NCBI GenBank assembly: GCA_021513695.1
Contig: CP084166.1
Coordinates: forward strand, 2,304,001-2,368,000
Length of the DNA: 64,000 nucleotides
Direction of reading: 5' to 3'
DNA from: Candidatus Heimdallarchaeum aukensis
GTDB taxonomy: Archaea > Asgardarchaeota > Heimdallarchaeia > Heimdallarchaeales > Heimdallarchaeaceae
Shown here: in pieces, positions 1 through 64,000 of the stretch
Layout of the letters: every line of letters starts with the position of its first letter
Position numbering within the stretch: the stretch's first letter is position 1
Notes under the pieces: model-generated
Told to the model about the DNA's origin: nothing
The model's input: the letters and a program-made list of their open reading frames with translations, nothing else
Database searches by the model: none
Program-made: the position numbers and the translations under genes

Positions 1-309
1 ACTACTCGTTTCTTTAGAAGATTTGGTGTTGTTTCATTTACAATTTTTATGTTTGAAACTACCTTCTCTGAACTGATCGGAAAAGTATTCGATTTAGTTT
101 GGGCTGGCTGGAACACAGAAATGTGGTCATGTTTTATATTTTCATTTACAAATCTGATTCTTTGGACAATTATTATTGTTTTATGGGAAAAAACGGGATT
201 TAAATATGGGTTAGAATGGATGACTGGAAAGATCCTCTATTTACTAGTAAAACGCCCTTCTACAAAAATCTATTTGAAGCAAATTCTATATTTAGAGGAA
301 ACAAAATAA
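1..309 (+). CDS. hypothetical small membrane protein. It is probably 5'-truncated, because frame 1 is open from base 1 up to the listed ATG at 49.
   Basis: There is no stop codon in frame between 1 and 49. The product has hydrophobic segments (WSCFIFSFTNLILWTIIIVLW). No recognisable family. Confidence 0.3.
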   Translation, partial: TTRFFRRFGVVSFTIFMFETTFSELIGKVFDLVWAGWNTEMWSCFIFSFTNLILWTIIIVLWEKTGFKYGLEWMTGKILYLLVKRPSTKIYLKQILYLEETK

Positions 310-356
310 TACTTTTTTCTACCCCTATTATGTAACAAACAATTAATTAACAGGCA

Positions 357-833
357 ATGAGAACTTTTTTTAGATTGAGAATGAGTTTAAAAACAAGTTT
401 CTACTGCTATGGACATAAAAATGTTTTATGTAAGCATTTAACTACACTTGAATTTACTACAGATGACTTTCTTACATTAAGAGGTGACTGTATAATAGGA
501 ATAAGATCCAACATGAGTTTGTTTTCACTACCAGAAAAAATGAAACAATTTATCAGAAATGATAATACAAAAATAATTGTCAAGATGGAAGTTGACGATT
601 TAGTTGAAGAAGTAATAGGCTATGGAAATTCAAAGCTGGAATTATCAGACACACATGCAATGATTATTAGAAAAAGCTCTTACACATGTTCAAGGACTTT
701 AATGATAGGTGCAAATAAGGCTGCAATTGATATTTCAAGAGAGATTGTTCAAAAAATGAAAAACCCTGATTCTAAAATGAGGGTCACAATTCAAGTGTTT
801 CCTGCAGATAATAGAAGATCAATACACGCATGA
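357..833 (+). CDS. conserved archaeal hypothetical protein, DUF371-like
   Basis: The pattern GHKNVLCKHLTTLEFTTDDFLTLRGDCIIGI resembles the GHxNVxxxHxTTxExTxxxxLTxxGDCIxG core I associate with archaeal DUF371 proteins. This is from memory, not a search. Its 3' end overlaps the convergent Trm5-like gene by 43 nt. Confidence 0.35.
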   Translation: MRTFFRLRMSLKTSFYCYGHKNVLCKHLTTLEFTTDDFLTLRGDCIIGIRSNMSLFSLPEKMKQFIRNDNTKIIVKMEVDDLVEEVIGYGNSKLELSDTHAMIIRKSSYTCSRTLMIGANKAAIDISREIVQKMKNPDSKMRVTIQVFPADNRRSIHA

Positions 834-1864
834 ATCTCATGTGGAGCACTTTCTCTTATTTTTTGAAAGTGAAGAATTTGCTTTATTCTCCAATTTGTTT
901 TACTTAACTCGTTTTTTACTAAATTGTAGAGGTCATTTCTTCCTGTTTCATCTTTGACAAAAGAATAAAAGTGTAGAATTGTTCCTTCTTTAAAAATTTG
1001 TGAAGCTAATTGTAGAAATTGGATGGACGTTTTTGGTAAATTCATAATGACTCTGTCGGTTTTAGGTAGGTTGTCTATAATTTCTCTAATATCACCTACA
1101 ATTGGGTAAATTTTTCCTTTAAGTTTGTTTAGTGAAATTGATTTCTTAAGGCAATCAATAGCTTTTTGGTTAATATCTATTCCATAAATAGTAGCTTTTG
1201 TTTTTTTGGCTATATGAAGAGGAAAAGGACCTGTACTTGTAAACATGTCTACAACAATTTCTCCCTCTTTGACTAAATTTGCTATTCGATTATGTTCGTC
1301 TCCTAACCTGGGACTAAAATATGTTTTTTCTACATCTACAAATATTCTTATTCCATATTCTTTATGAATTGTTTCGGTTTTTTTTTCGCCAAATAAATGT
1401 TCAATTTTTCTGAGTCTGTATTCACCTGAGACAGCAGAAGTTTTTCTATAAACACTTTTTATTGAAGGAAAGAGGTTACAAAGCATCTTTCCAATTTCAT
1501 GTTTAAAAGGTGAAAGCGTTTCATCAAATTCGATAATTGCGATGTCACCAATTTGATCAAACGATTTTGGGATAAAATCCACCATATTATTTGGAATAAC
1601 ATTTTTTAAAGCTTCAGCAAGGCTTTTTGGTTTTTGTCTTTTTTTCTTAAAGAAAAATTCTACTATCTCTCCTTGCTCTTTTAGTGGAAAATCATTGATG
1701 AAGGCTTTTTTTTTATCAAGATTTATTTTTAATGGAAAAAAAAGATAGTCTTCTTGTTTTGAAATTTTAAAATTAAAATCCAAATAATTGTTATTAATTA
1801 ACCATTTTCTAGTCTGTTCTCCATATGAACAATGAATTTTTAATGCAATGGAACGAACAGACAT
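791..1864 (-). CDS. trm5: tRNA (guanine37-N1)-methyltransferase, Trm5/Taw22 family (class I SAM methyltransferase)
   Basis: The SAM-binding motif VVDMFTSTGPFPLHIAKK (compare D-x-F-A-G-x-G-x-F) and the catalytic NLP motif (IMNLPKTSIQF) are present. The length and N-terminal D2-like region are typical of archaeal Trm5. Confidence 0.65.
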   Translation of the reverse strand: MSVRSIALKIHCSYGEQTRKWLINNNYLDFNFKISKQEDYLFFPLKINLDKKKAFINDFPLKEQGEIVEFFFKKKRQKPKSLAEALKNVIPNNMVDFIPKSFDQIGDIAIIEFDETLSPFKHEIGKMLCNLFPSIKSVYRKTSAVSGEYRLRKIEHLFGEKKTETIHKEYGIRIFVDVEKTYFSPRLGDEHNRIANLVKEGEIVVDMFTSTGPFPLHIAKKTKATIYGIDINQKAIDCLKKSISLNKLKGKIYPIVGDIREIIDNLPKTDRVIMNLPKTSIQFLQLASQIFKEGTILHFYSFVKDETGRNDLYNLVKNELSKTNWRIKQILHFQKIRESAPHEIHACIDLLLSAGNT

Positions 1865-2023
1865 ACTTTGCTTTCATTTTGTTTTTTTATAAATTTATTT
1901 TTATAGAATGAATTTTTTCTTTTTTATGCGTAAAGAAAAGAAAAAGTGAGAACCAACAAGCGATAAGAGTTTTTATACTAAATTAGCTTACGAAAAATAT
2001 AGCTAATAAAGACAGAATAATTA

Positions 2024-2455
2024 TTATTGTTTAATCTTTTCTTTTTTGACTACTTTGATTTCATCAATTTCTGTAACAGGATACTGTCCATCTTTATCTT
2101 TTTCTAGATATTTTACCATATCCCAGATTGTTGAAAGGAAAATACTTACTCCTACAACTGCTTCCATTTCTACTCCTGTCCGAGCAACAGTCTTTACTGT
2201 TACCTCTACAATTATCTCCTCTTCTTTAATCTCATGATTAAAATCAACGTGTGTTATTGGTATTTGATGACACATAGGAATTAGTTCAGGAGTACGTTTA
2301 ATTGCTTGCATAGCTGCAATTTTTCCTACAACTAATGGGTCACCTTTTTTTATTGTGCGTTCATTTATTTGTTTTATAGTTTCTTTTTTAAGTTGTATTT
2401 TTCCTCTAGCTGTAGCGATCCTGGTAATATGATTTTTATTACTTATATCAATCAT
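2024..2455 (-). CDS. moaC: cyclic pyranopterin monophosphate synthase MoaC
   Basis: The product from the internal Met (MIDISNK...) has the MoaC hallmarks PMCHQIPIT and GVEMEAVVGVSI. The ORF track extends the start to 2521, which would overlap moaA. The ATG at 2453-2455 gives a normal MoaC N-terminus and a 4-nt gap after the moaA stop (2448-2450). Confidence 0.85.
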   Translation of the reverse strand: MIDISNKNHITRIATARGKIQLKKETIKQINERTIKKGDPLVVGKIAAMQAIKRTPELIPMCHQIPITHVDFNHEIKEEEIIVEVTVKTVARTGVEMEAVVGVSIFLSTIWDMVKYLEKDKDGQYPVTEIDEIKVVKKEKIKQ

Positions 2456-3350
2456 AGAAATTTTTTCCTTTGACAAAAAAGGGTCTCCTCCTTTCCATTG
2501 CTTTTTTAAGAGATTTCTCAATATCTTCTTCTATTGGAACTAGGTTGTCAATTCTGTATAAACATGGTTGAAATTGAAAATCGTTTGTTACACGTAAAGT
2601 CTTACAATTCATGCAGAAATTGGTGTTGTGAACTGGATTAACTATTTCTATTTTTGCACCGTTTGGGAGAGTATACTGTTTTCTATGATGTAAATCTCTT
2701 ATTTTTATTTCAACCGCTTCTTTTTCTAATTTTGAAGCAAGATCTTTTAGACTAACATGAAATTTGTTAAAGTATTCTTTGTCTAAATCGATTAATTCAA
2801 TGATTTGCAACATAACATCCTTTTCTGCAGCAAAATTAATCATAGGTTCAATCTCATTCTCATTTATGCCCTTTAGTAAAACCATGTTTAGTTTGATAGG
2901 TGTCAAACCTATTTCTTGTGCAATTGTAATTTGCTTGTCTATTGACTTTAATGATTTATACGAAGGGTTGTAGTGATATGAGTCACAACTGATGTTTACC
3001 CTATCTAAACCTGCTTCTTTTAGCTGTTCTGCATATTTTTCTAATAGAAGTCCATTTGTTGTCATAGATAAATCTTCAATTTTTGGGTGCGATGAAAAAA
3101 TTTTTACTATGTCAACAATTTGGGGGTGAATTAAAGGCTCTCCACCCGTAATTTTTATGCTTGATATTGAATACTTGTCAATAATCGACAAAAGTTTTTT
3201 TATTTGATCAAGAGTTAATTTATTAGAATTATGTGAAGAAAAACCTTCATTGTGGCAATAAGGGCAGTTTAGGTTACAACTAGAAATAACAGAAACTCTT
3301 AATCTTGTTATCTCTCTATTGTATTTATCTATTAGTTTTATAATGATCAC
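2448..3350 (-). CDS. moaA: GTP 3',8-cyclase MoaA (radical SAM)
   Basis: Radical-SAM CxxxCxxC motif (CNLNCPYC) near the N-terminus. It has MoaA length and a C-terminal Cys cluster (CMNCKTLRVTNDFQFQPC) for the second 4Fe-4S. It sits with moaC. Confidence 0.85.
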   Translation of the reverse strand: MIIIKLIDKYNREITRLRVSVISSCNLNCPYCHNEGFSSHNSNKLTLDQIKKLLSIIDKYSISSIKITGGEPLIHPQIVDIVKIFSSHPKIEDLSMTTNGLLLEKYAEQLKEAGLDRVNISCDSYHYNPSYKSLKSIDKQITIAQEIGLTPIKLNMVLLKGINENEIEPMINFAAEKDVMLQIIELIDLDKEYFNKFHVSLKDLASKLEKEAVEIKIRDLHHRKQYTLPNGAKIEIVNPVHNTNFCMNCKTLRVTNDFQFQPCLYRIDNLVPIEEDIEKSLKKAMERRRPFFVKGKNFYD

Positions 3351-3353
3351 CTG

Positions 3354-3800
3354 TTATTTAATAACCTCTATTTTATCGTCAACAGAGATGGTTCCTGTTT
3401 TTATAACTTTAGTAAATATTCCTTCTTTTGGCATAATACAATTTCCCACTAACTTCCTTATTTCACAGCCATGATGGCACTCTTTTCCGATTTGAGTAAC
3501 TTCTAAAACTACATTATTTATCTTTATTTTTGTTCCAATTGGTAGTTCATGAAGTGATATACCTTCTGTCGTTATATTTTCAGCAAAATCACCGTAGTTA
3601 AGGGATAAACCTTGTTTTTTCATCTTGTCAATACTTTCTTTTGCTAAAAGAGAAACTTGTCTGTGCCAATCTCCAGCGTGAGAATCCCCTTTTAATCCAG
3701 TTTGGGTAATTTCACAGCTGTACACATTAGTTTTTTTTGTTCCTTTTCTTTCACTAATATTTACAGCTTTAACCCTTCCTATCATTTCAATAAAAAGCAC
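3354..3800 (-). CDS. MOSC-domain protein (YiiM/MOSC family, predicted Moco sulfur-carrier/sulfurase-like)
   Basis: It has the MOSC signature region GDSHAGDWHRQVSLLA...YGDFAENITTEG and a conserved Cys (GKECHHGC). It is co-directional with moaA/moaC. Confidence 0.6.
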   Translation of the reverse strand: MLFIEMIGRVKAVNISERKGTKKTNVYSCEITQTGLKGDSHAGDWHRQVSLLAKESIDKMKKQGLSLNYGDFAENITTEGISLHELPIGTKIKINNVVLEVTQIGKECHHGCEIRKLVGNCIMPKEGIFTKVIKTGTISVDDKIEVIK

Positions 3801-3860
3801 CTATGTTCTTTTTTAAATATTTACTATTTACACTTTTACTTGTAGAGACAGAGAGAATCC

Positions 3861-5114
3861 TTGCCATTTGTTAAAATTTATAAAAGGAGAGACGACAATC
3901 AAAGTATGAGACCCTTTAAAAGATTAATTAGTTTAGATGAAGCTTTAAGAATTCTAGATGAAAATACAACTCCATTATCTGAAACGGAAACTGTTTCTAT
4001 CTTTGAATTATTAGGTAGAGTTTCTGCACAAGATGTCATTGCTGACCTAAATATTCCCCCATTTAACAGATCAGCAATGGATGGTTTTGCTGTGAAAGCA
4101 TCCTCAACTTTTTTGGCTTCTGATAGAAATCCTGTGTATTTGGAGTGTATAGATAAAATACTAGCGGGTGACGTTCCGCATAAAGAAATAAATGAAAATG
4201 AGTGCATTGAAATCGCAACAGGAGCAATGCTTCCTAGTTCTGCAGATGCTGTAGTTCCAGTGGAATATACTAATAGAGAAGGAAATAAAATTGAAATTAT
4301 CAAAAGTTTTCCTCCTAACGCTAACGTTTCCTTAGAAGGTGTTGACATTAAAAAAGGAGAAAAAGTTATTGAAAAGGGAATGGTTCTAGTTCCAGGAAGA
4401 ATAGGTGTGTTAGCTGCCTTAAATATCTCTTCTTTAGAAGTTTACCGGAAACCAAAGGTTGCAATTATTCCAACAGGAAGAGAGATTGCTCCTTTAGGTG
4501 GAGAATTAAAATTAGGACAAGTCTATGACATTAATACTTATACAATTACCTCTTTAATAAAAGATATTGGTGGAGAACCAATTGTTTTTGATATTGTAGA
4601 AGATAAATTCGAAGATCTGGAAAAAGCAATTTTAGAAGCATTAGAAAAAGCAGATTTAGTTTTGATACTAGGCGGAAGTTCTGTTGGAGAGAGAGACATT
4701 AACATTGACGTATTAGAAAAACATGGTACTATACTTTTTCACGGAATTCAACTTAAACCAGGAAAACCGAATTTATGTGCAAAAATTAATGGAAAATTAG
4801 TTTTAAATCTTGCAGGTTATCCTACGTCTTGTCTTACTAATGGCTATATTATCGTTTCTCCAGTTTTAAAGAAAATGGCTCGCCTTCCTCAAAGACCAAA
4901 ACAGAAAATCAAAGCAAAGTTAGGAAGAAAAATTGTTTCAAACCTTGGAAGACATCAGTTTTTCACTGTACGTTTAGAAGGTGATATCGCCTATCCCGCA
5001 TTCAAAGAATCTGGTGCAATTACAAGTATTGCTTTAGCTGATGGTTATATTGAAATCCCCTATAATGTAGATTTGATTGAAGAAGGGGCAGAAGTTGAAG
5101 TAACATTATTTTAG
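3861..5114 (+). CDS. moeA: molybdopterin molybdenumtransferase MoeA
   Basis: It has the MoeA hallmark SAMDGFAV, a MoCF-biosynthesis domain (LVLILGGSSVGERD) and a C-terminal MoeA domain. The true start may be the downstream Met (MRPFKRL, about 3906). Confidence 0.85.
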   Translation: MPFVKIYKRRDDNQSMRPFKRLISLDEALRILDENTTPLSETETVSIFELLGRVSAQDVIADLNIPPFNRSAMDGFAVKASSTFLASDRNPVYLECIDKILAGDVPHKEINENECIEIATGAMLPSSADAVVPVEYTNREGNKIEIIKSFPPNANVSLEGVDIKKGEKVIEKGMVLVPGRIGVLAALNISSLEVYRKPKVAIIPTGREIAPLGGELKLGQVYDINTYTITSLIKDIGGEPIVFDIVEDKFEDLEKAILEALEKADLVLILGGSSVGERDINIDVLEKHGTILFHGIQLKPGKPNLCAKINGKLVLNLAGYPTSCLTNGYIIVSPVLKKMARLPQRPKQKIKAKLGRKIVSNLGRHQFFTVRLEGDIAYPAFKESGAITSIALADGYIEIPYNVDLIEEGAEVEVTLF

Positions 5115-5650
5115 TGATTAAAATGAATGAAACTCCCAAAGAGAAACATACGGTTAACAAAAACATTTCAATAAATGTTCAGCTTATAATGGTAAGTGAT
5201 TCTTTATCTAAAGCAGATGATATAACTAGAAAAAGAAACGATAAATCTGGAAATATAGCTAAAGATATGCTTGAAAAAGCAGGGATTTCTCCAGGAACTA
5301 TAATTTATGTAGAGGATAGCCTTGCAGAAATTCAGAAAAAAATAAAGCTAGCAGTTGAAGAAGGCAAAAATTTTATTATAACTATGGGTGGAACCGGAAT
5401 TAGCTCACGAGACGTAACTATTGAAGCAGTAAAACCTTTATTAACAAAACAGCTAGATGGTTTTGGAGAACTCTTCCGATCTCTAACATTTGAACAAGTA
5501 GGTACAGTTTCAATAATGACCCGTGCACTTGCAGGAATAATAAAACAATCACTTGTTGTTTCTCTCCCAGGTTCTCCAAATGCAGTTAAATTAGGAATAG
5601 ATATTATCTTAAAAGAGCTGATGCATATATTGAATTTAATTAGTAGATAG
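5114..5650 (+). CDS. mogA: molybdopterin adenylyltransferase MogA/MoaB
   Basis: MoCF-biosynthesis domain with GGTGISSRDVT (compare GGTGxxxRD) and a conserved C-terminal GSP motif (LPGSPNAV). The listed start is a GTG overlapping the moeA stop. The first ATG is at 5123 (MNETPKEK). Confidence 0.8.
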   Translation: MIKMNETPKEKHTVNKNISINVQLIMVSDSLSKADDITRKRNDKSGNIAKDMLEKAGISPGTIIYVEDSLAEIQKKIKLAVEEGKNFIITMGGTGISSRDVTIEAVKPLLTKQLDGFGELFRSLTFEQVGTVSIMTRALAGIIKQSLVVSLPGSPNAVKLGIDIILKELMHILNLISR

Positions 5651-5662
5651 TGAGATGAATAA

Positions 5663-6070
5663 ATGAGTAAAAAAAGAGCAACAAGTTACGAACGAAATCT
5701 GGGTGATAGATTTTGGAAGGAGGGATTCGCTGTTATGCGTGCCCCTTCTTCTTCAGGAACCTCTGTTTTTCCTAGGCCTGATCTACTTGTAGGGTCATCA
5801 AAAAAGAAGAAAATCTTTGCTATCGAACTTAAAACAGCAAGACAAGATACTTTTTACGTTACGAAGAAACAAATAAATGGATTAACTAAATTTTCTGAAA
5901 TCTTTGGGGCAATTCCTATTTTAGCTGTTAAATATGTGTCAAAACGTCTTCCTTTTCTTTTTCTTAAAATCCCTGACGATTTGATTGAAAGTCGAGGAGA
6001 GAGCTACGTCATAAATATAGAACATGTTACTAGGGTTGGAAAAAAATTGGAAGAACTAATTAGTGATTAA
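5663..6070 (+). CDS. hjc: Holliday junction resolvase Hjc (archaeal)
   Basis: About 135 aa. It has the Hjc N-terminal motif GxxYERxL (SYERNLGDRFWKEGFAVMRAP) and the catalytic PDLLVG...IELK residues (nuclease fold E-x-K). Confidence 0.8.
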   Translation: MSKKRATSYERNLGDRFWKEGFAVMRAPSSSGTSVFPRPDLLVGSSKKKKIFAIELKTARQDTFYVTKKQINGLTKFSEIFGAIPILAVKYVSKRLPFLFLKIPDDLIESRGESYVINIEHVTRVGKKLEELISD

Positions 6071-6179
6071 GTTAGTTTTTCTCTTTTCTTTTTATACTAA
6101 TTTCTTTATTAAAAAACTGACCAACCACTAAATTTAAAACAGTCTTTATGGCGAGGATTTAACCAGAGAAACAGAACGG

Positions 6180-6464
6180 ATGAACACTATGATTACAATA
6201 AAACGAGAAATAAAGTCACCTTTCAGTAATTACGGTTTTGAGAAAACCAGTAGTCAATACCAGGTGATTTTAACTTATTTAGAAACCAATGATGCAGAAA
6301 AGAGAAGAATTGGCTACGCACTTTCTATTCCGAAATTTGATGAATTACCAGATGGGCTTAAAGAAATAGTACGCCAAAAATGGTTTTCCGAACAAAAAAA
6401 AGAAAACTTTGAAAAAGAATTTTGCGCTTTATGTGACAAAGTTTTTCGTTTTCAACCAGAGTAG
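6180..6464 (+). CDS. hypothetical protein
   Basis: 94-aa ORF in an otherwise empty gap. No recognisable motif. Confidence 0.3.
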   Translation: MNTMITIKREIKSPFSNYGFEKTSSQYQVILTYLETNDAEKRRIGYALSIPKFDELPDGLKEIVRQKWFSEQKKENFEKEFCALCDKVFRFQPE

Positions 6465-6502
6465 TTTGTATTCAAAGAACTTATATTTTTCCTCTTAGTT
6501 TT

Positions 6503-7603
6503 TTGATAAGGTGTGAAAAATACTTGAAAATTCTAAGGCAAGATTATCGTCATGGCTATCTTGAACTAATTCCTGAAACCATAGATGATCTCTATGCTAT
6601 CTATCGTATTCTAAAACCAGGAGATAGAGTGCGTGCTTCAACAAAGAGGAGAATACGTAAAGATTCTGAAGATAGCCGAGCAGATTCTGGGGAAAGAGTC
6701 AAATTAGTTTTAGAAATTAAGGTTGAAAACATTTCCTTTGGAGATAACCTTAGTATTAAAGGACCTATTGTCGCGGGAAATGAAAATCTTATTTCCTTAG
6801 GTGAGTACCACACCATTGCTTTAAAAGAAATGGAAAAAGTCATAATTTATAAGGATCACTGGAATACTTCGGAGAAGCAGATAATTAGCGATATAGAAAA
6901 AGAATCTCGATTAGCTAAAATAGTAATTATTACTCTTGATGAAGGAAGCGTGTGTGTTGCTTTAGTTACACAATTCGCGGTAAAAATTGTTGCTGAAATT
7001 GATCATTCTATCACTCGTAAATTTTCTGATGCAAAACAGCATTCTTCTGCTTTAGGAAAGTTTTTCCAAGAGGTTCTTGAGATCATCAAAGAAGTCTATG
7101 AACAACACAATCCTCAAACGATTATTCTCGCTGGACCTGGCTTTACTCCAGAAAATTTTCTAGATTTTGTTAGAAAAAGAGATAATAGTTTAGCTCAAAA
7201 AATTCAATTTGTTCATGCTAATACTGGAGGACGAGTAGGTTTACATGAAGTTTTGTCCCGCAACCTTCCTGAAAAAATAGCTGAAGAACAAAGAGTAGTT
7301 TACGAAACCAGGTTACTTGAAGAATTCTTTAAGCGTGTAGGTAAAGATACTAACACTGTAACATATGGTTATGACAATGTAAAAAAGGCATTAGAAATGG
7401 GTGCTGTAGATACGTTAATGATTTCAGATGATAAATTGCGGATCTATGACGAAAAAGAGCGAGAAAAAGTTGAACAGCTTATAGAGCTTAATAGACAAAT
7501 GGGTGGAAAAACTGTGTTTTTTTCGACACAACATGAGACAGGAGAAAAGTTAAAATCATTGGGCGGTATCGTAGCGCTATTACGTTATTCAGTTGAGATA
7601 TGA
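6503..7603 (+). CDS. pelA: Pelota/Dom34 mRNA surveillance factor
   Basis: The N-terminal region (LKILRQDYRHGYLELIPETIDDLYAIYRILKPGDRV) matches the archaeal Pelota N-domain. It has the central and C-terminal eRF1-like domains and Pelota length (about 350 aa). Confidence 0.8.
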   Translation: MIRCEKYLKILRQDYRHGYLELIPETIDDLYAIYRILKPGDRVRASTKRRIRKDSEDSRADSGERVKLVLEIKVENISFGDNLSIKGPIVAGNENLISLGEYHTIALKEMEKVIIYKDHWNTSEKQIISDIEKESRLAKIVIITLDEGSVCVALVTQFAVKIVAEIDHSITRKFSDAKQHSSALGKFFQEVLEIIKEVYEQHNPQTIILAGPGFTPENFLDFVRKRDNSLAQKIQFVHANTGGRVGLHEVLSRNLPEKIAEEQRVVYETRLLEEFFKRVGKDTNTVTYGYDNVKKALEMGAVDTLMISDDKLRIYDEKEREKVEQLIELNRQMGGKTVFFSTQHETGEKLKSLGGIVALLRYSVEI

Positions 7604-8706
7604 CTTTTTTCAAAAAGGGGATCAAGGTAAGTAATAAACCCATTTTCCATAGGATATTGTTCAATTATAGCTATTTGGGATATCTTATCCTCAAATTTAT
7701 TTTTTAGAATTTCAGCTGTCTCTTTTATTATTAGTGAACTAGTGTAAATTGCCTTTTTTTCTATTTCAGCACTGAGCATGTCTTCAGAAACATATAACTC
7801 ATTTTTCATGTATTCCAATATATCTTTAATATCCTCTTTTTTATCTACAATTATTCTTCCTCTGACAATTAATCCTTCTTTTGTTATCCAGTCATGCTTT
7901 TTAGCATAGTTCTTTGCTCGTCGAATAAATCTATTACGCAGTTGTATTCTGTCTTTATACACTGAAGAGCAAAAATGTAAAGTGATGTTACTCTTTCTAA
8001 ATTTTTTTAATATCTTCAAAGCTAGTTCCTTACTTCCTTTTACTGCAGATTGTGTGTTAGAAACTGGTCTAAAATCCTTTTTCCTTAAGTTCTTGAAATT
8101 TGTTTCAGCAAATTCGAACTCATTTAAATTTACAAAATCTAACTTATTTTTAATTGCAAATTCTACAATATGTTCTATTTCTAATTTCTTTCCCGGTATA
8201 GCTGGTATCTCTATACCTACTTTCCAATTGTGTTTTGCAGCTTCTTTAATCGATTTTTCTATCTCTTCGCTTTTTTTTAATTGAGGAAAATGAAAACGAA
8301 TCTCATCTAGTCCTACACTATAAAGCATTTCCAGTTCTTCATTAGGTATGGCTCTTGCTGTGTAGAGGTGTATATGAAATTCTTTTCCAAATTCTTCTTT
8401 CAATCTCTGAATATAATTTAAAGTCCTTTCAATTTTGAGTGTTGGTTCTCCCCCAGTAATACTCGCTCCTAAAGCATTGATTTGTTTTGCTTCATCTATT
8501 GCTTCCTCCACTGCATCAATTTTTTGCTCATTAGCAAAAATTACGTCTGCTTTTCTTTGTGTACTGACAGGACAATAGTAGCAATTGAAAGGGCATTTAC
8601 CTGTAATAAAAATCACTAATTTAGAACCTAATGCGCATAGTTGACAACCTAAAGGGGGCTTACCCACTATTTTATTCTTTTTTGACCATGTTCGGACTTT
8701 TAACAT
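7585..8706 (-). CDS. radical SAM protein (activating-enzyme / AmmeMemoRadiSam-like family; subfamily uncertain)
   Basis: CxxxCxxC motif (CPFNCYYC) preceded by a CxxC pair (CQLCALG). It also has a glycine-rich SAM motif (GASITGGEPTL). Confidence 0.55.
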   Translation of the reverse strand: MLKVRTWSKKNKIVGKPPLGCQLCALGSKLVIFITGKCPFNCYYCPVSTQRKADVIFANEQKIDAVEEAIDEAKQINALGASITGGEPTLKIERTLNYIQRLKEEFGKEFHIHLYTARAIPNEELEMLYSVGLDEIRFHFPQLKKSEEIEKSIKEAAKHNWKVGIEIPAIPGKKLEIEHIVEFAIKNKLDFVNLNEFEFAETNFKNLRKKDFRPVSNTQSAVKGSKELALKILKKFRKSNITLHFCSSVYKDRIQLRNRFIRRAKNYAKKHDWITKEGLIVRGRIIVDKKEDIKDILEYMKNELYVSEDMLSAEIEKKAIYTSSLIIKETAEILKNKFEDKISQIAIIEQYPMENGFITYLDPLFEKSHISTE

Positions 8707-8771
8707 CTGTTAAATAACAAACTTGGACAATATTATAAAGTATAGGATTTGTTTCTTCCAAAAAAGACTTA

Positions 8772-9743
8772 TTGGTATCCTCCTTTTTTTCCTTAATGAA
8801 ATGTACATTTTGCGGGACTGATGAAGTTGTCTACGTTCGTCCATATGATAAAATTGCCTTGTGCAAAGAACATTTCAACGAGCAGTTTGAAAGGAGAGTT
8901 AAGCGAACAATTAATCGTTATAAAATGTTTCAACGAAAAGACAAAATTGCAGTAGGAGTTTCTGGAGGAAAAGATAGTATAGCACTTCTTGATACACTTG
9001 TAAAAATCGAAAAGAATTTTCCCGAAAGTGAAATTATTGCTATAACAATAGATGAAGGTATTGAAGGATACAGAGAAGAAGGTTTGTATTACGCTAAAAA
9101 ACACGCAAAAAGGCTTAACGTTGAACACCATATCTTTTCTTTTGAAGAAGATTTTGGTTATTCTTTAGATGAAATTATAGCCATTTTAGGAGAGAGAGGA
9201 GGAAAAAACCGCGCTTATGGAGCTTGTTCATATTGTGGAATTTTACGAAGAAAAATACTTAATGCCGCAGCTAAAACAGTTGGGGCAAATGTAGTCGCAA
9301 CTGGACACAACCTTGAAGATGAAGCTGAAACAGTTCTTTTGAATATAATACGAGGAGATGTCAATCGTTTAAGCAGACAAAGTCCTTTCCCTAAGAAAGT
9401 TCACAAGGATTTAGTTCCAAGAGTGAAACCCTTTAGACTTACTCCTCAAGCAGAAATTGTAATGTATATGATTGTTAATGAATTAGAATATCAGGAAGTT
9501 GCATGCCCATATGCAGTTGAGGCATATAGAGGAAATGTTCGTGATTTTATATTTGAATCACAAAATTCACAACCCATGCTTTCGTTCAATATTGTGAAAG
9601 CTCAAGATAAACTAGTTCCATACTTAACAAGAAATAGAGATGAAACTAAAGCAAAAATTAAAAGTTGTAAAATGTGCGGTGATCCTTCTGCTAGTGAAAT
9701 ATGCAAGGCATGTAGCCTGAAAGAACAATTGTCTAATCTTTGA
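8772..9743 (+). CDS. ncsA: tRNA 2-thiolation PP-loop ATPase, NcsA/Ncs6/Ctu1 (TtcA/TtuA) family
   Basis: N-terminal zinc finger (CTFCG...CKEHF), PP-loop SGGKDS and a C-terminal zinc ribbon (CKMCGDPSASEICKACS). The likely start is MKCTFCG at about 8799. Confidence 0.7.
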   Translation: MVSSFFSLMKCTFCGTDEVVYVRPYDKIALCKEHFNEQFERRVKRTINRYKMFQRKDKIAVGVSGGKDSIALLDTLVKIEKNFPESEIIAITIDEGIEGYREEGLYYAKKHAKRLNVEHHIFSFEEDFGYSLDEIIAILGERGGKNRAYGACSYCGILRRKILNAAAKTVGANVVATGHNLEDEAETVLLNIIRGDVNRLSRQSPFPKKVHKDLVPRVKPFRLTPQAEIVMYMIVNELEYQEVACPYAVEAYRGNVRDFIFESQNSQPMLSFNIVKAQDKLVPYLTRNRDETKAKIKSCKMCGDPSASEICKACSLKEQLSNL

Positions 9744-9762
9744 GAAAAAAATAGAAAAGAAG

Positions 9763-10404
9763 TTATCCTAAAGGAGCTCCGCAATTTGCACAAAAACTGT
9801 AAGAAGATTTTTGTTTTGCTCCACAATTGTCACAATAGACGAAACTTTCTGTTTTTTTAACAGTCTTTGAGGTGTAGGGTTGTGCATAAGCTGAAGAACT
9901 TGTGGGCGCGCTTGATACTCCAGTTTTTGCAGCTCCACCGTAAGGCTGGTATCCAGTGCTTTCATAATTCGCTGCTCTTATTACAGAACGAATAATTGAG
10001 CCTGCAATTATAAATATGAAAATAAATACAATAATTGGTACTATAAATGAAGTTTCATAAGATGTCGCAAGTGTGGATACAATTATTATTATGAAAATAA
10101 ACGCAATGAACATAAATATAGGCAAAAAGCAGAATCCACTGAAATAATGTCCGTGTCTATAGTGTCTTCGTCTATAATAGGGATAGATACCCCAACCTGC
10201 TCTGTGGTAGTGACGACTACTTGTATGTCTTCGTGTACTTCCAGCTCTTATTAATGAACCACTGGAGCGATGAAATGATCCTCCTCCTCTTGTTATTGAT
10301 CTTCCAAATGAAGAAGAACCTATTCGACTAAACGATCTACCACCAAAGCTTCTAGCTCCGCTGAAGCCTCCACCTGTTCTTGATATTCTTGGCATAACTA
10401 CCAC
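9763..10404 (-). CDS. hypothetical membrane protein with an RGG/Arg-Ser-rich N-terminal tail, one TM helix and a C-terminal zinc ribbon
   Basis: The N-terminus has repeated GGxF/RGGG/RS segments. A hydrophobic span (FLPIFMFIAFIFIIIIV...IIVFIFIFIIAG) follows. The C-terminus has CDNCGAKQ...CANCGAPLG (CxxC-x10-CxxC). Confidence 0.4.
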   Translation of the reverse strand: MVVMPRISRTGGGFSGARSFGGRSFSRIGSSSFGRSITRGGGSFHRSSGSLIRAGSTRRHTSSRHYHRAGWGIYPYYRRRHYRHGHYFSGFCFLPIFMFIAFIFIIIIVSTLATSYETSFIVPIIVFIFIFIIAGSIIRSVIRAANYESTGYQPYGGAAKTGVSSAPTSSSAYAQPYTSKTVKKTESFVYCDNCGAKQKSSYSFCANCGAPLG

Positions 10405-10541
10405 GATACTATTTTTTTTGGAAGAATATAAAGTCTTCTAAATAGATTGACAAAAATGATAATTATAAAAGAATATTTAATATGGTAGAAAACAAAATCA
10501 TAATGTTTAAAATCTCTTTACTTTTTCTAACATAAGAAGAT

Positions 10542-10878
10542 GCTGAGCTGATAGCAACAGCTAAAGTGGGAAGCTAGGGCTCTCCTGTAACCGGAAACGC
10601 TCTATATGCCGGGCTGAAAACTGCTGCTGAGGGCTCGTCGAGGAAGATACGCTCTGTCTGGAAAGCGTCGAAGCATCGCCCCATGAGATTGTGCACACCC
10701 GAGGCGCCTTTGGAGGAAGGTGTTAGAAGGGTTGAGATCAAAAAGGGTCAGGCACGGAAGTGAGCAGCCCTAAGATCGATGCATGATGCCCATGGCAAGC
10801 GGTGTGGAGCTTAAGGGCAGTAAAACGGCTTCCAAAACGGGTTCGAACAGCAGGCTGCTAAGATTAGTTCAGCAGTCT
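10542..10878 (+). ncRNA. signal recognition particle RNA (archaeal 7S/SRP RNA)
   Basis: This about 340-nt island is markedly GC-rich in an AT-rich genome. It contains the conserved helix-8 sequence GTCAGGCACGGAAGTGAGCAGCC (compare the SRP consensus GUCAGGUCCGGAAGGAAGCAGC). The 5' end (GCTGAGCTGATAGC) is complementary to the 3' end (GCTAAGATTAGTTCAGCAG), as in the long terminal SRP helix. It is followed by an oligo-T tract (TATTTTTT) and there is no ORF. Confidence 0.7.
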
Positions 10879-10977
10879 TGTATTTTTTATTTAAGGAAAG
10901 AGTAAAATTAATTCTTTCTACAGCAACCAAAAAGTTATTTTATTAATATACCTTAACCTATCAAAGAAGAAAATAAG

Positions 10978-12132
10978 ATGGTCGTTATGAGTGGATATAG
11001 CCCTACTTGGACTTCAAAAGGCTCTGACAAATTAAGGATCCTTCAAGTCACAAAGATACTAATGAATATAATAGATAGATTGATCAATTCGATTGACGTA
11101 ACTGATGAAAAAACAAGAAATATGGTTGAAGGAATAATAGCGAACACAATTTATAATTATTTTACACCAAACAAAGATTTAGCGATCGAAAAACAGTATG
11201 AATATCTACTAGAATTCTTAGGTTGGAAATTAATTTCTATCGAAAAAAAAGATGATGATTCACTCTCATTAAGTTTAGGTGCAAATCGTTTTATTGATGA
11301 AGAAACAGATAATTTAGCATATAACGCAATTGTTTTAGGCATTGCAAAATCTATTGGATATTTCATTTTCAATAAAGATGTTAAAGTAGAATTGATGGTA
11401 AGTCAGTTTGATTCGACTCAAATAACTGCTCTAATTGAGCGAACTGATAAAGAAATAGCTGTTGAAACTCAAGAAAAGTTAGGTATTCAAATCTCAAAAG
11501 AAGAAGGAGAATTAGGAATCGAACAGAAACAAGCTCCAGCTACCAAAAAAACTCCTGCAATTGAAGTTAAGCCTGAATTAGAATTAGATGTTAAATCTAT
11601 ATTTTCTCCTATTCTTCAGAATTATCCACCCACATCAATTTTGCCTGTATTTCATAAAGTTTTATCTGAAATTGTTACAAGCTTCTTTTCAGAGATTGAA
11701 GACAGTCAAGTAATTAATGCAAAGGCATCGTATTCCGAAATAAACACCGTTTTCTTAATAGAATTTATACTTAGAACCTTACCAACTATTGGAAAAGATG
11801 TGAGTGAGATTGCTACTCTCGCAGGGCAATATCTAATTAAAGCTATACTTACAAAAACACCTGATGATATCATAAAATATTTACCAAAAGAACTTCTTTC
11901 TGAAATCTCTAGACGTGTATCTTATGTTGAATTTGGTGCGCGAGATTATTGTTCTTATGCTCCAGGAGAACGATGTGTTGAAGGGAAAAGAGATTTATGC
12001 GACTTTGTTCTATTTCTTTGGCAAGGAATGTTAGATTCTCTCATTCCTGAAAAAAAATTCAAACTTGGAGAACGCATTCCGGCAACAAGAAGAGGAAAAT
12101 TCTGTTTGGTGGAATTTATAAAACAACAGTAG
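10978..12132 (+). CDS. V4R-domain protein (Bet3/TRAPP-like fold at the C-terminus)
   Basis: The C-terminal approximately 60 aa (CSYAPGERCVEGKRDLCDFVLFLWQGMLDSL...GERIPATRRGKFCLVEF) match the V4R pattern C-x-G-x-C...C-F..G...G....E...G..C-x-F-E-I. Confidence 0.45.
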   Translation: MVVMSGYSPTWTSKGSDKLRILQVTKILMNIIDRLINSIDVTDEKTRNMVEGIIANTIYNYFTPNKDLAIEKQYEYLLEFLGWKLISIEKKDDDSLSLSLGANRFIDEETDNLAYNAIVLGIAKSIGYFIFNKDVKVELMVSQFDSTQITALIERTDKEIAVETQEKLGIQISKEEGELGIEQKQAPATKKTPAIEVKPELELDVKSIFSPILQNYPPTSILPVFHKVLSEIVTSFFSEIEDSQVINAKASYSEINTVFLIEFILRTLPTIGKDVSEIATLAGQYLIKAILTKTPDDIIKYLPKELLSEISRRVSYVEFGARDYCSYAPGERCVEGKRDLCDFVLFLWQGMLDSLIPEKKFKLGERIPATRRGKFCLVEFIKQQ

Positions 12133-12142
12133 GTGTGAAAAA

Positions 12143-12604
12143 ATGGGTAGAAAAACAATAAAAAAAACATATAAGGATACATATGCAAGAGGACAAGTTG
12201 ATAAAAGTGAATTTCAAGGTAGATATTTTGTTAAAATAGAGCTTGTATCTCTGAAGGTACTGGAAGATAAAGATTTACTTGGAAATGAAAGTGAATTTTA
12301 TTTTAAAGTGGGAAGAATGTTACACAAGCATCGAATTCCTCAGAAAGGTACTATTAATTTAGAGAAAAATGAGGTTTTTCAGCCAACAGATGGGTTGACT
12401 TTATATACACAATTTATTCATAAACCTGAAAGGGGAACAATTGTGGTTCCTTTTCGTCTACGCGAAAGAGATCCATTGAAGGTGGATGACCACATTATTA
12501 AAACTAAGTTATCTATTCCTCTAGGATCTTCTGATTATATAGTTCTGGTAGAAAAATCTGTAAAAGTAAAACTAAAAATTTCAGCTTTGGAAACTCGATA
12601 CTAA
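12143..12604 (+). CDS. hypothetical protein
   Basis: 153-aa ORF translationally close to the upstream gene. No recognisable family. Confidence 0.3.
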   Translation: MGRKTIKKTYKDTYARGQVDKSEFQGRYFVKIELVSLKVLEDKDLLGNESEFYFKVGRMLHKHRIPQKGTINLEKNEVFQPTDGLTLYTQFIHKPERGTIVVPFRLRERDPLKVDDHIIKTKLSIPLGSSDYIVLVEKSVKVKLKISALETRY

Positions 12605-12616
12605 AATAACAAATTC

Positions 12617-13828
12617 TTACCATTTATTTTTTTTAAAAATAAATTTCAACCCTGTTTTCATGAAGAAAGGCCAAAGTTCTAATTTTGTTAATAACTTCCA
12701 AACTATGGCCTGTTGATTATCTACATCTCCTTTAGATGTAAATATTTGTTTATACTTTGGTTTATTGAATATTTTTAGTAGATTATCGATGTCTTTGTCA
12801 TCTAAAGAATCTAAATATTGTCTAACAAGCTTCATTATGAAAAGATTTCTAGCAAATTCCTTTTTCCACCTTTTTTCATACTGCTTTAGGAATGATTTTT
12901 TATAATTTTCTTCGATTATTGCTTTTGCAGCTATCTCTCCCGCAATTCTGGCTGCTATACCCCCTAAAATTACACCGCCCCCTGTCGTAGGTTTCGTCTG
13001 TCCTGCTGCATCTCCAACAACTAAGATATTATCAGTATAGCTTCTGTTAATATAAGATCCTAATGGTATCGCTCCACTCATTTCTCTCAAAATTTTTGCA
13101 GAATAAAATCTCTCCTTCAATAGTTCGCTATTTATAAAATTTCTCAAATATTTTTTTGCTGGTCGATATCTAGTTCCTATTCCTACCTTTGCCACACTAT
13201 TGTCTATTGGAATAATCCACCCAAAGAAACCTGGGGCATATTTTGATATCTGATATAACTCCACATATCTTTTATCTAAATTTTCTATACCATCAATTAT
13301 AAATTGCGAAGCAAAGATTATCTCATCAGGATTAGATAATCCGACTTGAGAATTAAGTTTAGGAAATCTTCCTTCTGCTAGAATCGAAACTTTAGTTGTT
13401 ATTCTACTCTCTTTAGCTTGTTTTCCTAACACTAATTCAATATTTTCTGATTTTCTGTGTATATTTTTAACCCTTGAATTTGTTCTTATTTCTATTCCAT
13501 TATCATGTGCAATTGATGCCAAATATCTGTTAAACTTACTTCTATCTACTACAAGTGCATGATTTGAATTTTTTTCAACTACTAACTCTGTTCCATTAGC
13601 AGAAAATATTTTGGCTCCTATTATTTCCTTGTTTTGAATAATTTCTGATGGTAATTTGTTGAGACCTATTTTTTCTAACCCTTCTATACTTAGTAATCCT
13701 GCACAGTGTTCAGTAATTCCTATTTCTTTTTTGGATTCAAGTACTAGAACATCTACATCATATTTACTCGCTTCAATTGCAGATAGTAGTCCAGCTGGTC
13801 CTCCACCAATAACAACGATTTTTTTCAT
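12617..13828 (-). CDS. geranylgeranyl reductase family FAD-dependent oxidoreductase (digeranylgeranylglycerophospholipid reductase-like)
   Basis: N-terminal Rossmann FAD motif (KIVVIGGGPAGLLSAIEAS), GD motif (VVGDAAGQTKPTTGGG) and about 400 aa, typical of archaeal GGR. Confidence 0.75.
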   Translation of the reverse strand: MKKIVVIGGGPAGLLSAIEASKYDVDVLVLESKKEIGITEHCAGLLSIEGLEKIGLNKLPSEIIQNKEIIGAKIFSANGTELVVEKNSNHALVVDRSKFNRYLASIAHDNGIEIRTNSRVKNIHRKSENIELVLGKQAKESRITTKVSILAEGRFPKLNSQVGLSNPDEIIFASQFIIDGIENLDKRYVELYQISKYAPGFFGWIIPIDNSVAKVGIGTRYRPAKKYLRNFINSELLKERFYSAKILREMSGAIPLGSYINRSYTDNILVVGDAAGQTKPTTGGGVILGGIAARIAGEIAAKAIIEENYKKSFLKQYEKRWKKEFARNLFIMKLVRQYLDSLDDKDIDNLLKIFNKPKYKQIFTSKGDVDNQQAIVWKLLTKLELWPFFMKTGLKFIFKKNKW

Positions 13829-13881
13829 TAAGAATGAAGAAAACTAACTATTCAAAAATAATGTTGTCCTATTATAAAAAA

Positions 13882-14805
13882 TTAAAAAGCTAGTTCTAAC
13901 TCATCTACAGCTTTTATTTCATTTTGTTTAATGATGTGCTTTTCCCATGTTTCTGTGTCGATAGCCAACTTTAGAACTTCCTCGAATTCTATTCTTTTGT
14001 TATAGTCTTGAAATATCTCAATAGCTTTGTTTTCATTTTCTTTAATCCACTCGTTAGAAAAATTAGATAGAAATTCAGTAAATATCTGGTAAGCTTTTAT
14101 TTTTTCTTTATTTGTTGTTAAAACGATTGTAAACGCTTTTTCTATTTTTCTAATGAGGACTATGATGTGCTCTGATTCTATTTCAGTTAAATCTCCTAGA
14201 CCATATTGCTGACTCATGTTCAGTATTGCAGAAATAAAAGCGACTAATAAAACAGCATCATAAGGTAAAGATTGGGTAATTAGCAGATACAAAGGTTGTC
14301 CATCTTCATTTGCAATCAATATGTCTAAATCCTTTAGAACCAAGCCAAACGATGTAAATATTTTTTCGTTACCAACTTTTATTTTTTCAATATTTGTTCT
14401 TTTGTTTACAACTAAATTTAGTGATCTCGCAAAATTACTCACTTGCTTTCTCTCATATTCTATAGTCTTTTTATCTTCCATTATGTCATTTATAGAACTA
14501 CTTTTGACCCATGCAAATTGTTGACGAAAGATTTTTACTACTTTTTTGACTACTGTTGAATAATAATCCTTTTTCTTGACGATAACTAAAAAATAATCAT
14601 TTACTGCTTCATAAATAACTTCATTTTCTCCAAAAATGACTTTTTTTGGTATTTTTTCTCCTAATTCTGTAGTAAGTGTTGTCACAGCACTTATGAAACT
14701 TATAAGGGACGCTTTGATTTCCCTGTTAGACCAGGTTCCATGATAGATTCTGTAAAACCTACATGAACCGTTTCTTTTTAGTATCAAAATGGCCTTGATT
14801 AACAC
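13882..14805 (-). CDS. hypothetical protein with two tandem roadblock/LC7-like domains
   Basis: There are two approximately 110-aa units. Each shows the roadblock pattern: a beta-strand rich in I/L/V (IKAILILKRNGSCRF / FGLVLKDLDILIANEDGQPLY), a helix (ISAVTTLTTELG / FISAILNMSQQYGLG) and a hydrophobic strand (DYFLVIVKKK / HIIVLIRKIEKAFTIVLTT). Confidence 0.4.
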   Translation of the reverse strand: MLIKAILILKRNGSCRFYRIYHGTWSNREIKASLISFISAVTTLTTELGEKIPKKVIFGENEVIYEAVNDYFLVIVKKKDYYSTVVKKVVKIFRQQFAWVKSSSINDIMEDKKTIEYERKQVSNFARSLNLVVNKRTNIEKIKVGNEKIFTSFGLVLKDLDILIANEDGQPLYLLITQSLPYDAVLLVAFISAILNMSQQYGLGDLTEIESEHIIVLIRKIEKAFTIVLTTNKEKIKAYQIFTEFLSNFSNEWIKENENKAIEIFQDYNKRIEFEEVLKLAIDTETWEKHIIKQNEIKAVDELELAF

Positions 14806-14913
14806 TGTTTTTCACTTTGTTTTATTTTCTTTATTTATCACTTTTTTTATAGTCTCAGTTTTTATGTGCGCAGTTTAAAAAAGTATAAATTGGTTTTTTC
14901 TAATTATAACTAA

Positions 14914-15990
14914 TTAATCAATAATATAAACTGATGAAGCTTTGAAGATTGCGCATATTTCTTTTCCTTTCTTTATATCTAACTTTCTTTTTGATGTTCT
15001 CGTAATTACAGATGTAATCTCTATTCCACAATCCAGTACTACTTTCACATTTGATGATAAGTTTTCAATGATTTCAACAACTTTGCCCTCAAAACAATTT
15101 CTTGCACTGGTGAAATCCATTTTTTTAGGAGAAAGTATAATGTCCTCTGGTCGTATTGTTATAGTTATTTTTTGATTCGGTTTGAGTTTAAGATCATCAG
15201 ATAAAAATATCTTAATTTTCTTATTAGCATTTTCTGGAATAAAAAAAGTGAGATTCTCTTCATGATAAATAGTTCCTGAAAAAATATTCTCAAAATTAAA
15301 AAACTCTGCAATAAATTGAGATTTAGGATCCTCTATTATATCTTCAGGAGTGGCAAATCGTTCTATTTGTCCATTATTTAGTATTATGACTTTATTTGCT
15401 AATTCTGTTGCATCACCAATATTATGAGTAACATAAATAATTGTTTTATTGTAAACCTCTTTCGCTTTTTTAAGTAGTTTTATTATCTCTCTAGCTTTTC
15501 TTCTATCAACTCCAGAAAGAGGTTCATCCAATAAAATCAGTGGAAAATCAAGAATTAAAGCTCTGGCAATCGATATCCTATGCGCTTCTCCTCCAGACAA
15601 ATTTTTAGGTAATCGATTCCTCTTTTCTTCTAATCCCATGAATTCAAGAATGTCGTTAATTCTTTTTTCTCGTTCTTCTTTTGGAAAGTGATTAAGAATA
15701 AGTGCATATTCAAGATTTTCCTGAACTGTCATGTGAGGAAATAGTGTCGGTTTTTGTGGTACATAAGCTATTTGCCTTTTATTTAGAGGAAGGTAGGTGA
15801 TATCTTTCCCTCTGTAAACAATAGTCCCTTCGTTAGGAGAATAAATACCAAGGATAGTTTTTAGTAAAGATGTTTTTCCACTTCCAGAGGGCCCCAAAAT
15901 AACTATTGAATCATTTTTGGAGGCAGAAAATGTTATATCCTTTAACTCAAATTTTCCTAGAGTTAATCTAATTGAATTCACTTTTAACAT
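14914..15990 (-). CDS. ABC transporter ATP-binding protein with a C-terminal TOBE/Mop domain (molybdate/tungstate type, ModC/WtpC-like)
   Basis: Walker A (GPSGSGKTS), ABC signature (LSGGEAHRISIARAL), Walker B (ILLDEP) and a C-terminal approximately 70-aa TOBE-like extension. It forms an operon with a permease and a binding protein. Confidence 0.75.
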   Translation of the reverse strand: MLKVNSIRLTLGKFELKDITFSASKNDSIVILGPSGSGKTSLLKTILGIYSPNEGTIVYRGKDITYLPLNKRQIAYVPQKPTLFPHMTVQENLEYALILNHFPKEEREKRINDILEFMGLEEKRNRLPKNLSGGEAHRISIARALILDFPLILLDEPLSGVDRRKAREIIKLLKKAKEVYNKTIIYVTHNIGDATELANKVIILNNGQIERFATPEDIIEDPKSQFIAEFFNFENIFSGTIYHEENLTFFIPENANKKIKIFLSDDLKLKPNQKITITIRPEDIILSPKKMDFTSARNCFEGKVVEIIENLSSNVKVVLDCGIEITSVITRTSKRKLDIKKGKEICAIFKASSVYIID

Positions 15991-16806
15991 TTATCTGTCC
16001 TCCTTCATCATAATTCTTGCTCCTACTCTTGCTAAGGCAAAAAGAATTGTACTTATAATAATGATAAAAACAGCAACAGGTCTAGCTGCATTTGTTCCTT
16101 GAGAGTTGTATAAATCGAAAACAATTACTGGAGCTGTTAAGGGATAATATGCCATGAAAACCACGGCACCAAACTCTGATGCTGCTCTTGCCCAACACAA
16201 AATAGTACTTGCTAAAATACTTTTTCTCGTTTGAGGAAAAACCACTTTTCTAAATGTGGTAAAAGATGATGCACCTAATATGTGCGAAAAAATTTCAAAA
16301 TCTGGGTCTATTAGATCAAATGTCTCTCTTGCACCTTGTATTAAAATGGGGGCGCTAACGAATAATTGAGCTATTACTATTCCTAGAATTGACCTTGTAA
16401 ATATAGTACCATACTCTGATGGGAATATTTGACCGATTAAACCATATCTACCAAAAACAGATAATAAAGCAATACCAGCAACACTATGGGGGAGAGCTAA
16501 AGGTAAATCTACTAATGTAATAAGAAAATTTTTTCCAAAAAACTCTTTTCTTGAAAAAATATATCCTAAACTAATTCCAAAAAATATTGAGACTATTGCT
16601 GTAATTGTAGCTGTAAAGAAAGTTGTCAGTATTGCTAGTTGCACTTTCTCAATCTTTAGAATCTCAATAAGACTTTGAGGTTTTTCTGAAAAAACCATCC
16701 ACAAAATAGGAATCACTAAAAGAAATAGGGCTAACATACTAAATAAGTAAAGAATAAGATAAAAAAGAGATATTTTTTTGGTAAAATGTTTTATTTTTAC
16801 TTTCAT
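15991..16806 (-). CDS. ABC transporter permease (ModB/WtpB-like)
   Basis: Polytopic membrane protein with an EAA-like loop (ARVGARIMMKEDR at the C-terminus, conserved permease core). Its stop abuts the ATPase gene start (15990/15991). Confidence 0.7.
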   Translation of the reverse strand: MKVKIKHFTKKISLFYLILYLFSMLALFLLVIPILWMVFSEKPQSLIEILKIEKVQLAILTTFFTATITAIVSIFFGISLGYIFSRKEFFGKNFLITLVDLPLALPHSVAGIALLSVFGRYGLIGQIFPSEYGTIFTRSILGIVIAQLFVSAPILIQGARETFDLIDPDFEIFSHILGASSFTTFRKVVFPQTRKSILASTILCWARAASEFGAVVFMAYYPLTAPVIVFDLYNSQGTNAARPVAVFIIIISTILFALARVGARIMMKEDR

Positions 16807-16809
16807 AAT

Positions 16810-17844
16810 TTACAGCTCTACATTAGCTATAACTTTATCTTTTAATTTTTCTGGTAATAAACTTATGTTTTTTGTTTGTGGAGGATTAATAACCGGTTGG
16901 TAAGCTTGTTCGCTAATTATTCTTAATCCTTCTTCTGAAAGAATAAAACTAACAAAATCAACGGCTTCTTGGAAATTGGGTGCATTGTTTGGGATTGTTA
17001 ATCCGTACCATATTGCTTTACCTGTTTTTTCAGTAATACCTGGGCCTGTTGTATTTACAACTTCTCCAGTTATCGAGTTAAAGTAAACTGTTGCCTTACT
17101 ATAATAATCATTAAACGATTGGTTTGCGAGATTAATGTGTTCATCCAATTTGATATATGATAAATTATACTGAAGAGCCATGCTTTCATAAAGAAAAGCA
17201 TAGTCTATTTCTCCGATTTGTAATGGCCCCACAAGCTGTGCTTCATTACTTGTCCAAGGGTTTTTGAGTGTGGGGTGATTTATGTAATTATTCCACAGAC
17301 TACTATCATTATAAAAGAATGAAGCAAGTTTAAGAGTAATAAGTGTTCTATATCCACATGGATCATCTGCAGGATTAGATCTAGTTGTTATCACAGATGA
17401 TCGATTTGCATATAGGTACCAATTTGAAGCGTTTATCTCCGATGAAAATTGACTTTTTGAAGTGTAGGCTAAAACTATTGCATTTCTGGCAAAAACAACA
17501 CTCCAATTTGCCCATTTTGGTTGTGTTTCAACCATCATAGTATCAATTAGTTTATAATCAGAACTGAAAAGGATATCAGCTAATCTTCCTTCCTCAGTTA
17601 TTTTTCTTATTGAAGCTGCGCTCCCTGCTGATTCATGTTCAATAACAATATTAGGGTGTTGTCTTTCATATTCTTCTGCTAATTTTTCGATAGGGTAACT
17701 CAAGCTTCCTGCATGAAAAATAACAAGATGTGTTTTTTTATCACGTAAAAGTATCATACTAGCTGAAAATATAAAAGCTACGATAAAAAGACCGATTAAG
17801 ATATTAATAATGATCTTTTTGCTATTCATTATCTTCGAGAACAT
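16810..17844 (-). CDS. periplasmic/extracellular oxoanion-binding protein (WtpA/ModA-like)
   Basis: N-terminal signal/TM anchor, then VIFHAGSLSYP...ESAGSAASIRKI, which resembles the WtpA/ModA anion-binding motifs (AGSL ... GS). It is 4 nt upstream of the permease. Confidence 0.65.
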   Translation of the reverse strand: MFSKIMNSKKIIINILIGLFIVAFIFSASMILLRDKKTHLVIFHAGSLSYPIEKLAEEYERQHPNIVIEHESAGSAASIRKITEEGRLADILFSSDYKLIDTMMVETQPKWANWSVVFARNAIVLAYTSKSQFSSEINASNWYLYANRSSVITTRSNPADDPCGYRTLITLKLASFFYNDSSLWNNYINHPTLKNPWTSNEAQLVGPLQIGEIDYAFLYESMALQYNLSYIKLDEHINLANQSFNDYYSKATVYFNSITGEVVNTTGPGITEKTGKAIWYGLTIPNNAPNFQEAVDFVSFILSEEGLRIISEQAYQPVINPPQTKNISLLPEKLKDKVIANVEL

Positions 17845-18118
17845 CTACAAGATTTAAAAAAATATTTGTTGATATATGGACTTAATTTCTTATAAAATCA
17901 AGCAATAGAGCTTGAGAGATGTTTATCGACACAATAACATTAAATCAAATAGTGGTTATCAAATTGTCGCTTGTAATATATTATGAAGACAGTAAAACAA
18001 CCTTTAGCTTGTTTATCAATTAGAAATAACATATTACTATTTTGTTCTTATTTTCTAATTTTTAAATTAAAAGAGATTTTTTTGTTGTTTTCTCATCTCA
18101 TTAATTGTATCAAAAAGT

Positions 18119-18571
18119 CTAAATTTTTACCGAAGCTATTACAGTTTCAAAGTTTATGTCTTCGAATTTATTAATAATTGAATATCCTTCACTATTAATT
18201 GGTAAGTTTGAAATAAATAAAGCATGTATTCTTCTTCCTTCTGGTTTTACTCTTGTAATACGTTCGATGAAATCTTTTATGTCTTCAATAGGAACAAAGC
18301 TGTCTCTATAAAACCTACATTCACCTAAAATAAGTTTTTGTTCATTAAAAGCTACAAAATCAAAAATGAGTATCTCGTTCAGTGTCCAACTTACCCATTG
18401 ATATCCATCGTTTTCATAATCATACATAGGGATATCGAAACCTGATTTTTTTAATTCCTCAACACATAGTTTTACAACATCTGGATGAGCCTTACCAGGG
18501 ACAAAGTAACTTAATTTAGGTAATATATTTGATATTTTTAGTACTAGTTGTGTTGTGAGATTCATCCTCAT
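18119..18571 (-). CDS. hypothetical protein
   Basis: 150 aa. No recognisable motif. Confidence 0.3.
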   Translation of the reverse strand: MRMNLTTQLVLKISNILPKLSYFVPGKAHPDVVKLCVEELKKSGFDIPMYDYENDGYQWVSWTLNEILIFDFVAFNEQKLILGECRFYRDSFVPIEDIKDFIERITRVKPEGRRIHALFISNLPINSEGYSIINKFEDINFETVIASVKI

Positions 18572-18752
18572 TTTTTATATTGGAAAATAGTATAAGAATA
18601 TATTCATCATCTTGATTTTCGTATATTTTTTTCATTCTCTGTTGTTACTTCATATTTTGTCCTATTTCATTCATTTTTTTCATTTTCTTCTTTAGTAAAA
18701 GGTCTTTATCTCTAAACTTAAATATAATAGTAAAAATCTCGATTTAGTTAAA

Positions 18753-19625
18753 ATGAGTTTCGAGATTCTGGATACACGAGAGTTAAATTCCGAGAATACT
18801 TGGATGAAAATTAAAGCTCCTTTAATTGCTGAAAGATGTAAAGCAGGACAATTTGTTATTATACGTGCAAATGAAAAAGGAGAACGAATTCCTCTAACCA
18901 TTGCTAATTGGGATAAAGAAGAAGGTTCTTTTGAAGTTGTTTTTCAAAAAGTGGGTGCAAGTACATTAGAATTAGGCACTTACAAAAAAGGAGATCTATT
19001 GCTCGATGTTGTAGGTCCTTTAGGAATACCCACACATACAGAAGGAGCGGGAAATACCGTGGTTATTGGTGGAGGATTAGGAATTGCAATTGCTACTCCT
19101 GTTGCACGAGCTTATAAAGAAGCAGGAAATAAAGTACATGTTATTATAGGGGCTCGAACAAAAGAATTGCTCTTTAATATTGAAATTTTAGAATCTTTTG
19201 CAGATGGACTAACGATTTGTACAGATGACGGTAGTTTTGGTATTAAAGGCTTTGTGACCCAACCATTACAAGAAATGATCGATAAAGGAGAAAAAATTGA
19301 TACTGTATTTTGTGTTGGCCCCCCCATAATGATGAAGTTTATTTCAAAAATAACAGAAAAACATGGGATTCACACTGTTGCTTCTCTCAATACTATTATG
19401 TTAGATGGAACAGGTATGTGTGGTGCATGTAGAGTTACTGTTGGTGACGAAATTAAATTTGTTTGTGTTGACGGTCCTGACTTCGATGCACATTTAGTAG
19501 ATTGGGATGAAATGATGGCTAGAACACAAGCTTATAGAGAAGAAGAGAAAATAGCATTAGAGCACTACCATAAATGTAGAGCTGAAAAGGCTTTAGAAGA
19601 GCAAAATGCTCAAGAAAATAAGTAG
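18753..19625 (+). CDS. NfnA/SudB-like ferredoxin-NAD(P) reductase subunit (PyrK-like FAD/NAD-binding, 2Fe-2S)
   Basis: FNR-like fold (GQFVIIRANEKGERIPLTIANW; GGGLGIA) and a C-terminal Cys cluster (CGACRV...CVDGPDFD). It sits immediately upstream of a GltD-like subunit. Confidence 0.7.
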   Translation: MSFEILDTRELNSENTWMKIKAPLIAERCKAGQFVIIRANEKGERIPLTIANWDKEEGSFEVVFQKVGASTLELGTYKKGDLLLDVVGPLGIPTHTEGAGNTVVIGGGLGIAIATPVARAYKEAGNKVHVIIGARTKELLFNIEILESFADGLTICTDDGSFGIKGFVTQPLQEMIDKGEKIDTVFCVGPPIMMKFISKITEKHGIHTVASLNTIMLDGTGMCGACRVTVGDEIKFVCVDGPDFDAHLVDWDEMMARTQAYREEEKIALEHYHKCRAEKALEEQNAQENK

Positions 19626-19637
19626 AGGTAGAAAAAG

Positions 19638-21104
19638 ATGGGTTCCGAAGCAAAAAAAAGTAGGGGTAGAAAGCCATTAGTAAGAACAAGATTACCTATG
19701 GCTACACAGAGACCAGAAGATAGAGTAAAAAATTTTAATGAAGTTCCTTATGGTTATAATGAAGCAGAAGCAGTCCTTGAATCACAAAGATGCCTTCAAT
19801 GTAGAAACGCTCCTTGTGTTAAAGGATGTCCTGTTGAAGTTCCAATTCCTCAATTTATTAAATTGGTTCAAGAAGGTAAATTCGTTGAGGCTGCAGAAGT
19901 AATAAAAACAAAAAATAGTCTTCCTGCTATAACTGGAAGAGTATGCCCACAAGAACTTCAATGTGAAGCACGTTGTGTTATGGGGAGAAGATATCAACCT
20001 GTATCAATAGGTAATCTTGAACGTTTTGTTGCTGATTATGCAAGAGAACATGGTGAAGCGTTACCTGAACTCCCTGAACCAACTGGAAAAAAAGTGGCTG
20101 TAGTAGGTGCAGGCCCAGCAGGATTAACATGTGCAGGGGATCTAGCTTTACTTGGACATGAAGTAACAGTTTTTGAAGCTCTTCATGCTCCTGGTGGTGT
20201 TTTAATATATGGTATTCCAGAATTTCGTTTACCTAAAGATATTGTCAGATATGAAACTAATTACTTAAAGAAATTAGGTGTAAAGATTATACCCAATTTT
20301 ATTATTGGGAAAAATAAAACCGTTAAAGAGCTACTAAATGAATTTGATGCAGTTTTTATAGGCACTGGTGCAGGTTCTCCAAGATTGCTAAAAATTCCAG
20401 GAATAAACCTAGTTAATGTATATTCAGCTAATGAATACCTAACCAGAGTAAATCTGTTGAAAGGTTATCTGTTTCCTGAATATAAAACTCCAGTGAAAAA
20501 AGGAAAAACTGTTATTACAATTGGAGCTGGAAACGTAGCTATGGATGCGGCACGAACCGCAAAAAGACTTGGAGCAGAGAACTCAATAATAGTTTACAGA
20601 AGAAGTAAAAAAGAATGTCCAGCTAGAGTAGAAGAAGTACATCACGCAGAGGAAGAAGGTATAGATTTCAGATTTTTAACTAATCCAATTAGAATAATAG
20701 GCGATGAAAATGGACGTGTAAAGGCTTTAGAATGCCTGCGTTACAAACTTGGCGAACCAGATGAAACAGGAAGAGCTAAACCTATTCCTATTGAAGGTTC
20801 AGAGCATATAATCGAATGTGATGTTGTTATAATTGCAATTGGAAACAATCCTAACCCCATTATTCCTCAAACTACACCAGACTTAGAAACTAGTAAGTGG
20901 GGAACAATAATCACTAACTCGAAAACAGGAGAAACTAGTTTACAACGAGTTTATGCTGGAGGAGATATAGCAACAGGAGCAGCAACAGTTATTGCAGCGA
21001 TGGGAGCAGGAAAAATAGCCGCAAAAAGCATCCACAAACAATTAATGGGTCACGAAATCGATGAAGAAGAACATAACCTCGAAGTTGGCAAATGTGACTC
21101 TTAA
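19638..21104 (+). CDS. NfnB/SudA-like subunit (glutamate-synthase small-subunit-like, 2x[4Fe-4S] plus FAD/NAD(P))
   Basis: N-terminal Cys clusters (CLQCRNAPCVKGCPV; CPQELQCEARC) and a dinucleotide-binding VAVVGAGPAGL plus a second Rossmann (ITIGAGNVAMDAA). About 470 aa, as in GltD/SudA/NfnB. Confidence 0.75.
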   Translation: MGSEAKKSRGRKPLVRTRLPMATQRPEDRVKNFNEVPYGYNEAEAVLESQRCLQCRNAPCVKGCPVEVPIPQFIKLVQEGKFVEAAEVIKTKNSLPAITGRVCPQELQCEARCVMGRRYQPVSIGNLERFVADYAREHGEALPELPEPTGKKVAVVGAGPAGLTCAGDLALLGHEVTVFEALHAPGGVLIYGIPEFRLPKDIVRYETNYLKKLGVKIIPNFIIGKNKTVKELLNEFDAVFIGTGAGSPRLLKIPGINLVNVYSANEYLTRVNLLKGYLFPEYKTPVKKGKTVITIGAGNVAMDAARTAKRLGAENSIIVYRRSKKECPARVEEVHHAEEEGIDFRFLTNPIRIIGDENGRVKALECLRYKLGEPDETGRAKPIPIEGSEHIIECDVVIIAIGNNPNPIIPQTTPDLETSKWGTIITNSKTGETSLQRVYAGGDIATGAATVIAAMGAGKIAAKSIHKQLMGHEIDEEEHNLEVGKCDS

Positions 21105-21177
21105 ATTTCTAAACCTTTTTTTAATTCCCTTTCAATCTTTTTTTGGTAAAAAAGTCTTAATCCAGTATTGATCTTAT

Positions 21178-21657
21178 CTATAAGATTAAACGATAAAGAT
21201 AGGCATTTTCTCCATCTTCATAATATTTTCGAATAGTTCTGATTCGCTTAAAACCCATTTTTTCATATAGATTAATTGCATAATTATTAGTTACTCTTAC
21301 CTCGAGTTTAATCGAACTAAAACCTAGTTCTTTTACTTTAGTTACGAAGTATCTAAGCAGCATTTTTCCGTATCCTTTCTTCCTAAAATTTCTATGAATT
21401 GCTATAGAAAGTATATGTGCTTCAGACTTAAATGATGATCTTCCACCAAGAATGAAACCTATTATCTTGCTATTAGAATTACTATTATCCAATAAATTAA
21501 CATCTGTTTCTAAAACAAAGCATAGGTCAGGATTCTGAAAGAAAATTAAGGAAATATACGATTCAGGGAAAGGAAATGCAAACGTGATTCGCTCTAAATC
21601 ATAAACATCAATAATATCTTCAGCTTGCATTTCCCTTATCTGCACCATAAGTTTCAC
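21178..21657 (-). CDS. GNAT family N-acetyltransferase (RimI-like)
   Basis: Acetyl-CoA binding motif (IHRNFRKKGYGKMLL; R-x-x-G-x-G). About 160 aa. Confidence 0.7.
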   Translation of the reverse strand: MKLMVQIREMQAEDIIDVYDLERITFAFPFPESYISLIFFQNPDLCFVLETDVNLLDNSNSNSKIIGFILGGRSSFKSEAHILSIAIHRNFRKKGYGKMLLRYFVTKVKELGFSSIKLEVRVTNNYAINLYEKMGFKRIRTIRKYYEDGENAYLYRLIL

Positions 21658-21829
21658 AATTAGTAGTCATTGATTACAACCATAGTTTAGTAGAAAAAAA
21701 CTTTGTGTTCTATTAAATAGTTTAAAATAGGGAAAGTTAAATAAGACTTTGAGTAGATTCTTATGCCTTCTATCGAGGACTTGCTAGAGGTTGTTTATGA
21801 CAAACGATGAAAGCAAGAGCAAAAAGAAG

Positions 21830-21995
21830 GCTACAGCCTATCATATACGGGCTCTTTACCAAGTTGAGTGTGTCACTCAGAACAATGAGGTTGAGTCAAC
21901 CCTGATAGGCTACATTGGGTTCTCCTGAGGAGCTCTGCTAGCAGATGTGGGGTTGTCCCAAAGATGAAGCTTAGTGTTAGCCTTAGGGGAACCCT
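21830..21995. other. GC-rich structured intergenic element of unknown identity (candidate small RNA), about 60 nt upstream of tRNA-Val
   Basis: There are two adjacent domains. The first has an 8-bp helix (21836-21843 with 21903-21910) enclosing two hairpins (TGAGTG-tgt-CACTCA and GGTTG-agt-CAACC). The second has a 14-bp helix (21917-21930 GGGTTCTCCTGAGG with 21981-21994 CCTTAGGGGAACCC, two G-U pairs) enclosing the perfect palindrome CTGCTAGCAG (21935-21944). There is no ORF. GC content is far above the local background. Confidence 0.3.
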
Positions 21996-22057
21996 TTAGT
22001 TATATTGAAACAGAAAAATTAAAAATAGGTTGGAATTAAGCAATTCAGTAGAAAATA

Positions 22058-22132
22058 GGGGTAGTAGTCTAGTGGTATGACAACGCCTTCACGCGGCGTA
22101 GGTCGCAGGTTCAATTCCTGCCTACCCCACCA
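22058..22132 (+). tRNA. tRNA-Val: tRNA-Val (anticodon CAC), 3' CCA encoded
   Basis: GGGGTAG acceptor stem pairs with CTACCCC. D-arm is AGTCTAGTGGTATGAC. Anticodon stem ACGCC/GGCGT with loop TTCACGC (anticodon CAC). T-arm GCAGG-TTCAATT-CCTGC. Discriminator A, then CCA. Confidence 0.85.
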
Positions 22133-22140
22133 CTAACAAT

Positions 22141-23121
22141 TTGTTGAGAAATCAAATGTCAGAATCAAATACTGATCACGGATTTATTGACCTTTTTTCG
22201 GGAGCTGGAGGTTTTAGTTCTGGGTTTAGACTTGCTGGCTTTAAAGAATTACTCGCTATTGAAAGAGATCCCTCTGCCTTAAGAACATACAACTTGAACC
22301 TGCCTGATGCAATTTGTATAAATGATGATATACGAAATATTCATTCCTTAGAAATAGAACAAAAATGTTCTCAAAAACCAACAGTTATATTAGCTTCTCC
22401 TCCTTGTGAACCATTCACTGCTGCAAATACAAAACGAAAGGAAACTGCGTGGGAAAGGTTTTTTGAGGACCCTCAAGGTGATTTAATTTTTCATGCAATA
22501 AGGATAATCAAAGACTTGAATCCCGATTTTTTTGTTATTGAAAATGTTGTGCCTATTATAGATGGTGAAGGAAAAGATATTATTCTCGAAGCTTTTGCAG
22601 ACTCCAAATTCCAAGACATCCATTTTAATGTTATTCGTGCAGAAAAACACGGTTCTCCTTCTTCTAGAAAACGTGTTTTTATTTCTAACATTAATCTTAA
22701 TTTAGAGAAAAAAAAGACTGTTACTGTTGGTCAAGCTTTATCTGGTCTTCAGGATCCTTCCTATCCAAATGATCTTCCCAATCATTTTTTATCTCCTGTT
22801 CCTGATAAGATTCAAAAAAGAATTCATCAAATCAAGCCTGGGCATGCAGCTGTTTACTTTGAAGGAGCTTTAAGTGAAAAAGTAAATTGGGTCAAGCTTG
22901 ATAAAGACAAAGTTTCCCCTACTGTGATGGGGAAATCTCGATTTATTCATTTTCATCAAGATAGAGCCTTAACTGTACGTGAACATGGACGATTGATGAC
23001 CTTTCATGATGATTTTAAATTTACTGGAACGATTGAGGAAATGTATAACCAAGTTGGAGAGGCAGTTCCTCCATTAATTTCTTATTTGATCGCAGAAGAG
23101 ATAAAAAAACAAATTAGTTGA
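22141..23121 (+). CDS. DNA (cytosine-5)-methyltransferase, compact Dcm-type with no adjacent restriction enzyme
   Basis: Motif I FIDLFSGAGGFSSGF, motif IV PPCEPFT (catalytic PC), motif VI ENV (VIENVVPI), motif VIII region HGSPSSRKRVFI, motif IX/X RALTVREHGRLMTFHDDFKF...GEAVPPLISYLIAEEI. The likely start is MSESNTDHG at about 22156. Confidence 0.75.
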   Translation: MLRNQMSESNTDHGFIDLFSGAGGFSSGFRLAGFKELLAIERDPSALRTYNLNLPDAICINDDIRNIHSLEIEQKCSQKPTVILASPPCEPFTAANTKRKETAWERFFEDPQGDLIFHAIRIIKDLNPDFFVIENVVPIIDGEGKDIILEAFADSKFQDIHFNVIRAEKHGSPSSRKRVFISNINLNLEKKKTVTVGQALSGLQDPSYPNDLPNHFLSPVPDKIQKRIHQIKPGHAAVYFEGALSEKVNWVKLDKDKVSPTVMGKSRFIHFHQDRALTVREHGRLMTFHDDFKFTGTIEEMYNQVGEAVPPLISYLIAEEIKKQIS

Positions 23122-23174
23122 AAGTATCAATTTTTCCAAAACATTTAATTTTTCTATAGTAAATTTCTTTTAGA

Positions 23175-24227
23175 ATGTCTTCGAGTAAATCATCTAGTAA
23201 AGCGAAAAGGATAAATTTTTCCACTCTTTTTAAAGGAATAATTAAAGCTGGTTATTGTGCTTCTTGTGGAGCTTGTGTAAGTGTCTGTCCTGTTAATAGT
23301 ATTGAAATGCAAAATGATCTTCCAAAACTTGTTTCTACATGCATTTCTTGTGGAGCTTGTGTAGATGCTTGTTATCGTTTCCAAAAACGAGAGAAACAAG
23401 AACAAGCAGCAATGGATCCGAATGAAATTTTAGAAATATATACTGCTAAAGCTAAAGATGAACGTATTTATACTCAAGCACAGAATGGGGGTGTTGTTAC
23501 AACTCTTCTAGTTCATGCATTTGAGGAAGGGCTAATTGATGGGGCTTTAGTTACGGATAAGTACTCTAATCTTTTTGAACCTAAACCTATCCTAGTAAAT
23601 ACCTCAGAAGGTGTTATTCATGGGGCTGGATCAAAATATGTTATTAGTAATAGCTTAACAAAATTAGATGCTGTTCGTACTAGTCATAAAAAGAAAGCAG
23701 CAATTGTTGGTGTTCCTTGTCATATTGAATCTCTTACACGAATCATGGAATTTGGATATCTGGGACTTGATCATAGGGTTGCTTTGAAAATAGGTCTATT
23801 CTGTATGCACTCTTATGATAAAAATCTGCTCAAACAATTTGTTGCTGATAAATTTAACATTACTCCTGAACAAATAATAAAGATGGATATTGATAAAGGT
23901 AAGTTCATTTTTGTTACTGAAACAGAGAAATACAAAGTAAAGTTATCAGATATAGATTCCGCTTTCTACAATGGATGCCACTTTTGTTCAGATTTTACTG
24001 CAGACTATTCAGATATTGCTGTAGGTAATATTGGTGTAGACACAAAGAGCAATGTTGTTTTAGTTCGCACTCAGAAAGGCAAAGAATTGTTTGAATCTGC
24101 AATCGAAAAGGGACTTCTTGAAGTAACAAAAATTGATTCTTCAGAATGGGAGACAAAATTTGGGCTTGTCTTCAAACTTGAAAAAAGAAAGAAAAAAGAG
24201 GCTAAAGCCCTTCCCGCTCTAGACTAA
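23175..24227 (+). CDS. FrhB/FpoF-family protein (coenzyme F420 hydrogenase/dehydrogenase beta-subunit-like) with an N-terminal 2x[4Fe-4S] ferredoxin domain
   Basis: Two ferredoxin CxxCxxC...CP motifs (CASCGACVSVCPV; CISCGACVDAC) are followed by FrhB N- and C-domain-like regions (GGVVTTLL; GVPCHIES; CMHSYD). It is immediately upstream of cofE. Confidence 0.6.
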   Translation: MSSSKSSSKAKRINFSTLFKGIIKAGYCASCGACVSVCPVNSIEMQNDLPKLVSTCISCGACVDACYRFQKREKQEQAAMDPNEILEIYTAKAKDERIYTQAQNGGVVTTLLVHAFEEGLIDGALVTDKYSNLFEPKPILVNTSEGVIHGAGSKYVISNSLTKLDAVRTSHKKKAAIVGVPCHIESLTRIMEFGYLGLDHRVALKIGLFCMHSYDKNLLKQFVADKFNITPEQIIKMDIDKGKFIFVTETEKYKVKLSDIDSAFYNGCHFCSDFTADYSDIAVGNIGVDTKSNVVLVRTQKGKELFESAIEKGLLEVTKIDSSEWETKFGLVFKLEKRKKKEAKALPALD

Positions 24228-24235
24228 CCATTGAT

Positions 24236-25000
24236 TTGGTGATCTCTTCATTGAAAAAAATTGAACTTTTTTCCATTCCTTTTCCTATTGTTAAAAAAGG
24301 AGATAATATCGCTGAACTGATTCTAAAAGAATTAAGTGAAAACAATATAGAAATTCAAGATGGAGACATTTTTGTTATTGCTCACACTATTATTTCTCGC
24401 GCAGATGGAAATGAATACTATCTACCAACAATTTCTCCTTCTTTTCTTGCTGAAATAATTTCTCGTAAAACAGGAAAAGACCCTTCTTTAGTTCAATTAA
24501 TTCTAAATGAGTCGTCTTCTCTAGAGAAAGTTCAGAATAACATTATTATTAGTAAACATCGTCTAGGGTGGATATCTGCTAATGCCGCAGTTGATCAGTC
24601 CAACTCTCTTCCTAACCATGCTGTTACGTTACCTACTGATCCTGAAAAAACTGCTAAAAAAATTGGCTCTTATTTACAATCCAAATTAAAGAAAAAGATT
24701 TCAATATTGATTTCAGATACTCATGGTCGTGCTCTTAGGAGAGGAGCAATTAACATAGCAATTGGTTCTTATAATTTTTCAGTAATTGATGATGCAAGAG
24801 GTCGCAAAGATATTTTTGGCAATGAACTAAAATCCACTCTTGTGGCATTAGCTGATGAAGTTTGTTCTGCTGCAGAGTTATTAATGGGACAAGCTGACGA
24901 AATGTCTCCGATTGTTATTATAAGAGGATTTACTCAACGTTCACCTGTTTCTTCAATTTATGAATTGCAATATGAAGATGATAAACGACTTTTTAAATGA
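24236..25000 (+). CDS. cofE: coenzyme F420-0:L-glutamate ligase CofE
   Basis: About 250 aa. The motif GWISANAAVDQSN matches the CofE metal/GTP-binding GxxxxNAGIDxSN signature. There is also an N-terminal GD segment (VKKGDNIAELI). Confidence 0.75.
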   Translation: MVISSLKKIELFSIPFPIVKKGDNIAELILKELSENNIEIQDGDIFVIAHTIISRADGNEYYLPTISPSFLAEIISRKTGKDPSLVQLILNESSSLEKVQNNIIISKHRLGWISANAAVDQSNSLPNHAVTLPTDPEKTAKKIGSYLQSKLKKKISILISDTHGRALRRGAINIAIGSYNFSVIDDARGRKDIFGNELKSTLVALADEVCSAAELLMGQADEMSPIVIIRGFTQRSPVSSIYELQYEDDKRLFK

Positions 25001-25063
25001 AAAAAGAGTAAGTTTAAATAATAACCAAATTAATTCAATCAACAAAAGCAATTCGCTTGTAAG

Positions 25064-25795
25064 GTGTATTATGTGTTTAAACGTTCAAAACGCTCAAAGC
25101 TTGAAGAAGCTAATATACTCTTAGGAGAAGCAAAGGTTCTAGGTCAGCAAAGGAAATATCAAGAAGCCACTGAAACAATTGAAAAAGCAATAGCACTTTT
25201 TACACAGGAAAATGATAGACAAAAACTTGATCTGTCTAAAGCTCTATTTTATGAATTCAAAGCTGAACAATCTATAAAGTCTAACAGAGCTTTAGAAGCT
25301 TCTAACTATCTCGGGAGAGCCGGAGGATTTTACATGCGTTTGCATATGGTTAACGATTTAAACCGGGTTTACAAGAAACAAGCGGACATTTTACTTATTC
25401 TAGCTAGACAAACTATGAAAGAAAAACATTTTATTGAAGCAGCGTCTTATTTTGAGCAAGCCGCTATGGCTTATCAAAAATTAAAAAATAAAGAAATGGA
25501 ACTTGATTGTAAAGCTAAATCTTATGTTTCTCGTGCAGCTGCAGAAAAAACTATATCTGGAAGGAAGGTTTATCTTAGAAAAGCAGTGGAAATAATGCAA
25601 GAAACAGGAACTGATAATCCAATAATAAAGGGCCATCTAGCTTATTATAATGGTTTATTTATTAAGGAAGAAAAGAAAGAGGAAGCTCTTCGCTATTTTA
25701 GTGAAGCTTTACAGAACTATCAAAAAGCTGGAATGTCAAAAAGGGTAGAAGAAATAAAAAAGATGATTAATGACCTAGTTTCAAGCCAGATCTAG
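25064..25795 (+). CDS. hypothetical alpha-helical (TPR-like repeat) protein
   Basis: Repeated approximately 34-aa helical units with A/Y/L spacing (EATETIEKAIALF; EAASYFEQAAMAYQKL; EEALRYFSEALQNYQKA). Confidence 0.3.
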   Translation: MYYVFKRSKRSKLEEANILLGEAKVLGQQRKYQEATETIEKAIALFTQENDRQKLDLSKALFYEFKAEQSIKSNRALEASNYLGRAGGFYMRLHMVNDLNRVYKKQADILLILARQTMKEKHFIEAASYFEQAAMAYQKLKNKEMELDCKAKSYVSRAAAEKTISGRKVYLRKAVEIMQETGTDNPIIKGHLAYYNGLFIKEEKKEEALRYFSEALQNYQKAGMSKRVEEIKKMINDLVSSQI

Positions 25796-25847
25796 TTTCA
25801 AAATAGTAGAATTGTTCTGACTTACTTTATTAGAGATGAATAAAATA

Positions 25848-26441
25848 CTATCTAATGTATATCTCTCTAAATTTCAAAACCTTTTCTTCACTTTGGATAG
25901 CTAATCTTGCAGCATGAGAAAAAAGTTTTTCAACATTTTCAGATGATAATGCAGATGTTTCTATATAATCAAAATTATTTTCTTTTGCATATTCTTCTGC
26001 TTTTTCTCTGTCTACAGCTCTTGCATTTTTTAGATCACTCTTATTTCCACATAAAATAATTGGAATTTCTGAACATTTTTTCTTTATTTCACTAACCCAA
26101 AAGGATACATCATCAAATGTTGACGTTTTAGTAATATCATAGACTACGATAGCAACTTTAGCTCCTAGAAAATATTTTTGTCTAACAAATCCAAAAATTT
26201 CTTGAGCTCCTGTATCCCATAAACTAATTCTAACATTAACATCATCGGTGAGTATATTTTTAGACAAATTTTCATTTAATTCGTCCTTTGTTAAGGAAAG
26301 ACTTTTCGTTAACCAACTCACACCCATTGTTGGGATATAAGAATATGAGAAAGTGTTCATAGCATATCTTCTTGCCAATGATGTTTTTCCTACAAAAGCT
26401 GAACCAATTGTTATAATTTTATACAAATGTCGTTCTATCAT
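25848..26441 (-). CDS. Ras/Rab-like small GTPase
   Basis: All five G-motifs are present: G1 GSAFVGKTS, switch-I Thr (YIPTMG), G3 WDTGAQE, G4 GNKSD, G5 ETSAL. The size is about 195 aa from the internal Met (MIERHLYKIITIG). The ORF track adds 21 extra N-terminal residues (start 26504) that would overlap the upstream gene. Confidence 0.75.
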   Translation of the reverse strand: MIERHLYKIITIGSAFVGKTSLARRYAMNTFSYSYIPTMGVSWLTKSLSLTKDELNENLSKNILTDDVNVRISLWDTGAQEIFGFVRQKYFLGAKVAIVVYDITKTSTFDDVSFWVSEIKKKCSEIPIILCGNKSDLKNARAVDREKAEEYAKENNFDYIETSALSSENVEKLFSHAARLAIQSEEKVLKFREIYIR

Positions 26442-26443
26442 TT

Positions 26444-27292
26444 TTATCTCCAAAATATTTCTATTAGTTTTCTTTCTATGTTGATACTGCTTAAACGCCT
26501 CCAATCATCGAGAATCAAAGGCTTTGTATTCGTATTGATTAATTCTCTAAACTGTTCTGGTTCAAAATACTTACTAGTGATATCAACAAATTCTGAAATG
26601 AAATTAAGGAATGTCTCCTTTATTTGGCTATAATCTTCAATTTCTGTTATTTCTGTTGAGTTTACTTCATCTCTTATAAAGAACCCTTCTTTGTCAAAGA
26701 AAAATAACTCGTCAATTTTTTTGTAATCATTTATTAATTTATTAACATCATTTCTTAGTAACTGATTAATTTTTTTCCTTTTCGATTGATCTTCCACAAC
26801 TTTTTGTATTCCTGAACATACTGAATTTATTATATTCTCAAATATTTCTAATAAATTTCTGAACTCAATATCTTTGATGTGATTAGATATAATAGCGTTC
26901 ACTTTGAAAACTTCGGAAATCACCATAGATGGCGATAAGGGTTTTTTTACTTGTTTAATTTCATCAAGGAAATTTTTAGCAGTTTCTTTATCATAGATGT
27001 CAAAAGAGTATAGAAAGAGATTCATTAAAAAGAATAATTGAGAATACGCCATTCCTTCTTTTTGCTCTTGGGAGATTAGTACAAATATGAAATCATACTT
27101 CTTTTCAACTAAAACAATTGTTTTCTTAAAAATTATTTCTCTTAATGGTCCTAATTCTCTTTGTTCTCCCATCTTTATGAATTTTAATAGTTCCGCAAAT
27201 TGGTCAGGTTTAAGAATTAAATTTTCACTATTAGGCGTGTCTGTAAAGATAGTATCGTAGTTATTTTTGTTGAGTATGTAAAAATTAACCAA
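26444..27292 (-). CDS. hypothetical protein with an N-terminal roadblock/longin-like domain (candidate GTPase partner)
   Basis: The N-terminal approximately 110 aa show a beta-beta-alpha-beta-beta pattern with hydrophobic strands (FYILNKNNYDTIF; TIVLVEKKYDFIFVLIS; MAYSQLFFLMNLF), reminiscent of roadblock/longin folds. The stop lies 2 nt before the GTPase start. This is a fold-level guess only. Confidence 0.3.
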   Translation of the reverse strand: MVNFYILNKNNYDTIFTDTPNSENLILKPDQFAELLKFIKMGEQRELGPLREIIFKKTIVLVEKKYDFIFVLISQEQKEGMAYSQLFFLMNLFLYSFDIYDKETAKNFLDEIKQVKKPLSPSMVISEVFKVNAIISNHIKDIEFRNLLEIFENIINSVCSGIQKVVEDQSKRKKINQLLRNDVNKLINDYKKIDELFFFDKEGFFIRDEVNSTEITEIEDYSQIKETFLNFISEFVDITSKYFEPEQFRELINTNTKPLILDDWRRLSSINIERKLIEIFWR

Positions 27293-27419
27293 TTAGTACA
27301 CCTTTCTATAATTACTTTTAAATAAATTTAAACTTATTCCTTCTTTAGATTCTGCGTTAACTTTGCCAGTTTCTATTTTTCTTCTATAAATTTTAAAAAG
27401 TATAAAAAAAGATAGAAAC

Positions 27420-29612
<2,193 letters not shown>

Positions 29613-29780
29613 TTATTTCCTCTGATGAAATTCATTTATTATTCCTTGATTCAAAACCTTAATTGACCTTTATTAAGGTTATTTTTTGACAGCATTTTAT
29701 TAACAAATGGGAAATTAGTATTTATATTATATTTTATAAAGAACAAAGAAAAAAGAAACAAAGAAAAAGAAAATGTACTT

Positions 29781-31499
29781 TTAGCAACCCGGAGTGAAGT
29801 AAGGCTTAAGTTCTCCAATATGAGAATCTTCTTCGAGAGTTGCTATCTGATAAATTTTATACCCTCCAGTTAGATTTCTTGGATCAAAACCATGTTGCTT
29901 TAGAATTCGGTATGCGAGATAAGAAGTGAATCCAGTCACACAATGTAGATATACTGGCTTATTTTTTGGAATCTCATCTAGCCTTTCTCTTAATTGACCA
30001 ATAGGTATGTTTATCGCACCTGGAATACAACCTTCAGCATGTAATTCTGGTCCTCTTACGTCAATAATTGTCGCCCCTTCTTCTTTTAATTTCTGTGCTT
30101 CATTCCAATGCCATATCTTCACTTCTCCCCTCATTACGTTAGAAGCAACAAAACCAGCCATATTTACACAATCTCTGGCACAACCAAATTGTGGAGCATA
30201 GCACAATTCAAGATTTTCTAAATCATATACTGTCCCCTTAAAGTTTATAACTGTTGCAATGACATCTATCCTTTTTTCTGTTCCTGGCCCACCTACTGCT
30301 TGTGCTCCTAATATTCTGCCATTTTTAGAGTCAAAAATCAGTTTCATTGATATTTCTTGGGCATCAGGGTAGTAACTTGCATGATTTTGGGGATGAACAT
30401 AGATTTTCTCATAGTTAGTAATTCCTAATGATTTGAGTTGTTTCTCGTTTAATCCAGTTTGAGCAACAGTTTTGTCAAAGACTTTAAGAACAGCCGTACC
30501 TATTGAGCCTTTGTAAGTTGTATCTCTTCCAGCAAGATTGTCAGCAGCTATTCTCCCTTCTCTGTTAGCTGGACCAGCAAGAGGAACAACAGTCGGCTTT
30601 TCAGTAATGAAATTTTTAATCTGAACAGCATCACCTACAGCATATATATCAGGGTCAGAGGTTTGCATGTGTTCGTCAACTATTATATATCCTCGTTCAG
30701 TTAGTTCGAGACCACAATCTTTAGCTAAATGTGTGTCTGGTCTAATCCCTATACTCAAAATGACAAGATCTGTTCCAATTTTCCTTCCGCTTTTAGTAAT
30801 AACTTTGTACTTTCCTTCTCCATCTGTAGACTTCTCAATGCCTACAACCCCATCTCCTAAAATAAGTTTGACCCTATTGAGTACAAGTTCATTATGGATA
30901 AATTGTGCCATCTCTCTGTCTAATGTAGGTAAAACTTGGTCTAAAAGTTCAATTACTTTTACACGAATACCTCTTCGACTAAGATTTTCGACCATTTCTA
31001 ATCCTATATACCCTCCTCCTATTACTGTTGCTGTAACAGGGTTGTTCTTCTCAATAAATTCATATATTTTTTCTGTATCTGGAATATTACGGAGAGAAAA
31101 AATAGGTATATCATCCATTCCTCTGAAAGGAGGACGAATTGGCTCTGCACCAGGTGCTAAAACAAGCTTGTCATAAGAAAGTTCATACTCTTTTCCCACT
31201 TCTCTGTCAATCACTTTAACTATTTTCCTTTCTCGATCGATTGAAATAGCCTCATTCAAAACTCTGACATCAATATTGAAAAACTGTTTAAATTTTTCAG
31301 GTGTCATTAAAACTAGTTTTTCGCGGTCTTGTATCACTTTTCCAATATAATAAGGAAGACCACAGTTTGCAAAAGAAACATATGGTCCTCGTTCTAGTAT
31401 TATTATTTCCGCAAATTCATCTAATCGCCGATATCTAGCTGCTGTGCTTGCGCCACCAGCAACACCACCTATTATTATTATTCTCTTTTTCAATTTCAT
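29781..31499 (-). CDS. CoA-disulfide reductase / NADH oxidase family flavoprotein with a C-terminal rhodanese domain
   Basis: FAD Rossmann (IIIIGGVAGGASTA), redox-active single Cys motif (SFANCGLPYY), second NAD(P) Rossmann (ATVIGGGYIGLE) and a C-terminal rhodanese with active-site Cys (YLHCVTGFTS). Confidence 0.75.
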   Translation of the reverse strand: MKLKKRIIIIGGVAGGASTAARYRRLDEFAEIIILERGPYVSFANCGLPYYIGKVIQDREKLVLMTPEKFKQFFNIDVRVLNEAISIDRERKIVKVIDREVGKEYELSYDKLVLAPGAEPIRPPFRGMDDIPIFSLRNIPDTEKIYEFIEKNNPVTATVIGGGYIGLEMVENLSRRGIRVKVIELLDQVLPTLDREMAQFIHNELVLNRVKLILGDGVVGIEKSTDGEGKYKVITKSGRKIGTDLVILSIGIRPDTHLAKDCGLELTERGYIIVDEHMQTSDPDIYAVGDAVQIKNFITEKPTVVPLAGPANREGRIAADNLAGRDTTYKGSIGTAVLKVFDKTVAQTGLNEKQLKSLGITNYEKIYVHPQNHASYYPDAQEISMKLIFDSKNGRILGAQAVGGPGTEKRIDVIATVINFKGTVYDLENLELCYAPQFGCARDCVNMAGFVASNVMRGEVKIWHWNEAQKLKEEGATIIDVRGPELHAEGCIPGAINIPIGQLRERLDEIPKNKPVYLHCVTGFTSYLAYRILKQHGFDPRNLTGGYKIYQIATLEEDSHIGELKPYFTPGC

Positions 31500-31664
31500 C
31501 CCTTAAAAGTTATTTAGTAGAGACTCCTAAATAGAAATATAAAATTAAAGGTATAACTATATTATATCTAATACTAAAAAATATCCAGCAAACTAATGTT
31601 TTTTACATTTTTAGTTAATAGAATTTTGGAAAAATATTAACATATAAAAAAAGAGAAAGTGCAT

Positions 31665-32831
31665 TCACTCTATTTCTTCTAATTCTTCTAACAAATAGCG
31701 AGTACTAGTTTGTTTCATTCGTGAATCTTGTTCTTTTTCTCTTTCACTAATAATATCTCTTTCTATTCGGTCTAAGGCAATAGCAAACGCTCCAAATAAT
31801 CCATAACCCTCTGAGCGAGAGACATAAGTTTTTCCTTTATTTGTTGTTATTCTTAATCTAATCTGATACAAACTGTATCCTCTAAATTTCTTCTTTGGAA
31901 TAGATTTAATATGGATATAGAAATGTCCTGCATTCCCAATCATCAAAGAATATTTATCAATGAACTCTGAAGATAAATCAAAAAGTTGCTTTAAATCTTC
32001 GTCATCGATTTCTCCCATTACATTGATAAAATAACCCTCTTGTTTAGGAGGAACACTAACAGTTTCTAATAAGTCATGAGTAGTTAGAATACCTACAACA
32101 TGGTTTGAATCATCAACAACAACTAATGCTTTGTGATCAGACTCGTGAAGTTTTTCTATAGCTTGTTCGACACTGTCATCTAGTTTGCAAGTTACAACAT
32201 CTGTACTCATTAGATTAATTATTCTTGTGGAGTAAGGATCAATCTGTGTTTCAGATCTATCTCCAAATGTTTGTCCAGGCAAATCCGATAGAAGAATTGG
32301 TTTAAGGTCATGGGGGCTAACAATACCTATAAGTTCATTTTTTTCATTTACAACTGGACATCGAGAAATGTTATTATTTCTACATATAGAAAGTAGTTGT
32401 GCCGCAGTTGTTTCAGTATTACTAGTTATTGGGTTTGGTGTCATTAATTCCTTTACTTTTTTTCCTTCATAGAGTTCAAGTTCACTCTTTATAAGATCAA
32501 TATCTCGAATAACACCAATTATTTCTCCATTTTCTTCGACAGGAATAGAACGAATTTTTGATTGTATGAGTATTTTTGCTATCTCGTTTATTGGAAGATT
32601 TTTCTTTATTGTTGGGACTTTTTTAATAAATGTAGATACTTTAGAATCTAAATAAAGTCGAGATTGTCTAGCTAGAAATCTCTTTGTCAAATAACCTAAA
32701 AACACATCTTTTTCATCAAAAACTAATATCTCTCTTGTATTTTTATCAAAAAGTTCTAATGCTTTTGCTAGCTTTTCATTTTCTACAACTGACACGTAAT
32801 CTGAAATTAAAGATTCAATTTTTTCGCTCAT
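31665..32831 (-). CDS. CBS-domain protein (four CBS motifs) with an uncharacterised C-terminal region
   Basis: There are four repeats of the CBS pattern, each with a hydrophobic core plus G-[IV]-[IV]-[ST]-x-x-D[LI] (GVIRDIDLI; GIVSPHDLK; GILTTHDLLE). Confidence 0.6.
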   Translation of the reverse strand: MSEKIESLISDYVSVVENEKLAKALELFDKNTREILVFDEKDVFLGYLTKRFLARQSRLYLDSKVSTFIKKVPTIKKNLPINEIAKILIQSKIRSIPVEENGEIIGVIRDIDLIKSELELYEGKKVKELMTPNPITSNTETTAAQLLSICRNNNISRCPVVNEKNELIGIVSPHDLKPILLSDLPGQTFGDRSETQIDPYSTRIINLMSTDVVTCKLDDSVEQAIEKLHESDHKALVVVDDSNHVVGILTTHDLLETVSVPPKQEGYFINVMGEIDDEDLKQLFDLSSEFIDKYSLMIGNAGHFYIHIKSIPKKKFRGYSLYQIRLRITTNKGKTYVSRSEGYGLFGAFAIALDRIERDIISEREKEQDSRMKQTSTRYLLEELEEIE

Positions 32832-32962
32832 GTTTTAACATAGAATTCTATTCCCTTAAAATTTATGGTTAAGCAACACATTCTTGGGAAAGGTTTTTTA
32901 TTGCTTATTTCTCTATATTTAAATAGATTTAAATAAATTAACTATTAATAGTAGATTAAAAG

Positions 32963-33235
32963 GTGAACACTTTGGTCAGTATATTTCAAGCACTAAAAGT
33001 ATCTCTACTCTTCCTTATTTTCGGATTAATACCTTTTGTATTAGTCGTTATAGCAATAGTATCCTTGATTTCTATGGGCTTTGGTTTTGATTTTAAAGTT
33101 TTATATGCAAATGAAGGAGTAGATCCAGGTTCTGTTCTAGGCAATCTTGGGCTTTTAATAGTTGCATCGTTTATCTTCTTCGTTGGACTTTTCAAAGCTA
33201 TAGGAGATATTGCTGAAGCTGCTCTATTAGAATAA
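32963..33235 (+). CDS. small hypothetical membrane protein (two TM helices)
   Basis: 90 aa with two hydrophobic helices (LLFLIFGLIPFVLVVIAIVSLI; LGLLIVASFIFFVGLF). Confidence 0.3.
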   Translation: MNTLVSIFQALKVSLLFLIFGLIPFVLVVIAIVSLISMGFGFDFKVLYANEGVDPGSVLGNLGLLIVASFIFFVGLFKAIGDIAEAALLE

Positions 33236-33339
33236 ATTCTTTTTTTTTCTTTTTTTTTACCTTAATGTAAGGAAGCTTAATCGTAATGTTCTATTTAAGT
33301 TAAAAGGATTGTTTTTCGATTGTAAAACTATTTAAATGT

Positions 33340-34986
33340 ATGAAAAGTATTTTGGCTAAGGAAACGATTGTTATACGAATGATAACAATGAATAACTTAA
33401 GCTCAAACAGTAGTTATAGACAGAAAAAAAGTGGTTATTTAGACGTTCTTTTAATAGGTTTTTCAATAGTCTGTTTGTTACTTTATATCTTTTTTTTTAA
33501 CAAAATAGTTTTAGTTTTTGATGAATTTACAATTATTCTAAATATATTGTTCATATTTGCAATGTTTCTCCTATGGTCTTTAACTTCTAGTTTTTTTTAT
33601 TTTTTAAATAAAACAGAACATGAAGTCAAAATTTTTGTTTCAACTATTTCTCTTCTTATTGTAATGGCTATATTGTCAACTTACTTAATTTCAATAATGG
33701 AACGAATTTTTATTCTTATTACAAGCACAAAAGATAAGTTAATGATCATTATTTATACAGCTTATATAGTTCCTATTATAGAGGAAATTTCGAAAATTTT
33801 TCCGATTTTAATCCTTTTTAGACATTATATTCGTTATAAAAATAATGAGAAATTGGTTACATATCGTTTAATTGTCTCTTATAGGCAGTTTGTATTTTAT
33901 TCGGTTCTTTTTGGTTCATGTTTTGGTTTTTTTGAGCATTTCTTCTTATTCTCCTCTTTGTTTGATTATGAGAATATAGGTGATATCGCTTTTCTACGCA
34001 TCTTTTATCCTCTCCACCCTGTAACTTCTGGTTTGTTGGCGATTGGTATTGGTTATTTTTTGTTTGTTAATTCAAATGTAAAGAAACTGAAAAATTGGTT
34101 AATTGCTTTACCTCCTATTTTTTTGTCTTTAATTTTCCATATTTTATGGAATTACAATGCTTATTTTAATTCACTTACTATATTACAATATATAGGTTGG
34201 GCAGCTACTGGACTATTTTTTATCATTTGTATATCTTTACTTAAAAAACCAAAAATATGTGGCGATTGTGGGATACAGCATTCAGAAGGAGAATGCGTGA
34301 AAAACCCAACTTTTGTTCTTTCTCTTGAAAAAATTGTCAAGAAAGATACTGTGGTTGAAAAAGAATATATTGTAAAAGAAGATTATATCATGTGTCCTTT
34401 ATGTGGAGTACAAGCTTTTGATGGTGAAATCTGTCATGCTTGTAACAGCTGGGCAAAGTTCCAATGTTCTAATTGTAATCAAGTTGTACCTCCTTTTGCA
34501 AGAACATGTTGGTCATGTGGAGCATCTTTACCAACTCTACAGGAGAAAATTAGGTCTACATCCCCTTCATTATATATGACATTATCTGTTGCAATAACAC
34601 GAATTGTTTCATCTACAGTCTTAATTAGTTTAATAATTGGACTACTTAATCTGAAAAATAAATTAAGTTATTTAGGCTTCACAATTCTACTTCTTTCAAT
34701 TTTGATCGCTTTGTCTACCTCTCTAATTTGGTATCGTATAAACAATAAAAAAATTGATTCGATAATTGTGTCAATAGTTGTAACTTCATCCGTGTTCTTT
34801 ACTATAGTATCTATGAATCTACTTTTGATATTGTTAAGTATGATTCAATTGATTATTATACATAATCTTGTGTTTGGCTTTTTTGGCATAATATTCTCTT
34901 CTATCGTCCTTTATGGAATATACAGATATCTTAGGGCGATCTTTAAAGGAGATAGTTTAATTGTTGGGGGTGAAGTTCTTGGATGA
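33340..34986 (+). CDS. polytopic membrane protein with PrsW/CPBP-type intramembrane protease motifs and an internal double zinc ribbon. It is the first gene of module 1.
   Basis: The motif triad typical of PrsW/CAAX-protease folds is present inside TM segments: EExxK (IIEEISKIF), FxxEH (FGFFEHFF) and HxxxN (HILWNYN). A soluble insert carries CGDCG...GEC, CPLCG...CHAC, CSNCN...CWSC zinc-ribbon pairs. More TM helices follow. Confidence 0.45.
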   Translation: MKSILAKETIVIRMITMNNLSSNSSYRQKKSGYLDVLLIGFSIVCLLLYIFFFNKIVLVFDEFTIILNILFIFAMFLLWSLTSSFFYFLNKTEHEVKIFVSTISLLIVMAILSTYLISIMERIFILITSTKDKLMIIIYTAYIVPIIEEISKIFPILILFRHYIRYKNNEKLVTYRLIVSYRQFVFYSVLFGSCFGFFEHFFLFSSLFDYENIGDIAFLRIFYPLHPVTSGLLAIGIGYFLFVNSNVKKLKNWLIALPPIFLSLIFHILWNYNAYFNSLTILQYIGWAATGLFFIICISLLKKPKICGDCGIQHSEGECVKNPTFVLSLEKIVKKDTVVEKEYIVKEDYIMCPLCGVQAFDGEICHACNSWAKFQCSNCNQVVPPFARTCWSCGASLPTLQEKIRSTSPSLYMTLSVAITRIVSSTVLISLIIGLLNLKNKLSYLGFTILLLSILIALSTSLIWYRINNKKIDSIIVSIVVTSSVFFTIVSMNLLLILLSMIQLIIIHNLVFGFFGIIFSSIVLYGIYRYLRAIFKGDSLIVGGEVLG

Positions 34987-36163
34987 AGAGAAAAAATACA
35001 AAGAAAGGCAATTAAAGTTAGATGCAAAAAAACATTTCCTAGAACAATCCAAATTTACTGCAGCAGAGTTACAAGGAAGAGGATATCAGCTTTCACCTAT
35101 CTTGTTTGAAGATTCAAAAAGCAGAAGAGTATTTGATGAAGGAAAGGTTGAAAAATTTTCTTTTGTAGAGAAAACAAAAAAGGTATTTCTTACTTTATTT
35201 GGGTTTATTGTCAATCTTGTTTGGTTGGTTATTGACTATAATAATGTTAACAGTGAGAAATATTTTCTTCATAATAAAAATAGAAGTAAGAGAGAATATT
35301 ATACTGAATTAATATTACACATTTCAACATTTTATTCAATAACACTTATTGTTCTTGTTCTAATTAATTACTTTATTTTAGATTCGGCAGCTATTTCTTC
35401 TCTTTATGATATTCGTTCATTAGTTTGGTACCCGGATAGAGTATTGAGTTTAAGTTATATCTATGTTTTTTCAGCTGAAACTACTTTTGATATAATTACA
35501 AACACAATTTTAACAGTTTTAGTCCCATTTTTTATTGCTGGTGTTGTTGCTGGTATTGCATGGAAAGAAGATGCCAAAGATGTTGTCGGTCCATCTTCAT
35601 TTCTATCATTTTTACTGTTCATGGCTTTTTTCTTTAATGAAATCTTCATAACTTCATCCTTCAAAACAAATGATGTTCTTGCAGGATGGTTCTTGTCATT
35701 AATGTATGAATCTATGATGCTTATAATATTGTTTCAAGCACTTATGCTTAGTTTACTTGGTGGGGCATTGGGTGTTATGTTAGGCATTTCCTTTTCAAAT
35801 ATAGCTTCACAGAAGAATGATGAACAATCCTTTTTCTCACCTTCTATTCTCCCAGTAATACCTATTACAGTAAAAACTCTATTTGATATGGTAGATGTAT
35901 CTTCTTTAACTGGTTCTTCATTTAGCTCTAGAACAATGTTAGTTTATTTAAATAGAACTATAGAATTAAACTCAAAAAGAACAAGAACTGAACATTGTCC
36001 CTATTTTGTAGAAGGGCGTTGTGCATATTTAGGTTATAAAACCACTGCTACAAAAAAGCAAATCTGTACAACTGAATCATATAATTCTTGTAGGGTTCTC
36101 GCATTCATCTTGCAAAGTAAATTATTGATCAAAGAAATAAAAGAGGAAGAAAGAAATGGTTAA
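34961..36163 (+). CDS. hypothetical polytopic membrane protein with a Cys-rich C-terminal tail (module 1, position 2)
   Basis: Multiple TM helices. The C-terminus has CPYFVEGRCAYLGY...CTTESYNSC. It overlaps the upstream gene by 26 nt and the downstream gene by 8 nt. Confidence 0.35.
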   Translation: MLGVKFLDEEKKYKERQLKLDAKKHFLEQSKFTAAELQGRGYQLSPILFEDSKSRRVFDEGKVEKFSFVEKTKKVFLTLFGFIVNLVWLVIDYNNVNSEKYFLHNKNRSKREYYTELILHISTFYSITLIVLVLINYFILDSAAISSLYDIRSLVWYPDRVLSLSYIYVFSAETTFDIITNTILTVLVPFFIAGVVAGIAWKEDAKDVVGPSSFLSFLLFMAFFFNEIFITSSFKTNDVLAGWFLSLMYESMMLIILFQALMLSLLGGALGVMLGISFSNIASQKNDEQSFFSPSILPVIPITVKTLFDMVDVSSLTGSSFSSRTMLVYLNRTIELNSKRTRTEHCPYFVEGRCAYLGYKTTATKKQICTTESYNSCRVLAFILQSKLLIKEIKEEERNG

Positions 36164-36935
36164 TATCAAAGATTACATGAATCTAAAAGGTTTTGTTATT
36201 TTATTAGCTGCAATCCTGTTTATTTTACTAAATAGCACTCAAGAGTCCTATATCTCCATTGAGCAAATTGATTCTACAACTTTAGAAACAATTCAAACTG
36301 GTTCAGAAACGGGTACCGGTAGTGTCCCTCCTTCTCCTACTTCTACAAGTATACCTACATTTCCTGAAATCACGGATACTATTCCTCAACCTTCTTCTTC
36401 CAGTTTCTCACCAGCTACATTAATTGCTATTGTAACAAGTGTTATTTTCATAGGAATTATTATTCTATTAATTATGAAACGCAAAAATTTTGTCACTTAT
36501 GGTTCCTTCACTAAACCAAAAAGGATTCCTACAAAAACCATAATTGAAAAAAGAGAGATTTTTAGGACGCAAATTGTTACACTTAAAGATATCTTATTAG
36601 ATTACCTTGATAATAAAAAATATACCGAAGGTGTGATTTATGGTTTTCTTACCCTTGATAAAAATATGAAACAATTGTTAGGCTTAAAGAGAAAAAGTTC
36701 TCTAACACCTAAAGAATTCGCTGAATCCTTAGAACTTCCTGAGATCATTCAGAATCTAAAGAATATTGTTAATCAATTCTACAGAGCTAGATATAAACTT
36801 GATGAGTTAACAAAAGATGATTTGCTAGATTTTATTAATAATTTGGATATTATTAAAGAAAAAAGTAAAACTGCCAAGGAGATTGAAGTTCGTCAGGTTA
36901 TTGTAAAGGAGGAAATTACAAATGGAACGAATTAA
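36156..36935 (+). CDS. small surface stalk protein: signal/TM, Thr/Ser/Pro-rich linker, TM, and a cytoplasmic DUF4129-like tail (module 1, position 3)
   Basis: N-terminal TM (FVILLAAILFILL). Mucin-like TGSETGTGSVPPSPTSTSIPTFPEITDTIPQPSSSSFSP. Second TM (IAIVTSVIFIGIIILLIM). The tail has TPKEF...FYRARYKLDELTKDD, matching the TPxE[FY]...[FY]xxARYxxxx[IL]xxxD pattern shared with the 45443 and 49149 products. Confidence 0.4.
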   Translation: MVNIKDYMNLKGFVILLAAILFILLNSTQESYISIEQIDSTTLETIQTGSETGTGSVPPSPTSTSIPTFPEITDTIPQPSSSSFSPATLIAIVTSVIFIGIIILLIMKRKNFVTYGSFTKPKRIPTKTIIEKREIFRTQIVTLKDILLDYLDNKKYTEGVIYGFLTLDKNMKQLLGLKRKSSLTPKEFAESLELPEIIQNLKNIVNQFYRARYKLDELTKDDLLDFINNLDIIKEKSKTAKEIEVRQVIVKEEITNGTN

Positions 36936-38220
36936 TGTCTCAAGTGTTCGTTATGAAGCTATTTTTAAACTAATCCTACAAACAATGATTTTGTTTTTAA
37001 TCTTGATTTTTCCATTTGTATTTAATTTTGTCACCACTTCCCCTCCTTATACAATAAATAACTATGGTCCTGGCGGTTATTCAATTTTTAGAGAAAAACT
37101 AGAAGATGAGGGTTTTGATGTATCTCGAATCTTGATAAGCACGGAAAATCTCTTAGATCTTCCTAAATCTTCTATTCTAGTAATTGCTGGGGGAACAAAA
37201 ACCTACAGAAATATTGAAATTCAGCGAATTACGGCCTTTTTATACAGAGGAGGAACTGTTTTCTTACTTATTGATTCTGTGACTTCACAAAATTTAGCGC
37301 TTAAACTAAATGTTAGTTCTTCAATGAGCAATATTATGGAAACAGTGAACTATTATAAAACTCCTGAGATAGTTTTGACTGAAGCTCCATTTAAAGAGGT
37401 ATTAAAACACTCTCCTATTGATAAATTGGCTTTTCTTCAACCTAAAGTGGTCTATGGCTCCACAAGTCCTTTTCTAAAAATACAAACAAATAATACTGCA
37501 TTTCTTGATTCAAATTTTGATAAAAAATGGTCTAGATATACAGAAGATTTGAGAAAATACACTCTGGTCACTGTTGAAGGTCGAGGTGCAGGAATTTTAA
37601 TTGTTGTCGGTTCTCCAAGTTTTTTAACAAATGATTTTTACACTGCTGGCTTTGCAAACATCAACACTACTATCTACCTTTTAAAACTCTACTCTAGCTA
37701 TTTGTTTGGAGAAGAGGAACGATATGTTTATTTTGATGAAAGTCATAAACGCTGGTCTATTTGGTCTAGAGATGGTCTCATAAATCAAACTTATGGGACT
37801 ATTACCCTTCTTACTCAATCTGAATCTTTTATTGTGATGATTCTTTTGTTGATTATTAGTCTATATTATCTACTACCTAACGTGCGCAAATTAAAGAAAC
37901 GATCTAAAGAAGGCTACAAAAACTTTCTAAAAAAACATATCTACAGCAAAGAACGTGAGCTTTACGATACTTTGGGGCAACCAGTAAAACCAACTGAAGA
38001 AGAAAAAATATTAACTTCTTTATATTTTCAATATGAAAACTTCCCAAATAGAGTATATAACATCTATTTACAAAGAAAGTTAAATAATATCAGTGAAAAG
38101 AAATTTACTGACCAAGAAAAAACACTGTTTAATGAAATCATTAAAAGAAAAATTGATTTCAAACTATTTATTTACTTGTTTAATAAATTAGAAGAAATAC
38201 AAAAGAGGAACTTAATATGA
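36922..38220 (+). CDS. DUF4350-like membrane-anchored protein (module 1, position 4)
   Basis: N-terminal TM, then LVIAGGTKTYRNIEIQRITAFLYRGGTVFLLIDS. This is clearly paralogous to LVVIGPTTSYNFAETISLVTFLVRGGSLIVADDF in the 49704 product. There is a C-terminal TM (ITLLTQSESFIVMILLLIISLYYLL) followed by a cytoplasmic tail. The domain name is assigned by architecture and context, not by search. Confidence 0.45.
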   Translation: MERINVSSVRYEAIFKLILQTMILFLILIFPFVFNFVTTSPPYTINNYGPGGYSIFREKLEDEGFDVSRILISTENLLDLPKSSILVIAGGTKTYRNIEIQRITAFLYRGGTVFLLIDSVTSQNLALKLNVSSSMSNIMETVNYYKTPEIVLTEAPFKEVLKHSPIDKLAFLQPKVVYGSTSPFLKIQTNNTAFLDSNFDKKWSRYTEDLRKYTLVTVEGRGAGILIVVGSPSFLTNDFYTAGFANINTTIYLLKLYSSYLFGEEERYVYFDESHKRWSIWSRDGLINQTYGTITLLTQSESFIVMILLLIISLYYLLPNVRKLKKRSKEGYKNFLKKHIYSKERELYDTLGQPVKPTEEEKILTSLYFQYENFPNRVYNIYLQRKLNNISEKKFTDQEKTLFNEIIKRKIDFKLFIYLFNKLEEIQKRNLI

Positions 38221-39158
38221 ATGTAGAAGAAACAAAAGAAATTTTCCAAAAAGTCTTGGAACAGATGAAAAAAAGGATCGTAGGAAATGACAAAGTGATA
38301 GAATTAATTTTTGCTACGATGCTAGCCGATGGACATGTATTGTTGGAAGGAGTTCCTGGTATAGCTAAAACTTTAATGGCATCTACTTTAGCAGAAATAC
38401 TTGATCTCAATTTTAAACGAATTCAATTTACTCCCGATTTACTACCTGCTGATATTACAGGAGGAAATATATATAACAGAAAGACCAATGAGTTTGATTT
38501 TGTTAAGGGACCTGTTTTTACTAACATTCTACTAGCTGATGAAATAAATAGGAGTCCTCCCAAAACTCAATCTGCATTATTAGAAGCTATGCAAGAACAT
38601 CAAGTCTCAAGTGGAACGAAAACATATGACTTACCAGACCCATTTTTTGTTATCGCAACTCAAAATCCGATAGAGAGTACTGGTGTTTATCCCCTTCCCG
38701 AGGCACAAATTGATAGATTTTTAGTAAAAATTTTAGTTAAACCTCCAAATGTGTCTGGAGAAGTTGAAATGTTAAAAATGAAAAGAGAAAAGATGTTTGC
38801 TGATGTTGAAATAGTCGTAAAGAAGGAAACAATTTTGGCTATAAAAAGAGAAATTGAAACAAATGTTAAAATCTCTGATCAAGTACTGGAGTACATAGCA
38901 AAACTTGTTACAGCAACACGAGAGATACCTTCTTTATCATTAGGTGCAAGTCCTCGAGGATCTATCGCTTTATTAACTCTCAGTCGCTCTATTGCTGCCA
39001 TAAATGGTAGAGATTATGTTGAACCTGATGATATAAAATCTATCTTTCATGCCGTGATTAATCACCGTTTGATATTATCCCCTGAAGCAGAAATTGAACA
39101 AATAAAAGTTGAAGAGATAATTAAGAATCTCCTTTCTGAAGTTGAAGTAGTTATATAA
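38217..39158 (+). CDS. MoxR-family AAA+ ATPase (module 1)
   Basis: Walker A (GVPGIAKT), Walker B (LLADEINRSPPKTQSALLEAM) and the MoxR-specific C-terminal helical lid. 313 aa. ATGA overlap with the upstream gene. It is about 45-50% identical to the second MoxR at 51540. Confidence 0.9.
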   Translation: MNVEETKEIFQKVLEQMKKRIVGNDKVIELIFATMLADGHVLLEGVPGIAKTLMASTLAEILDLNFKRIQFTPDLLPADITGGNIYNRKTNEFDFVKGPVFTNILLADEINRSPPKTQSALLEAMQEHQVSSGTKTYDLPDPFFVIATQNPIESTGVYPLPEAQIDRFLVKILVKPPNVSGEVEMLKMKREKMFADVEIVVKKETILAIKREIETNVKISDQVLEYIAKLVTATREIPSLSLGASPRGSIALLTLSRSIAAINGRDYVEPDDIKSIFHAVINHRLILSPEAEIEQIKVEEIIKNLLSEVEVVI

Positions 39159-39177
39159 TTCAAACAGTGGTGAAATT

Positions 39178-40557
39178 TTGTCCTTAGAAACAAGAACTGA
39201 ATTAACTAACTCAGGAAGATTTCTTATACTAATCGGTTCCATCATGCTTGTTTTAGGGATTGCTATCGAAAATTATTTGTTTATTATCCCTGGATTATTT
39301 GTACTCTTGGTTATTATTTCAATTCTTGCTAATTTTTTCCTTTTCCAAAGTTTCCCAGAGGCTTCTATAACAGTTTCAAAAGACCATGTACGTAATAGGG
39401 GACTTGTGGCAGTTGTAGGTAATATTCGAAATAATAGCAAAAAAACGCTAATTTGCCGTATAACCCTAAACTATTCTTATCACTTTCATACAGTTGAAAA
39501 GCCCGAATCTTACCTTGTTCAAATAAAACCGGATTCCGAAATTAAACTAGATTGGTATTTATTAGCTATTAGAAGAGGAAATGGAACAATTGGACCAATT
39601 TCAATTTCTCTTAGATTTTTTCAGCAACTTCTTGTCAATCAAATAACTTGTCCAGAGAAAATACAAGTAAAAATTCTTCCTCAAAGACCAAAAATCCAAA
39701 TTCCGTGGAAAACGAAGAAGGATCTCTTGATGCAACTAGTAAACCAATTTGCACAAAGGGTTAAAGGACAAGGAACAGAATTTTTTGCTCTACGAGATTA
39801 TTTACCTGGAGATGAAATGAAGCATATAGATTGGAGAGCTACAGCTAGACATGATAAGCTCATAACGAGAGAATTTGAAGACGAAAAGCAGCTACACTTT
39901 CTCATTTTCCTTGATTTAGGAAGTACAATGTTTGGACCAAAATTTGATTATGCTTTGTCCAGTGTTGTTTCACTTTGTAGTTTGATAAAGGGGACCAATC
40001 ATGATTTGACTGTTATAGCTTATTCTCATGTAGTAGAGAAGTTTATTGTACCTCAAATTGGTATCCACGAATTAAAATTAATGCTTAATTTATATGATTT
40101 AGAAGCTACTGGAGTTCAAAGTGACTTTGTAGAAGCTGCAAAATTTGCTAGAACACAAAAATTTCATCATAGTATAGCAATCATCTTTTCTGACCTAGAT
40201 GGAGATATTAATCAAAAACTTCGTGGATTAGATATTCTTAAACTGATGGGGTCTAAGATTATATTTGTTAATTTTTCTACTCCAAGTTTTAACATTCTTG
40301 CATCCAAAGAATGGTTGATTGAAAAATCTCCAACGATATCTTATTCTACTATTTTAGATAAGGTTTTTTCAAGTTTAGCAATGGATGAATACAAAAATAG
40401 AGAATTAAAAGTAAGAAGAATATTACATGCTTTCGATGGAGATTTTGTTTCTATATATGGTTATGATGATGATATTATTTTAGCTCTCTATCGCCTTATG
40501 AAGAAATATAGCATTAAGCGAAAATTAGATGTTTTTTATAACAGAGGGGAAACTTAA
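39178..40557 (+). CDS. DUF58 protein (vWA-like, MoxR partner; module 1)
   Basis: The DUF58 core motif HIDWRATARHDKLITREFEDEKQ followed by FLIFLDLGSTM (MIDAS-like DxSxS region). Two N-terminal TM helices. It is 19 nt downstream of the MoxR gene. Confidence 0.8.
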   Translation: MSLETRTELTNSGRFLILIGSIMLVLGIAIENYLFIIPGLFVLLVIISILANFFLFQSFPEASITVSKDHVRNRGLVAVVGNIRNNSKKTLICRITLNYSYHFHTVEKPESYLVQIKPDSEIKLDWYLLAIRRGNGTIGPISISLRFFQQLLVNQITCPEKIQVKILPQRPKIQIPWKTKKDLLMQLVNQFAQRVKGQGTEFFALRDYLPGDEMKHIDWRATARHDKLITREFEDEKQLHFLIFLDLGSTMFGPKFDYALSSVVSLCSLIKGTNHDLTVIAYSHVVEKFIVPQIGIHELKLMLNLYDLEATGVQSDFVEAAKFARTQKFHHSIAIIFSDLDGDINQKLRGLDILKLMGSKIIFVNFSTPSFNILASKEWLIEKSPTISYSTILDKVFSSLAMDEYKNRELKVRRILHAFDGDFVSIYGYDDDIILALYRLMKKYSIKRKLDVFYNRGET

Positions 40558-41339
40558 TGGTACGAATACGTGATGCAGATTTTGATGCAAATTGGAACTT
40601 AGAAATAAAAAAAACAAAAGGATTTCAGATTATACAAATTCTTCATCTACTATTTGGATTTATGGCACTATTACTTATTCTTGTTCAATCTATTCTGAGT
40701 GATAATATTATTATTTTTACAGTTTGGATGTCATTCACAATAATAATCCTGTTGATAGACATTTCTCGTGGAAGCAACATTAAGATACAAGATGAAATGG
40801 CTTTCTTTGGTTTAATGCTTCTAGGAACATTATTTTCTATGTATTTAGCTAATATTAAATCAATGTTCTTTATTGATAACTTCAACAGGGTGAATATAAT
40901 TTTATATCAAATCTTTGTTGGAGTATTTATATCTCTACGTTTTTTCTTTGCGATATACTTTGAATCAGTGTATAATAAAGAGTTCAAAGTTTTACATCCA
41001 AAAACAAGTTATTCTTCAGAACAATTAAAAATGTATAAAAATAACTTACTAAAAACTGACTTCTCTGTAAAGCAAGTTAAACAATTAGCCTTCAAAAATC
41101 AATTCTTTTATCTTTTATCTACAATCTTCATTCCAATAATCATAATTGGGATATTTGTGTTATTATCTTATGCTTATGCCTTTTTTATCTACTTACTTTT
41201 ACCCAATGATGTGCTTAAAGATTTCATAATTAAACCTGCATTTATAGTTTTTTCATTATTATTTAGTTTCATACTGGTAAGACTAGTTAATTCCTTACCA
41301 GAACTTCTTGGAAAAAAAATATCTGATAAAACAAATTGA
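40557..41339 (+). CDS. hypothetical polytopic membrane protein (module 1 terminal gene)
   Basis: 260 aa with about six hydrophobic helices. The start overlaps the DUF58 stop (TAATG). Confidence 0.4.
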   Translation: MVRIRDADFDANWNLEIKKTKGFQIIQILHLLFGFMALLLILVQSILSDNIIIFTVWMSFTIIILLIDISRGSNIKIQDEMAFFGLMLLGTLFSMYLANIKSMFFIDNFNRVNIILYQIFVGVFISLRFFFAIYFESVYNKEFKVLHPKTSYSSEQLKMYKNNLLKTDFSVKQVKQLAFKNQFFYLLSTIFIPIIIIGIFVLLSYAYAFFIYLLLPNDVLKDFIIKPAFIVFSLLFSFILVRLVNSLPELLGKKISDKTN

Positions 41340-41436
41340 CAACAGAGCCGTTTATATTCAATTAATAAAATAATTAACTATAATAATACATTCACATATT
41401 AATAAGGAAAAGTAAAAAATGTTCTCTTTGTTTTTC

Positions 41437-42147
41437 CTACTTAGAATTGCTTTTCCAATTCTGTTTCAACTGTTCTAATGTTGGGGCTCTTCCACAGCTT
41501 TTCTCAATTTCAGGGCAATATCCATAAAAATCACAGAAAGCACCCGCTTTTTTAAACAATACTGGTGCTACCTTTTTTACTTCATTTAACATTTTGTTAG
41601 CAAGTTCTCTTATTTCCCATTGAGCTCTAACACAGCATCGTGAAGAAAAAAAGTCTATTAACGCATGTGCATTCATTGAAACAACTAATTGAGTGCTTGT
41701 TGCATTTGGAAGAATATATCTTGCATCTTCTTTTGGTACTCCTTTCTCTATCAAATCAGTATAAAAGGCAAATAATTCTTTGATTTTATTTTCATATTCC
41801 TCTTTCATTCCTAATTCATCTATAGTTTTAGGAGTAATAAAACTAAAAGAGGCTGCATTGACATATCTCTGTGATTGTTGTGAGTAACTTGCTATTCTTT
41901 TTCTTACTAATTGATGAGATAATACTCTACTCACACCAGATACATGAAATACAAAAATATTATGTTCAATAATTGAAAGATGACCTGATTCGATGATCTT
42001 GCTCAAATATTCCTCTTTTTTTAGTATAGCTTTCTGTTTGACTTTCTCTAGTTCTGACTCTTTACTATAACAAATTACGGCGGCAATGTTTGCAATTAAT
42101 TCAGCTTCTTCAGGATAACTAATTAGACTAACTTCGATAATGTTCAC
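41437..42147 (-). CDS. thyX: FAD-dependent thymidylate synthase ThyX (divergent RKR variant of the RHR motif)
   Basis: Contains SHQLVRKRIASYSQQSQRY, matching the ThyX signature (ELV)RHR-x7-S...QRY except that His is replaced by Lys. Length 236 aa. Confidence 0.6.
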   Translation of the reverse strand: MNIIEVSLISYPEEAELIANIAAVICYSKESELEKVKQKAILKKEEYLSKIIESGHLSIIEHNIFVFHVSGVSRVLSHQLVRKRIASYSQQSQRYVNAASFSFITPKTIDELGMKEEYENKIKELFAFYTDLIEKGVPKEDARYILPNATSTQLVVSMNAHALIDFFSSRCCVRAQWEIRELANKMLNEVKKVAPVLFKKAGAFCDFYGYCPEIEKSCGRAPTLEQLKQNWKSNSK

Positions 42148-42338
42148 TTCCTTCCATTATTTGCTCTTTATAGTTCATTATTTTACCTATTTCAAATTTG
42201 TTTCTATCGTTTTTTTATGAACTATTAATACTCTCTTTATTAAGCAAAATGAAATCAGAAACCTTTTTGAATTAAAAAGTATAATAATAAAAATAGGGTG
42301 TTATAATACATTATTCTAAGATAGATAGAGGATTCTTT

Positions 42339-45300
42339 ATGGCAACGAAAGTAAAAAAACTAAAAACTACAAAAAGGTTAAAGCACAAACCTGCTGTTGT
42401 TCCTAAAAAAACAAGAAAAATTAAAACAAAAAAAAGTAAGCTCCCAATTACTACTGTAGAAGAAAAAAAATTGAAGGTAAAAAATATAATTTTCACAATC
42501 ATCTTTGGAGCTTTAACAGTTGCAGCATTTTTCTTTAGAAAAATTATTAGTAATCTAAATCCTCCATCAGATCCAGTTACAGAACTTATTATCACAGTTG
42601 TTCGTCTATTTTTAATTGGGTTGTTTACATATATCACCCTCTTATCTTTTGAAACTTATAAGGTAAAATTCCATCCTAAACCATTAAGGATACTATTAAC
42701 GGTTATAACATTAATTGTATTCTTTCCCCTAACATTGTTTAAGTATTATACAAGACACAATGTTTGGCGAATTATATTTGTAGGAATGACTATTATATCT
42801 CTGTTTATGACCTTTTTTGGGTCGTATCTTACAGGGGTCCTCTATCGAGATAGTTTAAATGGAGCAGAACCCGATAAAAATCCTATAGATACAAGTTTCC
42901 TATCCTCTCCTTTTATTATTAATCTCCCTGTGGATATAGAATCTTTTTTGGATCTATTAAATAATTTAGGTGATCTTGATGATCTTACTTTAGAAACAAG
43001 CGTTGCTAATATTACGGCTCAAAATGGTTTTTTGGGTAATTTTCTCTATCGCTGGGATGTATACGATGAATACAATCCTGATGGCTGGGAATTTGAAAAA
43101 TCAAATGAAGCAACTTTGTATAATATTCCTCAAGATGAGAGGGGAGAACCTAGTGATTTTGATAGTGCTACAGATGTAAGAATGTCTATTCAGCAATCAA
43201 TTTATACTGCTACAAGTGGTGTAGATATTAGTTTACTTTCAACTTGGAATTCCATTTATCGTCCTCATATTGATTGGGAAAGCGATTGGAGTGATAATGT
43301 AAGAGATCTTCAAGGTAATTCAGTAGGCTCTAGTGATACAAGTATTTACTATGATACTCAAGATCAGCTTCATCTAAAAACAAAAGCAGATAAATCTGAT
43401 CCACTAACTCCTTTTCAAGGTACATTTGAGTATACGACATATTTCATGTATGAGGATGATATAGATTTTATAATGCAAAATTCTCTCGATTATGAGGACC
43501 TAGATAGTAATTATATTCAATCAGAATATTCTGCATTTTTACAAGCTCCCAATGGATATTATGATACTATCTCAACAGCCGTTACAAACTTTGCTGATAA
43601 TGAGATAGGTAGCACAATAGATTCTTCCACTTCCGTTTATGATGTAGTAAGCAGTGTAATACAAAATGTGTTAAACAAAGGTAATTTAGAGAATATCTTT
43701 GGGGCAACTAATGTAGATACAGGTGGTGAAGATCCTGCAAATGTTTTAGCTAGAAATGAAGATGCTCCATCTTCTGCTTACATTTCTTTAACAGTTATGG
43801 CTTTACGTAGATTAGGCATTCCTGCTCGCCCTGTGATGGGTTTTGCTGTAGGAAGTGGAACTGATAGTTACAGAGAAATAAAATTGGCTAATTTATATTA
43901 TTGGGTAGAAGTTCTGATGCCACTGGACACGGATAATGATGGTTCAGCAGATGAATATAGATGGGGACAATTTCAGATAGGACCATATCCTGTTGATGAA
44001 ACAACATTTGTTTTCTGCGACAATAGCCTTAATGCTCAGTATGATCTGAACCTAGAAATTTTCGAACAAACCACAGGGGATGTTAGAACCATGTCCTCTG
44101 GTGAAGGAGAAATCTATCTTGTAGATCACGGAGTAACATATACCATTCAGGTAAGTGCAACTAGAAGTGGGAACCCTTCAGAAAATGTTCCTATAACCTT
44201 AAAATCCTATTCTGCAAGTGAATTACAAGGTGGTTTTAGTACCTCTATTTTATCTGGTGGAATAGAGATATCTCAGCAACCCATTGTAACTGATGCTTCG
44301 GGTGTAGCTACATTAACTTATGAATTTACTCCTGAAAATTATTCTACTTTCGATCTTGCAGATCAAACTGGTACTACATATTTCATTGTAGCTCTTAATG
44401 GATTAAACAGTTATTCAGCAAAAGGTATAGCAATATTTCCATCAGGGTATTTAACCGATGTTGTACTAAATGCTTCAAAACAAACAATACCTAATCCCCA
44501 GAATCTGGCAGAAACGAAGACCTATTACTTGATTCAGCAAGGTTGGAAATATGAAATGTTTTCTTATCTTTATAAAGAGGGGCCACCTGGAACTGACCCT
44601 CTAGAAAATCGAACAGTAAACTATTATCTTCTAACCCCTGAGCAGTTACAAGATATAATCAACGGAGCTTCAATTGATCCTACACAGTTTACTCTAATAG
44701 GGAGCGCTACAACAGATCCAGATGGTAATTCATCTGTCTTCTCTGTAAATGAGACTACTCAAGTTGATTACTTTACTTCATTAACTGTTAACACAACATA
44801 CGCGATTTTGGCTGTATATGGTTTTAATTATTCTTATGCTCCAATAGTTATTATTGATGGATTAATAGCTTCTGTAAAAGTCAACGATACGTTATTAGAT
44901 ACTGGAACAGATGGATATACAATGTGGGAAGAAATAAATGTAACTCTTTCCATGCAACCACCTAATGGTTATGCTGAACCTCTTGCGGATGAAGATGTCT
45001 GGTTATGGGTTGTTTATGAAACTGATTGGCAAGAATATGATGGTTCAATCGATGGAACAACCTATAATTCTACATTAAATTCTTCAACAAGAAGTTATTA
45101 CATTGGACATAGAAAAACAAATTCCAACGGGCAGATTATTGAGAACTACTTAATAGATGCTACTCAACTTGGAGCAGGAAAATTCAAGATTGTTGCAATA
45201 TACTCAGAAAGATGGGAAGGTTCTGAAGACATTTTCATAGTTGTTGGACCTGCATTAAGTGTTATAATAAACACAAAAAATACAGTTATTTTAGATAGCT

Positions 45301-45449
45301 ATAGCATAGATAATGGTTCGTTTGATTTTATTAGGGGTATAAACACTTACCTTCTTGCTATTTCAGCTACAATTGCACTCGTTACTGCAAAAAAACTTCT
45401 TTTTCCTAATAAAAAGAGGTGTACCCAAAAAAAAAGAAATAAATGGTGA
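42339..45449 (+). CDS. TgpA-like membrane protein: Lys-rich N-tail, 4-TM N-domain, extracellular transglutaminase-like (papain-fold) domain with substituted catalytic residues, long extracellular region and a C-terminal TM (module 2, position 1)
   Basis: TM helices (IIFTIIFGALTVAAFFF; LIITVVRLFLIGLFTYITLL; ILLTVITLIVFFPLTLF; IIFVGMTIISLFMTFFGSYL). The TGase-core-like segment SSAYISLTVMALRRLGIPARPVMGF...YYWVEVLMP aligns to the G-x-C-x-x-F-A...R-x-x-G-I-P-A-R...H-x-W-x-E-V consensus, with the Cys position occupied by Ser and the His by Tyr. C-terminal TM (TYLLAISATIALVTA). Confidence 0.55.
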   Translation: MATKVKKLKTTKRLKHKPAVVPKKTRKIKTKKSKLPITTVEEKKLKVKNIIFTIIFGALTVAAFFFRKIISNLNPPSDPVTELIITVVRLFLIGLFTYITLLSFETYKVKFHPKPLRILLTVITLIVFFPLTLFKYYTRHNVWRIIFVGMTIISLFMTFFGSYLTGVLYRDSLNGAEPDKNPIDTSFLSSPFIINLPVDIESFLDLLNNLGDLDDLTLETSVANITAQNGFLGNFLYRWDVYDEYNPDGWEFEKSNEATLYNIPQDERGEPSDFDSATDVRMSIQQSIYTATSGVDISLLSTWNSIYRPHIDWESDWSDNVRDLQGNSVGSSDTSIYYDTQDQLHLKTKADKSDPLTPFQGTFEYTTYFMYEDDIDFIMQNSLDYEDLDSNYIQSEYSAFLQAPNGYYDTISTAVTNFADNEIGSTIDSSTSVYDVVSSVIQNVLNKGNLENIFGATNVDTGGEDPANVLARNEDAPSSAYISLTVMALRRLGIPARPVMGFAVGSGTDSYREIKLANLYYWVEVLMPLDTDNDGSADEYRWGQFQIGPYPVDETTFVFCDNSLNAQYDLNLEIFEQTTGDVRTMSSGEGEIYLVDHGVTYTIQVSATRSGNPSENVPITLKSYSASELQGGFSTSILSGGIEISQQPIVTDASGVATLTYEFTPENYSTFDLADQTGTTYFIVALNGLNSYSAKGIAIFPSGYLTDVVLNASKQTIPNPQNLAETKTYYLIQQGWKYEMFSYLYKEGPPGTDPLENRTVNYYLLTPEQLQDIINGASIDPTQFTLIGSATTDPDGNSSVFSVNETTQVDYFTSLTVNTTYAILAVYGFNYSYAPIVIIDGLIASVKVNDTLLDTGTDGYTMWEEINVTLSMQPPNGYAEPLADEDVWLWVVYETDWQEYDGSIDGTTYNSTLNSSTRSYYIGHRKTNSNGQIIENYLIDATQLGAGKFKIVAIYSERWEGSEDIFIVVGPALSVIINTKNTVILDSYSIDNGSFDFIRGINTYLLAISATIALVTAKKLLFPNKKRCTQKKRNKW

Positions 45450-48400
45450 GAACTATGAAGTACTATAATCACATAAAAATTTTTACGGTTTTCATTTCTT
45501 TAATTATATTCTTGTCGAGTTTGCCAGTTTATTCATTTAATTATGAAAAGTTAGTTACTAAAAGTGATCTTGATCCTACAATAGAGAATAATTTAATTAA
45601 TTATGAAAATAAGAATAGAGAGTTAAATGTCTATTCTAATTTTAAGCATAGTTCTCATTTTACTAAGAGAGAGAAAAAAACACCTGGTAATTATGAATAT
45701 TATCGTTCTCCATTAAACATCGGGTTATATGTTAGTATTCCTGGGACATCTTCTCTCTCTTCTGATTCTTCAAGGTTAAAATTGAGTATTAGCAGCCCTA
45801 CAGAGGGAACAAAACTATTTCGAGGAAATACAATTACAGTTAGTGGTGTTCTCCGTTCAGCAGCCCCAAACGATTTCTGGGATGGAGAAACAGTAGAAAT
45901 ATACTATAATTTAACTGAAGCAGAGTTTAAGGTGGATCCTGATTCTTATCGTAGTTCTAACTATTATGTTACTTCCGTGGTTACAAATAGTCAAGGAGAA
46001 TTCACTGCAACAATCAGTACATCCACGCTTTCTGCTGATTTTCGCTCAAAAGTAGGAAATATTACAATTTTTACGTGGTTTGACGGGAATCCTGACAAAG
46101 GACGTGGGTCTGGTTCACCAGGAAGTTCTTATGTGTTTGTTTATGGTGGGCTGAAAACAGATGTGAGTTATTCTGTAACAAATCCCAACCAACCTTATTC
46201 ATTTACAACACGGATATTGTTTGATAATAATACTGAAGTTACAACTAGTGGAACTCAGTATCACATTCAAGTAACTTGGCTAACAGATAACAGAGTAGAC
46301 ATAAATGGTAATTTTACTTTTACAACTAACTCTCACACTTATTCAAATACAAGCCCCTCTACAATTCAAACAGTAAAATATGAATCATATTATGATAGTT
46401 CACAGCTTTCCTTAAATTTCTTCGTAACTACAGGAGATACTTCTTTCAGCAATAAACTTCTTCATGCAGTAAAGCAAGCAACTACAAGCGAACAAGTAGT
46501 TGTTTCTTCTTATTATGTTACAGGAACAGGATTGACTGATGCAGATATTGCAATACCTCTTGATTCATACATAACAGTTTATGCAAATGTATCTGATTCA
46601 TCTGGATTGGTAGGAGCTGGTTACAACGTTACTTTAGAATTCTATCATGGGACAACTAGATATAATCTAACTACGATTCAGACTAACTCTTCAGGTGCTA
46701 TCCAGACAAAACACTTCGTTGATCATAATAACATCGCTGATATAACAATTAACAATGCTTTTTATATAACAATGACAGTAAGCTCTTCAGAGTTTGGAGG
46801 TGCAGATGTTACTCCTGATTCTCTTGGATCAGTTTTAGAATCAATAATTAATTCTATTAGCATTTCAATATCTAATACAACAATTTTCTATACTTCTGGT
46901 AAATCAATTTCATATACTGTAACAGTTACAGATAATTTTGGAAGAGTTGCTCCACTTGCTCAGTTCCAAGTGGACTTTCCTGGATTAAGTGTAATTACTT
47001 CTTCAACTGGTTCTTCTGGAACAAAGACATTATCATCTGTCATTCCTTCTTATACAATTCATACTCAAACAAAAACAATAAACGTTACAGCATTATTTAC
47101 TGATGGAGGTACCTACAGATATTTCCTTAATGGTACTCCTCAAAATAATGATACATTCAATATTTATTTTGACTTAACTTTAACACTTCAAGGTCCCTAC
47201 GACTCAAATATTGTTGACGGTGAGAGTACCTCTTACTTTAATAATACTTATTATTCGTTTTTCCAAACTGGAAATATATATAACCTCACTGTAGTTGATG
47301 AATGGGGAAGAAATCCCGTAGGCGCACCTTTCTCACTAAATTTTGAAGGACAAACCGTTTCTGGTGTTGTAACATCTGGAAATAACTTTATTGAATTAGA
47401 TCCTGATTTTAACCCTACTACTGGGGTAGATATTAATGTTCCCACAACAATCTCCTTAGTTGCGGAAGCCGGTGAAGCTAATTATCAATCTTCGATTTCC
47501 CATACTGTTAGCATATATGGCCCTGATCTTGATGCTCCTGTTATAAATGGAGAAACTTTATCCCCCAATCCATTTACAACTGCTTCACATGAACCATTCT
47601 TTAATGTTAGTTTTAGTATAAGTGTTTCTGATGTAGGTAGTGGTGTTAGAAGTGTAATTATTTATTATCAAGTAATCGAATCTAATGATAGTAGTTTACT
47701 TAACCCCGCAAATTGGATTACTTTGAACCTTACTGACTTAGGTGGGGGTATATGGTTTGGTTATATAAATACCACAATTGATTTTGCCTTACAATATGTT
47801 CATTATTATATTGAAGTGAAAGATTATGCAGGTTACGGGTTGCAAGAAAATGGAACAAGGCAACCAACTGCACAATATGATGAGAATTTTGGGTTAACAG
47901 GTTACCTATACAATGAAACACATACAAACTATTATCAACTTGGAGATTATGAACCTCCAGTAGAGGTCGCAGTTCCTACTACTGTAGACTCTCCAGACCC
48001 TAAAAGTCCTTATCTTAATATTACTGTTTATGTAAATGATAGTCTTATCTATACTGGTGTATCTCAAGTTCTTATTTATATTAATAGAACTGCAGTGGGT
48101 GGTACTACAGAAATAAATTGGGTAAATGGAGTTCAGATGACTAACATTCCAGGAACAAACGCATGGTTTTACCAATTGTTAGCAGAATATAATTACCAAT
48201 ATAGTTGGTACTACGTAGCTTACGACAATGCTGAACCATCTCCAAGAACTTTCAAGAGTCAGACATATACATACGAGGCAATTGATGATACTCCTCCGAT
48301 TATTTATAATATCGATGTTGTTCCTTCTACTGGTCTCCTGTGGAACAGTACTATGAACTTCACTATAAGAGTTGATGATGTTCAAAATGAAGTAGAAAAT

Positions 48401-49147
48401 GTTACGCTGTTCATTACTCTGACAGATCCAAACGGTGTTGAAGTGGAAAATGAAGCAATAGCTTTAACAGCTCAAGCTGGTACAATTATTTATAGTTACA
48501 CCCTAGATCTGAGTGTTTTTAATTATTCAGTATATGGAGGATATTTATTAGAATATCATTTCTACGTGGAAGATACTATAGGTAATAATATTAGTACGAC
48601 TTCTGTTCAATTAGCTATTAGTAATCCTGCGCCACCCAATCGTCCTCCTGTTGGAGATCCAGCTGATCCAAGTAGTGAGACCCCTATAGGTGGTATTGTT
48701 GGAGGAGCAATTGGTGGTATTGTTGCTCTTATAGTAATTCTTTTCCTATGGTTCAATAGACACTCTCTCCGAAGTTATGCTCAGCAACAAACATTGAGAA
48801 AGAGACTAAGAGACTATCTTCGCGAAATACTAGAAGACATCAAACGTTTGGGTTCAGAAAGCCGTTACAAAGAAGCTGTTCTAAAAACCTGGCAAGTAAT
48901 TGAGGGTGTAGGAAGAGAATTTTTTGATACTCCTAGGTTTAGACATCAAACACCTATGGAGTATGCTACTGTTCTTTCCAGAAGAGGAAAGATAGATATG
49001 GCGATACTCAATACTCTTTCGGAGTATTTTGAAAAAGCAAGATATGGCGCTGAAGTGATAACTGAAACAGACTTCAATGCAACCATATCTGCATTAATGA
49101 AAATAATTAACCAGTTAGAAGCTGGTGAAATGGAAATAGAAACATAA
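45443..49147 (+). CDS. giant (1234 aa) Thr/Ser/Asn-rich surface protein with an N-terminal signal/TM, a C-terminal TM and a cytoplasmic DUF4129-like tail (module 2, position 2)
   Basis: N-terminal hydrophobic segment (IFTVFISLIIFLSSLPVYS). The ectodomain of more than 1000 aa has dozens of N-x-S/T sequons (NLT, NVT, NIT, NTT, NSS...) and no Cys-rich motifs. C-terminal TM (IGGIVGGAIGGIVALIVILFLWF). The tail has HQTPMEY...YFEKARYGAEVITETD, matching the DUF4129-like pattern. It overlaps the upstream gene by 7 nt. Confidence 0.55.
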   Translation: MVRTMKYYNHIKIFTVFISLIIFLSSLPVYSFNYEKLVTKSDLDPTIENNLINYENKNRELNVYSNFKHSSHFTKREKKTPGNYEYYRSPLNIGLYVSIPGTSSLSSDSSRLKLSISSPTEGTKLFRGNTITVSGVLRSAAPNDFWDGETVEIYYNLTEAEFKVDPDSYRSSNYYVTSVVTNSQGEFTATISTSTLSADFRSKVGNITIFTWFDGNPDKGRGSGSPGSSYVFVYGGLKTDVSYSVTNPNQPYSFTTRILFDNNTEVTTSGTQYHIQVTWLTDNRVDINGNFTFTTNSHTYSNTSPSTIQTVKYESYYDSSQLSLNFFVTTGDTSFSNKLLHAVKQATTSEQVVVSSYYVTGTGLTDADIAIPLDSYITVYANVSDSSGLVGAGYNVTLEFYHGTTRYNLTTIQTNSSGAIQTKHFVDHNNIADITINNAFYITMTVSSSEFGGADVTPDSLGSVLESIINSISISISNTTIFYTSGKSISYTVTVTDNFGRVAPLAQFQVDFPGLSVITSSTGSSGTKTLSSVIPSYTIHTQTKTINVTALFTDGGTYRYFLNGTPQNNDTFNIYFDLTLTLQGPYDSNIVDGESTSYFNNTYYSFFQTGNIYNLTVVDEWGRNPVGAPFSLNFEGQTVSGVVTSGNNFIELDPDFNPTTGVDINVPTTISLVAEAGEANYQSSISHTVSIYGPDLDAPVINGETLSPNPFTTASHEPFFNVSFSISVSDVGSGVRSVIIYYQVIESNDSSLLNPANWITLNLTDLGGGIWFGYINTTIDFALQYVHYYIEVKDYAGYGLQENGTRQPTAQYDENFGLTGYLYNETHTNYYQLGDYEPPVEVAVPTTVDSPDPKSPYLNITVYVNDSLIYTGVSQVLIYINRTAVGGTTEINWVNGVQMTNIPGTNAWFYQLLAEYNYQYSWYYVAYDNAEPSPRTFKSQTYTYEAIDDTPPIIYNIDVVPSTGLLWNSTMNFTIRVDDVQNEVENVTLFITLTDPNGVEVENEAIALTAQAGTIIYSYTLDLSVFNYSVYGGYLLEYHFYVEDTIGNNISTTSVQLAISNPAPPNRPPVGDPADPSSETPIGGIVGGAIGGIVALIVILFLWFNRHSLRSYAQQQTLRKRLRDYLREILEDIKRLGSESRYKEAVLKTWQVIEGVGREFFDTPRFRHQTPMEYATVLSRRGKIDMAILNTLSEYFEKARYGAEVITETDFNATISALMKIINQLEAGEMEIET

Positions 49148-49148
49148 G

Positions 49149-49655
49149 GTGAATAAAATGTTCGGATGGGCAAAAAAGAGAAAAAGGTTAAAAAAATTAG
49201 ATCAACTGTTTAATGCTGCTATGGCTGATGTAAGAATATTTGAGCAAAGGCAAGACTATAGAGGAGCAGTTATTGCTTCATTTGGAGGTCTTGCAAGCAT
49301 TGCAGAGAACTTGATAAATCTTACAAGAGCTCCACATCAGACAGGTAGAGAATTTGGCATGCAAGTTGCAGAACAAGCAAACATCTCTACAGAAGTCATG
49401 GATGAGTTTCTTACATCTTTTGAAATAGCTAGATACACAGAAAGAGAAATAGGTTATGATGATTATCAAGAGGCCGTACAACGATTAGATGTTTGCTTTA
49501 GAGGAATACGAGAGCAAGGTATTCAAGAAATAACTGAAGTAACATCTTCAAAGAAAGAAAAGAAACCAAAAGTGAAAACAGCTAAAGCAGCAAAAACTGA
49601 AGTTAAAACTACTAAACAGTTAAAAACTCGAAAACAGTTGAAAACTAGAAGATAA
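49149..49655 (+). CDS. small cytoplasmic DUF4129-like protein with a Lys-rich C-terminal tail (module 2, position 3)
   Basis: HQTGREFG...SFEIARYTEREIGYDDYQEA matches the same TPxE[FY]...ARY...D pattern. The C-terminus is KKEKKPKVKTAKAAKTEVKTTKQLKTRKQLKTRR. It starts 2 nt after the giant gene's stop. Confidence 0.4.
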   Translation: MNKMFGWAKKRKRLKKLDQLFNAAMADVRIFEQRQDYRGAVIASFGGLASIAENLINLTRAPHQTGREFGMQVAEQANISTEVMDEFLTSFEIARYTEREIGYDDYQEAVQRLDVCFRGIREQGIQEITEVTSSKKEKKPKVKTAKAAKTEVKTTKQLKTRKQLKTRR

Positions 49656-49703
49656 TGGTTTGGTTCTAAAAAAAGATAAATGAAAAAAAATGGTGTGTAA
49701 TGT

Positions 49704-51488
49704 ATGTCCGAAAAAGAAAATCAAGAAATAGTGGACGAATATGAACAAGAACTTGTGAAAAAAGAAGATGATTCATCAAAAAAGAAAAAAGTAAAGAAGG
49801 CTAAAGTTAAAAGAAAAAGTAAAAAACCAAAGAAAAAATTCAAACTTAGAAAAGTAAGGTTTACAAAGTATTCTTTAGCTATGACCTTGCTATTTCTCAT
49901 AGTTATCGTTCCACTGTTTATTGGTTTAGTTGGATTAGGTGGAAGAAGTGTAAAATTTTCCATCTACAACACCGGTTGGGATGGTCTTTCCACTGTATAT
50001 AATACATTACAAGCTGAAAACAAATATGAAATATCAAACGGAATGTCAAGTTTAACTATTTTAAATAGATTGAATAGCAGTGGAGTTCTCGTAGTTATCG
50101 GACCAACAACAAGTTACAACTTTGCTGAGACAATTAGTCTCGTAACCTTTCTGGTAAGAGGAGGAAGTTTGATAGTTGCTGACGACTTTGGTTCAGGAAA
50201 TAAAATATTCGAACCGCTTTGGAACGTTATTGCAACCTATGACTCTCTTGTATCTTTAGGACTTGTTCCTTCTTTAACAGATATATTCTTCGGAAATCAA
50301 AGTGCACCATCAAATGTTACATCAGTTGAAGATTTAGCTGGTGCAGCAATTTTTGAGATGCTAGCAGGAATGTTAAAAGCAATAGGTTTTAATCAAACGG
50401 TATTAATGGATGCAGGAAGTAATTATGGTGGAGTAAGTTCTCAACCGTTGTTAAAGGATACAAATCCAGATAACCCCTTAACTGCTGGAATTACAAAGGG
50501 AGTTCAAATGGAATTTGGTACGGTATTAAGTGTTAAAATCAATAACTCTCGATATAATCCATCCACAGGACGTTATGAGTGGTATACAGATTGGGTTCCC
50601 TTGCAGCCTTTGTCTATAAATGTCACAATTGAAGGGGGAGAGTATGGAAATCTTGAGCCAATTTTCATTGAAGATGTGATGTTACCTTTTCTCTCGTTTT
50701 TCACAACTACGACATCGTGGATGGAGTCGAATTTTAGAGATGCACTTACTGGAGAAGCAGTTCCCAATGAAGGAGAATGGGGAAACACTGCCTTTGCCCC
50801 TATTTTGTCAATACCAATAGGTAGGGGAAAAATAGTTATGATTGGAGACCCTGATATATTCATAAATAAATGGATAGAAGATACAGAAAATAATGATAAC
50901 TTGCAATTTTGTCAGAATTTGTTCAATTATGTAACCGAAAATATGGTTGCAAATACAACAAGTGGAAAAATACCTATAATATTTGATGAAGGACATACAC
51001 AATATAAATTCTATAGTCCTGCTCTGGTATCAACCATTTTAATGAGGTTGATTACTGAAATGTCCATGTATCCACTTTATTCACCTTTTGTTCCTATCAT
51101 GTTTGCTGTTATAGCATATCCCCTTATCCCAAAAGCTAGACGATTGGCCCCTGTATTATGGACTAGATACAGAGGAGAAAGAGGAAGGTCACGATTTGAA
51201 CGCGAAATAAAAAGAATATTAGAAACTGGAAGTTACAGTGAAGCAGTAGGTTTACTTTATAGGTCCATGTTACGGGGAGTAAGAAAAGTAGATACCTCTG
51301 CCGCAAGTTCACCTAAATCTTTGGCAGATTTCTTTATTTCAAGGGGATACCCCCTAAAAAGAGGAGCGTTGGTAAGTGAATTCGAGCGAATTGATCGCTA
51401 TTTACAGAGACCAAAGTTGCTCCCACAATCTGAATTTGAAAAAATGTTGCAGTTTATCAAGAATTTAATTGATACTCTGCCTAAATAG
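49704..51488 (+). CDS. DUF4350-like membrane-anchored protein with a Lys-rich N-terminal tail (module 2, position 4)
   Basis: The N-terminus has KKKKVKKAKVKRKSKKPKKKFKLRKVRF, then a TM (LAMTLLFLIVIVPLFIGLVGL), then the ectodomain with LVVIGPTTSYNFAETISLVTFLVRGGSLIVADDFGSG, paralogous to the 36922 product. C-terminal TM (YSPFVPIMFAVIAYPLIP) and a cytoplasmic tail. Confidence 0.45.
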   Translation: MSEKENQEIVDEYEQELVKKEDDSSKKKKVKKAKVKRKSKKPKKKFKLRKVRFTKYSLAMTLLFLIVIVPLFIGLVGLGGRSVKFSIYNTGWDGLSTVYNTLQAENKYEISNGMSSLTILNRLNSSGVLVVIGPTTSYNFAETISLVTFLVRGGSLIVADDFGSGNKIFEPLWNVIATYDSLVSLGLVPSLTDIFFGNQSAPSNVTSVEDLAGAAIFEMLAGMLKAIGFNQTVLMDAGSNYGGVSSQPLLKDTNPDNPLTAGITKGVQMEFGTVLSVKINNSRYNPSTGRYEWYTDWVPLQPLSINVTIEGGEYGNLEPIFIEDVMLPFLSFFTTTTSWMESNFRDALTGEAVPNEGEWGNTAFAPILSIPIGRGKIVMIGDPDIFINKWIEDTENNDNLQFCQNLFNYVTENMVANTTSGKIPIIFDEGHTQYKFYSPALVSTILMRLITEMSMYPLYSPFVPIMFAVIAYPLIPKARRLAPVLWTRYRGERGRSRFEREIKRILETGSYSEAVGLLYRSMLRGVRKVDTSAASSPKSLADFFISRGYPLKRGALVSEFERIDRYLQRPKLLPQSEFEKMLQFIKNLIDTLPK

Positions 51489-51539
51489 AATAATGTTTCA
51501 AAAAATAAAAACAAAAAAAGAAAAGGAAAGTGAAAAAAA

Positions 51540-52541
51540 ATGAGTGAAGAAGAAAAACCGGCAAAACCGGCTAAAGGAAAAGCACAAACCGAAGCAGTGG
51601 TAACTCCAAAAGATATCAAGAGAGTTTGGTCTGAGATCTATGCTGAATTAAAACGTGTAATTATAGGTAAACTAGACGTACTGGAAGATCTCTTTATTGC
51701 TCTTCTAGCAAGAGGACATGTGCTGCTTGAAGGTGTACCTGGTGTTGCAAAAACCGTCATGGCTAAAAATTTTGCTGCTACCCTTGGAGCTGAATTCAAA
51801 AGAGGACAATTTACCCCAGATTTACTTCCAAGTGACGTTGTAGGTACTACAATATATGATCCTAAAGCAGGAACATTCAAAATGAGAAAAGGACCTATAT
51901 TTACAAACATCTTCTTGGCTGACGAAATTAACAGAAGTCCTCCAAAAACCCAAGCTGCATTACTTGAAGCAATGGCTGAAAAACAAGTCACAGTGGAAGG
52001 AACTACATTCAAGCTTGAGCCACCTTTTTTGGTAATTGCAACTCAAAACCCTGTAGAACAAGAGGGAACTTACCCATTACCAGAAGCACAAGTAGATCGT
52101 TTTATGTTTAAACTGATAGTTGACCTACCTTCGCCAGAAGAAGAAATAGAGATAATTGATCTTTCACACAAGCATGCTTTTCGCACAGTTCGCAGAATAA
52201 CTACTCCTATGACCATCATCAGAATGATAGAAACTGTGGAGAAAAGAATCTATGTACATGAAGATATTATGGCTTATATCAGAGATATTACTGTCGCAAC
52301 TCGTACTGATCCACGATTATTACTTGGTGGTTCTCCAAGATGTAGTATCGCGCTGTTAAATGCTTCAAAAGCTGTAGCTGCAATGAACGGTAGAGATTAC
52401 GTAATTCCTGATGATGTTAAACGAATAGCAAAAATAGGCGCAGCTCATCGATTGCAGATGAAACCGGAAGCAGAATTGGAAGGTACCACTGGAAGTATGG
52501 TTATGGACGACATCTTGCGCAATTTACCAGTACCAGTATAA
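51540..52541 (+). CDS. MoxR-family AAA+ ATPase (module 2)
   Basis: Walker A (GVPGVAKT), Walker B (FLADEINRSPPKTQAALLEAM). 333 aa. Clear paralog of the 38217 gene. Confidence 0.9.
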   Translation: MSEEEKPAKPAKGKAQTEAVVTPKDIKRVWSEIYAELKRVIIGKLDVLEDLFIALLARGHVLLEGVPGVAKTVMAKNFAATLGAEFKRGQFTPDLLPSDVVGTTIYDPKAGTFKMRKGPIFTNIFLADEINRSPPKTQAALLEAMAEKQVTVEGTTFKLEPPFLVIATQNPVEQEGTYPLPEAQVDRFMFKLIVDLPSPEEEIEIIDLSHKHAFRTVRRITTPMTIIRMIETVEKRIYVHEDIMAYIRDITVATRTDPRLLLGGSPRCSIALLNASKAVAAMNGRDYVIPDDVKRIAKIGAAHRLQMKPEAELEGTTGSMVMDDILRNLPVPV

Positions 52542-52551
52542 AGTTAATTAG

Positions 52552-54000
52552 GTGATTACAATCTTTACACGAAGAGGAGGATACCTGATATTCTTTGGTA
52601 TTGTAATGATTAGCGTAGGCTTTGCACTTGCAGGTTTCCTAGCTCTAAATAATATACTTGAATCATTTGGAGCACATCCAGTGCCTGAAACATCAACAGA
52701 AGGCCCTCAAGGAACAGGTTTAATGGATCTTTTACATTTCTACCTTTTAGATTCGACTCTAATATGGTATTTCATCATTTTAGGTGTTATGCTAATATTT
52801 TCCGTTATGCTTGGTTTACCTTTCTATAGACTCGGTGCAAACCCTGAATCTATAGAAATAAAAAGAAAAGTAGCTAAAGCAAAAGCTTTTGCAGGAGATT
52901 ATGTGTATATAGAAGTGACAGTAAGAAACAGATCTGTAAACCAGCTTCCCCACGTAGAAATTTACGATGCAATTCCAGAAGTCTTTGACTTAGTGTTAGG
53001 CGAAAATTTCATTATTACACAGCTGAATCCAAAGGAAACAGTTACATTTGGATATGTAGTTCGGATACCAATTAGAGGATTGTTCAATATTGGACCAACT
53101 AAAGTTATAATCAAAGATAGAATGGGATTCTACGCTACAGAAGGAGAAATTAAAACAAAGACGGAGATATTAGTTTATCCAAGCTATGAAGATATTAGAA
53201 AAATGGAAATGATAGGCAAAAAACGTCGTCTAGGTGTAATTTTTGGAATGCATAGAACTAAAGTTAAAGGAATGGGAGACGATTTCGCTGGAATTAGACA
53301 GTATCAAACAGGAGATCCATTTAAATTTATTGACTGGAAAAGCGTTGCACGTTCTGGGAAAATGATGGTTCGTGAATTCGAAGCAGAGCAAAATATTCGA
53401 GTAATTATCATGATCGATGCCTCTGCAAGTATGGGTGCTGGGCTACCTAGAAACACTAAGTTAGAATATGCTATTCGAAGTGCAGTGTTACTAATGCATC
53501 TTGCTTTCGAAAAACACGATATGGTTGGTTTGTGTGTTTATGATGATGAAGTTAGAACATGGATTGATCTAACCAGTTCTAGAAATAGACTCTTTGCGTT
53601 TTTGGAGGCTTTAGCCTTAGTAAAACCAAAAGGGGAATCAGATCTAGAAAAAGCTATGGATTATGCAATAAAGAGAGTACGAAGAGCATCCTATATAGTT
53701 ATTTTGTCTGATTTAGAGTCTAATCCACAAAAAATAGTTTCAGCAATTAGGCAAGCGCGGGGACGGAAACACCAAGTAACAGTTATAAGTCCATTTGGAC
53801 CTTGGTTTGAGATTGTATCTCAGCAATTGAGCCCCATAGAGCAACTAATTGGTTATGCTATGGTTGAAAAACAGATGGGTGAAAGATATAGAATGTTTAA
53901 GGCTATAAGAAAATTCGATGCTACCACTGTTAATGTTGGACCAGATGATTTCTTACCTACAATTATGGCTCAGTTCAGAAGGATACAAAGGAGGGGATGA
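52552..54000 (+). CDS. DUF58 protein (vWA-like, MoxR partner; module 2)
   Basis: FIDWKSVARSGKMMVREFEAEQN followed by VIIMIDASASM (DxSxS MIDAS-like). N-terminal TM helices. It is 10 nt downstream of the MoxR gene. Confidence 0.8.
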   Translation: MITIFTRRGGYLIFFGIVMISVGFALAGFLALNNILESFGAHPVPETSTEGPQGTGLMDLLHFYLLDSTLIWYFIILGVMLIFSVMLGLPFYRLGANPESIEIKRKVAKAKAFAGDYVYIEVTVRNRSVNQLPHVEIYDAIPEVFDLVLGENFIITQLNPKETVTFGYVVRIPIRGLFNIGPTKVIIKDRMGFYATEGEIKTKTEILVYPSYEDIRKMEMIGKKRRLGVIFGMHRTKVKGMGDDFAGIRQYQTGDPFKFIDWKSVARSGKMMVREFEAEQNIRVIIMIDASASMGAGLPRNTKLEYAIRSAVLLMHLAFEKHDMVGLCVYDDEVRTWIDLTSSRNRLFAFLEALALVKPKGESDLEKAMDYAIKRVRRASYIVILSDLESNPQKIVSAIRQARGRKHQVTVISPFGPWFEIVSQQLSPIEQLIGYAMVEKQMGERYRMFKAIRKFDATTVNVGPDDFLPTIMAQFRRIQRRG

Positions 54001-54003
54001 AAA

Positions 54004-55515
54004 ATGGAATCATTATCAGAAACAAGAATGATTGATCTTGGAATTAGAGGAGTAGAACGAAGGCTTAAAGGGGCAAGAACACAGACTATTATTACCAACG
54101 TAATTTCTAGATTAATTGCTATAGGTGTTATATTATGGCTATTTCTTCAATTATGGACTAATATTGATAAAACAAAATTACCTCCTGGCCATTTAATTGA
54201 TTCACTTACTATCTTCTTTCTCTATTTTGAGAATTTTGCGGTATTATTCTTTCTTATACCAATATTCTTGATATCTTTAATTTTCGGAGCAATGGGTAGT
54301 GGCGCAGATGGGAGCGCTATATTACTTACGGCAAGAGCATTTTTTACTGTAGACATTTTCAATAATGTTTCTCCTCCAGAACCGATGACTTCATCTGAAC
54401 TTTATGGAAGTGAAAGCACAAACATGTTTTCAGTCTTTACCAGTGCTTTTGGTTATCTGTGGCGAAATCGTATTTACTTCAAAGATACTAATCGAGCAAC
54501 AATTCTCATTTTAGCTGTAATTATTTTCTGGTTAGGTGTAACTGCCTTTCTGATGAGGTCTGATATGAGGACAGCAGCAACCGTCTTTGCTTCTTCTCAA
54601 TTCATTGTACTATATGCTCAAACCCAATTGTTATTTAAAAATCAGTTATATTATGCTCCAACAGAAAATATAGTTGTGCTCTTTTCTTATGATGCAGTAA
54701 TTACAGCTTTAGCATCATATCTGTTCCTAGAGATAGCGTTGCAAACATCTTATATCTCTAAAATACTTAATCCAACGCAAGATAGACAAAAAAGAGTTTT
54801 ACAAGCTCTTGATAGACTAAAAGAATTTAGATTAGGAATAACCCCTGTAACAACAGAAGTGAGTAAACCTGAAACTGAGGAGACTAAAAAGGAAGCCTCA
54901 AAAACAATTGCAGGAGCAGGAAGCAGTTTGGTCAAAAAGTACGGTGCTACAGCAGTGGCGTTTTTAGCAGAAAAAACTAAAGATTCGCTTTTTGCTAAAC
55001 CTGGAGGACGACAAGCTAAATTGACAGGGAGACTGCAACGATATCATGATAGTTTGGTGCATAGTGATACAGAGGTTGATCAAAAACTAGTAGGGGCATC
55101 AGTAGCTGTCTCACCAATGATGACGATAGTATATATTACCATTTCAATAATCTTTAGATTAATAATAATGATGCTCGGACTATTTTTAGTCTTAAATCCT
55201 GATATTCTGTTATTCATTCTTCGTTATCCTCCTTCAATTTATTATAGTCTAGAAATGTTAGAACCAGAAGGAGTAGTTCTACTTTTAATACCAATAGTAG
55301 TAATGATATTATTGTTAACAGAGCTAATAGGTTATATACAGAAGAGATTAGCTGAAAGAATAACCCAAGAAAAAACAGAAGAAGAATTAATGGAAGAAAT
55401 TCAATATGAAGAAGAAGAGGGCACAGGAGTAGTAACAGAAGGACCGATAAGTGATATATCAGAAGAAGAATTATTCTATAAACAATTAGAAGAAGAATTC
55501 TCTGATGAAGAATAA
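54004..55515 (+). CDS. hypothetical polytopic membrane protein with a strongly acidic C-terminal tail (module 2 terminal gene)
   Basis: About eight hydrophobic helices. The C-terminus is EEELMEEIQYEEEEGTGVVTEGPISDISEEELFYKQLEEEFSDEE. It starts 3 nt after the DUF58 stop. Confidence 0.4.
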   Translation: MESLSETRMIDLGIRGVERRLKGARTQTIITNVISRLIAIGVILWLFLQLWTNIDKTKLPPGHLIDSLTIFFLYFENFAVLFFLIPIFLISLIFGAMGSGADGSAILLTARAFFTVDIFNNVSPPEPMTSSELYGSESTNMFSVFTSAFGYLWRNRIYFKDTNRATILILAVIIFWLGVTAFLMRSDMRTAATVFASSQFIVLYAQTQLLFKNQLYYAPTENIVVLFSYDAVITALASYLFLEIALQTSYISKILNPTQDRQKRVLQALDRLKEFRLGITPVTTEVSKPETEETKKEASKTIAGAGSSLVKKYGATAVAFLAEKTKDSLFAKPGGRQAKLTGRLQRYHDSLVHSDTEVDQKLVGASVAVSPMMTIVYITISIIFRLIIMMLGLFLVLNPDILLFILRYPPSIYYSLEMLEPEGVVLLLIPIVVMILLLTELIGYIQKRLAERITQEKTEEELMEEIQYEEEEGTGVVTEGPISDISEEELFYKQLEEEFSDEE

Positions 55516-55648
55516 GAACAGAATAACTTTCCTTTTCTTTTTATTTTTTAAAAATATTGACTTATTTCAGCTTTTTTTATTTGTCTAAAGAATACAGAAA
55601 AAATAGAAATTAATGACAAAAATGAAATAAAAATAAAAAAGTAAAGGA

Positions 55649-57880
55649 TTATGTACGTTTGTACATGAATCTTTCCCAATTGCTGGCTGTTGGGATTTCT
55701 GGAGGTAATCCTTTTCTTTCTCTGATACTGGCAATGACTTGTTCCTCAAGGTTGGAAGGAACAGGCTCGAAACCTAAAAATTGATAACCAAAGAAGGCTT
55801 TTCCTGAGCTCTCACTGCGGATTTCATCTGCTAAGTGAATTGTCTCTGCAGTGGGTACTTTACCTTTGAGTTTTGTATTTTCACCTTCTGTTGTCATGTC
55901 AAGTATCATTCCCCTATGTTGGGTGAGTAATGCGGTTATATTTCCTATGAAGTCATTTGGAACTTTGATGTCGATTTGTAGTATAGGCTCTAAGAGTTGA
56001 GGGTTAGCAGAAATGAAAGTAGTGTGAAAACCAGCTAAACTCATCTGGAAGATTTCGCTAAAACCAGTATGAGCAGGATCAACGTGAACTACGGCATCAG
56101 TTATTACAAATTTAGCACCCATTAAAGGTTCTTTTGCTAGTGTGGCTCCATGTGCAAAATCATGAAAGACTTGAATGATATATTGCTGAATGTTTTCTAA
56201 ACGCTGAACACCTTTGGTGTTATCCACTAAAATATTAGTGTCAGCAATAGCCCAAATTCTTCTTGCTTCTCTAGCATCCCAACCAGCTTCTTCGTGAAGA
56301 ATGGCTGCACGCTCTTTTCTATCTTGATCCATATTCACTTTACCAGATTTAATAAGTTCGATTGTTTTTTCATCCAAAGGTTCAACATGAACTTCAAATC
56401 TGTTATGACCATTTGGTGATTTAGCAAAGACATCAGGACCACGAGTAGTTGGTTTTTCTCTGTAGACGATAATAGGATCACTTACCTCAATGTCAACTTG
56501 CTCTCTGATTCTAGTAACTAGAATTTCAATCTGTAAGGGGTCAATTCCCGAGAGAACATAGGTTTTAGACTCTTCATCATGACGAAAAGCAGCGGTAGGA
56601 TCCGCCATAATCCACTTAGATACGACTTCACCTAGTTTAGCAATATCTTGTGGATCTTTTGGTTTGATAGTACGACTAACAACAGGTTCAGCAACATAGG
56701 ATATTTCTTCAAATGGATGAACTTTGCCAATGTCTTTAGCGTTAATGAAAGTCTCACCAGCAGGACAAATAAAACCGAATATAGCAAAAAGATTTCCTGC
56801 AGGAATTTCATCTACATCAAGGATATCAGTAATCTCCATAACACCTAAACGTTTAATGTTAGTTTTGTCTTTCTTACCAACTAAATAAAGGGTGTCTGAT
56901 TTACGAAGTGTACCACTATAAACACGGCCGATTAAAGTAGGACGTTTAGATTTTGGTTCAATGAAAATCTTGGTAATCATACCCATTAAAGGACCATTGG
57001 GGTCAGCATTAAGTAATGCTTTTCCTTGGGGACTTTCAAGATCTCCAGACCAAATGCGTGGGATCTTAACTCTTTGTCCTTCTTCAGGGTTGGGTAAGTG
57101 CTTAATAACCATCTCAAGTAAAGGTTCCTCCAAAGGAAGATTTTTACGTAACCAGTCTTTATCATTTTGATTATACTTTTCAAAGATATCTTGAGGTTTG
57201 ATCTTTAAGCGTTTTAAAGTGGACATGTTGAAAGCCCAGCCATCTTTGGCTGAACCAATTGCTACAGAGTCATCAGTGAACCTAACACGCCACTGTTTAG
57301 CTAACTCTTTAGGTGCATTTGCCTCAATAAGTTTGTTTACTTCTGTAATAATAGCATCAATTCTGCTAAAAACTTGATCAGGTTTCAAACGAAGTTCAGA
57401 AATAAGACGGTCTACTTTATTAATGTATAAAACAGGTTTACACATTTCACCAATAGACAAACGAATATTAGTTTCAGTTTGAGTCATAACTCCCTCAAGA
57501 GCATCCACTAAAAGAATAACACCATCAGAACCTCGAAGAGCTCGACTAACCTCACCAGTAAAACTAATGTGACCAGGAGTGTCGTTAATTTCCATCAAAT
57601 AACGTTTAGTCTCACCATTTTCGTCGGTATACTCGTAGTCAAGAAGAACGACAGAAGTAAAAATAGTAATACCACGTTCTTGTTCCTCTTGATCTGAATC
57701 CATCATGACTTTTTTACCTGCATCTGCGTCAGACATAAGTCCAGCTTTTCTTAATAGATAGTCGCTTGTTGTTGTTTTTCCATGATCTATGTGAGCTGCG
57801 ATACTGAACACTCTTCTTAGTTCATTGGGGTGCTCTTTGATCATTTGTCTAATATCGTCAGCATTTTTTACTTTAACCAT
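55649..57880 (-). CDS. fusA: translation elongation factor 2 (aEF-2)
   Basis: G1 AHIDHGKTT, G3 DTPGH, G4 NKVD. 743 aa with EF-2 domains II-V (LMGMITKIF; GETFINAKD...). Diphthamide-region His context present (HRGMILD...). Confidence 0.9.
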   Translation of the reverse strand: MVKVKNADDIRQMIKEHPNELRRVFSIAAHIDHGKTTTSDYLLRKAGLMSDADAGKKVMMDSDQEEQERGITIFTSVVLLDYEYTDENGETKRYLMEINDTPGHISFTGEVSRALRGSDGVILLVDALEGVMTQTETNIRLSIGEMCKPVLYINKVDRLISELRLKPDQVFSRIDAIITEVNKLIEANAPKELAKQWRVRFTDDSVAIGSAKDGWAFNMSTLKRLKIKPQDIFEKYNQNDKDWLRKNLPLEEPLLEMVIKHLPNPEEGQRVKIPRIWSGDLESPQGKALLNADPNGPLMGMITKIFIEPKSKRPTLIGRVYSGTLRKSDTLYLVGKKDKTNIKRLGVMEITDILDVDEIPAGNLFAIFGFICPAGETFINAKDIGKVHPFEEISYVAEPVVSRTIKPKDPQDIAKLGEVVSKWIMADPTAAFRHDEESKTYVLSGIDPLQIEILVTRIREQVDIEVSDPIIVYREKPTTRGPDVFAKSPNGHNRFEVHVEPLDEKTIELIKSGKVNMDQDRKERAAILHEEAGWDAREARRIWAIADTNILVDNTKGVQRLENIQQYIIQVFHDFAHGATLAKEPLMGAKFVITDAVVHVDPAHTGFSEIFQMSLAGFHTTFISANPQLLEPILQIDIKVPNDFIGNITALLTQHRGMILDMTTEGENTKLKGKVPTAETIHLADEIRSESSGKAFFGYQFLGFEPVPSNLEEQVIASIRERKGLPPEIPTASNWERFMYKRT

Positions 57881-58126
57881 AATTTTTCACCATTATTTAA
57901 CACTAGTACTGAGCATCATGTACTAATTGCTTTTCATTAAGTTGTGCGAACTTTCAAAATTTGAATTATAAAGTTAATGATTATATAGTTCTTTCCTTTA
58001 GTATACTAGAGGGCATCAATATTTAAACGTTCAAATTATGTTTCTCCTCTTATAAATCAAGAATTGATTTTTATTATTTTTCTTCCTTAACAATAAGAGT
58101 TAAGAATCTTTTTTTTATTTTAACTT

Positions 58127-59281
58127 GTGCAGACTCTATATGCTCCTAAAGCTCTAATTGGTGAAAATTTAGAACTAAAAAATCATGTTCTAATCACTAT
58201 CTCTGAGGATGGTATTATTCATTCTTTAGACACTGAAGTAGATGATTATTCTGCAGATACAGTTTTGTCTCAAGACACTTTAGTTCTTCCCAGTTTTATT
58301 AATATGCATACTCATATTGGTGATTTTTTACTCAAAGATCAAGGTTTTGGATTATCTTTAAGAGAAGTTGTTGGAAGAAATGGAGTTAAACACTCCTTTC
58401 TCAATAAACTGAGTGATGAAAGACTACAATTTTCCTTAGAACACGCTCTCTCTCTTCTTATTTCAAATGGTTATTCTACCTTTGTAGACTTTAGAGAAGG
58501 GGGAATTAAAGGTGTTTCAATGCTCGGGAAAGTTTTAGAATCTTTTCTTATTCGAGGAATTGTTCTTGGTCGTCCTTCAGCTGATGATGATATAGATAGT
58601 TTAGTTGAATATGTGGATGGTTTTGGGTTCTCTGATGTTTTTTCAGTATATGAAAAAGAAGAATTAATTGAAAACTTAGAAAAAGCTCTTTCTTCGAATT
58701 CTGAACTTTTGTTATCAATTCATGTTGCTGAAACAAAGGAATTAGTGGAAAAGTCTATAGCGGAAATAGGAAAAACAGACTTAAATTACGTAATAGAAAA
58801 TCTCTCACCTTCTTTTATTGTTCATTGCAATTATGTTACAGAGGACAATCAATTTCTTAAAATTAAAGAATGTGGAATAGGTGTTGTTTGTTGTCCTTTG
58901 ACAGCGTCATATTTTGGTCTTCAGTTTCCACCGATTGTTAAATGCTTGGAATATAATATTCCTCTCGCCTTGGGAACAGATAACATAATGATTGCTGATG
59001 TTAATCCTTTTTTCCTTATGCGTTTTACTCTACTAACTCTATCATCTAAAGGAGTTTTTCTGTCTCCTCAAACTATTTTAAAAACACTAACCGTTAACCC
59101 AGGGTTAATGCTTAATCAGAAAATAGGTCAAATTTTTCCAGGTTATAAAGCTGATTTCATAGGCGTAAACCTATCATCACCCAATCTTATCCATTCAAAT
59201 GATGTCTATAAAACTCTAGTTTTTAGAACTTCAGTTAAAGATATAAACTTCCAAATGTTTGAAGGGAGAAGAATAAAATGA
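58127..59281 (+). CDS. metal-dependent amidohydrolase, deaminase-type (cytosine/guanine-deaminase / MtaD-SsnA-like subgroup)
   Basis: HxH metal motif (NMHTHIGD), HxxE (SIHVAETKE), a later His (HCNYV) and the GTD Asp motif (LALGTDN). The 3' end overlaps the start of the downstream reductase gene by ATGA. Confidence 0.55.
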   Translation: MQTLYAPKALIGENLELKNHVLITISEDGIIHSLDTEVDDYSADTVLSQDTLVLPSFINMHTHIGDFLLKDQGFGLSLREVVGRNGVKHSFLNKLSDERLQFSLEHALSLLISNGYSTFVDFREGGIKGVSMLGKVLESFLIRGIVLGRPSADDDIDSLVEYVDGFGFSDVFSVYEKEELIENLEKALSSNSELLLSIHVAETKELVEKSIAEIGKTDLNYVIENLSPSFIVHCNYVTEDNQFLKIKECGIGVVCCPLTASYFGLQFPPIVKCLEYNIPLALGTDNIMIADVNPFFLMRFTLLTLSSKGVFLSPQTILKTLTVNPGLMLNQKIGQIFPGYKADFIGVNLSSPNLIHSNDVYKTLVFRTSVKDINFQMFEGRRIK

Positions 59282-59970
59282 ATAAGGAGCTTTTAAAACC
59301 TAAAGTAACAATTAATGTTGCTTGTTCGCTCGATGGGATAATAGCTACAAATAAAGGTCCTTTGGATCTATCTAATGAAGAAGATTGGTTACGTGTTCAT
59401 GATTTAAGAAATAATTCTGATGCCATTTTAGTAGGTATAAACACAATAATTAATGATAACCCTGGGCTGAAGATTAAAAGAGTTGATTTAACTCCTCCGC
59501 ATCCCTACAGAGTTGTTCTTGATAGCAATGCTAGAATACCTTTAGATGCTAAAGTTTTAAGAGAACAAGAAGTTTTTCCTACTATCTTATTTGTATCTAA
59601 TATCACTGAATCAAAATTTCTTGAACTTAAAGAAAAAGGAGTATCAGTTGAAGTTGTAAAAGAAATAGAAAAAGGTTTTCTAGATCTTGAGATGGTACTA
59701 GACATCCTATACAGAAAATATAATGTTAGAAATCTGATGGTTGAAGGTGGAGGAAAAATAATTACCAGTTTTGTAATCCATAAACTTGTCGACGAAATGA
59801 TTATTTTTTATGCACCAATTTTAGTAGGTTCTATAGATGGAGTTCCACTATTTCCAAAAAAAGCAAAAGAAAAAATATTAGAGCATGATAGAATTAAAAA
59901 TATCATTCACGAAAGAATAGGAGATGGCTTTCTCATCAAAATTCAGTATGGAGAAAACAAATGTCAATAG
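59278..59970 (+). CDS. RibD-C-terminal-domain reductase (archaeal 2,5-diamino-6-ribosylamino-4(3H)-pyrimidinone 5'-phosphate reductase, ArfC/MjaRED-like)
   Basis: DHFR-like fold motifs: VACSLDGIIA, ILVGINTIINDNPGL, MVEGGGKIITSFV. About 230 aa. It lies directly upstream of cofG/cofH. Confidence 0.65.
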   Translation: MNKELLKPKVTINVACSLDGIIATNKGPLDLSNEEDWLRVHDLRNNSDAILVGINTIINDNPGLKIKRVDLTPPHPYRVVLDSNARIPLDAKVLREQEVFPTILFVSNITESKFLELKEKGVSVEVVKEIEKGFLDLEMVLDILYRKYNVRNLMVEGGGKIITSFVIHKLVDEMIIFYAPILVGSIDGVPLFPKKAKEKILEHDRIKNIIHERIGDGFLIKIQYGENKCQ

Positions 59971-61019
59971 AAGAATATCTCAACTTTATAGAAAATGAAC
60001 AGTGTGATCTTCTTGTTAAAGCAAATGAAATAAGGTCTAAAAATTATTCAAATCAAGTAACTTTTTCAAGAAATTACTTTGTTCCTGTAACTCGACAGTG
60101 TAGAAACAATTGTAGATACTGCAGTTTTTCAAATTCAGATGTCTCAAGTTGGGTGAATCTCTCACAGTTTCAACTACACCTTGAAACAGCTAAAAAAAAC
60201 AATTGTTTAGAACTTTTACTAACAATGGGCGAAAAGCCAGAAGAGCGCTACGAAAGCGCTAGAAATTTTCTCGAATCTAATAATTTTAGTTCTTCTGCTG
60301 AGTATGTTGCTCGCTTGTGTGAATTAGCAATAGAAAGAAAACTTCTTCCTCATTCAAATTTAGGAGTATTAAACTACGAAGAATTATCCTTGTTAAAACC
60401 AGTTAATGCAAGTATGGGTCTTATGTTGGAAAGTTCAAGTACTCGATTATTACAGAAAGATATGCCTCATTTCAACTCTGTTGGAAAAGATCCTGAAAAA
60501 CGATTAAAAACTATTGAAAATGCAGGTAAATTGAAGATACCTTTTACTACTGGCATTCTTGTTGGTATTGGAGAAACATGGGAAGAACGTGTTCAGAGTC
60601 TTCTAGATATCGCCTACTTAAGCAAAAAATATGACCATATCCAAGAAGTAATAGTTCAAAACTTTAATCCTCAAAGTAACACATTAATGAAGAATCATCC
60701 TCCTCCAACTGAAGAAGACTTTTTACTAACTGTCGCTTTAGCACGACTTATACTCCCTTCACATGTTAGTATTCAAGTTCCACCAAATCTAAATAAACAG
60801 AGAATAGTGAAAGCTTTAACCTACGGTGCTAATGACTTAGGAGGAATGTCTCCTGTAACATCAGATTATATTAACCCTGATGAACCTTGGCCCAACGAAT
60901 ATGAACTTAACCAATACTTAAAACAAGAAAATTTTACTCTAATTCAAAGACTCCCTGTATACGCACGATACATCAAGTATTTAAGTAGTGAGTTGAAAAA
61001 CATCATTAATCAATTGTAA
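59961..61019 (+). CDS. cofG: 7,8-didemethyl-8-hydroxy-5-deazariboflavin (FO) synthase subunit CofG (radical SAM)
   Basis: The radical-SAM motif CRNNCRYCSF lies within NYFVPVTRQCRNNCRYC, the characteristic CofG context. About 350 aa. Confidence 0.8.
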   Translation: MSIEEYLNFIENEQCDLLVKANEIRSKNYSNQVTFSRNYFVPVTRQCRNNCRYCSFSNSDVSSWVNLSQFQLHLETAKKNNCLELLLTMGEKPEERYESARNFLESNNFSSSAEYVARLCELAIERKLLPHSNLGVLNYEELSLLKPVNASMGLMLESSSTRLLQKDMPHFNSVGKDPEKRLKTIENAGKLKIPFTTGILVGIGETWEERVQSLLDIAYLSKKYDHIQEVIVQNFNPQSNTLMKNHPPPTEEDFLLTVALARLILPSHVSIQVPPNLNKQRIVKALTYGANDLGGMSPVTSDYINPDEPWPNEYELNQYLKQENFTLIQRLPVYARYIKYLSSELKNIINQL

Positions 61020-61025
61020 GGAGAA

Positions 61026-62153
61026 TTGATAAAAATAAAACTGACTCCCAAGGTTGATACTTTTTTAACATTAGAAGAAATTATTTCCAAATCTTCAGCT
61101 GAAATAGAATATGTTTACTCCCTTCTTAAAAAAAGAGGAAAAAATCTTTTTAATCTAATAAAAGAAGCAGATGAAATACGCTTTAAATTAGTTGGAGATA
61201 AAGTGAGTTTTGTTGTTAATTACAACATAAACTTCACAAATTACTGTGTTGGTTCATGTAAATTTTGTTCGTTCAAAAATAGTAACAACTCGCTAATAAA
61301 AGGATACAGAATGGATACTGATAAATTCAAAGAATCAGTAGAAGATGCTATTAAGAAAGGAGTAAGTGAAATTTGTATCCAAGGGGGGTTGGATCCTACT
61401 TTTACGTATGAGAATTATTTAGAACTAATAAAAATCATACGAAGAATTTCTCCTACTGTCCATATTCATGCATTTTCACCTTCTGAAATAGCGTATATGT
61501 CACACATTAGTGAAGAAAATGTTGAAGATGTATTTAGAGAGTTAAAGTCTAAAGGACTGAATTCATTTCCTGGTACTGCAGCAGAAATATTAAATGATGA
61601 GGTTAGAAAAGTTATTTGCCCAGAAAAAATAACAACACAAGAATGGATAGACATTGTTATTACAGGGCATAACCTCGGAATACATTCCTCTTCAACTATG
61701 ATGTATGGTCACATAGAATCTTTACTAGATGAAGCAAAACACTTGGTTATCCTAAAGAAAATTCAAGAAGAAACAGGAATGTTTACAGAGTTTGTACCAT
61801 TGCCTTTTATTCATCATTATACTCTACTCTACAATAAATACGGTGCCCAACCAGGAAGTACGGGATTACATGACTTAACTATATTTAGTTCAGCAAGAGT
61901 ATATTTTGATAGTAGTATTCCTAATATTCAAGTATCTTGGCCTAAACTTGGCCTAAAATTTGCTCAATTTTCCTTGTATGCTGGTGTCAATGATTTAGGG
62001 GGAACACTTTTCCATGAGAATATTTCTAAAAGTGCTGGAGCAAGATACGGAGAATTCACATCTGTTGATGATTTTGTTAGAATAATCGCAGATGCTGGAA
62101 GAATTCCTGTTCAAAGAAATACGATATATAAGGAAATACTATCTTATGAGTAA
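61026..62153 (+). CDS. cofH: FO synthase subunit CofH (radical SAM)
   Basis: The radical-SAM motif CVGSCKFCSF lies within VNYNINFTNYCVGSCKFC, the characteristic CofH context. About 375 aa, immediately after cofG. Confidence 0.8.
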   Translation: MIKIKLTPKVDTFLTLEEIISKSSAEIEYVYSLLKKRGKNLFNLIKEADEIRFKLVGDKVSFVVNYNINFTNYCVGSCKFCSFKNSNNSLIKGYRMDTDKFKESVEDAIKKGVSEICIQGGLDPTFTYENYLELIKIIRRISPTVHIHAFSPSEIAYMSHISEENVEDVFRELKSKGLNSFPGTAAEILNDEVRKVICPEKITTQEWIDIVITGHNLGIHSSSTMMYGHIESLLDEAKHLVILKKIQEETGMFTEFVPLPFIHHYTLLYNKYGAQPGSTGLHDLTIFSSARVYFDSSIPNIQVSWPKLGLKFAQFSLYAGVNDLGGTLFHENISKSAGARYGEFTSVDDFVRIIADAGRIPVQRNTIYKEILSYE

Positions 62154-62262
62154 GAAAACCTATTTTGTTTTTCTTCTTATTGTATATTTTCTTTCTACTA
62201 TCAACGTTCAAAGAGTAAAATAACCTTTTTATGTAATGATTTCCACTTTAGAATAGAAGTCG

Positions 62263-63123
62263 ATGTCACCTAGCAAAACAAAAGAGCCTATAAATATATT
62301 TAAAGCGCTTTCTAATCCAATTAGAAGAAACCTAGTTAGTTTTATAGGTGACAAAACAAGATATGGCGATTCTGTTTCTTTTACTCAAATTCAACAAGAA
62401 TTTAATATGAAAGTAGGAACTCTATACCACCATCTTGACTCATTAGGGGACTTGATTACACAAGATGAGAAGAAAAAGTATTTACTTACTCCCAAAGGAG
62501 TTCAAGCTTATAATTTAATAGAAGATAAGATCGATGCATTTGCAAAGGAAATGCCCACATTTGGACCTTTTTCTTTTTTACATAGAGTTTTTTTACGTAA
62601 TTACTTCGAAAAAATTCAGTCTGATCCCTTACGCTTTTTAGGTATTTCACTATTTATTTTTTCTGGGTTGGTGACTGGTTCGTATTTCTTATCTTATGGG
62701 CCAATCTTCATATTTCCCACTTTAATAAGTCCACAATTCTTAACCCCTGTTCTATTTGTTCTATCGGCATTAGTTATTTATTTACTCATAGAGCTTTTTA
62801 CTTCTCTTTTTTTTAGGAAAACAACAGACAAACTAGCCTTATTTCAAGCTGTTCTCTATTCTCAAATCCCTTTGTTTATCTTTTCAATTATTGAGTATTT
62901 TGTTATGGATGTAGACTACTCTGTTTCACCTTTAGACATCTCTATTTGGCTTTTCTTGCTCTTAATTTTCATTCAGCTATTATTCTTAGGAGTAATTATT
63001 GAAGCACTGATTGTTATTAAAGGATTAAGAATGGAGAAAGCAGGTTTGATAGCACTATTGGTAATCTATTTGCTTAATCTTTTCTCATTTTTATTATTAA
63101 GGGGGTTGGTGGTGAGCATATGA
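62263..63123 (+). CDS. membrane-anchored winged-helix (ArsR-like) transcriptional regulator
   Basis: N-terminal wHTH (FKALSNPIRRNLVSFIGDK...VSFTQIQQEFNMKVGTLYHHLDSL), followed by about five TM helices. Confidence 0.5.
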   Translation: MSPSKTKEPINIFKALSNPIRRNLVSFIGDKTRYGDSVSFTQIQQEFNMKVGTLYHHLDSLGDLITQDEKKKYLLTPKGVQAYNLIEDKIDAFAKEMPTFGPFSFLHRVFLRNYFEKIQSDPLRFLGISLFIFSGLVTGSYFLSYGPIFIFPTLISPQFLTPVLFVLSALVIYLLIELFTSLFFRKTTDKLALFQAVLYSQIPLFIFSIIEYFVMDVDYSVSPLDISIWLFLLLIFIQLLFLGVIIEALIVIKGLRMEKAGLIALLVIYLLNLFSFLLLRGLVVSI

Positions 63124-64000
63124 AAAAGTTACAAAATTTTCGAATTAAGTTCACTAACCTAGTATTCGAAAAAATTCGAAATAAAGCTTTTTCAAGAGAG
63201 AAAAGTATACTCTTTTTGAGAGCGAGTAAGTTGAAAAGTGCATTATATTCTAATCAGATTCCAATAGCCCCATCATCTCTGAAACGATACATTGCACTTT
63301 TACTCCTCTCACTTATGCTTTTCTCTTCTCCTCTTCTAGCTCGTGGATTGACCTATGATGGTAGTCCACGAGCTCTTTCTTCCATAAATGTTTCTTCAAC
63401 ATTATACCAAGAAAAATTGAGTTTTATAACAGGAAAAAATGATAGTTTATTGGCTAGTTTGTCATTAAAAGGAGGAAACATGGATTTTGATATGGAAATC
63501 CCATCATCAATTTTATACAAAATAAAAGATCTCTCCCTTATTGTTTCAAACCAAACTTTCTTTCAAGATGTTTGGACTAATCCTTTATGGAGATATCCAA
63601 CTGGGCTGAATATATTGTTTACAATTAATTCACAAAATCCAACTGTTGTAGAAAATGCTATTCATGATATAATGACAATCATAAACAATCAATATAATGT
63701 AAGCTCAATTGTTTATTCTATTAATTCTTTTAATGAAGGAGAAACTAAAGTTTCGATCTTTTCATTCATTGACTTCTTTTTACAGAAAGAAATATTTACT
63801 GATATTTTTGGAATTAATGAGACTGTAAGTAATGGAAATTTTGTTTCTCTTTTTCATTCTCAATTATTAAAACGTCCATCTGTTTATGCCTTTGGTTTTT
63901 ATCTATTTCTAAGAAATGGTGAGATTCAATATCTTACTCGAAAAGCGTTTGTGTCCATAAAAGAGAAAATTCCTGTGGTGAACAATGAACGATTGCTTGA
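63120..64000 (+). CDS. hypothetical secreted/membrane-anchored protein, 3'-truncated by the window end
   Basis: An ATG at 63120 overlaps the upstream stop (ATGA). The frame stays open to base 64000. There is a signal-peptide-like hydrophobic segment (IALLLLSLMLFSSPLLARG) and several N-x-S/T sequons. It is not in the ORF track because it lacks a stop within the window. Confidence 0.35.
   Translation, partial: MKKLQNFRIKFTNLVFEKIRNKAFSREKSILFLRASKLKSALYSNQIPIAPSSLKRYIALLLLSLMLFSSPLLARGLTYDGSPRALSSINVSSTLYQEKLSFITGKNDSLLASLSLKGGNMDFDMEIPSSILYKIKDLSLIVSNQTFFQDVWTNPLWRYPTGLNILFTINSQNPTVVENAIHDIMTIINNQYNVSSIVYSINSFNEGETKVSIFSFIDFFLQKEIFTDIFGINETVSNGNFVSLFHSQLLKRPSVYAFGFYLFLRNGEIQYLTRKAFVSIKEKIPVVNNERLL

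Follow-up and report, generated by a model that had tools for sequence, protein, structure and literature searches.

Two adjacent genes, here called X and G, were analysed in a 64-kb stretch of the genome (3.08 Mb) of the Asgard archaeon Ca. Heimdallarchaeum aukensis, which we refer to as the window and which has a GC content of about 32%. The initial annotation had described a Ras/Rab-like GTPase gene preceded, at a distance of 2 nt, by a gene for a 282-aa protein. The arrangement is as described, with both reading frames on the minus strand, and the two nucleotides between the stop codon of X and the ATG of G are 26443-26442. The GTPase, for which a length of 195 aa had been given, is 197 aa long. 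The identical 197-aa protein of Ca. Heimdallarchaeum aukensis is entered in NCBI as "GTP-binding protein"; X is 100% identical to an NCBI protein, and its public record (K9W45_10475) reads "hypothetical protein". Both are real genes, with orthologs in 24 GTDB species representatives, and their dN/dS values, 0.03-0.06 for G and 0.07-0.17 for X, are far below 1 and correspond to purifying selection. The positions of the genes, of their motifs and domains and of the putative expression signals are collected in Table 1.

Table 1. Coordinates of the genes X, G and CDC48 and of their features within the window.
Feature	Positions	Strand	Description
CDC48-family AAA+ ATPase	27420..29609	minus	729 aa; TIGR01243 1090 bits; Pfam CDC48_N, CDC48_2, 2 x AAA
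TATA-box-like AT-rich element TTTAAATTTATTTAAAAG	27315..27332	minus	about 25-40 nt upstream of X start; putative archaeal promoter
Shine-Dalgarno-like GGTG of X	27299-27302	minus	precedes the TTG start
Gene X	27292..26444	minus	282 aa; TTG start 27292; stop TAA 26446-26444
X longin domain, residues 1-114	26951..27292	minus	predicted, AlphaFold model
X longin elements			predicted; residues β1 2-8, β2 14-17, α1 29-44, β3 52-55, β4 58-65, β5 68-75, α2 79-96, α3 102-114
X helical domain, residues 131-282	26447..26902	minus	predicted; one β-hairpin 197-206; without recognisable family
Shine-Dalgarno-like GGAG of G	26448..26451	minus	inside the last two X codons (TGG AGA TAA), 6 nt before the ATG of G
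Gene G	25848..26441	minus	197 aa; ATG 26441; stop TAG 25850-25848; Asgard "RasL"-type Rab/Ras-like small GTPase
G1/P-loop GSAFVGKTS, residues 13-21	26379..26405	minus	identical in 27/29 loci
Interswitch (β2-β3 hairpin) insert LTKDELNENLSKNIL, residues 50-64	26250..26294	minus	about 15 aa
G3/switch II WDTGAQE, residues 75-81	26199..26219	minus	catalytic Gln80 kept; DxxG Gly replaced by Ala79
G4 NKSD, residues 133-136	26034..26045	minus	
G5 ETSAL, residues 161-165	25947..25961	minus	

Identity and conserved features of the GTPase G

The G protein matches the Pfam Ras family PF00071 with an E value of 1.1e-45 (155.6 bits for a cutoff of 21.6), and the motifs quoted in the initial annotation, GSAFVGKTS, the switch-I threonine (T38), WDTGAQE, NKSD and ETSAL, are all present. 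G is a Ras-superfamily small GTPase whose G3 motif deviates from DxxG: WDTGAQE had been called very close to WDTAGQE, and the motif is there, but the swap puts an alanine at the canonical DxxG glycine. The top PDB match is the Thorarchaeota Rab 7EZB (2.4e-33), and the other 59 of the best 60 PDB matches are eukaryotic Rab11, Rab35, Rab5, Rab6, Rab30 and Ypt proteins; MglA is not among these 60. The bit scores of G were 110 with Rab11B and 71 with a manually entered H-Ras sequence, and BLASTP with a likewise manually entered sequence of M. xanthus MglA gave 18.9 bits with an E value of 0.05. On this negligible similarity, the reading of G as an MglA-family protein was rejected. In agreement with the earlier assignment, G falls among the Ras-like proteins of Asgard archaea and the Rab/Ras proteins of eukaryotes and not among the MglA/EngB types of bacteria.

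Orthologs of G, 55-92% identical and present in 24 species, form a sharply separated group of roughly 30 protein clusters with identities of 55-71%, after which the score falls from 228 to 128 bits. The mean pairwise identity is 71% and the median identity to the window protein 57%. The interswitch insert, with the consensus LTxExLNENLTK, is of constant length and highly conserved, N56, N58, L59 and K61 being invariant; it occurs only in this ortholog group and corresponds to a gap in the alignment with Rab11B, the Thorarchaeota Rab and H-Ras. The spacing from G1 to G3 is also constant (53 aa, 29/29 loci). Across the 29 loci the G3 motif reads WDTGGQE in 24 and WDTGAQE in 4, the latter only in Heimdallarchaeum-proximal loci, i.e. 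the window, L007 and L001/L002 (including H. endolithica and one further lineage). Because the DxxG glycine is an alanine there, the switch mechanism may be altered in the clade of the window.

The G orthologs end in a conserved LKFRKxYIL stretch, and in 29/29 of them the last 8 residues hold no cysteine, so that a Rab prenylation motif (CC, CXC or CAAX-like) is absent. G was compared by eye with Rab11B using the RabF1-F5 signature motifs reportedly defined by Pereira-Leal and Seabra. The agreement was partial to good for MGVSW/IGVEF, RISLW/KAQIW, YFLGA/YYRGA and VVYDIT/LVYDIA, and poor in the RabF3 region (IFGFVR vs RYRAIT).

Sampled eukaryotic and Asgard Ras-like sequences were combined with the G orthologs in a crude NJ tree (100 bootstraps). 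The G orthologs were monophyletic in 100/100 replicates, an exclusive grouping with the sampled eukaryotic sequences was obtained in 0/100, and the orthologs were positioned among other Asgard Ras-like sequences, far from MglA. This placement agrees with Vargová et al., in whose study no Asgard sequence was specifically sister to Rabs. Therefore, the shared features of G, together with the crude NJ tree and the work of Vargová et al., place it, as a Rab-like protein, within the Asgard "RasL" radiation and do not establish it as a Rab. The reading as a bona fide Rab was rejected, as C-terminal cysteines are missing and G is not sister to Rabs in the crude tree. The Ras/Rab-like label of the initial annotation stands on the PF00071 and Rab PDB matches, but does not extend to a true Rab.

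With 7EZB, the Thorarchaeota Rab described by Tran et al., G has in common a Rab-like core, a short C-terminus and the lack of C-terminal prenylation cysteines. Unlike this protein and the Asgard "RasL" proteins, G has the 15-aa interswitch insert, a GSAF P-loop, GG or GA instead of AG in G3, and a fixed operon partner. No GTPase paralog of G is encoded elsewhere within the window.

Predicted fold and conservation of the partner X

When 1.84 billion cluster representatives were scanned exhaustively with HMMER, only 8 proved to belong to the X family, which is confined to Heimdallarchaeaceae. X has no significant match in Pfam, in NCBIfam, where no model covers it, or among PDB sequences, for which single-sequence and profile searches returned nothing significant (CSN7b 0.019, interferon 0.025). 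The hhalign comparison of the X profile with a longin-like protein of 307 aa encoded in the window was insignificant, as were those with the 260-aa and 303-aa ORFs found beside other Asgard GTPases.

An alignment of 5 near-identical X sequences led to a poor AlphaFold (AF2) model, with a pLDDT of 52, and the usable model, with a mean pLDDT of 79.7, was obtained with an alignment of 11 sequences. In this model residues 1-114 have the topology β-β-α-β-β-β-α-α, with two helices at the C-terminal end and none at the N-terminal end, by which we recognise a longin domain. They are followed by a disordered linker (residues 116-128) and by a compact helical bundle with one β-hairpin and no extended motif (block pLDDT mostly 80-93, four blocks lower). 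This helical domain has no match in Pfam, NCBIfam or PDB sequences. The top Foldseek matches in the PDB are all longins: AP2 σ, Mon1-Ccz1, ζ-COP, Fuzzy-Inturned, Sec22b and BLOC-3. Sub-threshold matches to Pfam Fuz_longin_1 were found in 7/12 divergent members of the X family, with a best E value of 2.4e-4; the X of the window scores 14.8 bits for a cutoff of 26.1, and none of the 12 members reaches a Pfam longin gathering score. The AF2 topology, together with the Foldseek matches and these sub-threshold profile matches, identifies the N-terminal domain of X, as modelled, as a longin and not a roadblock domain. The initial annotation had proposed a roadblock/longin fold for these approximately 110 aa, of which the longin part is retained and the roadblock part is not. 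The predicted fold and the sub-threshold matches further suggest that this domain may most resemble the first longin domain of the eukaryotic tri-longin Rab GEFs.

Other identities were considered for X. A roadblock/LC7 domain (MglB-type, PF03259) was rejected because it needs α-β-β-α-β-β-β with an N-terminal helix. A DENN domain was rejected as no uDENN, cDENN or dDENN profile matched, and a longin SNARE (Ykt6, Sec22, VAMP7) as there was no Synaptobrevin/SNARE Pfam match. The protein ends in ...IFWR, with no C-terminal cysteine and no hydrophobic stretch obvious by eye. In the longin GAPs FLCN, NPRL2 and SMCR8, the β1-β2 region carries a conserved arginine finger and a GP motif (PMC12290439). 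Among 25 distinct X sequences, residues 1-25 contain no invariant or near-invariant arginine and no GP motif, F4 and Y5 being the only invariant positions; with this signature absent, an FLCN-type longin GAP was rejected.

In the same 25 sequences, conserved polar residues are found at the start of α2 (S84, Q85) and as a stripe on one face of helix 131-165 (H138, R145, N146, E149, E152, N153 and N156), and the helical domain holds a conserved E263-W264-x-R266 motif. Within the longin domain conservation peaks in α2 and not in α1, the helix expected to face the GTPase from the MglA-MglB and Mon1-Ccz1 complexes. X evolves by far faster than G and CDC48, and is still under purifying selection: its mean pairwise identity is 52% (88% for CDC48), its median identity to the window protein 28% (85% for CDC48), and it is down to 25-33% identity in most lineages.

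Genomic linkage of X, G and CDC48

A scan with the GTPase alignment, covering a single genome for each GTDB species, yielded 24 loci with a G ortholog, nearly all in MAGs labelled Heimdallarchaeota, and 37 further loci with more distant Asgard GTPases. X lies directly upstream of G in 22/22 ortholog species loci having upstream DNA, and beside the more distant GTPases in 0/37. The operonic pairing claimed for the two genes was borne out by a gap of 2-5 nt between the stop of X and the start of G in 29/29 loci. The Shine-Dalgarno-like element of G is embedded in X: in nearly all of the 29 loci X ends with TGG-AGR-TAA, which provides GGAG(G), and L018 and L025 read TGGCGGTGA in its place. Because the last codons of X form the Shine-Dalgarno of G, the invariance of W281 and R282 may partly be a constraint at the nucleotide level.

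Upstream of X, nearly all orthologous loci carry a TTTTTAAG / TTTAAAT element between -40 and -52, and the TATA-like element of the window is, from its sequence and position, the putative promoter of the X-G operon. Wherever a locus extends far enough, CDC48 precedes X, at a distance of 108-211 nt. As a TATA-like element precedes X and this spacer separates it from CDC48, X-G appears to be a bicistronic unit of its own.

The apparent ancestral gene order in the family is Fer4_5 - CDC48 - X - G - CBS - FrhB - CofE - TPR. Heimdallarchaeum shows an inversion of the FrhB-CofE-TPR block and a relocated CBS, and other lineages have different genes directly after G or directly before CDC48. In no case is the CDC48-X-G trio broken up, though both of its flanks are rearranged in several lineages. 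This conserved adjacency is suggestive of a possible functional tie of CDC48 to X-G.

Proposed role of X and comparison with known systems

We propose that X-G is a bicistronic operon that has a promoter of its own and is coupled in translation, encoding a switch GTPase (G) and its dedicated longin partner (X). X, probably a dimeric longin platform, would bind the switch/interswitch surface of G and set its nucleotide state, most likely in the role of a guanine-nucleotide exchange factor like the longin-based Rab GEFs (Mon1-Ccz1 LD1, TRAPP core). The helical domain of X or the insert of G could form a lineage-specific interface. A direct cognate partnership of X with G, in whatever form, is very probable; to a GEF-type role of X, with a putative interaction and a putative exchange activity, we give a probability of about 0.45.

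A regulator pair is supported by the nature of G, an intact Ras-superfamily GTPase closest to Rabs, by the complete linkage and its absence at the 37 distant loci, by the short gap with its embedded Shine-Dalgarno, and by the conserved TATA-like element before X. It is also supported by dN/dS values below 1 for both genes and by the calculated pI values, acidic for X (5.1) and basic for G (8.4). In bacterial mglBA operons the regulator comes first and the GTPase second, and the same order in X-G counts in the same direction. Among regulators, a GEF is favoured because the closest structural and sequence affinities of X are with GEF longins, because the longin-GAP signature is absent, and because Rab-type clients are the norm for such longin platforms.

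Against the GEF reading, longin and roadblock platforms serve as GEFs, as GAPs (MglB, FLCN) or as passive scaffolds and effectors (Ragulator, SRX-SRβ), so that the fold alone is not decisive. Moreover, the Pfam longin matches of X all fall below the gathering threshold, its best conserved helix is α2 and not the GTPase-facing α1, and the DxxG glycine of G is an alanine in the clade of the window. X might act instead as an MglB-like GAP, a longin platform that clamps the switch regions of G and positions the GTPase's own Gln80 without supplying an arginine finger. We consider this unlikely, since the topology of X is that of a longin and not a roadblock, its best structural and sequence matches are GEF-type longins, the similarity of G to MglA (manually entered sequence) is negligible and the FLCN-type GAP signature is absent. 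The translational coupling, on the other hand, suggests stoichiometric co-expression, which is no less in keeping with a stable complex than with a catalytic regulator. X could also be a non-catalytic partner of G, i.e. an effector, scaffold or localisation subunit comparable to those of SRX-SRβ and Ragulator-Rag, whose helical domain would link G to another machine, possibly CDC48. This is conceivable but doubtful: an interaction of X or G with CDC48 is without support, a spacer with a promoter-like element lies between them, and the wider synteny is also largely conserved, so that the adjacency to CDC48 may be simply inherited.

With the X-G interaction putative and all loci from one archaeal family, the linkage could also be inherited, and the two genes be transcribed together as neighbours that do not interact directly in function. 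We regard this as very improbable. The co-occurrence is complete, the gap is constantly short and the ribosome-binding site of G is embedded in X; the linkage is kept although X has diverged so far in most lineages and although both flanks of the CDC48-X-G trio are rearranged, and longin folds are known to serve as platforms for GTPase binding.

The GEF reading can be extended to CDC48. X would then be a single-longin, pre-eukaryotic relative of Mon1/Fuzzy/HPS1-type Rab GEFs that activates its dedicated G and, with CDC48 (an AAA+ relative of NSF/p97) and the SNAP-like TPR protein encoded nearby in most Heimdallarchaeaceae, forms a primordial Rab-GEF/AAA+ module for membrane or protein remodelling. 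We hold this extended scheme to be quite unlikely as a whole; if true, such a module would sit in the family of archaea nearest the stem of the eukaryotes.

The MglB-MglA system (a roadblock GAP and a Ras-like GTPase; mglBA of Myxococcus, Thermus and many prokaryotes) resembles X-G in that regulator and GTPase genes are adjacent, on the same strand and conserved in their linkage. X differs from MglB by a longin instead of a roadblock domain and by the extra 150-aa helical domain, and G differs from MglA, besides the low score given above, in being Rab/Ras-like, with the canonical Gln, NKSD and ETSAL and a lineage-specific interswitch insert. The tri-longin Rab GEFs Mon1-Ccz1, Fuzzy-Inturned (CPLANE) and HPS1-HPS4 (BLOC-3) have three longins, whereas X has one longin and a helical domain. 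In addition, the X-G operon is without a gene for a heterodimer partner, the sequence matches of X are all sub-threshold, and its family is found in Heimdallarchaeaceae only.

An Asgard operon of a LAMTOR1-like roadblock protein, a Rab-like GTPase and a DENN protein, described as conserved in most Asgard archaea, has been proposed as a GEF module (Liu et al. 2021, 10.1101/2020.10.19.343400). It shares with X-G the character of a conserved Asgard neighbourhood that joins a Rab-like GTPase to a roadblock/longin-superfamily protein. In contrast, the X-G locus has neither a DENN nor a LAMTOR1-like gene, its neighbours being CDC48 and a TPR protein, and it is limited to one family. The principle of a small GTPase encoded together with a roadblock/longin-superfamily regulator is therefore known already, from mglBA and from the operon of Liu et al. 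Structures have also been characterised for Asgard longins, roadblocks and Rab-like GTPases. For the cultured MK-D1, Tran et al. (2024) state that GTPase genes as a rule do not share an operon with such partners, so that pairs are difficult to predict. In the literature searched, there appears to be no description of the X family, with its longin and unique helical domain, of its strict one-to-one operon with an insert-bearing GTPase lineage, or of the invariant CDC48 neighbour.

Ras-like GTPases number in the dozens in Asgard archaea, as do longin/roadblock proteins, with regulators and GTPases largely unmatched. X-G, a strictly conserved, translationally coupled one-to-one pair of Heimdallarchaeaceae with an unannotated partner family, is unsurprising for an Asgard genome, yet as a cognate pair it is clean and open to testing. 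The interswitch insert of G and the C-terminal domain of X are candidate lineage-specific determinants of specificity. With these two small soluble proteins, it becomes answerable whether longin-based GEF/GAP control of Rab-like switches predated eukaryotes.

Two other proteins of the window had been assigned trafficking-like folds. The V4R domain given for 10978-12132 found no support in Pfam (including searches with halves of the protein, E<=10), in NCBIfam, in PDB sequences or in the source annotation. For the 307-aa protein at 13882-14805, called a tandem-roadblock protein, roadblock is without support, but the tandem is plausible. Its N-terminal half matches Clat_adaptor_s (σ-adaptin type) at a borderline 22.6 bits for a cutoff of 22.5, a weak match to Intu_longin_1 is present, and its two halves are weakly similar to each other (E 0.014). 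From these matches the protein appears longin-like, possibly with two such domains in tandem.

Gene order around the CDC48–longin–GTPase genes

Gene order across window positions 23163-32834 was compared with the loci L001-L030, which carry orthologs of the Rab/Ras-like GTPase. In most Heimdallarchaeaceae, the CDC48 gene, the longin-domain gene and the GTPase gene lie in one same-strand block, CDC48-longin-GTPase-CBS-FrhB-CofE-TPR, which includes the gene of the TPR protein. In the Heimdallarchaeum lineage (the window and L007), the FrhB-CofE-TPR block is inverted in comparison with the other Heimdallarchaeaceae, and the CBS gene is relocated upstream, behind the Pyr_redox/rhodanese gene. The CDC48-longin-GTPase unit is unbroken despite both rearrangements. 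Among the orthologs of the TPR protein, 4 of the 9 tested matched the Pfam SNAP (soluble NSF attachment protein) profile, one of them above the gathering cutoff (30.2 vs 25 bits), and weak MIT-domain matches were also seen for this family.

Coordinates of the features discussed
Feature	Position	Strand	Remarks
384-aa protein	window 10978-12132	+	annotated hypothetical; conserved in Heimdallarchaeaceae
153-aa protein	window 12143-12604	+	annotated hypothetical; conserved in Heimdallarchaeaceae
K9W45_10405, 307 aa	window 13882-14805	-	annotated 'hypothetical protein'
TPR protein, 243 aa	window 25064-25795	+	convergent with the GTPase gene; conserved family
TPR-protein orthologs	L005:8936-9658, L006:8877-9608, L030:8348-9112, L009:3803-4558
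GTPase G3 motif DTGAQE	window 26199-26219	-	also L007, L001, L002
Pyr_redox/rhodanese gene, 572 aa	window 29781-31499
CBS gene	window 31665-32834	-	relocated upstream
Extra GTPase-like ORFs	L010:5155-5454, L027:7312-7820		107, 213 bits vs ortholog profile
Convergent ORFs, 260-303 aa	L031:5905-6687, L035:5044-5955	-	adjoin Ras-like GTPase genes

GTPase variants and atypical loci

The G3 form DTGAQE, in which the DxxG glycine is replaced by alanine, is confined to Heimdallarchaeum-proximal lineages. At the remaining 24 loci the motif reads DTGGQE, with a GG that is Arf/Gα/Rag-like, whereas Rab and Ras have AG. In two MAGs (L010 and L027), extra GTPase-like ORFs sit downstream of the longin-GTPase pair, which suggests local duplication or fragments. 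The contig JBHLQZ010000084.1 (L009), labelled 'Candidatus Thorarchaeota archaeon', carries a GTPase ortholog (58% identity) followed by a CBS-FrhB-CofE-TPR block of Heimdallarchaeaceae type, and is probably mis-binned or mislabelled.

Longin-like and hypothetical proteins

The N-terminal half of K9W45_10405 resembles a longin of the σ-adaptin type (Clat_adaptor_s, 22.6 bits for a cutoff of 22.5) and also weakly matches Intu_longin_1 (E 0.0078). The two halves are weakly alike (BLASTP E 0.014), and a tandem longin-like architecture is plausible from these comparisons; of the tandem roadblock proposed in the initial annotation, the tandem arrangement is retained as plausible, with longin profiles matching the N-terminal half. 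Searches of Pfam, NCBIfam and PDB with the 384-aa and 153-aa proteins returned zero matches. The V4R assignment proposed for the 384-aa protein in the initial annotation is unconfirmed. The C-terminus of the 384-aa protein is Cys-rich (YCSYAPGERCVEGKRDLCDF...KFCLVEF).

At two other Asgard loci, L031 and L035 (Borrarchaeum and a Heimdallarchaeota MAG), Ras-like GTPase genes are single or tandem. The convergent ORFs beside them gave zero Pfam matches; their N-termini appear β-β-α-like, and in hhalign they are only weakly similar to the longin-domain protein of the GTPase operon (E 0.0056 and 0.19).

Follow-up and report, generated by a model that had tools for sequence, protein, structure and literature searches.

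Two subtypes of a MoxR-DUF58-DUF4350-DUF4129 membrane system on both sides of thyX in Candidatus Heimdallarchaeum aukensis

Two gene arrays and the region between them

The window analyzed here, a stretch of 64,000 nucleotides from contig CP084166.1 of Candidatus Heimdallarchaeum aukensis, carries two arrays of seven genes each, A1-A7 and B1-B7. All 14 open reading frames are present on the plus strand at the coordinates given in the original prediction. Its claim of operon-like packing is also upheld, because most junctions overlap or nearly abut: they measure -26, -8, -14, -4, +19, and -1 nt in array A and -7, +1, +48, +51, +10, and +3 nt in array B, with Shine-Dalgarno-like motifs ahead of internal genes. 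The gap between the arrays is 999 nt and contains thyX on the minus strand. Directly upstream of A1, a small protein of 87 aa with two transmembrane helices is encoded (32972..33235, plus strand) and may be an extra member of the array; it has no Pfam match, it is kept with the same C-terminal motif at two related loci (L006 and L007), and two oligo-T runs come after its gene at 33240-33258.

How similar are the two arrays to each other? They had been regarded as two paralogous seven-gene modules, but both BLASTP and hhalign find homology at positions 3-6 only: A3-A6 and B3-B6 encode DUF4129, DUF4350, MoxR, and DUF58 proteins, respectively, while A1/B1, A2/B2, and A7/B7 show no similarity by either method (hhalign gives only 2% probability for A7 and B7). 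It is very likely that the arrays are two separate transcription units divided by the opposite-strand thyX, each encoding a subtype of the MoxR-DUF58(vWA)-DUF4350(GIFT)-DUF4129 membrane system, known from Makarova et al. (2015) as "arCOG01314-associated".

Proteins of module A

Transmembrane segments in the following were called by simple hydropathy and positive-inside counts, not by a trained predictor. A1 (33340..34986) is predicted to be a polytopic intramembrane protease resembling PrsW, with a double zinc ribbon and three further transmembrane helices downstream of the protease part. Neither Pfam nor NCBIfam yields a PrsW match for A1; the assignment comes via its orthologue at L006:6554-8230 (34% identical), which matches PrsW-protease in Pfam with 36.2 bits (gathering threshold 23.5). 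Invariant in the family are E148-E149-x-x-K152 (EExxK), F198-E199 (FE), P224-L225-H226 (PLH), and H267-x-x-W270-N271 (HxxWN), as well as five CxxC pairs of the double zinc ribbon, which scores 17.7 bits, below threshold. The true start of A1 may be M14 or M17, and a 532-aa member of the A1 cluster begins with MNNLSS. Since PrsW is an intramembrane protease, the extracytoplasmic protease-fold domain once proposed for position 1 does not describe A1.

From its hydropathy profile, A2 (34961..36163) is a membrane protein of about five transmembrane helices, with Cys residues in its C-terminal region; it has no significant match in Pfam or NCBIfam, and its orthologues are found in A-type loci only. 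A3 (36156..36935) is predicted to be a single-pass protein whose outer stalk is short and rich in Ser/Thr/Pro and whose DUF4129 domain is cytoplasmic. Residues 7-25 and 89-107 are called as transmembrane segments, and a K/R-rich stretch comes next; the domain scores 23.8 bits in Pfam, just under the gathering threshold of 24.8, while in profile-profile comparison by hhalign it reaches 94% probability with the B3 family and 95% with the B2 tail. A4 (36922..38220) has a DUF4350 (GIFT-type) ectodomain (49.0 bits) between an N-terminal anchor (17-35) and a C-terminal transmembrane helix (303-321), and a cytoplasmic tail of 110 aa; the A4 family profile also matches IFT52 (E 0.0035). A5 (38217..39158) is a MoxR AAA+ ATPase (AAA_3, 217.7 bits; AAA_lid_2, 76.6 bits) with Walker A GVPGIAKT and Walker B ILLADEINR, and no transmembrane segment by hydropathy. 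A6 (39178..40557) is a DUF58 protein (58.4 bits) consisting of an N-terminal transmembrane hairpin (helices 12-35 and 37-60) and a vWA-like domain with a degenerate MIDAS (DLGST). The last protein, A7 (40557..41339), has six transmembrane helices by hydropathy and no Pfam or NCBIfam match, and is specific to A-type modules, all of its 13 orthologues being in A-type loci.

Surface and membrane proteins of module B

B1 (42339..45449) is a polytopic protein with a large transglutaminase-like domain (Transglut_core, 32.9 bits; gathering threshold 23). In place of the Cys-His-Asp triad, this domain has Ser, Tyr, and Gln, respectively (registered on the GIPAR, WVE, and WGQFQ motifs), and the triad positions are not conserved among 20 orthologues. 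The domain is thus predicted to be inactive. All 13 sequons of B1 lie within residues 166-1003, and the large domain goes with five hydrophobic segments and with K/R-rich stretches at both ends. B2 (45443..49147) is a surface protein of 1,234 aa. Behind its signal peptide lies an ectodomain rich in sequons; a single transmembrane helix (1084-1102) and a K/R-rich stretch come next, and the cytoplasmic tail carries DUF4129 (residues 1163-1213, 26.8 bits in Pfam; gathering threshold 24.8). Residues 31-1083 hold 29 of its 30 sequons, while about 19 are expected by composition for the whole protein. B3 (49149..49655; DUF4129, 28.1 bits, same threshold) is a soluble paralogue of the B2 tail (hhalign 99.9%) with a Lys-rich C-terminus and no transmembrane segment by hydropathy. 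In B4 (49704..51488), a Lys-rich N-terminus precedes a DUF4350 ectodomain (47.6 bits in Pfam; gathering threshold 30.4, same for A4) set between two transmembrane helices, and a helical cytoplasmic tail of 120 aa follows. The DUF4350 ectodomain is of the GIFT fold, as in OST48 and IFT52; homology between the DUF4350 tail and DUF4129 is unsupported (hhalign 8-17%). B7 (54004..55515), restricted to B-type modules of Heimdallarchaeia, is a helical protein spanning the membrane about seven times; it has a cytoplasmic loop that is conserved, and its C-terminal tail is acidic. Sequons are concentrated in predicted ectodomains, and conservation is 79% in B5, 74% in B6, and 72% in B3, which are predicted to be cytoplasmic, vs. 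40% in B2 and 34% in B1 at the surface. As judged from these sequences, the surface parts are fast-evolving and the cytoplasmic parts conserved.

Do the protease-like proteins at the head of each array make the system a machine for ATP-dependent proteolysis or quality control near the membrane? In such a machine, substrates would be recruited by vWA, unfolded by MoxR, and cut by a peptidase, transglutaminase-like in module B and PrsW-like in module A. Zhang and Aravind (2012) proposed a machine of this kind for the MoxR-vWA-YebA/TgpA triad. The PrsW-like protein of module A conserves motifs of catalytic type. PrsW cleaves, as a site-1 protease, the anti-sigma factor RsiW, which is single-pass, as are A3 and A4. 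However, the triad of B1 is replaced, with replacements varying among orthologues, and therefore module B has no recognizable peptidase; no gene for a peptidase belongs to the widespread minimal quartet; and MoxR ATPases characterized so far are remodeling chaperones rather than unfoldases feeding proteases. A proteolytic or quality-control system is thus improbable.

MoxR and DUF58 proteins of module B and topology of DUF58

B5 (51540..52541) is a MoxR AAA+ ATPase (AAA_3, 215.2 bits; AAA_lid_2, 76.4 bits) with Walker A GVPGVAKT and Walker B IFLADEINR, 48% identical to A5. B6 (52552..54000) is a DUF58 protein (DUF58, 124.3 bits; VWA_2, 56.2 bits) in which a transmembrane hairpin is joined to an Ig-like region and to a vWA domain whose MIDAS is intact (DASAS); a weak DUF11 match is also found in Pfam. 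Thus, Pfam bears out the MoxR (AAA_3), DUF58/vWA, DUF4350, DUF4129, and transglutaminase-like core assignments directly, and PrsW through an orthologue only. The motifs quoted earlier are present, with the corrections that B6 has DWK instead of DWR and that the MIDAS reads as given above for B6 and A6.

The hairpin of B6 has an acidic loop and a K/R-rich stretch past the second helix. Exactly two N-terminal transmembrane segments are found in 49 of 56 DUF58 orthologues, in which the inter-helix loop is acidic and free of K/R, with 4.9 K+R after the second helix. Because of this charge pattern, the vWA domain is predicted to be on the same side as MoxR, namely in the cytoplasm. The conserved unit has four parts: a surface protein of very variable size, with a single transmembrane helix and then, in the cytoplasm, a helical DUF4129 domain; a protein with a GIFT-fold ectodomain, which a C-terminal transmembrane helix anchors and which bears a cytoplasmic tail; a soluble MoxR AAA+ ATPase; and a DUF58 protein held on the membrane by its hairpin, with its Ig-like and vWA part predicted to be cytoplasmic.

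This topology bears on the proposal by Makarova et al. (2015), drawn from the gene neighborhood and the similarity of DUF4350 to GldG, that these genes encode a dedicated secretion system. In that model, the conduit would consist of membrane and GIFT components, with MoxR/vWA serving to assemble it or to energize export of the Ig-like surface protein. Indeed, the components are mostly membrane or surface proteins, and each array closes with a polytopic protein of no recognized fold (A7 and B7). Nevertheless, Sec would suffice for the putative cargo proteins, as their signal peptides are ordinary and they bring transmembrane anchors of their own; the vWA protein, "likely secreted" in the 2015 model, is predicted here to face the cytoplasm; no channel-like fold was recognized in B7; and the minimal euryarchaeal unit lacks a large polytopic protein. 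We consider dedicated secretion unlikely.

Distribution and origin of the two modules

The block A1-A7/thyX/B1-B7 is syntenic throughout Heimdallarchaeaceae. The system is widespread in archaea and also occurs in a bacterium: the quartet is found in Thermococci (Thermococcus), Methanomicrobia (Methanoregula), Thermoplasmatota, and a Dehalococcoidales bacterium, and its gene order recurs in Thermococci, Methanomicrobia, and the Dehalococcoidales bacterium. In the loci scanned (Thermococcus, Methanoregula, and Dehalococcoidales), the upstream Ig-like proteins of 600-660 aa carry a C-terminal DUF4129. One haloarchaeal copy adjoins glycosyltransferase genes. Loci L028-L031 have B1-B2-B4 without adjacent MoxR or DUF58, and therefore the surface proteins can be encoded apart from the ATPase.

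Then, how did two modules come to lie side by side? Sequence comparison indicates that the Heimdallarchaeia inherited module B vertically, through the Heimdall, Hod, and Kari lineages, and that this module is the ancestral one, while module A is a deeply divergent second subtype, present in every Heimdallarchaeaceae-type locus recovered and always beside B. It is easy to imagine that a tandem duplication in this lineage gave rise to one from the other, with later divergence: the arrays are adjacent and co-directional with four genes in the same order, A-type modules are found only beside B-type ones (9/9 metagenome loci and all genome loci recovered), and a duplicate that evolved fast could look like a deep branch. 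The original prediction, too, spoke of an old duplication. However, A5 is 43-49% identical to each MoxR group sampled, while B5 identity is graded along the Heimdall-to-Hod series (81%, 66%, 57%, and 53%). B6 and B4 are nearer to their Thermococci counterparts than to the adjacent A6 and A4 (102 vs. 80 bits and 71 vs. 33 bits, respectively), a sister relation of A to Heimdall B has 0/100 bootstrap support in trees that are neighbor-joining only, with midpoint rooting, and three of seven positions are unrelated. As A is about equally distant from all other versions, duplication of B in place is unsupported and seems unlikely; deep divergence or separate acquisition of A fits better.

Possible function

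Most likely, we infer, the system is an ATP-driven chaperone that assembles or remodels a surface glycoprotein complex anchored in the membrane; the evidence is consistent with the original prediction in its general form, a MoxR AAA+ remodeling machine associated with the membrane and tied to surface proteins. By analogy with NorQ/NorD, in which a vWA finger lies inside the MoxR pore and target carboxylates are required (PMC9976466, PMC13036017; for a general vWA-MoxR model, PMC7159879), the DUF58 vWA domain would dock onto the MoxR hexamer, and its MIDAS face would grip acidic or extended segments of the cytoplasmic tails, namely those of DUF4350 and B7 (the latter acidic) and the DUF4129 domains. 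Hydrolysis of ATP might then remodel, assemble, or release the transmembrane complex displaying glycosylated ectodomains, which in module B would be those of the giant B2, of the GIFT protein B4, and of the inactive transglutaminase-like B1, whose part would be to bind. Module A would be almost free of ectodomain cargo, A3 having a stalk only, and its PrsW-like intramembrane protease could cut one of the single-pass subunits. The DxSxS MIDAS is intact in all B-type DUF58 orthologues and degenerate in A6 and in euryarchaeal versions, and therefore MIDAS-dependent tail binding cannot be universal. We regard this mechanism as a whole, from vWA docking through tail gripping to ATP-driven remodeling, as possible rather than probable. 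The system would then serve as a dedicated chaperone for assembly and maintenance of a cell-surface glycoprotein complex, and the full account, joining identity, chaperone function, and evolution, falls slightly short of what we would call probable.

Comparison with known systems

The DUF4350, MoxR, and vWA neighborhood with Ig-like and membrane proteins was published in 2015 and modeled as a putative secretion or membrane-remodeling complex (PMC5898192), and the transglutaminase-MoxR-vWA triad had already been described in 2012 (PMC3495828, PMC3507681). Thus, the system is not a new one as was first thought: its neighborhood is described, and the functions given for it are predictions. Details added here are the loss of the B1 triad, the predicted cytoplasmic location of the globular part of DUF58, and the GIFT fold of the DUF4350 ectodomain.

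The component set also resembles those of the actinobacterial Esr pathway, in which MoxR and vWA are combined with an Ig-repeat sensor at the surface and with a transglutaminase keeping that sensor on the cell (bioRxiv 10.64898/2026.09.08.750141), and of the PFNA cluster, with fn3, a MoxR-type AAA ATPase gene, duf58, and tgm. It might be possible that, like these and MoxR-vWA ternary systems, the Heimdall modules work in outside-in signaling or biological conflict, the variable surface protein sensing an external cue and MoxR/vWA relaying it. Size-variable, fast-evolving ectodomains over conserved cytoplasmic parts would suit a sensor, and both MoxR proteins match the bpMoxR model (47 and 39 bits). 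On the other hand, no kinase, phosphatase, FHA, transcription-factor, or effector domain is present in the arrays or related loci examined, no PADLOC defense model is matched, and module B is vertical beside the housekeeping genes EF-2, thyX, and cofGH, not patchy. We therefore think signaling or conflict unlikely, and prefer the remodeling chaperone. The predicted catalytic death of B1 also speaks against signaling and sets it apart from the role proposed for EsrD of the Esr pathway. With mycobacterial Rv3689-Rv3695, whose orthologues are co-regulated in M. chelonae, the Heimdall modules have at least DUF4350-MoxR-DUF58 in common, and the general scheme would be an intracellular ATPase and its adaptor coupled to surface proteins, one version per operon.

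Organization of the Two Gene Arrays

All fourteen open reading frames of the original prediction lie at the positions claimed for them, on the forward strand. The first array consists of A1 (33340-34986), A2 (34961-36163), A3 (36156-36935), A4 (36922-38220), A5 (38217-39158), A6 (39178-40557) and A7 (40557-41339), and the second of B1 (42339-45449), B2 (45443-49147), B3 (49149-49655), B4 (49704-51488), B5 (51540-52541), B6 (52552-54000) and B7 (54004-55515). Successive junctions measure -26, -8, -14, -4, +19 and -1 nt from A1 to A7, and -7, +1, +48, +51, +10 and +3 nt from B1 to B7. The 999 nt between the arrays contain thyX on the opposite strand (41437-42147; Thy1, 218.6 bits), and thus the arrays are to be regarded as two transcription units, not one. 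Direct reading of the sequence finds GGAGG/GAGG-like motifs before several internal genes, and oligo-T runs immediately before the promoter region of A1 and immediately past B7. The gene packing is consistent with two predicted operons. In GenBank, the proteins are UJG40256-UJG40270 of the complete genome (3,081,793 bp) of Candidatus Heimdallarchaeum aukensis, in which the core genes are already named as MoxR, DUF58, DUF4350 or DUF4129 proteins; the genome paper does not discuss the locus.

Two small features of the array borders are to be noted. thyX lies between both modules in every Heimdallarchaeaceae locus, and in two MAGs (locus L008, 607-2400, and locus L019) it encodes about 595 aa, with a faint LAGLIDADG match in L008, which suggests an intein-containing gene. 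Directly upstream of A1, at 32972-33235 on the forward strand, is an 87-aa ORF with a TTG start and two transmembrane helices, kept in three genomes (the others being two Heimdallarchaeaceae MAGs, L006 at 6132-6386 and L007 at 1654-1917). Its C-terminus reads 'LFKAIGDI(A/T)EAxLxE' and two long T-runs follow at 33240-33258. This ORF has no Pfam match; it may belong to module A as an eighth gene, or be a small gene standing on its own.

The Shared Core

How much do the two arrays have in common? Most of the domain assignments predicted for them (MoxR, DUF58, DUF4350, DUF4129 and Transglut_core) are borne out by Pfam, while an NCBIfam search with ten of the proteins gave no match. The AAA_3 scores are 217.7 bits for A5 and 215.2 for B5, those on AAA_lid_2 76.6 and 76.4 bits, and with a Walker A of GVPG(I/V)AKT and a Walker B of ADEINR in both, the two proteins are MoxR (MRP-type) AAA+ ATPases. 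A6 and B6 score 58.4 and 124.3 bits on DUF58, with an additional VWA_2 match of 56.2 bits in B6, and the DW(R/K)...REFE motif of DUF58 co-chaperones can be aligned between them. The MIDAS motif is DASAS in B6 and DxSxS in every B-type orthologue; at this position A6 has DLGST, an A6 orthologue DLSST, and the Thermococci type DxTxE. A4 and B4 score 49.0 and 47.6 bits on DUF4350. DUF4129 is found in B3 (28.1 bits) and at the C-terminus of the 1,234-aa surface protein B2 (26.8 bits). A3 reaches 23.8 bits, one bit below the gathering threshold, and hhalign connects it to the B3 and B2-tail families with 94-95%. The PF13559 match together with the R...T.xE...FExARY core identifies these domains as DUF4129, and R60, T/S65, F91-E92-x-A94-R95-Y96 and L113 (B3 numbering) are conserved in 88 DUF4129 tails. 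Pfam describes this domain as the C-terminal one of TgpA-type transglutaminase proteins. The cytoplasmic tails of the DUF4350 proteins were considered as further DUF4129-like candidates, an idea that found no support, as hhalign gave 8-17% for B4 and less than 2% for A4, and Pfam nothing.

Of the seven paralogous positions originally proposed, those from A3/B3 to A6/B6 are homologous, and A1/B1, A2/B2 and A7/B7 are without similarity. Pairwise identity is 48% between A5 and B5 (E 3e-103), 22% between A6 and B6 (E 7e-19) and 32% across 107 residues between A4 and B4 (E 1e-6); A3 and B3 are related at E 0.005 (hhalign, 94%), and the soluble protein B3 is paralogous to the B2 tail (hhalign, 99.9%). 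Pairwise comparison of A1 with B1 and of A2 with B2 detected nothing. A7 was rejected as a B7 homologue, with no pairwise similarity and an hhalign probability of 2%.

Accessory Proteins

A2, A7 and B7 match no family in Pfam or NCBIfam. B7 is a helical membrane protein confined to Heimdallarchaeia, for whose predicted structure no specific fold relative was found.

A1 itself has no match to PrsW-protease in Pfam at E up to 10, and none in NCBIfam. Its orthologue in L006, with 34% identity, reaches 36.2 bits on PrsW-protease, above the gathering threshold of 23.5, and a 440-aa member of the A1 cluster is named as PrsW family by NCBI. Invariant in the family alignment are E148-E149-x-x-K152, F198-E199, P224-L225-H226, H267-x-x-W270-N271 and five CxxC pairs, so that the EExxK, H and HxxxN-type motifs of PrsW are present in transmembrane helices. 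From the score of the orthologue and the invariant motifs, A1 is predicted to be an intramembrane protease of PrsW-like type that carries a double zinc ribbon. The PrsW-type motifs that had been claimed for it are present, and the predicted protease domain is intramembrane instead of extracytoplasmic.

B1 scores 32.9 bits on Transglut_core (gathering threshold, 23) and, with four N-terminal hydrophobic segments and one C-terminal, is a polytopic transglutaminase-like protein. For its core, the register against human TGM2 was set manually, with GIPAR, WVE and WG as guide motifs. In this register the triad of Cys, His and Asp is replaced by Ser, Tyr and Gln, that is, the catalytic triad is missing; among 20 B1 orthologues the triad positions vary and the scaffold motifs are conserved. 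B1 is thus predicted to keep the transglutaminase fold as an inactive enzyme. A PDB sequence search with the core returned only spurious tubulin matches (E >0.1), which were discarded.

The A-type accessory set comprises a PrsW-like protease, A2 and A7, and the B-type set a dead transglutaminase-like protein, a DUF4129-tailed protein with about 30 sequons, a soluble DUF4129 copy and B7. Sequons are concentrated in the predicted ectodomains of B1 (13/13 within residues 166-1003), B2 (29/30 within 31-1083) and B4 (7/7 within the ectodomain). The surface proteins evolve fast (conservation of 40% for B2 and 34% for B1) and the cytoplasmic ones are highly conserved (79% for B5, 74% for B6, 72% for B3 and 76% for A5). 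Compared with Ig-like families, B2 shows a weak similarity to Big_1 only (14.2 bits); the upstream surface proteins of Thermococcus and Methanoregula score 32 and 38 bits on Big_3_5.

On which side of the membrane does the core work? DUF4129 domains come after a transmembrane helix with a K/R-rich stretch behind it, and from this position they are predicted to be cytoplasmic. In 49 of 56 DUF58 orthologues there are exactly two N-terminal hydrophobic segments, whose connecting loop carries on average 0.2 K+R and 3.7 D+E, and the 25 residues past the second helix carry 4.9 K+R. This hairpin, with its acidic loop and the basic residues behind the second helix, predicts that the Ig-like and vWA part of DUF58 is cytoplasmic, on the same side as MoxR, which has no transmembrane segment. 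Such an orientation bears on the possibility that the modules are a secretion system. The account of the arCOG01314 neighbourhood by Makarova, Galperin and Koonin (2015) models a putative secretion or membrane-remodelling complex whose vWA protein is 'likely secreted' (PMC5898192). Here the vWA protein is predicted to be cytoplasmic, not secreted, and we hold secretion to be an unlikely function of the arrays.

Distribution and Origin of the Two Modules

Genomes were scanned with a B4-type profile at one genome per species, which yielded 67 loci annotated with HMMs from the window proteins, and metagenomes with an A4-type profile, which yielded nine loci. The block of A1-A7, thyX (reverse strand), B1-B7 and EF-2 (reverse strand) is syntenic in other Heimdallarchaeaceae MAGs, with A4 identity down to 42%. 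Every A-type metagenome contig reaching past A7 runs into thyX, and longer ones into B1; a stand-alone A module was found at none of the nine loci. MAGs of the Hod, Kari and other Heimdall groups have a B3-like gene, B4, B5, B6 and B7 in the order of the window. Upstream in these MAGs, including the Hod-type loci L037-L064, B1 and B2 are replaced by a single protein about 1,700 aa long (L063, 4221-9323) with 45 sequons, a poly-Thr stalk, a C-terminal transmembrane helix and a 10-residue tail, which has no Pfam match, and DUF4129 resides on a separate N-terminally anchored membrane protein of 172 aa (L063, 9455-9973). The Hod-type loci have an additional conserved gene for a 177-aa soluble protein after B7. 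In loci L028-L031 of Heimdallarchaeota MAGs, genes for B1-like, B2-like and B4-like proteins, sometimes also a B3-like one, form a group that no MoxR or DUF58 gene adjoins; their B1 versions keep His of the triad and neither Cys nor Asp, and the next gene in L028 is GTP cyclohydrolase I by Pfam.

Outside this group, the minimal unit in Thermococcus, Methanoregula and a Dehalococcoidales bacterium is an Ig-like surface protein of 600-660 aa with a C-terminal DUF4129, followed by DUF4350, MoxR and DUF58. In a Thermoplasmatota locus (L076), a 678-aa upstream ORF precedes DUF4350 and MoxR, and no DUF58 gene was found beside them. On a Halorussus plasmid, DUF1616, DUF4350, MoxR and DUF58 adjoin glycosyltransferase genes. 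Thus, from the minimal unit and the related loci, the order of DUF4129-tailed surface protein, DUF4350, MoxR and DUF58 is a widespread conserved one. Particular to the present locus is that two deep subtypes are adjacent in a conserved 22-kb block of Heimdallarchaeaceae.

Where did the second subtype come from? An old duplication had been proposed for the pair, and the question was judged with simple neighbour-joining trees. B5 identity is graded, from 81% within Heimdallarchaeaceae to 66%, 57% and 53% towards Hod-type genomes, the pattern expected from vertical descent. A5 shows 43-49% identity with every MoxR group, Thermococci (47%) and the neighbouring B5 among them. The A clade comes out as monophyletic in 100/100 bootstrap replicates, and a grouping of A with Heimdallarchaeaceae B appears in 0/100. 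B6 scores 102 bits against Thermococci and 80 against A6, and B4 71 bits against Thermococci and 33 against A4; the two B proteins are thus closer to Thermococci than to their supposed sisters, and the duplication finds no support. With trees as simple as these, a local duplication followed by very fast divergence is conceivable, though nothing supports it and it is unlikely. In Hod-type genomes, the B-type module adjoins the F420-ligase and TPR genes that flank module A in L006 and L007. Taken together, these comparisons point to B as the ancestral module of Heimdallarchaeia and to A as a second, deeply divergent subtype, apparently added beside B in Heimdallarchaeaceae.

The upstream flank differs among these genomes. 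In L006 and L007, the F420-ligase gene, the TPR gene and the small ORF come directly before A1. In the window, the TPR gene (25064-25795) is separated from the small ORF by five reverse-strand genes: a Ras-family small GTPase gene (25848-26504; Ras 155 bits, Roc 93 bits), a 282-aa gene with no assignment (26444-27292), CDC48 (27420-29609), a CoA-disulfide-reductase-like plus rhodanese gene (29781-31499) and a 4xCBS gene (31665-32831). Relative to both MAGs, 23175-33340 is locally rearranged. The Ras-family GTPase and a 307-aa protein with a weak longin-like match (13882-14805, reverse strand; Clat_adaptor_s 20.2 bits, below threshold) look like typical Asgard eukaryote-like proteins. Farther upstream on the forward strand are an archaeal SRP RNA (10554-10861; 114.8 bits) and tRNA-Val (CAC) at 22058-22132, and a C5 cytosine DNA methylase gene (22141-23121) starts 9 nt past the latter; the site just after a tRNA gene is a frequent position of integrated elements.

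DUF4350 and the GIFT Fold

The sequence LV[IV]xGxTxxYxxxExxxxxxFLxRGG, quoted in the original prediction as common to A4 (36922-38220) and B4 (49704-51488), aligns with the segment 'ILVLGGPKEKFTAPEVDMLKKFVKNGGSILIL' of IFT52, and from this alignment it appears to be a general signature of GIFT domains, not a system-specific one. DUF4350 family profiles match IFT52 at E 0.0035-0.41. On OST48_N in Pfam, B4 has no match and A4 reaches 12.5 bits (E 0.09), and A4- and B4-family profiles matched no OST48 or WBP1 chain in PDB. Thus, A4 and B4 resemble OST48 (OST subcomplex III) at the level of fold only, not at that of sequence homology; what the DUF4350 ectodomain shares with OST48/WBP1 and IFT52, both of them GIFT-domain proteins, is the fold alone. 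Divergent WBP1 homologues have been described as restricted to Heimdallarchaeia (Eme et al., 2023), and B4 might even be one of these. The B-type module would then be a machine of Heimdallarchaeia for handling surface glycoproteins, with B4 as the archaeal counterpart, possibly the ancestor, of OST48/WBP1 and/or IFT52. Since the link is at the fold level only, we give this idea very little credence. If it were true, the partners of a signature protein of eukaryotes would be a MoxR AAA+ ATPase of the dynein/midasin type, a vWA/MIDAS adaptor and a transglutaminase-like domain that is inactive. That ciliary and midasin systems arose from a set of MoxR, vWA and transglutaminase-like domains was proposed by Zhang and Aravind (2012).

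Possible Function

What could such a module do, given the observed domain identities, conserved gene order and distribution? The best mechanistic template is the MoxR-vWA chaperone pair, by analogy with which a vWA finger would sit in the pore and the MIDAS face would bind carboxylates of the target. In cryo-EM of NorQ/NorD, the MoxR pore holds the vWA finger, and an earlier study of the same pair found that surface carboxylates of the target are required (PMC9976466, PMC13036017). Kaur et al. (2020) generalised that the vWA domain captures a peptide, which MoxR releases with altered conformation (PMC7159879). Tentatively, each module can be seen as a chaperone that uses ATP to assemble or remodel a surface glycoprotein complex anchored in the membrane, which we hold to be the likeliest of the explanations, though short of probable. 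The membrane-tethered DUF58 would be the docking site for MoxR, cytoplasmic tails of the surface subunits would be gripped by DUF58, and ATP hydrolysis would change the state of the transmembrane assembly bearing the ectodomains. Every contact here, and the direction of action, we infer from the analogy; the topologies, like the loss of the B1 triad, are predicted.

Instead of remodelling their clients, the modules might degrade them. Membrane-proximal proteolysis was proposed when the MoxR-vWA-YebA/TgpA triad was described (Zhang and Aravind, 2012), and ATP-dependent proteolysis is plausible for module A, which has its PrsW-like protease; it is unlikely for module B, and improbable as a general explanation. 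Could the modules instead sense the outside of the cell, as Esr does? Pfam detects no Ser/Thr kinase, phosphatase, FHA, VMAP, iSTAND, FtsH, beta-propeller or effector domain in the 14 array proteins, so that the arrays have no output domain and lack the components that mark Esr/PFNA clusters and MoxR-vWA ternary conflict systems. A search of ten of the proteins against PADLOC defence models gave no match, and the inheritance is vertical, among housekeeping genes. Outside-in sensing is therefore rather doubtful, in spite of the similar surface, MoxR, vWA and transglutaminase-like components.

With remodelling of surface complexes as the working model, four of its parts are sharpened: a cytoplasmic orientation is predicted for the vWA adaptor, a DUF4129 tail inside the cell is what defines the surface partner, the transglutaminase-like protein is a predicted dead enzyme, and the DUF4350 ectodomain has the OST48/IFT52 fold. 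Each of these points can be tested by those who study the minimal four-gene version in Thermococcus, methanogens, haloarchaea or mycobacteria. The MoxR-DUF58-DUF4350-DUF4129 unit is among the more widespread conserved clusters with function only predicted: it occurs in many archaea and a Dehalococcoidales bacterium, and at least DUF4350-MoxR-DUF58 is common to mycobacteria including M. tuberculosis (Rv3689-Rv3695). In the lineage closest to eukaryotes, one version is kept vertically and a second appears to have been added.

Comparison with Known Systems

The arrays had been thought not to belong to a described system. Their kind was already predicted in 2015 (PMC5898192), with core genes annotated in GenBank, and arrays A and B are not a new kind of system. 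The conserved four-gene order corresponds to the arCOG01314 neighbourhood of Makarova, Galperin and Koonin (2015), in which membrane-anchored DUF4350, MoxR and vWA (DUF58) are likewise in one predicted operon. Surface proteins of Ig-like type and membrane proteins, either small or polytopic, accompany them in that neighbourhood, which is widespread in archaea and found in some bacteria, with function predicted only. Both arrays have its defining combination, a DUF4350 ectodomain with a C-terminal transmembrane helix in one predicted operon with MoxR and vWA (PMC5898192). To this, module A adds the PrsW-like protease, A2 and A7, and module B the inactive transglutaminase-like protein, the soluble DUF4129 protein and B7. 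DUF1616 (pfam07760) proteins are absent from the window, and the features drawn on here from the 2015 account do not include a DUF4129 tail for the surface protein (PMC5898192).

Mycobacterial Rv3689-Rv3695 has the same order of DUF4350 (Rv3691), MoxR2 (Rv3692) and DUF58 (Rv3693), with membrane proteins before it, and its orthologues are co-regulated in M. chelonae (PMC8191103). It adds SpoIIM-like and RDD proteins and is without the transglutaminase-like protein, the PrsW-like protein and the giant glycoprotein; function there is likewise putative.

The TgpA/YebA-MoxR-DUF58 triad also differs from the arrays in gene order and in that DUF4350 is present in the latter, where DUF4129 is on the separate proteins B2 and B3. 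In P. aeruginosa, PA2875 and PA2874 presumably are the MoxR and DUF58 genes. As in the arrays, MoxR, DUF58 and a polytopic transglutaminase-like protein belong to one transcription unit (PA2875-PA2873; PMC3507681, PMC3495828). For tgpA, Milani et al. (2012) report in vitro transglutaminase activity of the periplasmic part, an apparently essential gene and co-transcription with the upstream PA2875 and PA2874. TgpA has an intact triad and measurable activity, whereas none of the three catalytic residues is left in B1.

The Esr pathway of Schaalia odontolytica and the PFNA cluster of bifidobacteria (pkb2-fn3-aaa_atp-duf58-tgm) also combine a large surface protein of Ig/FN3 repeats, MoxR, vWA/DUF58 and a transglutaminase-like membrane protein in each cluster. 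Esr, composed of a surface Ig-repeat protein, MoxR, vWA, transglutaminase and kinase/phosphatase/FHA proteins, is needed for host responses to the epibiont, and loss of its transglutaminase releases the surface protein (September 2026 preprint, bioRxiv 10.64898/2026.09.08.750141). These clusters carry a Ser/Thr kinase, phosphatase and FHA protein and act in signalling, whereas the archaeal modules are without a signalling output domain; EsrD is apparently active, B1 is predicted to be inactive, and the descriptions of the clusters drawn on here do not include DUF4350 or DUF4129.

Finally, NorQ/NorD, RavA/ViaA and CbbQ/CbbO likewise pair an AAA_3-type hexameric ATPase with a MIDAS-bearing vWA partner. 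Their clients are soluble or membrane enzymes, for metal insertion or inhibitor release, whereas in arrays A and B the vWA protein itself is membrane-anchored and the likely clients are the tails of surface proteins.

What the first reader, a model, noticed from the sequence alone, without database searches (positions are those of the whole stretch)
58127..59970. Deaminase-type amidohydrolase translationally coupled to the pyrimidine reductase upstream of cofG/cofH
The archaeal riboflavin and F420 route reduces 2,5-diamino-6-ribosylamino-pyrimidinone phosphate with a RibD-C-type reductase and then deaminates it. As far as I know, the deaminase for this step has been an open question in archaea.

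Here a metal-dependent amidohydrolase sits directly upstream of the reductase gene, overlaps it by ATGA, and is followed by cofG and cofH. The amidohydrolase has HxH, HxxE and GTD motifs typical of the nucleobase-deaminase subgroup. This four-gene arrangement makes it a candidate for the missing pyrimidine deaminase feeding FO synthesis.
Basis: inference. Interest (0 to 1): 0.55.

Follow-up and report, generated by a model that had tools for sequence, protein, structure and literature searches.

The report
Predicted archaeal riboflavin/F420 pyrimidine deaminase
This Heimdall-group archaeon has a metal-dependent deaminase-type gene joined to the riboflavin/F420 pyrimidine reductase and the two FO-synthase genes, and it belongs to the same family (MJ0699, "PyrD") that was proposed years ago, but never tested, as the missing archaeal pyrimidine deaminase.

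Summary
A 384-aa amidohydrolase (58127-59281) overlaps by ATGA a stand-alone RibD_C/ArfC reductase (59278-59970), followed by cofG and cofH.

- **Not a known deaminase type.** It is not MtaD, SsnA, guanine or cytosine deaminase. Its only strong model hit is NCBIfam NF005552/PRK07213 (240 bits; next best 74).
- **Active site.** A confident AF2 model (pLDDT 96) is a COG0402-type deaminase barrel. The full catalytic set (H61, H63, H199, E202, H233, D285) is near-invariant in 291 relatives.
- **Gene context.** Relatives sit directly upstream of arfC in Heimdall, Loki, Hel, Bathyarchaeota and Thaumarchaeota. They lie inside full rib or rib+cof operons, including one with arfA, ribB, ribC, ribH, cofG and cofH.
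- **Prior prediction.** I traced the family to MJ0699 (Q58110; 31% identical over the full length; 589 bits to the same model). A Methanocaldococcus lauensis member is labelled "Pyrimidine deaminase archaeal predicted". This is the "PyrD" candidate of Osterman/Rodionov (2010, 2017), which a 2021 paper still lists as untested.

What is new is modest: the Asgard members, a recurrent AH-arfC-cofG-cofH module, and a Heimdall-specific R258L/E297L swap.

The parts
57881..58126 (.). AT-rich divergent intergenic region between aEF-2 (minus strand) and the amidohydrolase gene; presumed promoter region of the operon
   Evidence: It is nearly identical in the close relative L001 and only patchily conserved in L029. 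No convincing conserved palindrome or operator was found.
58127..59281 (+). Amidohydrolase-superfamily deaminase-type enzyme, a Heimdall-clade member of the MJ0699/'PyrD'/PRK07213 family. Predicted 2,5-diamino-6-ribitylamino-4(3H)-pyrimidinone 5'-phosphate C2-deaminase.
   Evidence: - PF01979, 1.7e-23.
- NF005552, 240 bits; next model 74 bits.
- 31% identity to MJ0699 over the full length, E 6e-45.
- AF2 pLDDT 96. Foldseek top hits are COG0402 deaminases.
- Catalytic residues H61, H63, H199, E202, H233 and D285 are near-invariant in 291 relatives.
59278..59281 (+). ATGA stop/start overlap between the amidohydrolase and arfC (translational coupling)
   Evidence: Read directly. Overlapping AH/arfC ORFs (4-23 nt) are also seen in L029, L031, L035, L036, L038, L045 and L004.
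59278..59970 (+). Stand-alone RibD_C-type pyrimidine nucleotide reductase (ArfC/Rib7-like), with no fused CDA-type deaminase domain
   Evidence: PF01872, 3.3e-43. TIGR01508 scores 162 bits (cut-off 186) and TIGR00227 scores 153 bits (cut-off 150). At 230 aa it has only the single domain.
59961..61019 (+). cofG, FO synthase radical-SAM subunit; overlaps arfC by 10 nt
   Evidence: NF004884, 426 bits (cut-off 209); TIGR03550, 403 bits.
61026..62153 (+). cofH, FO synthase subunit (5-amino-6-ribitylaminouracil:tyrosine 4-hydroxyphenyl transferase)
   Evidence: TIGR03551, 446 bits (cut-off 374); PF19288 CofH_C.
62263..63123 (+). Conserved downstream gene: N-terminal ArsR-like HTH plus a membrane domain (286 aa). 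Whether it belongs to the operon or its regulation is uncertain.
   Evidence: Weak HTH_20, DUF7347 and SdpR/ArsR hits. It occupies the same position after cofH in L001, L029/L030 and L045.

Best explanation
The 384-aa protein is a mononuclear-metal amidohydrolase-superfamily deaminase of the archaeal MJ0699 ('PyrD', NCBIfam PRK07213) family. Its most likely job is the pyrimidine deamination step shared by archaeal riboflavin and F420 synthesis.

**Proposed pathway in this operon**
1. ArfC, encoded by the next, translationally coupled gene, reduces 2,5-diamino-6-ribosylamino-4(3H)-pyrimidinone 5'-phosphate to the ribitylamino form.
2. The amidohydrolase hydrolyses the C2 amino group of this 2-amino-4-oxopyrimidine. 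The product is 5-amino-6-ribitylamino-2,4(1H,3H)-pyrimidinedione 5'-phosphate plus ammonia.
3. After dephosphorylation by an unidentified phosphatase, CofH and CofG, encoded by the next two genes, condense that pyrimidine with tyrosine to make FO.

**Proposed chemistry**
- A metal-bound water or hydroxide is held by H61 and H63 (strand 1), H199 (strand 5) and D285 (strand 8).
- It attacks C2, with H233 and E202 of the HxxE motif shuttling protons.
- This is the same chemistry as in guanine, isocytosine and cytosine deaminases.

**Shown:** fold, complete catalytic residue set, family membership, and conserved operon linkage with arfC and rib/cof genes.

**Inferred:** substrate identity, the order of steps (taken from the published M. 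jannaschii pathway), metal identity, and the roles of the family-specific invariant residues (D66, K88, D121-F-R123-E124, N286, R367) in binding the 5-amino, ribityl and phosphate parts.
For: **1. Fold and active site**
- The AF2 model has pLDDT 96 and pTM 0.94.
- Foldseek PDB hits are all COG0402-type deaminases or hydrolases at 15-22% identity and query-normalised TM-score 0.8-0.88: MTA/adenosine deaminases, HutF, AtzA/TrzN, TM0936, isocytosine deaminase Vcz and guanine deaminase.
- H61, H63, H199, E202, H233 and D285 are conserved in 289-291 of 291 family sequences.

**2. Distinct family**
- NF005552 scores 240 bits. The next model scores 74, MtaD 35, SsnA 41, guanine deaminase 40 and CodA 16.
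- No solved structure scores above 42 bits by sequence.

**3. Gene context**
- AH-arfC-cofG-cofH occurs in the window, L001, L029/L030 and L045 (Heimdall) and in L036 (Bathyarchaeota).
- AH-arfC occurs in Loki (L031).
- ribB, ribC and ribH followed by AH-arfC occurs in Hel/Asgard (L035, L038).
- ribE-ribB-ribH-arfA-AH-arfC occurs in nine Nitrosopumilales loci.
- arfA-cofG-ECH-cofH-AH-HAD occurs in Methanomethylicia.
- cofG-cofH-DUF2769-ribB-ribC-ribH-arfA-AH-arfC occurs in L043, with a creatininase-family gene nearby.
- In these clusters the AH is the only recurrent gene without an assigned pathway step. The deaminase and the phosphatase are the only steps without a gene.

**4. Reductase partners** are all stand-alone proteins of 216-237 aa with no CDA-type deaminase domain.

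**5. Match to the published candidate**
- MJ0699 (Q58110) is a family member: 589 bits to NF005552, and 31% identity with E 6e-45 to the window protein.
- M. lauensis members carry the source name 'Pyrimidine deaminase archaeal predicted'.
- PMC5397151 and PMC8305020 describe PyrD/MJ0699/HVO_2483 as the candidate.

**6. Chemistry fits.** The substrate's 2-amino-4-oxopyrimidine ring is the moiety deaminated by guanine and isocytosine deaminases, which are among the structural neighbours (established enzymology).
Against: - No enzymatic or genetic test of any family member was found. Everything here is guilt by association plus fold.
- The window protein scores below the curated cut-off of its best model (240 against 294 bits).
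- Its Heimdall clade has replaced three otherwise near-invariant residues: R258L, N260A/S and E297L. These lie just after strand 7 and in the helix that follows strand 8, which by general barrel topology is the active-site face. Some shift in substrate handling cannot be excluded.
- In Methanococcales, including MJ0699 itself, and in two other loci (L002, L003), the gene is not next to rib genes.
- I could not check whole genomes for anticorrelation with CDA-type RibD/RIB2 deaminases.
- The window carries no other rib genes.
Confidence: 0.75

Rival explanations
1. It is an ordinary nucleoside or nucleobase salvage deaminase (MTA/SAH/5'-deoxyadenosine deaminase MtaD/DadD, guanine, 8-oxoguanine, isocytosine or cytosine deaminase, or SsnA-like). 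On this view its position next to arfC has no functional meaning.
For: It has the same fold and the same HxH/HxxE/H/D catalytic set as those enzymes. Public annotations call relatives 'cytosine deaminase' or 'cytosine/adenosine deaminase-related hydrolase'. The radical-SAM enzymes CofG and CofH produce 5'-deoxyadenosine, so a DadD-type enzyme next to them would not be absurd (inference).
Against: - Scores to all those curated models are 5-20 times below their cut-offs and far below the PRK07213 score.
- The family forms its own clade.
- It has its own invariant residues that E. coli GuaD, SsnA and CodA lack: N59, D66 (where GuaD has Gln), R123-E124 and N286.
- The adjacency is to arfC, often with overlapping ORFs, and it persists in operons that have no cofG/cofH, such as Thaumarchaeota, Loki and Hel.
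- M. jannaschii already has a separate characterised DadD, MJ1541 (from my own knowledge; not checked here).
Confidence: 0.05
2. It is the formamide hydrolase of the pathway, a non-orthologous replacement of ArfB. It would remove the formyl group from the GTP cyclohydrolase III product rather than deaminate.
For: - The amidohydrolase superfamily includes amide and imine hydrolases. HutF (formiminoglutamate deiminase) is among the structural neighbours.
- ArfB orthologues are reported missing in many archaea, and only a candidate exists in haloarchaea.
- The gene sits next to arfA in Thaumarchaeota, Methanomethylicia and L043.
Against: - M. jannaschii has both the biochemically characterised ArfB (cited in PMC5397151) and MJ0699.
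- L043 carries a creatininase-family gene (ArfB's family) near the AH, although that gene scores only 35 bits to the ArfB model.
- The tightest and most widespread coupling is to arfC, the step just before deamination, not to arfA.
- The HxxE-type single-metal site is the deaminase signature of this subgroup (established knowledge of amidohydrolase subtype III).
Confidence: 0.07
3. It acts in flavin/deazaflavin metabolism but not on the textbook substrate. It might deaminate the ribosyl intermediate before reduction (bacterial order). It might act on the dephosphorylated pyrimidine destined for CofH. It might serve as a damage-control or recycling hydrolase for reactive aminopyrimidine intermediates. 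The Heimdall clade in particular could have shifted specificity.
For: - The Heimdall clade has lost the R258/E297 pair and N260.
- That clade is always linked to cofG/cofH rather than to ribB/ribH.
- CofH uses the dephosphorylated pyrimidine (PMC8498797).
- Substrate form cannot be read from sequence.
Against: - R258 and E297 change together to Leu/Leu: 263 R/E against 14 L/L among 291 sequences. That pattern looks like a structural salt bridge swapped for a hydrophobic pair, not a changed ligand contact.
- All other family-specific invariants are retained: D66, K88, R123, E124, N286 and R367.
- The Bathyarchaeota protein has the same four-gene context and the canonical residues.
- Reduction before deamination is the published order in M. 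jannaschii (Graupner 2002, cited).
Confidence: 0.12

Closest known systems
MJ0699 / HVO_2483 family: 'PyrD', SEED role 'Pyrimidine deaminase archaeal predicted' (NCBIfam NF005552 / PRK07213 'chlorohydrolase')
   Same: - Same family. The best and only strong model hit is NF005552.
- 31% identity to MJ0699 over the full length (E 6e-45).
- Same signature residues.
- Same kind of genomic association with rib genes that led to the original prediction.
   Different: - It is a divergent Asgard (Heimdall) branch that scores below the curated cut-off (240 against 294).
- It carries the R258L/E297L/N260A changes.
- It is linked to cofG/cofH rather than to ribB/ribH.
- The family itself has no experimentally shown function.
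RibD N-terminal domain (bacteria) and Rib2 deaminase (fungi): the known pyrimidine deaminases of riboflavin synthesis
   Same: Proposed to catalyse the same kind of C2 deamination of the diaminopyrimidinone intermediate. Like fungal Rib2, it would act after the reductase, on the ribitylamino form (PMC5397151; PMC13151069).
   Different: The fold is unrelated. RibD-N and Rib2 are cytidine-deaminase-fold zinc enzymes. This protein is a (beta/alpha)8 amidohydrolase with HxH/H/H/D ligands and no CDA-domain hit. If confirmed, it is a non-orthologous displacement.
Guanine deaminase, isocytosine deaminase (Vcz) and 8-oxoguanine deaminase (amidohydrolase superfamily, COG0402 group)
   Same: Same fold and catalytic residues. 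These enzymes deaminate the same 2-amino-4-oxopyrimidine moiety (established enzymology).
   Different: - Only 13-20% identity.
- Curated models score 40-42 bits against cut-offs of 375-532.
- The Gln that follows HxH in E. coli GuaD is an invariant Asp (D66) here.
- This family adds the DFRE and GTDN motifs.
- The proposed substrate is a ribityl-phosphate-substituted monocyclic pyrimidine.
TM0936 / MtaD / DadD (MTA, SAH and 5'-deoxyadenosine deaminases)
   Same: TM0936 is the closest solved structure by sequence (42 bits, E 7e-10) and a good structural match (query-normalised TM-score 0.83).
   Different: It is not an orthologue. The MtaD model scores 35 against a cut-off of 779, and the DadD model 53 against 522. 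Gene context and signature residues also differ.

Membership tests
MJ0699 / 'PyrD' predicted archaeal pyrimidine deaminase (NCBIfam NF005552, PRK07213) | Scores above the curated cut-off (294 bits) of NF005552 | tested here: not met
   The score is 240.3 bits. It is still the top hit by a factor of three over the next model, aligned end to end (residues 3-377 on model positions 3-376 of 382). Other Heimdall and Loki members also fall below the cut-off (240 and 223). Thaumarchaeota, Bathyarchaeota, Hel, Methanomethylicia and MJ0699 pass it (302-589).
MJ0699 / 'PyrD' predicted archaeal pyrimidine deaminase (NCBIfam NF005552, PRK07213) | Full-length homology to MJ0699 (Q58110) | tested here: met
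   BLASTP gives 31% identity and 52% positives over residues 4-379 against 6-377, E 6e-45. MJ0699 was identified by accession.
MJ0699 / 'PyrD' predicted archaeal pyrimidine deaminase (NCBIfam NF005552, PRK07213) | Family signature residues: N-x-H-x-H-x-G-D, K88, D-F-R-E, H-x-x-E, H233, C-P-R-x-N, G-T-D-N, F-x-E-M, R367 | tested here: inconclusive
   All are present except R258 (Leu), N260 (Ala) and E297 (Leu). These are changed in the whole Heimdall clade (14 of 291 sequences) and in no other clade sampled.
MJ0699 / 'PyrD' predicted archaeal pyrimidine deaminase (NCBIfam NF005552, PRK07213) | Chromosomal clustering with riboflavin/F420 biosynthesis genes (the basis of the published prediction) | tested here: met
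   In the window it overlaps arfC and precedes cofG and cofH. The pattern is conserved in relatives from five archaeal lineages.
MJ0699 / 'PyrD' predicted archaeal pyrimidine deaminase (NCBIfam NF005552, PRK07213) | Deaminates 2,5-diamino-6-ribitylamino-4(3H)-pyrimidinone 5'-phosphate | not testable with these tools
   This needs an enzyme assay or genetics. No published test was found for any member.
Amidohydrolase superfamily, single-metal deaminase subgroup (COG0402: cytosine/guanine/MTA deaminase-like) | (beta/alpha)8 barrel with HxH (strand 1), His (strand 5) in an HxxE motif, His (strand 6) and Asp (strand 8) | tested here: met
   - PF01979.
- AF2 pLDDT 96.
- Foldseek E down to 2e-27 against members of this subgroup.
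- H61, H63, H199, E202, H233 and D285 are conserved.
MtaD / DadD (MTA, SAH and 5'-deoxyadenosine deaminase) | Passes the curated equivalog models NF012037 (cut-off 779) or NF005557 (cut-off 522) | tested here: not met
   34.8 and 52.8 bits.
Guanine deaminase / SsnA / cytosine deaminase CodA | Passes TIGR02967 (cut-off 375), NF005540 (cut-off 444) or NF005759 (cut-off 403); clusters with the E. coli enzymes | tested here: not met
   39.8, 40.7 and 15.7 bits. The archaeal family forms a separate clade from E. coli GuaD, SsnA and CodA in an NJ tree without bootstrap.
RibD-N / Rib2 cytidine-deaminase-fold pyrimidine deaminase | CDA-fold zinc deaminase domain (dCMP_cyt_deam) | tested here: not met
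   Neither the amidohydrolase nor the 230-aa RibD_C protein has such a Pfam or NCBIfam domain. The predicted fold is a TIM barrel.
ArfB (creatininase-fold formamide hydrolase) | Creatininase family PF02633 / NF033501 | tested here: not met
   The window protein has no hit to either. A separate creatininase-family gene exists in the related cluster L043.

The most novel reading that the evidence does not exclude
The most novel reading not excluded concerns the Heimdall-clade enzymes, which carry R258L/E297L/N260A and are always found in an AH-arfC-cofG-cofH module. They could be a functionally shifted branch dedicated to supplying the FO synthase, for example accepting a different form of the pyrimidine (dephospho or ribosyl) than canonical family members. 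On this reading the four-gene module, shared with Bathyarchaeota, would be a self-contained deazaflavin-precursor operon separate from riboflavin supply.
Probability: 0.12. Interest if true: 0.45.

Novelty: new member of a known kind. Interest (0 to 1): 0.3.

Why it matters
The C2 deamination of the diaminopyrimidinone intermediate is one of the last steps of archaeal riboflavin/F420 synthesis without an experimentally assigned enzyme. The other is the phosphatase.

If this family is the enzyme, it is a case of non-orthologous displacement. A TIM-barrel amidohydrolase would be doing in archaea what a cytidine-deaminase-fold enzyme does in bacteria, fungi and plants.

Public annotation would also need correcting. 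It currently reads 'chlorohydrolase', 'cytosine deaminase' or 'amidohydrolase family protein'.

This window adds no new idea. [quoted passage not shown] It also adds strong new cluster evidence, including near-complete rib+cof operons. That evidence makes the long-standing candidate an even safer bet for a simple in vitro test.

Tried and rejected
- **Other rib genes in the window.** tblastn with ArfA, RibB, RibH and RibE from a thaumarchaeal operon found none apart from AH and arfC.
- **RbkR-like operator upstream.** The window and L001 are too closely related to be informative, L029 aligns only patchily, and the inverted repeats found are not shared. I dropped this line.
- **First attempt to reach MJ0699.** I used a 'Methanobacteriota' homologue (L019) as query. 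It led only to marine Thermoplasmatota short forms.
- **Second attempt to reach MJ0699.** I ran an exhaustive profile search and picked candidates by Methanococcales-like amino-acid composition. This gave the Methanotorris igneus protein, and then MJ0699.
- **Published family identity.** The supplement of Rodionova 2017 is not held, and the text of both papers does not name the family. The link therefore had to be made by sequence.
- **PDB sequence search.** No close solved relative was found.
- **Cloacimonadota hits** (L024-L026; 20-27% identity) fall with SsnA and are not family members.
- **Short Thermoplasmatota/DHVE2 proteins** (326-344 aa) keep the catalytic residues but have no rib neighbours. 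I left them out of the context argument.
- **Heimdall residue changes as a sign of lost function.** I rejected this reading as the main one, because R258 and E297 co-vary as a pair and all catalytic residues are intact.
Full report
**What is in the sequence**

The window has about 31-35% G+C. It comes from a Heimdallarchaeaceae archaeon: the protein is 97% identical to an NCBI MAG protein of that name and 78% identical to one in the complete genome of Ca. Heimdallarchaeum endolithica.

At the stated coordinates there are four co-directional ORFs:
- a 384-aa amidohydrolase, 58127-59281, with a GTG start;
- a 230-aa RibD_C protein, 59278-59970;
- cofG, 59961-61019;
- cofH, 61026-62153.

The first two share an ATGA stop/start overlap that can be read directly. 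arfC and cofG overlap by 10 nt. Pfam and NCBIfam confirm the identities. The reductase is a stand-alone RibD_C domain: TIGR00227 scores 153 bits against a cut-off of 150, and the archaeal reductase model TIGR01508 scores 162 against 186. CofG and CofH pass their equivalog cut-offs comfortably.

**Which amidohydrolase it is**

Against NCBIfam, the protein's only strong hit is NF005552 (PRK07213, legacy name 'chlorohydrolase'). It scores 240 bits and aligns end to end. The next model scores 74 bits. The models for MtaD (35), DadD (53), SsnA (41), guanine deaminase (40) and cytosine deaminase (16) are far below their cut-offs.

No solved structure is close by sequence; the best is TM0936 at 42 bits. 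An AlphaFold2 model built on 37 family sequences is very confident, with pLDDT 96 and pTM 0.94. Foldseek against the PDB returns only COG0402-type deaminases and hydrolases at 13-22% identity and query-normalised TM-score about 0.8-0.88. These are MTA/adenosine deaminases, HutF, AtzA/TrzN, TM0936, the isocytosine deaminase Vcz and guanine deaminases.

A rough neighbour-joining tree without bootstrap puts the archaeal family in its own clade, apart from E. coli SsnA, GuaD and CodA.

In an alignment of 291 family sequences the catalytic set is essentially invariant: H61, H63, H199, E202, H233 and D285 are conserved in 289-291 of 291. Family-specific residues are also conserved: D66, K88, D121, R123, E124, C256, N286 and R367. 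It is therefore a bona fide single-metal deaminase-type amidohydrolase, but of a family distinct from all characterised ones.

**Genomic context elsewhere**

- **Heimdall clade.** The four-gene order AH-arfC-cofG-cofH recurs in all four Heimdall-clade loci seen: window/L028, L001, L029/L030 and L045.
- **Bathyarchaeota.** The same order occurs in L036.
- **Lokiarchaeia.** L031 has AH-arfC with overlapping ORFs.
- **Hel/Asgard.** L035 and L038 have ribB, ribC and ribH followed by AH-arfC.
- **Nitrosopumilales.** Nine loci have ribE-ribB-ribH-arfA-AH-arfC, verified by Pfam for L004. These loci are closely related and count as one lineage.
- **Methanomethylicia.** The order is arfA-cofG-ECH-cofH-AH-HAD.
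- **L043.** The closest canonical relative of the Heimdall clade (P0013) lies in a nearly complete pathway cluster: cofG-cofH-DUF2769-ribB-ribC-ribH-arfA-AH-arfC. A creatininase-family gene sits two genes further on, on the other strand.

All partner reductases are 216-237 aa and have no fused CDA-type deaminase domain. Exceptions exist. L002 has a flavin-reductase-like gene downstream of the AH instead of arfC, L003 has no rib neighbours, and MJ0699 itself is not clustered. Across these clusters the AH is the only recurrent gene without an assigned step. The deaminase and the phosphatase are the only steps without a gene.

**Link to the literature**

Rodionova et al. 2017 (PMC5397151) state that orthologues of the RibD deaminase domain are missing in Archaea. 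They say a candidate archaeal pyrimidine deaminase, 'PyrD', was proposed by Osterman, Overbeek and Rodionov (2010) from chromosomal clustering and co-occurrence, and 'remains to be tested'. Pfeiffer and Dyall-Smith 2021 (PMC8305020) identify that candidate as HVO_2483 and MJ0699 (Q58110) and say it 'requires experimental confirmation'. Neither text names the protein family, so I made the link by sequence in four steps:
1. An exhaustive profile search of the family found 2695 cluster representatives at E below 1e-30.
2. One representative, chosen for a Methanococcales-like composition, proved to be the Methanotorris igneus protein.
3. Its homologues include a 90% cluster holding Q58110, 'Uncharacterized protein MJ0699 / atrazine chlorohydrolase isolog'.
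4. A neighbouring cluster holds Methanocaldococcus lauensis proteins named 'Pyrimidine deaminase archaeal predicted'.

MJ0699 scores 589 bits to NF005552 and is 31% identical to the window protein over its whole length, E 6e-45. The window protein is thus a divergent Asgard member of the already-proposed family. Literature searches up to mid-2026, including an April 2026 review of riboflavin biosynthesis (PMC13151069), turned up no experimental test.

**How it most likely works**

The published M. jannaschii route goes GTP, then ArfA, ArfB and ArfC, followed by deamination (cited). On that route ArfC produces 2,5-diamino-6-ribitylamino-4(3H)-pyrimidinone 5'-phosphate. The amidohydrolase would hydrolyse its C2 amino group through a metal-activated water. 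The metal ligands would be H61, H63, H199 and D285, with H233 and E202 as proton shuttles.

The product, 5-amino-6-ribitylaminouracil 5'-phosphate, is dephosphorylated by an unknown enzyme. It is then used by lumazine synthase for riboflavin and by CofH and CofG for FO (PMC8498797).

The target ring, a 2-amino-4-oxopyrimidine, is the same moiety that the structurally related guanine and isocytosine deaminases act on. Fold, residues and linkage are shown. Substrate, order of steps, metal and the roles of D66, K88, R123 and R367 are inferred.

**Rivals**

- **Generic salvage deaminase.** This is disfavoured by the model scores, the separate clade, the private signature residues, and a linkage that follows arfC even where cofG and cofH are absent.
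- **ArfB-type deformylase.** This is disfavoured because M. jannaschii has both ArfB and MJ0699, and because the tightest coupling is to arfC. L043 also carries a creatininase-family gene, but that gene scores only 35 bits to the ArfB model, so the point is weak.
- **A shifted substrate** (ribosyl, dephospho, or damage control). This cannot be excluded from sequence.

**A peculiarity of the Heimdall clade**

All 14 Heimdall-clade sequences replace R258 and E297 with Leu/Leu and N260 with Ala/Ser. R258 and E297 are R/E in 263 of 291 sequences. In the model these positions lie just after strand 7 and in the helix after strand 8. By general barrel topology that is the active-site face.

The strict pairwise change suggests a salt bridge swapped for a hydrophobic contact, not a lost ligand contact. 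I could not measure distances because the model coordinates are not exposed. This swap, together with the sub-threshold model score (240 against 294), is the main reason for residual caution about this particular protein.

**Verdict**

It nevertheless rediscovers a prediction that has been in SEED annotations and in the literature since 2010 and 2017. What is new here is limited:
- the extension to Asgard archaea;
- the recurrent AH-arfC-cofG-cofH module in Heimdall and Bathyarchaeota;
- the near-complete rib+cof cluster L043;
- the Heimdall-specific residue swap;
- a HAD hydrolase next to the gene in Methanomethylicia, as a lead for the missing phosphatase.

Interest is moderate to low (0.3). 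I place it as a new member of a known, predicted and untested kind.

Noticed in passing
L033:7189-7770 (also L034): In Methanomethylicia a 193-aa HAD-superfamily hydrolase lies 10 nt downstream of the amidohydrolase, in an arfA-cofG-ECH-cofH-AH-HAD cluster. HAD enzymes are the known ARPP phosphatases in bacteria and plants, so this is a lead for the other missing archaeal riboflavin/F420 step. It was seen only in this lineage.
   Followed up: partly
L043:318-9221 (also L044): An uncultured archaeon carries a near-complete flavin/deazaflavin cluster: cofG-cofH-DUF2769-ribB-ribC-ribH-arfA-AH-arfC. DUF2284 and a creatininase-family gene lie on the opposite strand. The creatininase-family gene belongs to ArfB's family but scores only 35 bits to the ArfB model. 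DUF2769 and DUF2284 are unexplained passengers.
   Followed up: partly
window 58127-59281, residues 258, 260 and 297: The Heimdall clade (14 of 291 family sequences) replaces the otherwise invariant R258/E297 pair with Leu/Leu and N260 with Ala/Ser. This looks like a co-varying salt bridge swapped for a hydrophobic pair near the active-site face.
   Followed up: partly
window 62263-63123: A 286-aa protein with a weak ArsR/SdpR-like N-terminal HTH and a multi-pass membrane C-terminus sits directly after cofH. It is in the same position in every Heimdall locus examined (L001, L029/L030, L045) and is followed by a protein of about 1020-1066 aa with no Pfam hit. A regulatory or transport role for the operon is possible but untested.
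   Followed up: partly
L002:7203-7775: In a 'Crenarchaeota' MAG the family member is followed by a flavin-reductase-like (PF01613) gene instead of arfC.
   Followed up: no
L012-L022; P0121-P0240: Thermoplasmatota, DHVE2 and marine-group archaea have a short (326-344 aa) subfamily. It keeps all catalytic and most signature residues but lacks the C-terminal segment, including R367. It hits only NF005552 (226-236 bits) and is not next to rib genes. Its neighbours are Usp-like, transporter-like and DNA polymerase small-subunit-like ORFs.
   Followed up: partly
window ~47000-55515 (L028:1-7389): Upstream of aEF-2 lies a DUF4129/DUF4350, MoxR-type AAA+ and DUF58/VWA gene cluster, followed by a 503-aa membrane protein with an acidic tail. 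It is unrelated to the finding.
   Followed up: no
beyond the window's 3' end (L028:18621-21155; by offset, window position 66747 onward): A large DEAD/ResIII helicase with Cas3-like C-terminal and MZB domains lies downstream of the operon, after a 1066-aa protein with no Pfam hit that starts inside the window at about 63120.
   Followed up: no
NCBIfam NF005552; P0534 (MJ0699): Public names for this family are legacy or generic labels: 'chlorohydrolase', 'atrazine chlorohydrolase isolog', 'cytosine deaminase' and 'amidohydrolase family protein'. Among the proteins whose source names I saw, only the two Methanocaldococcus lauensis members carry the predicted role.
   Followed up: yes
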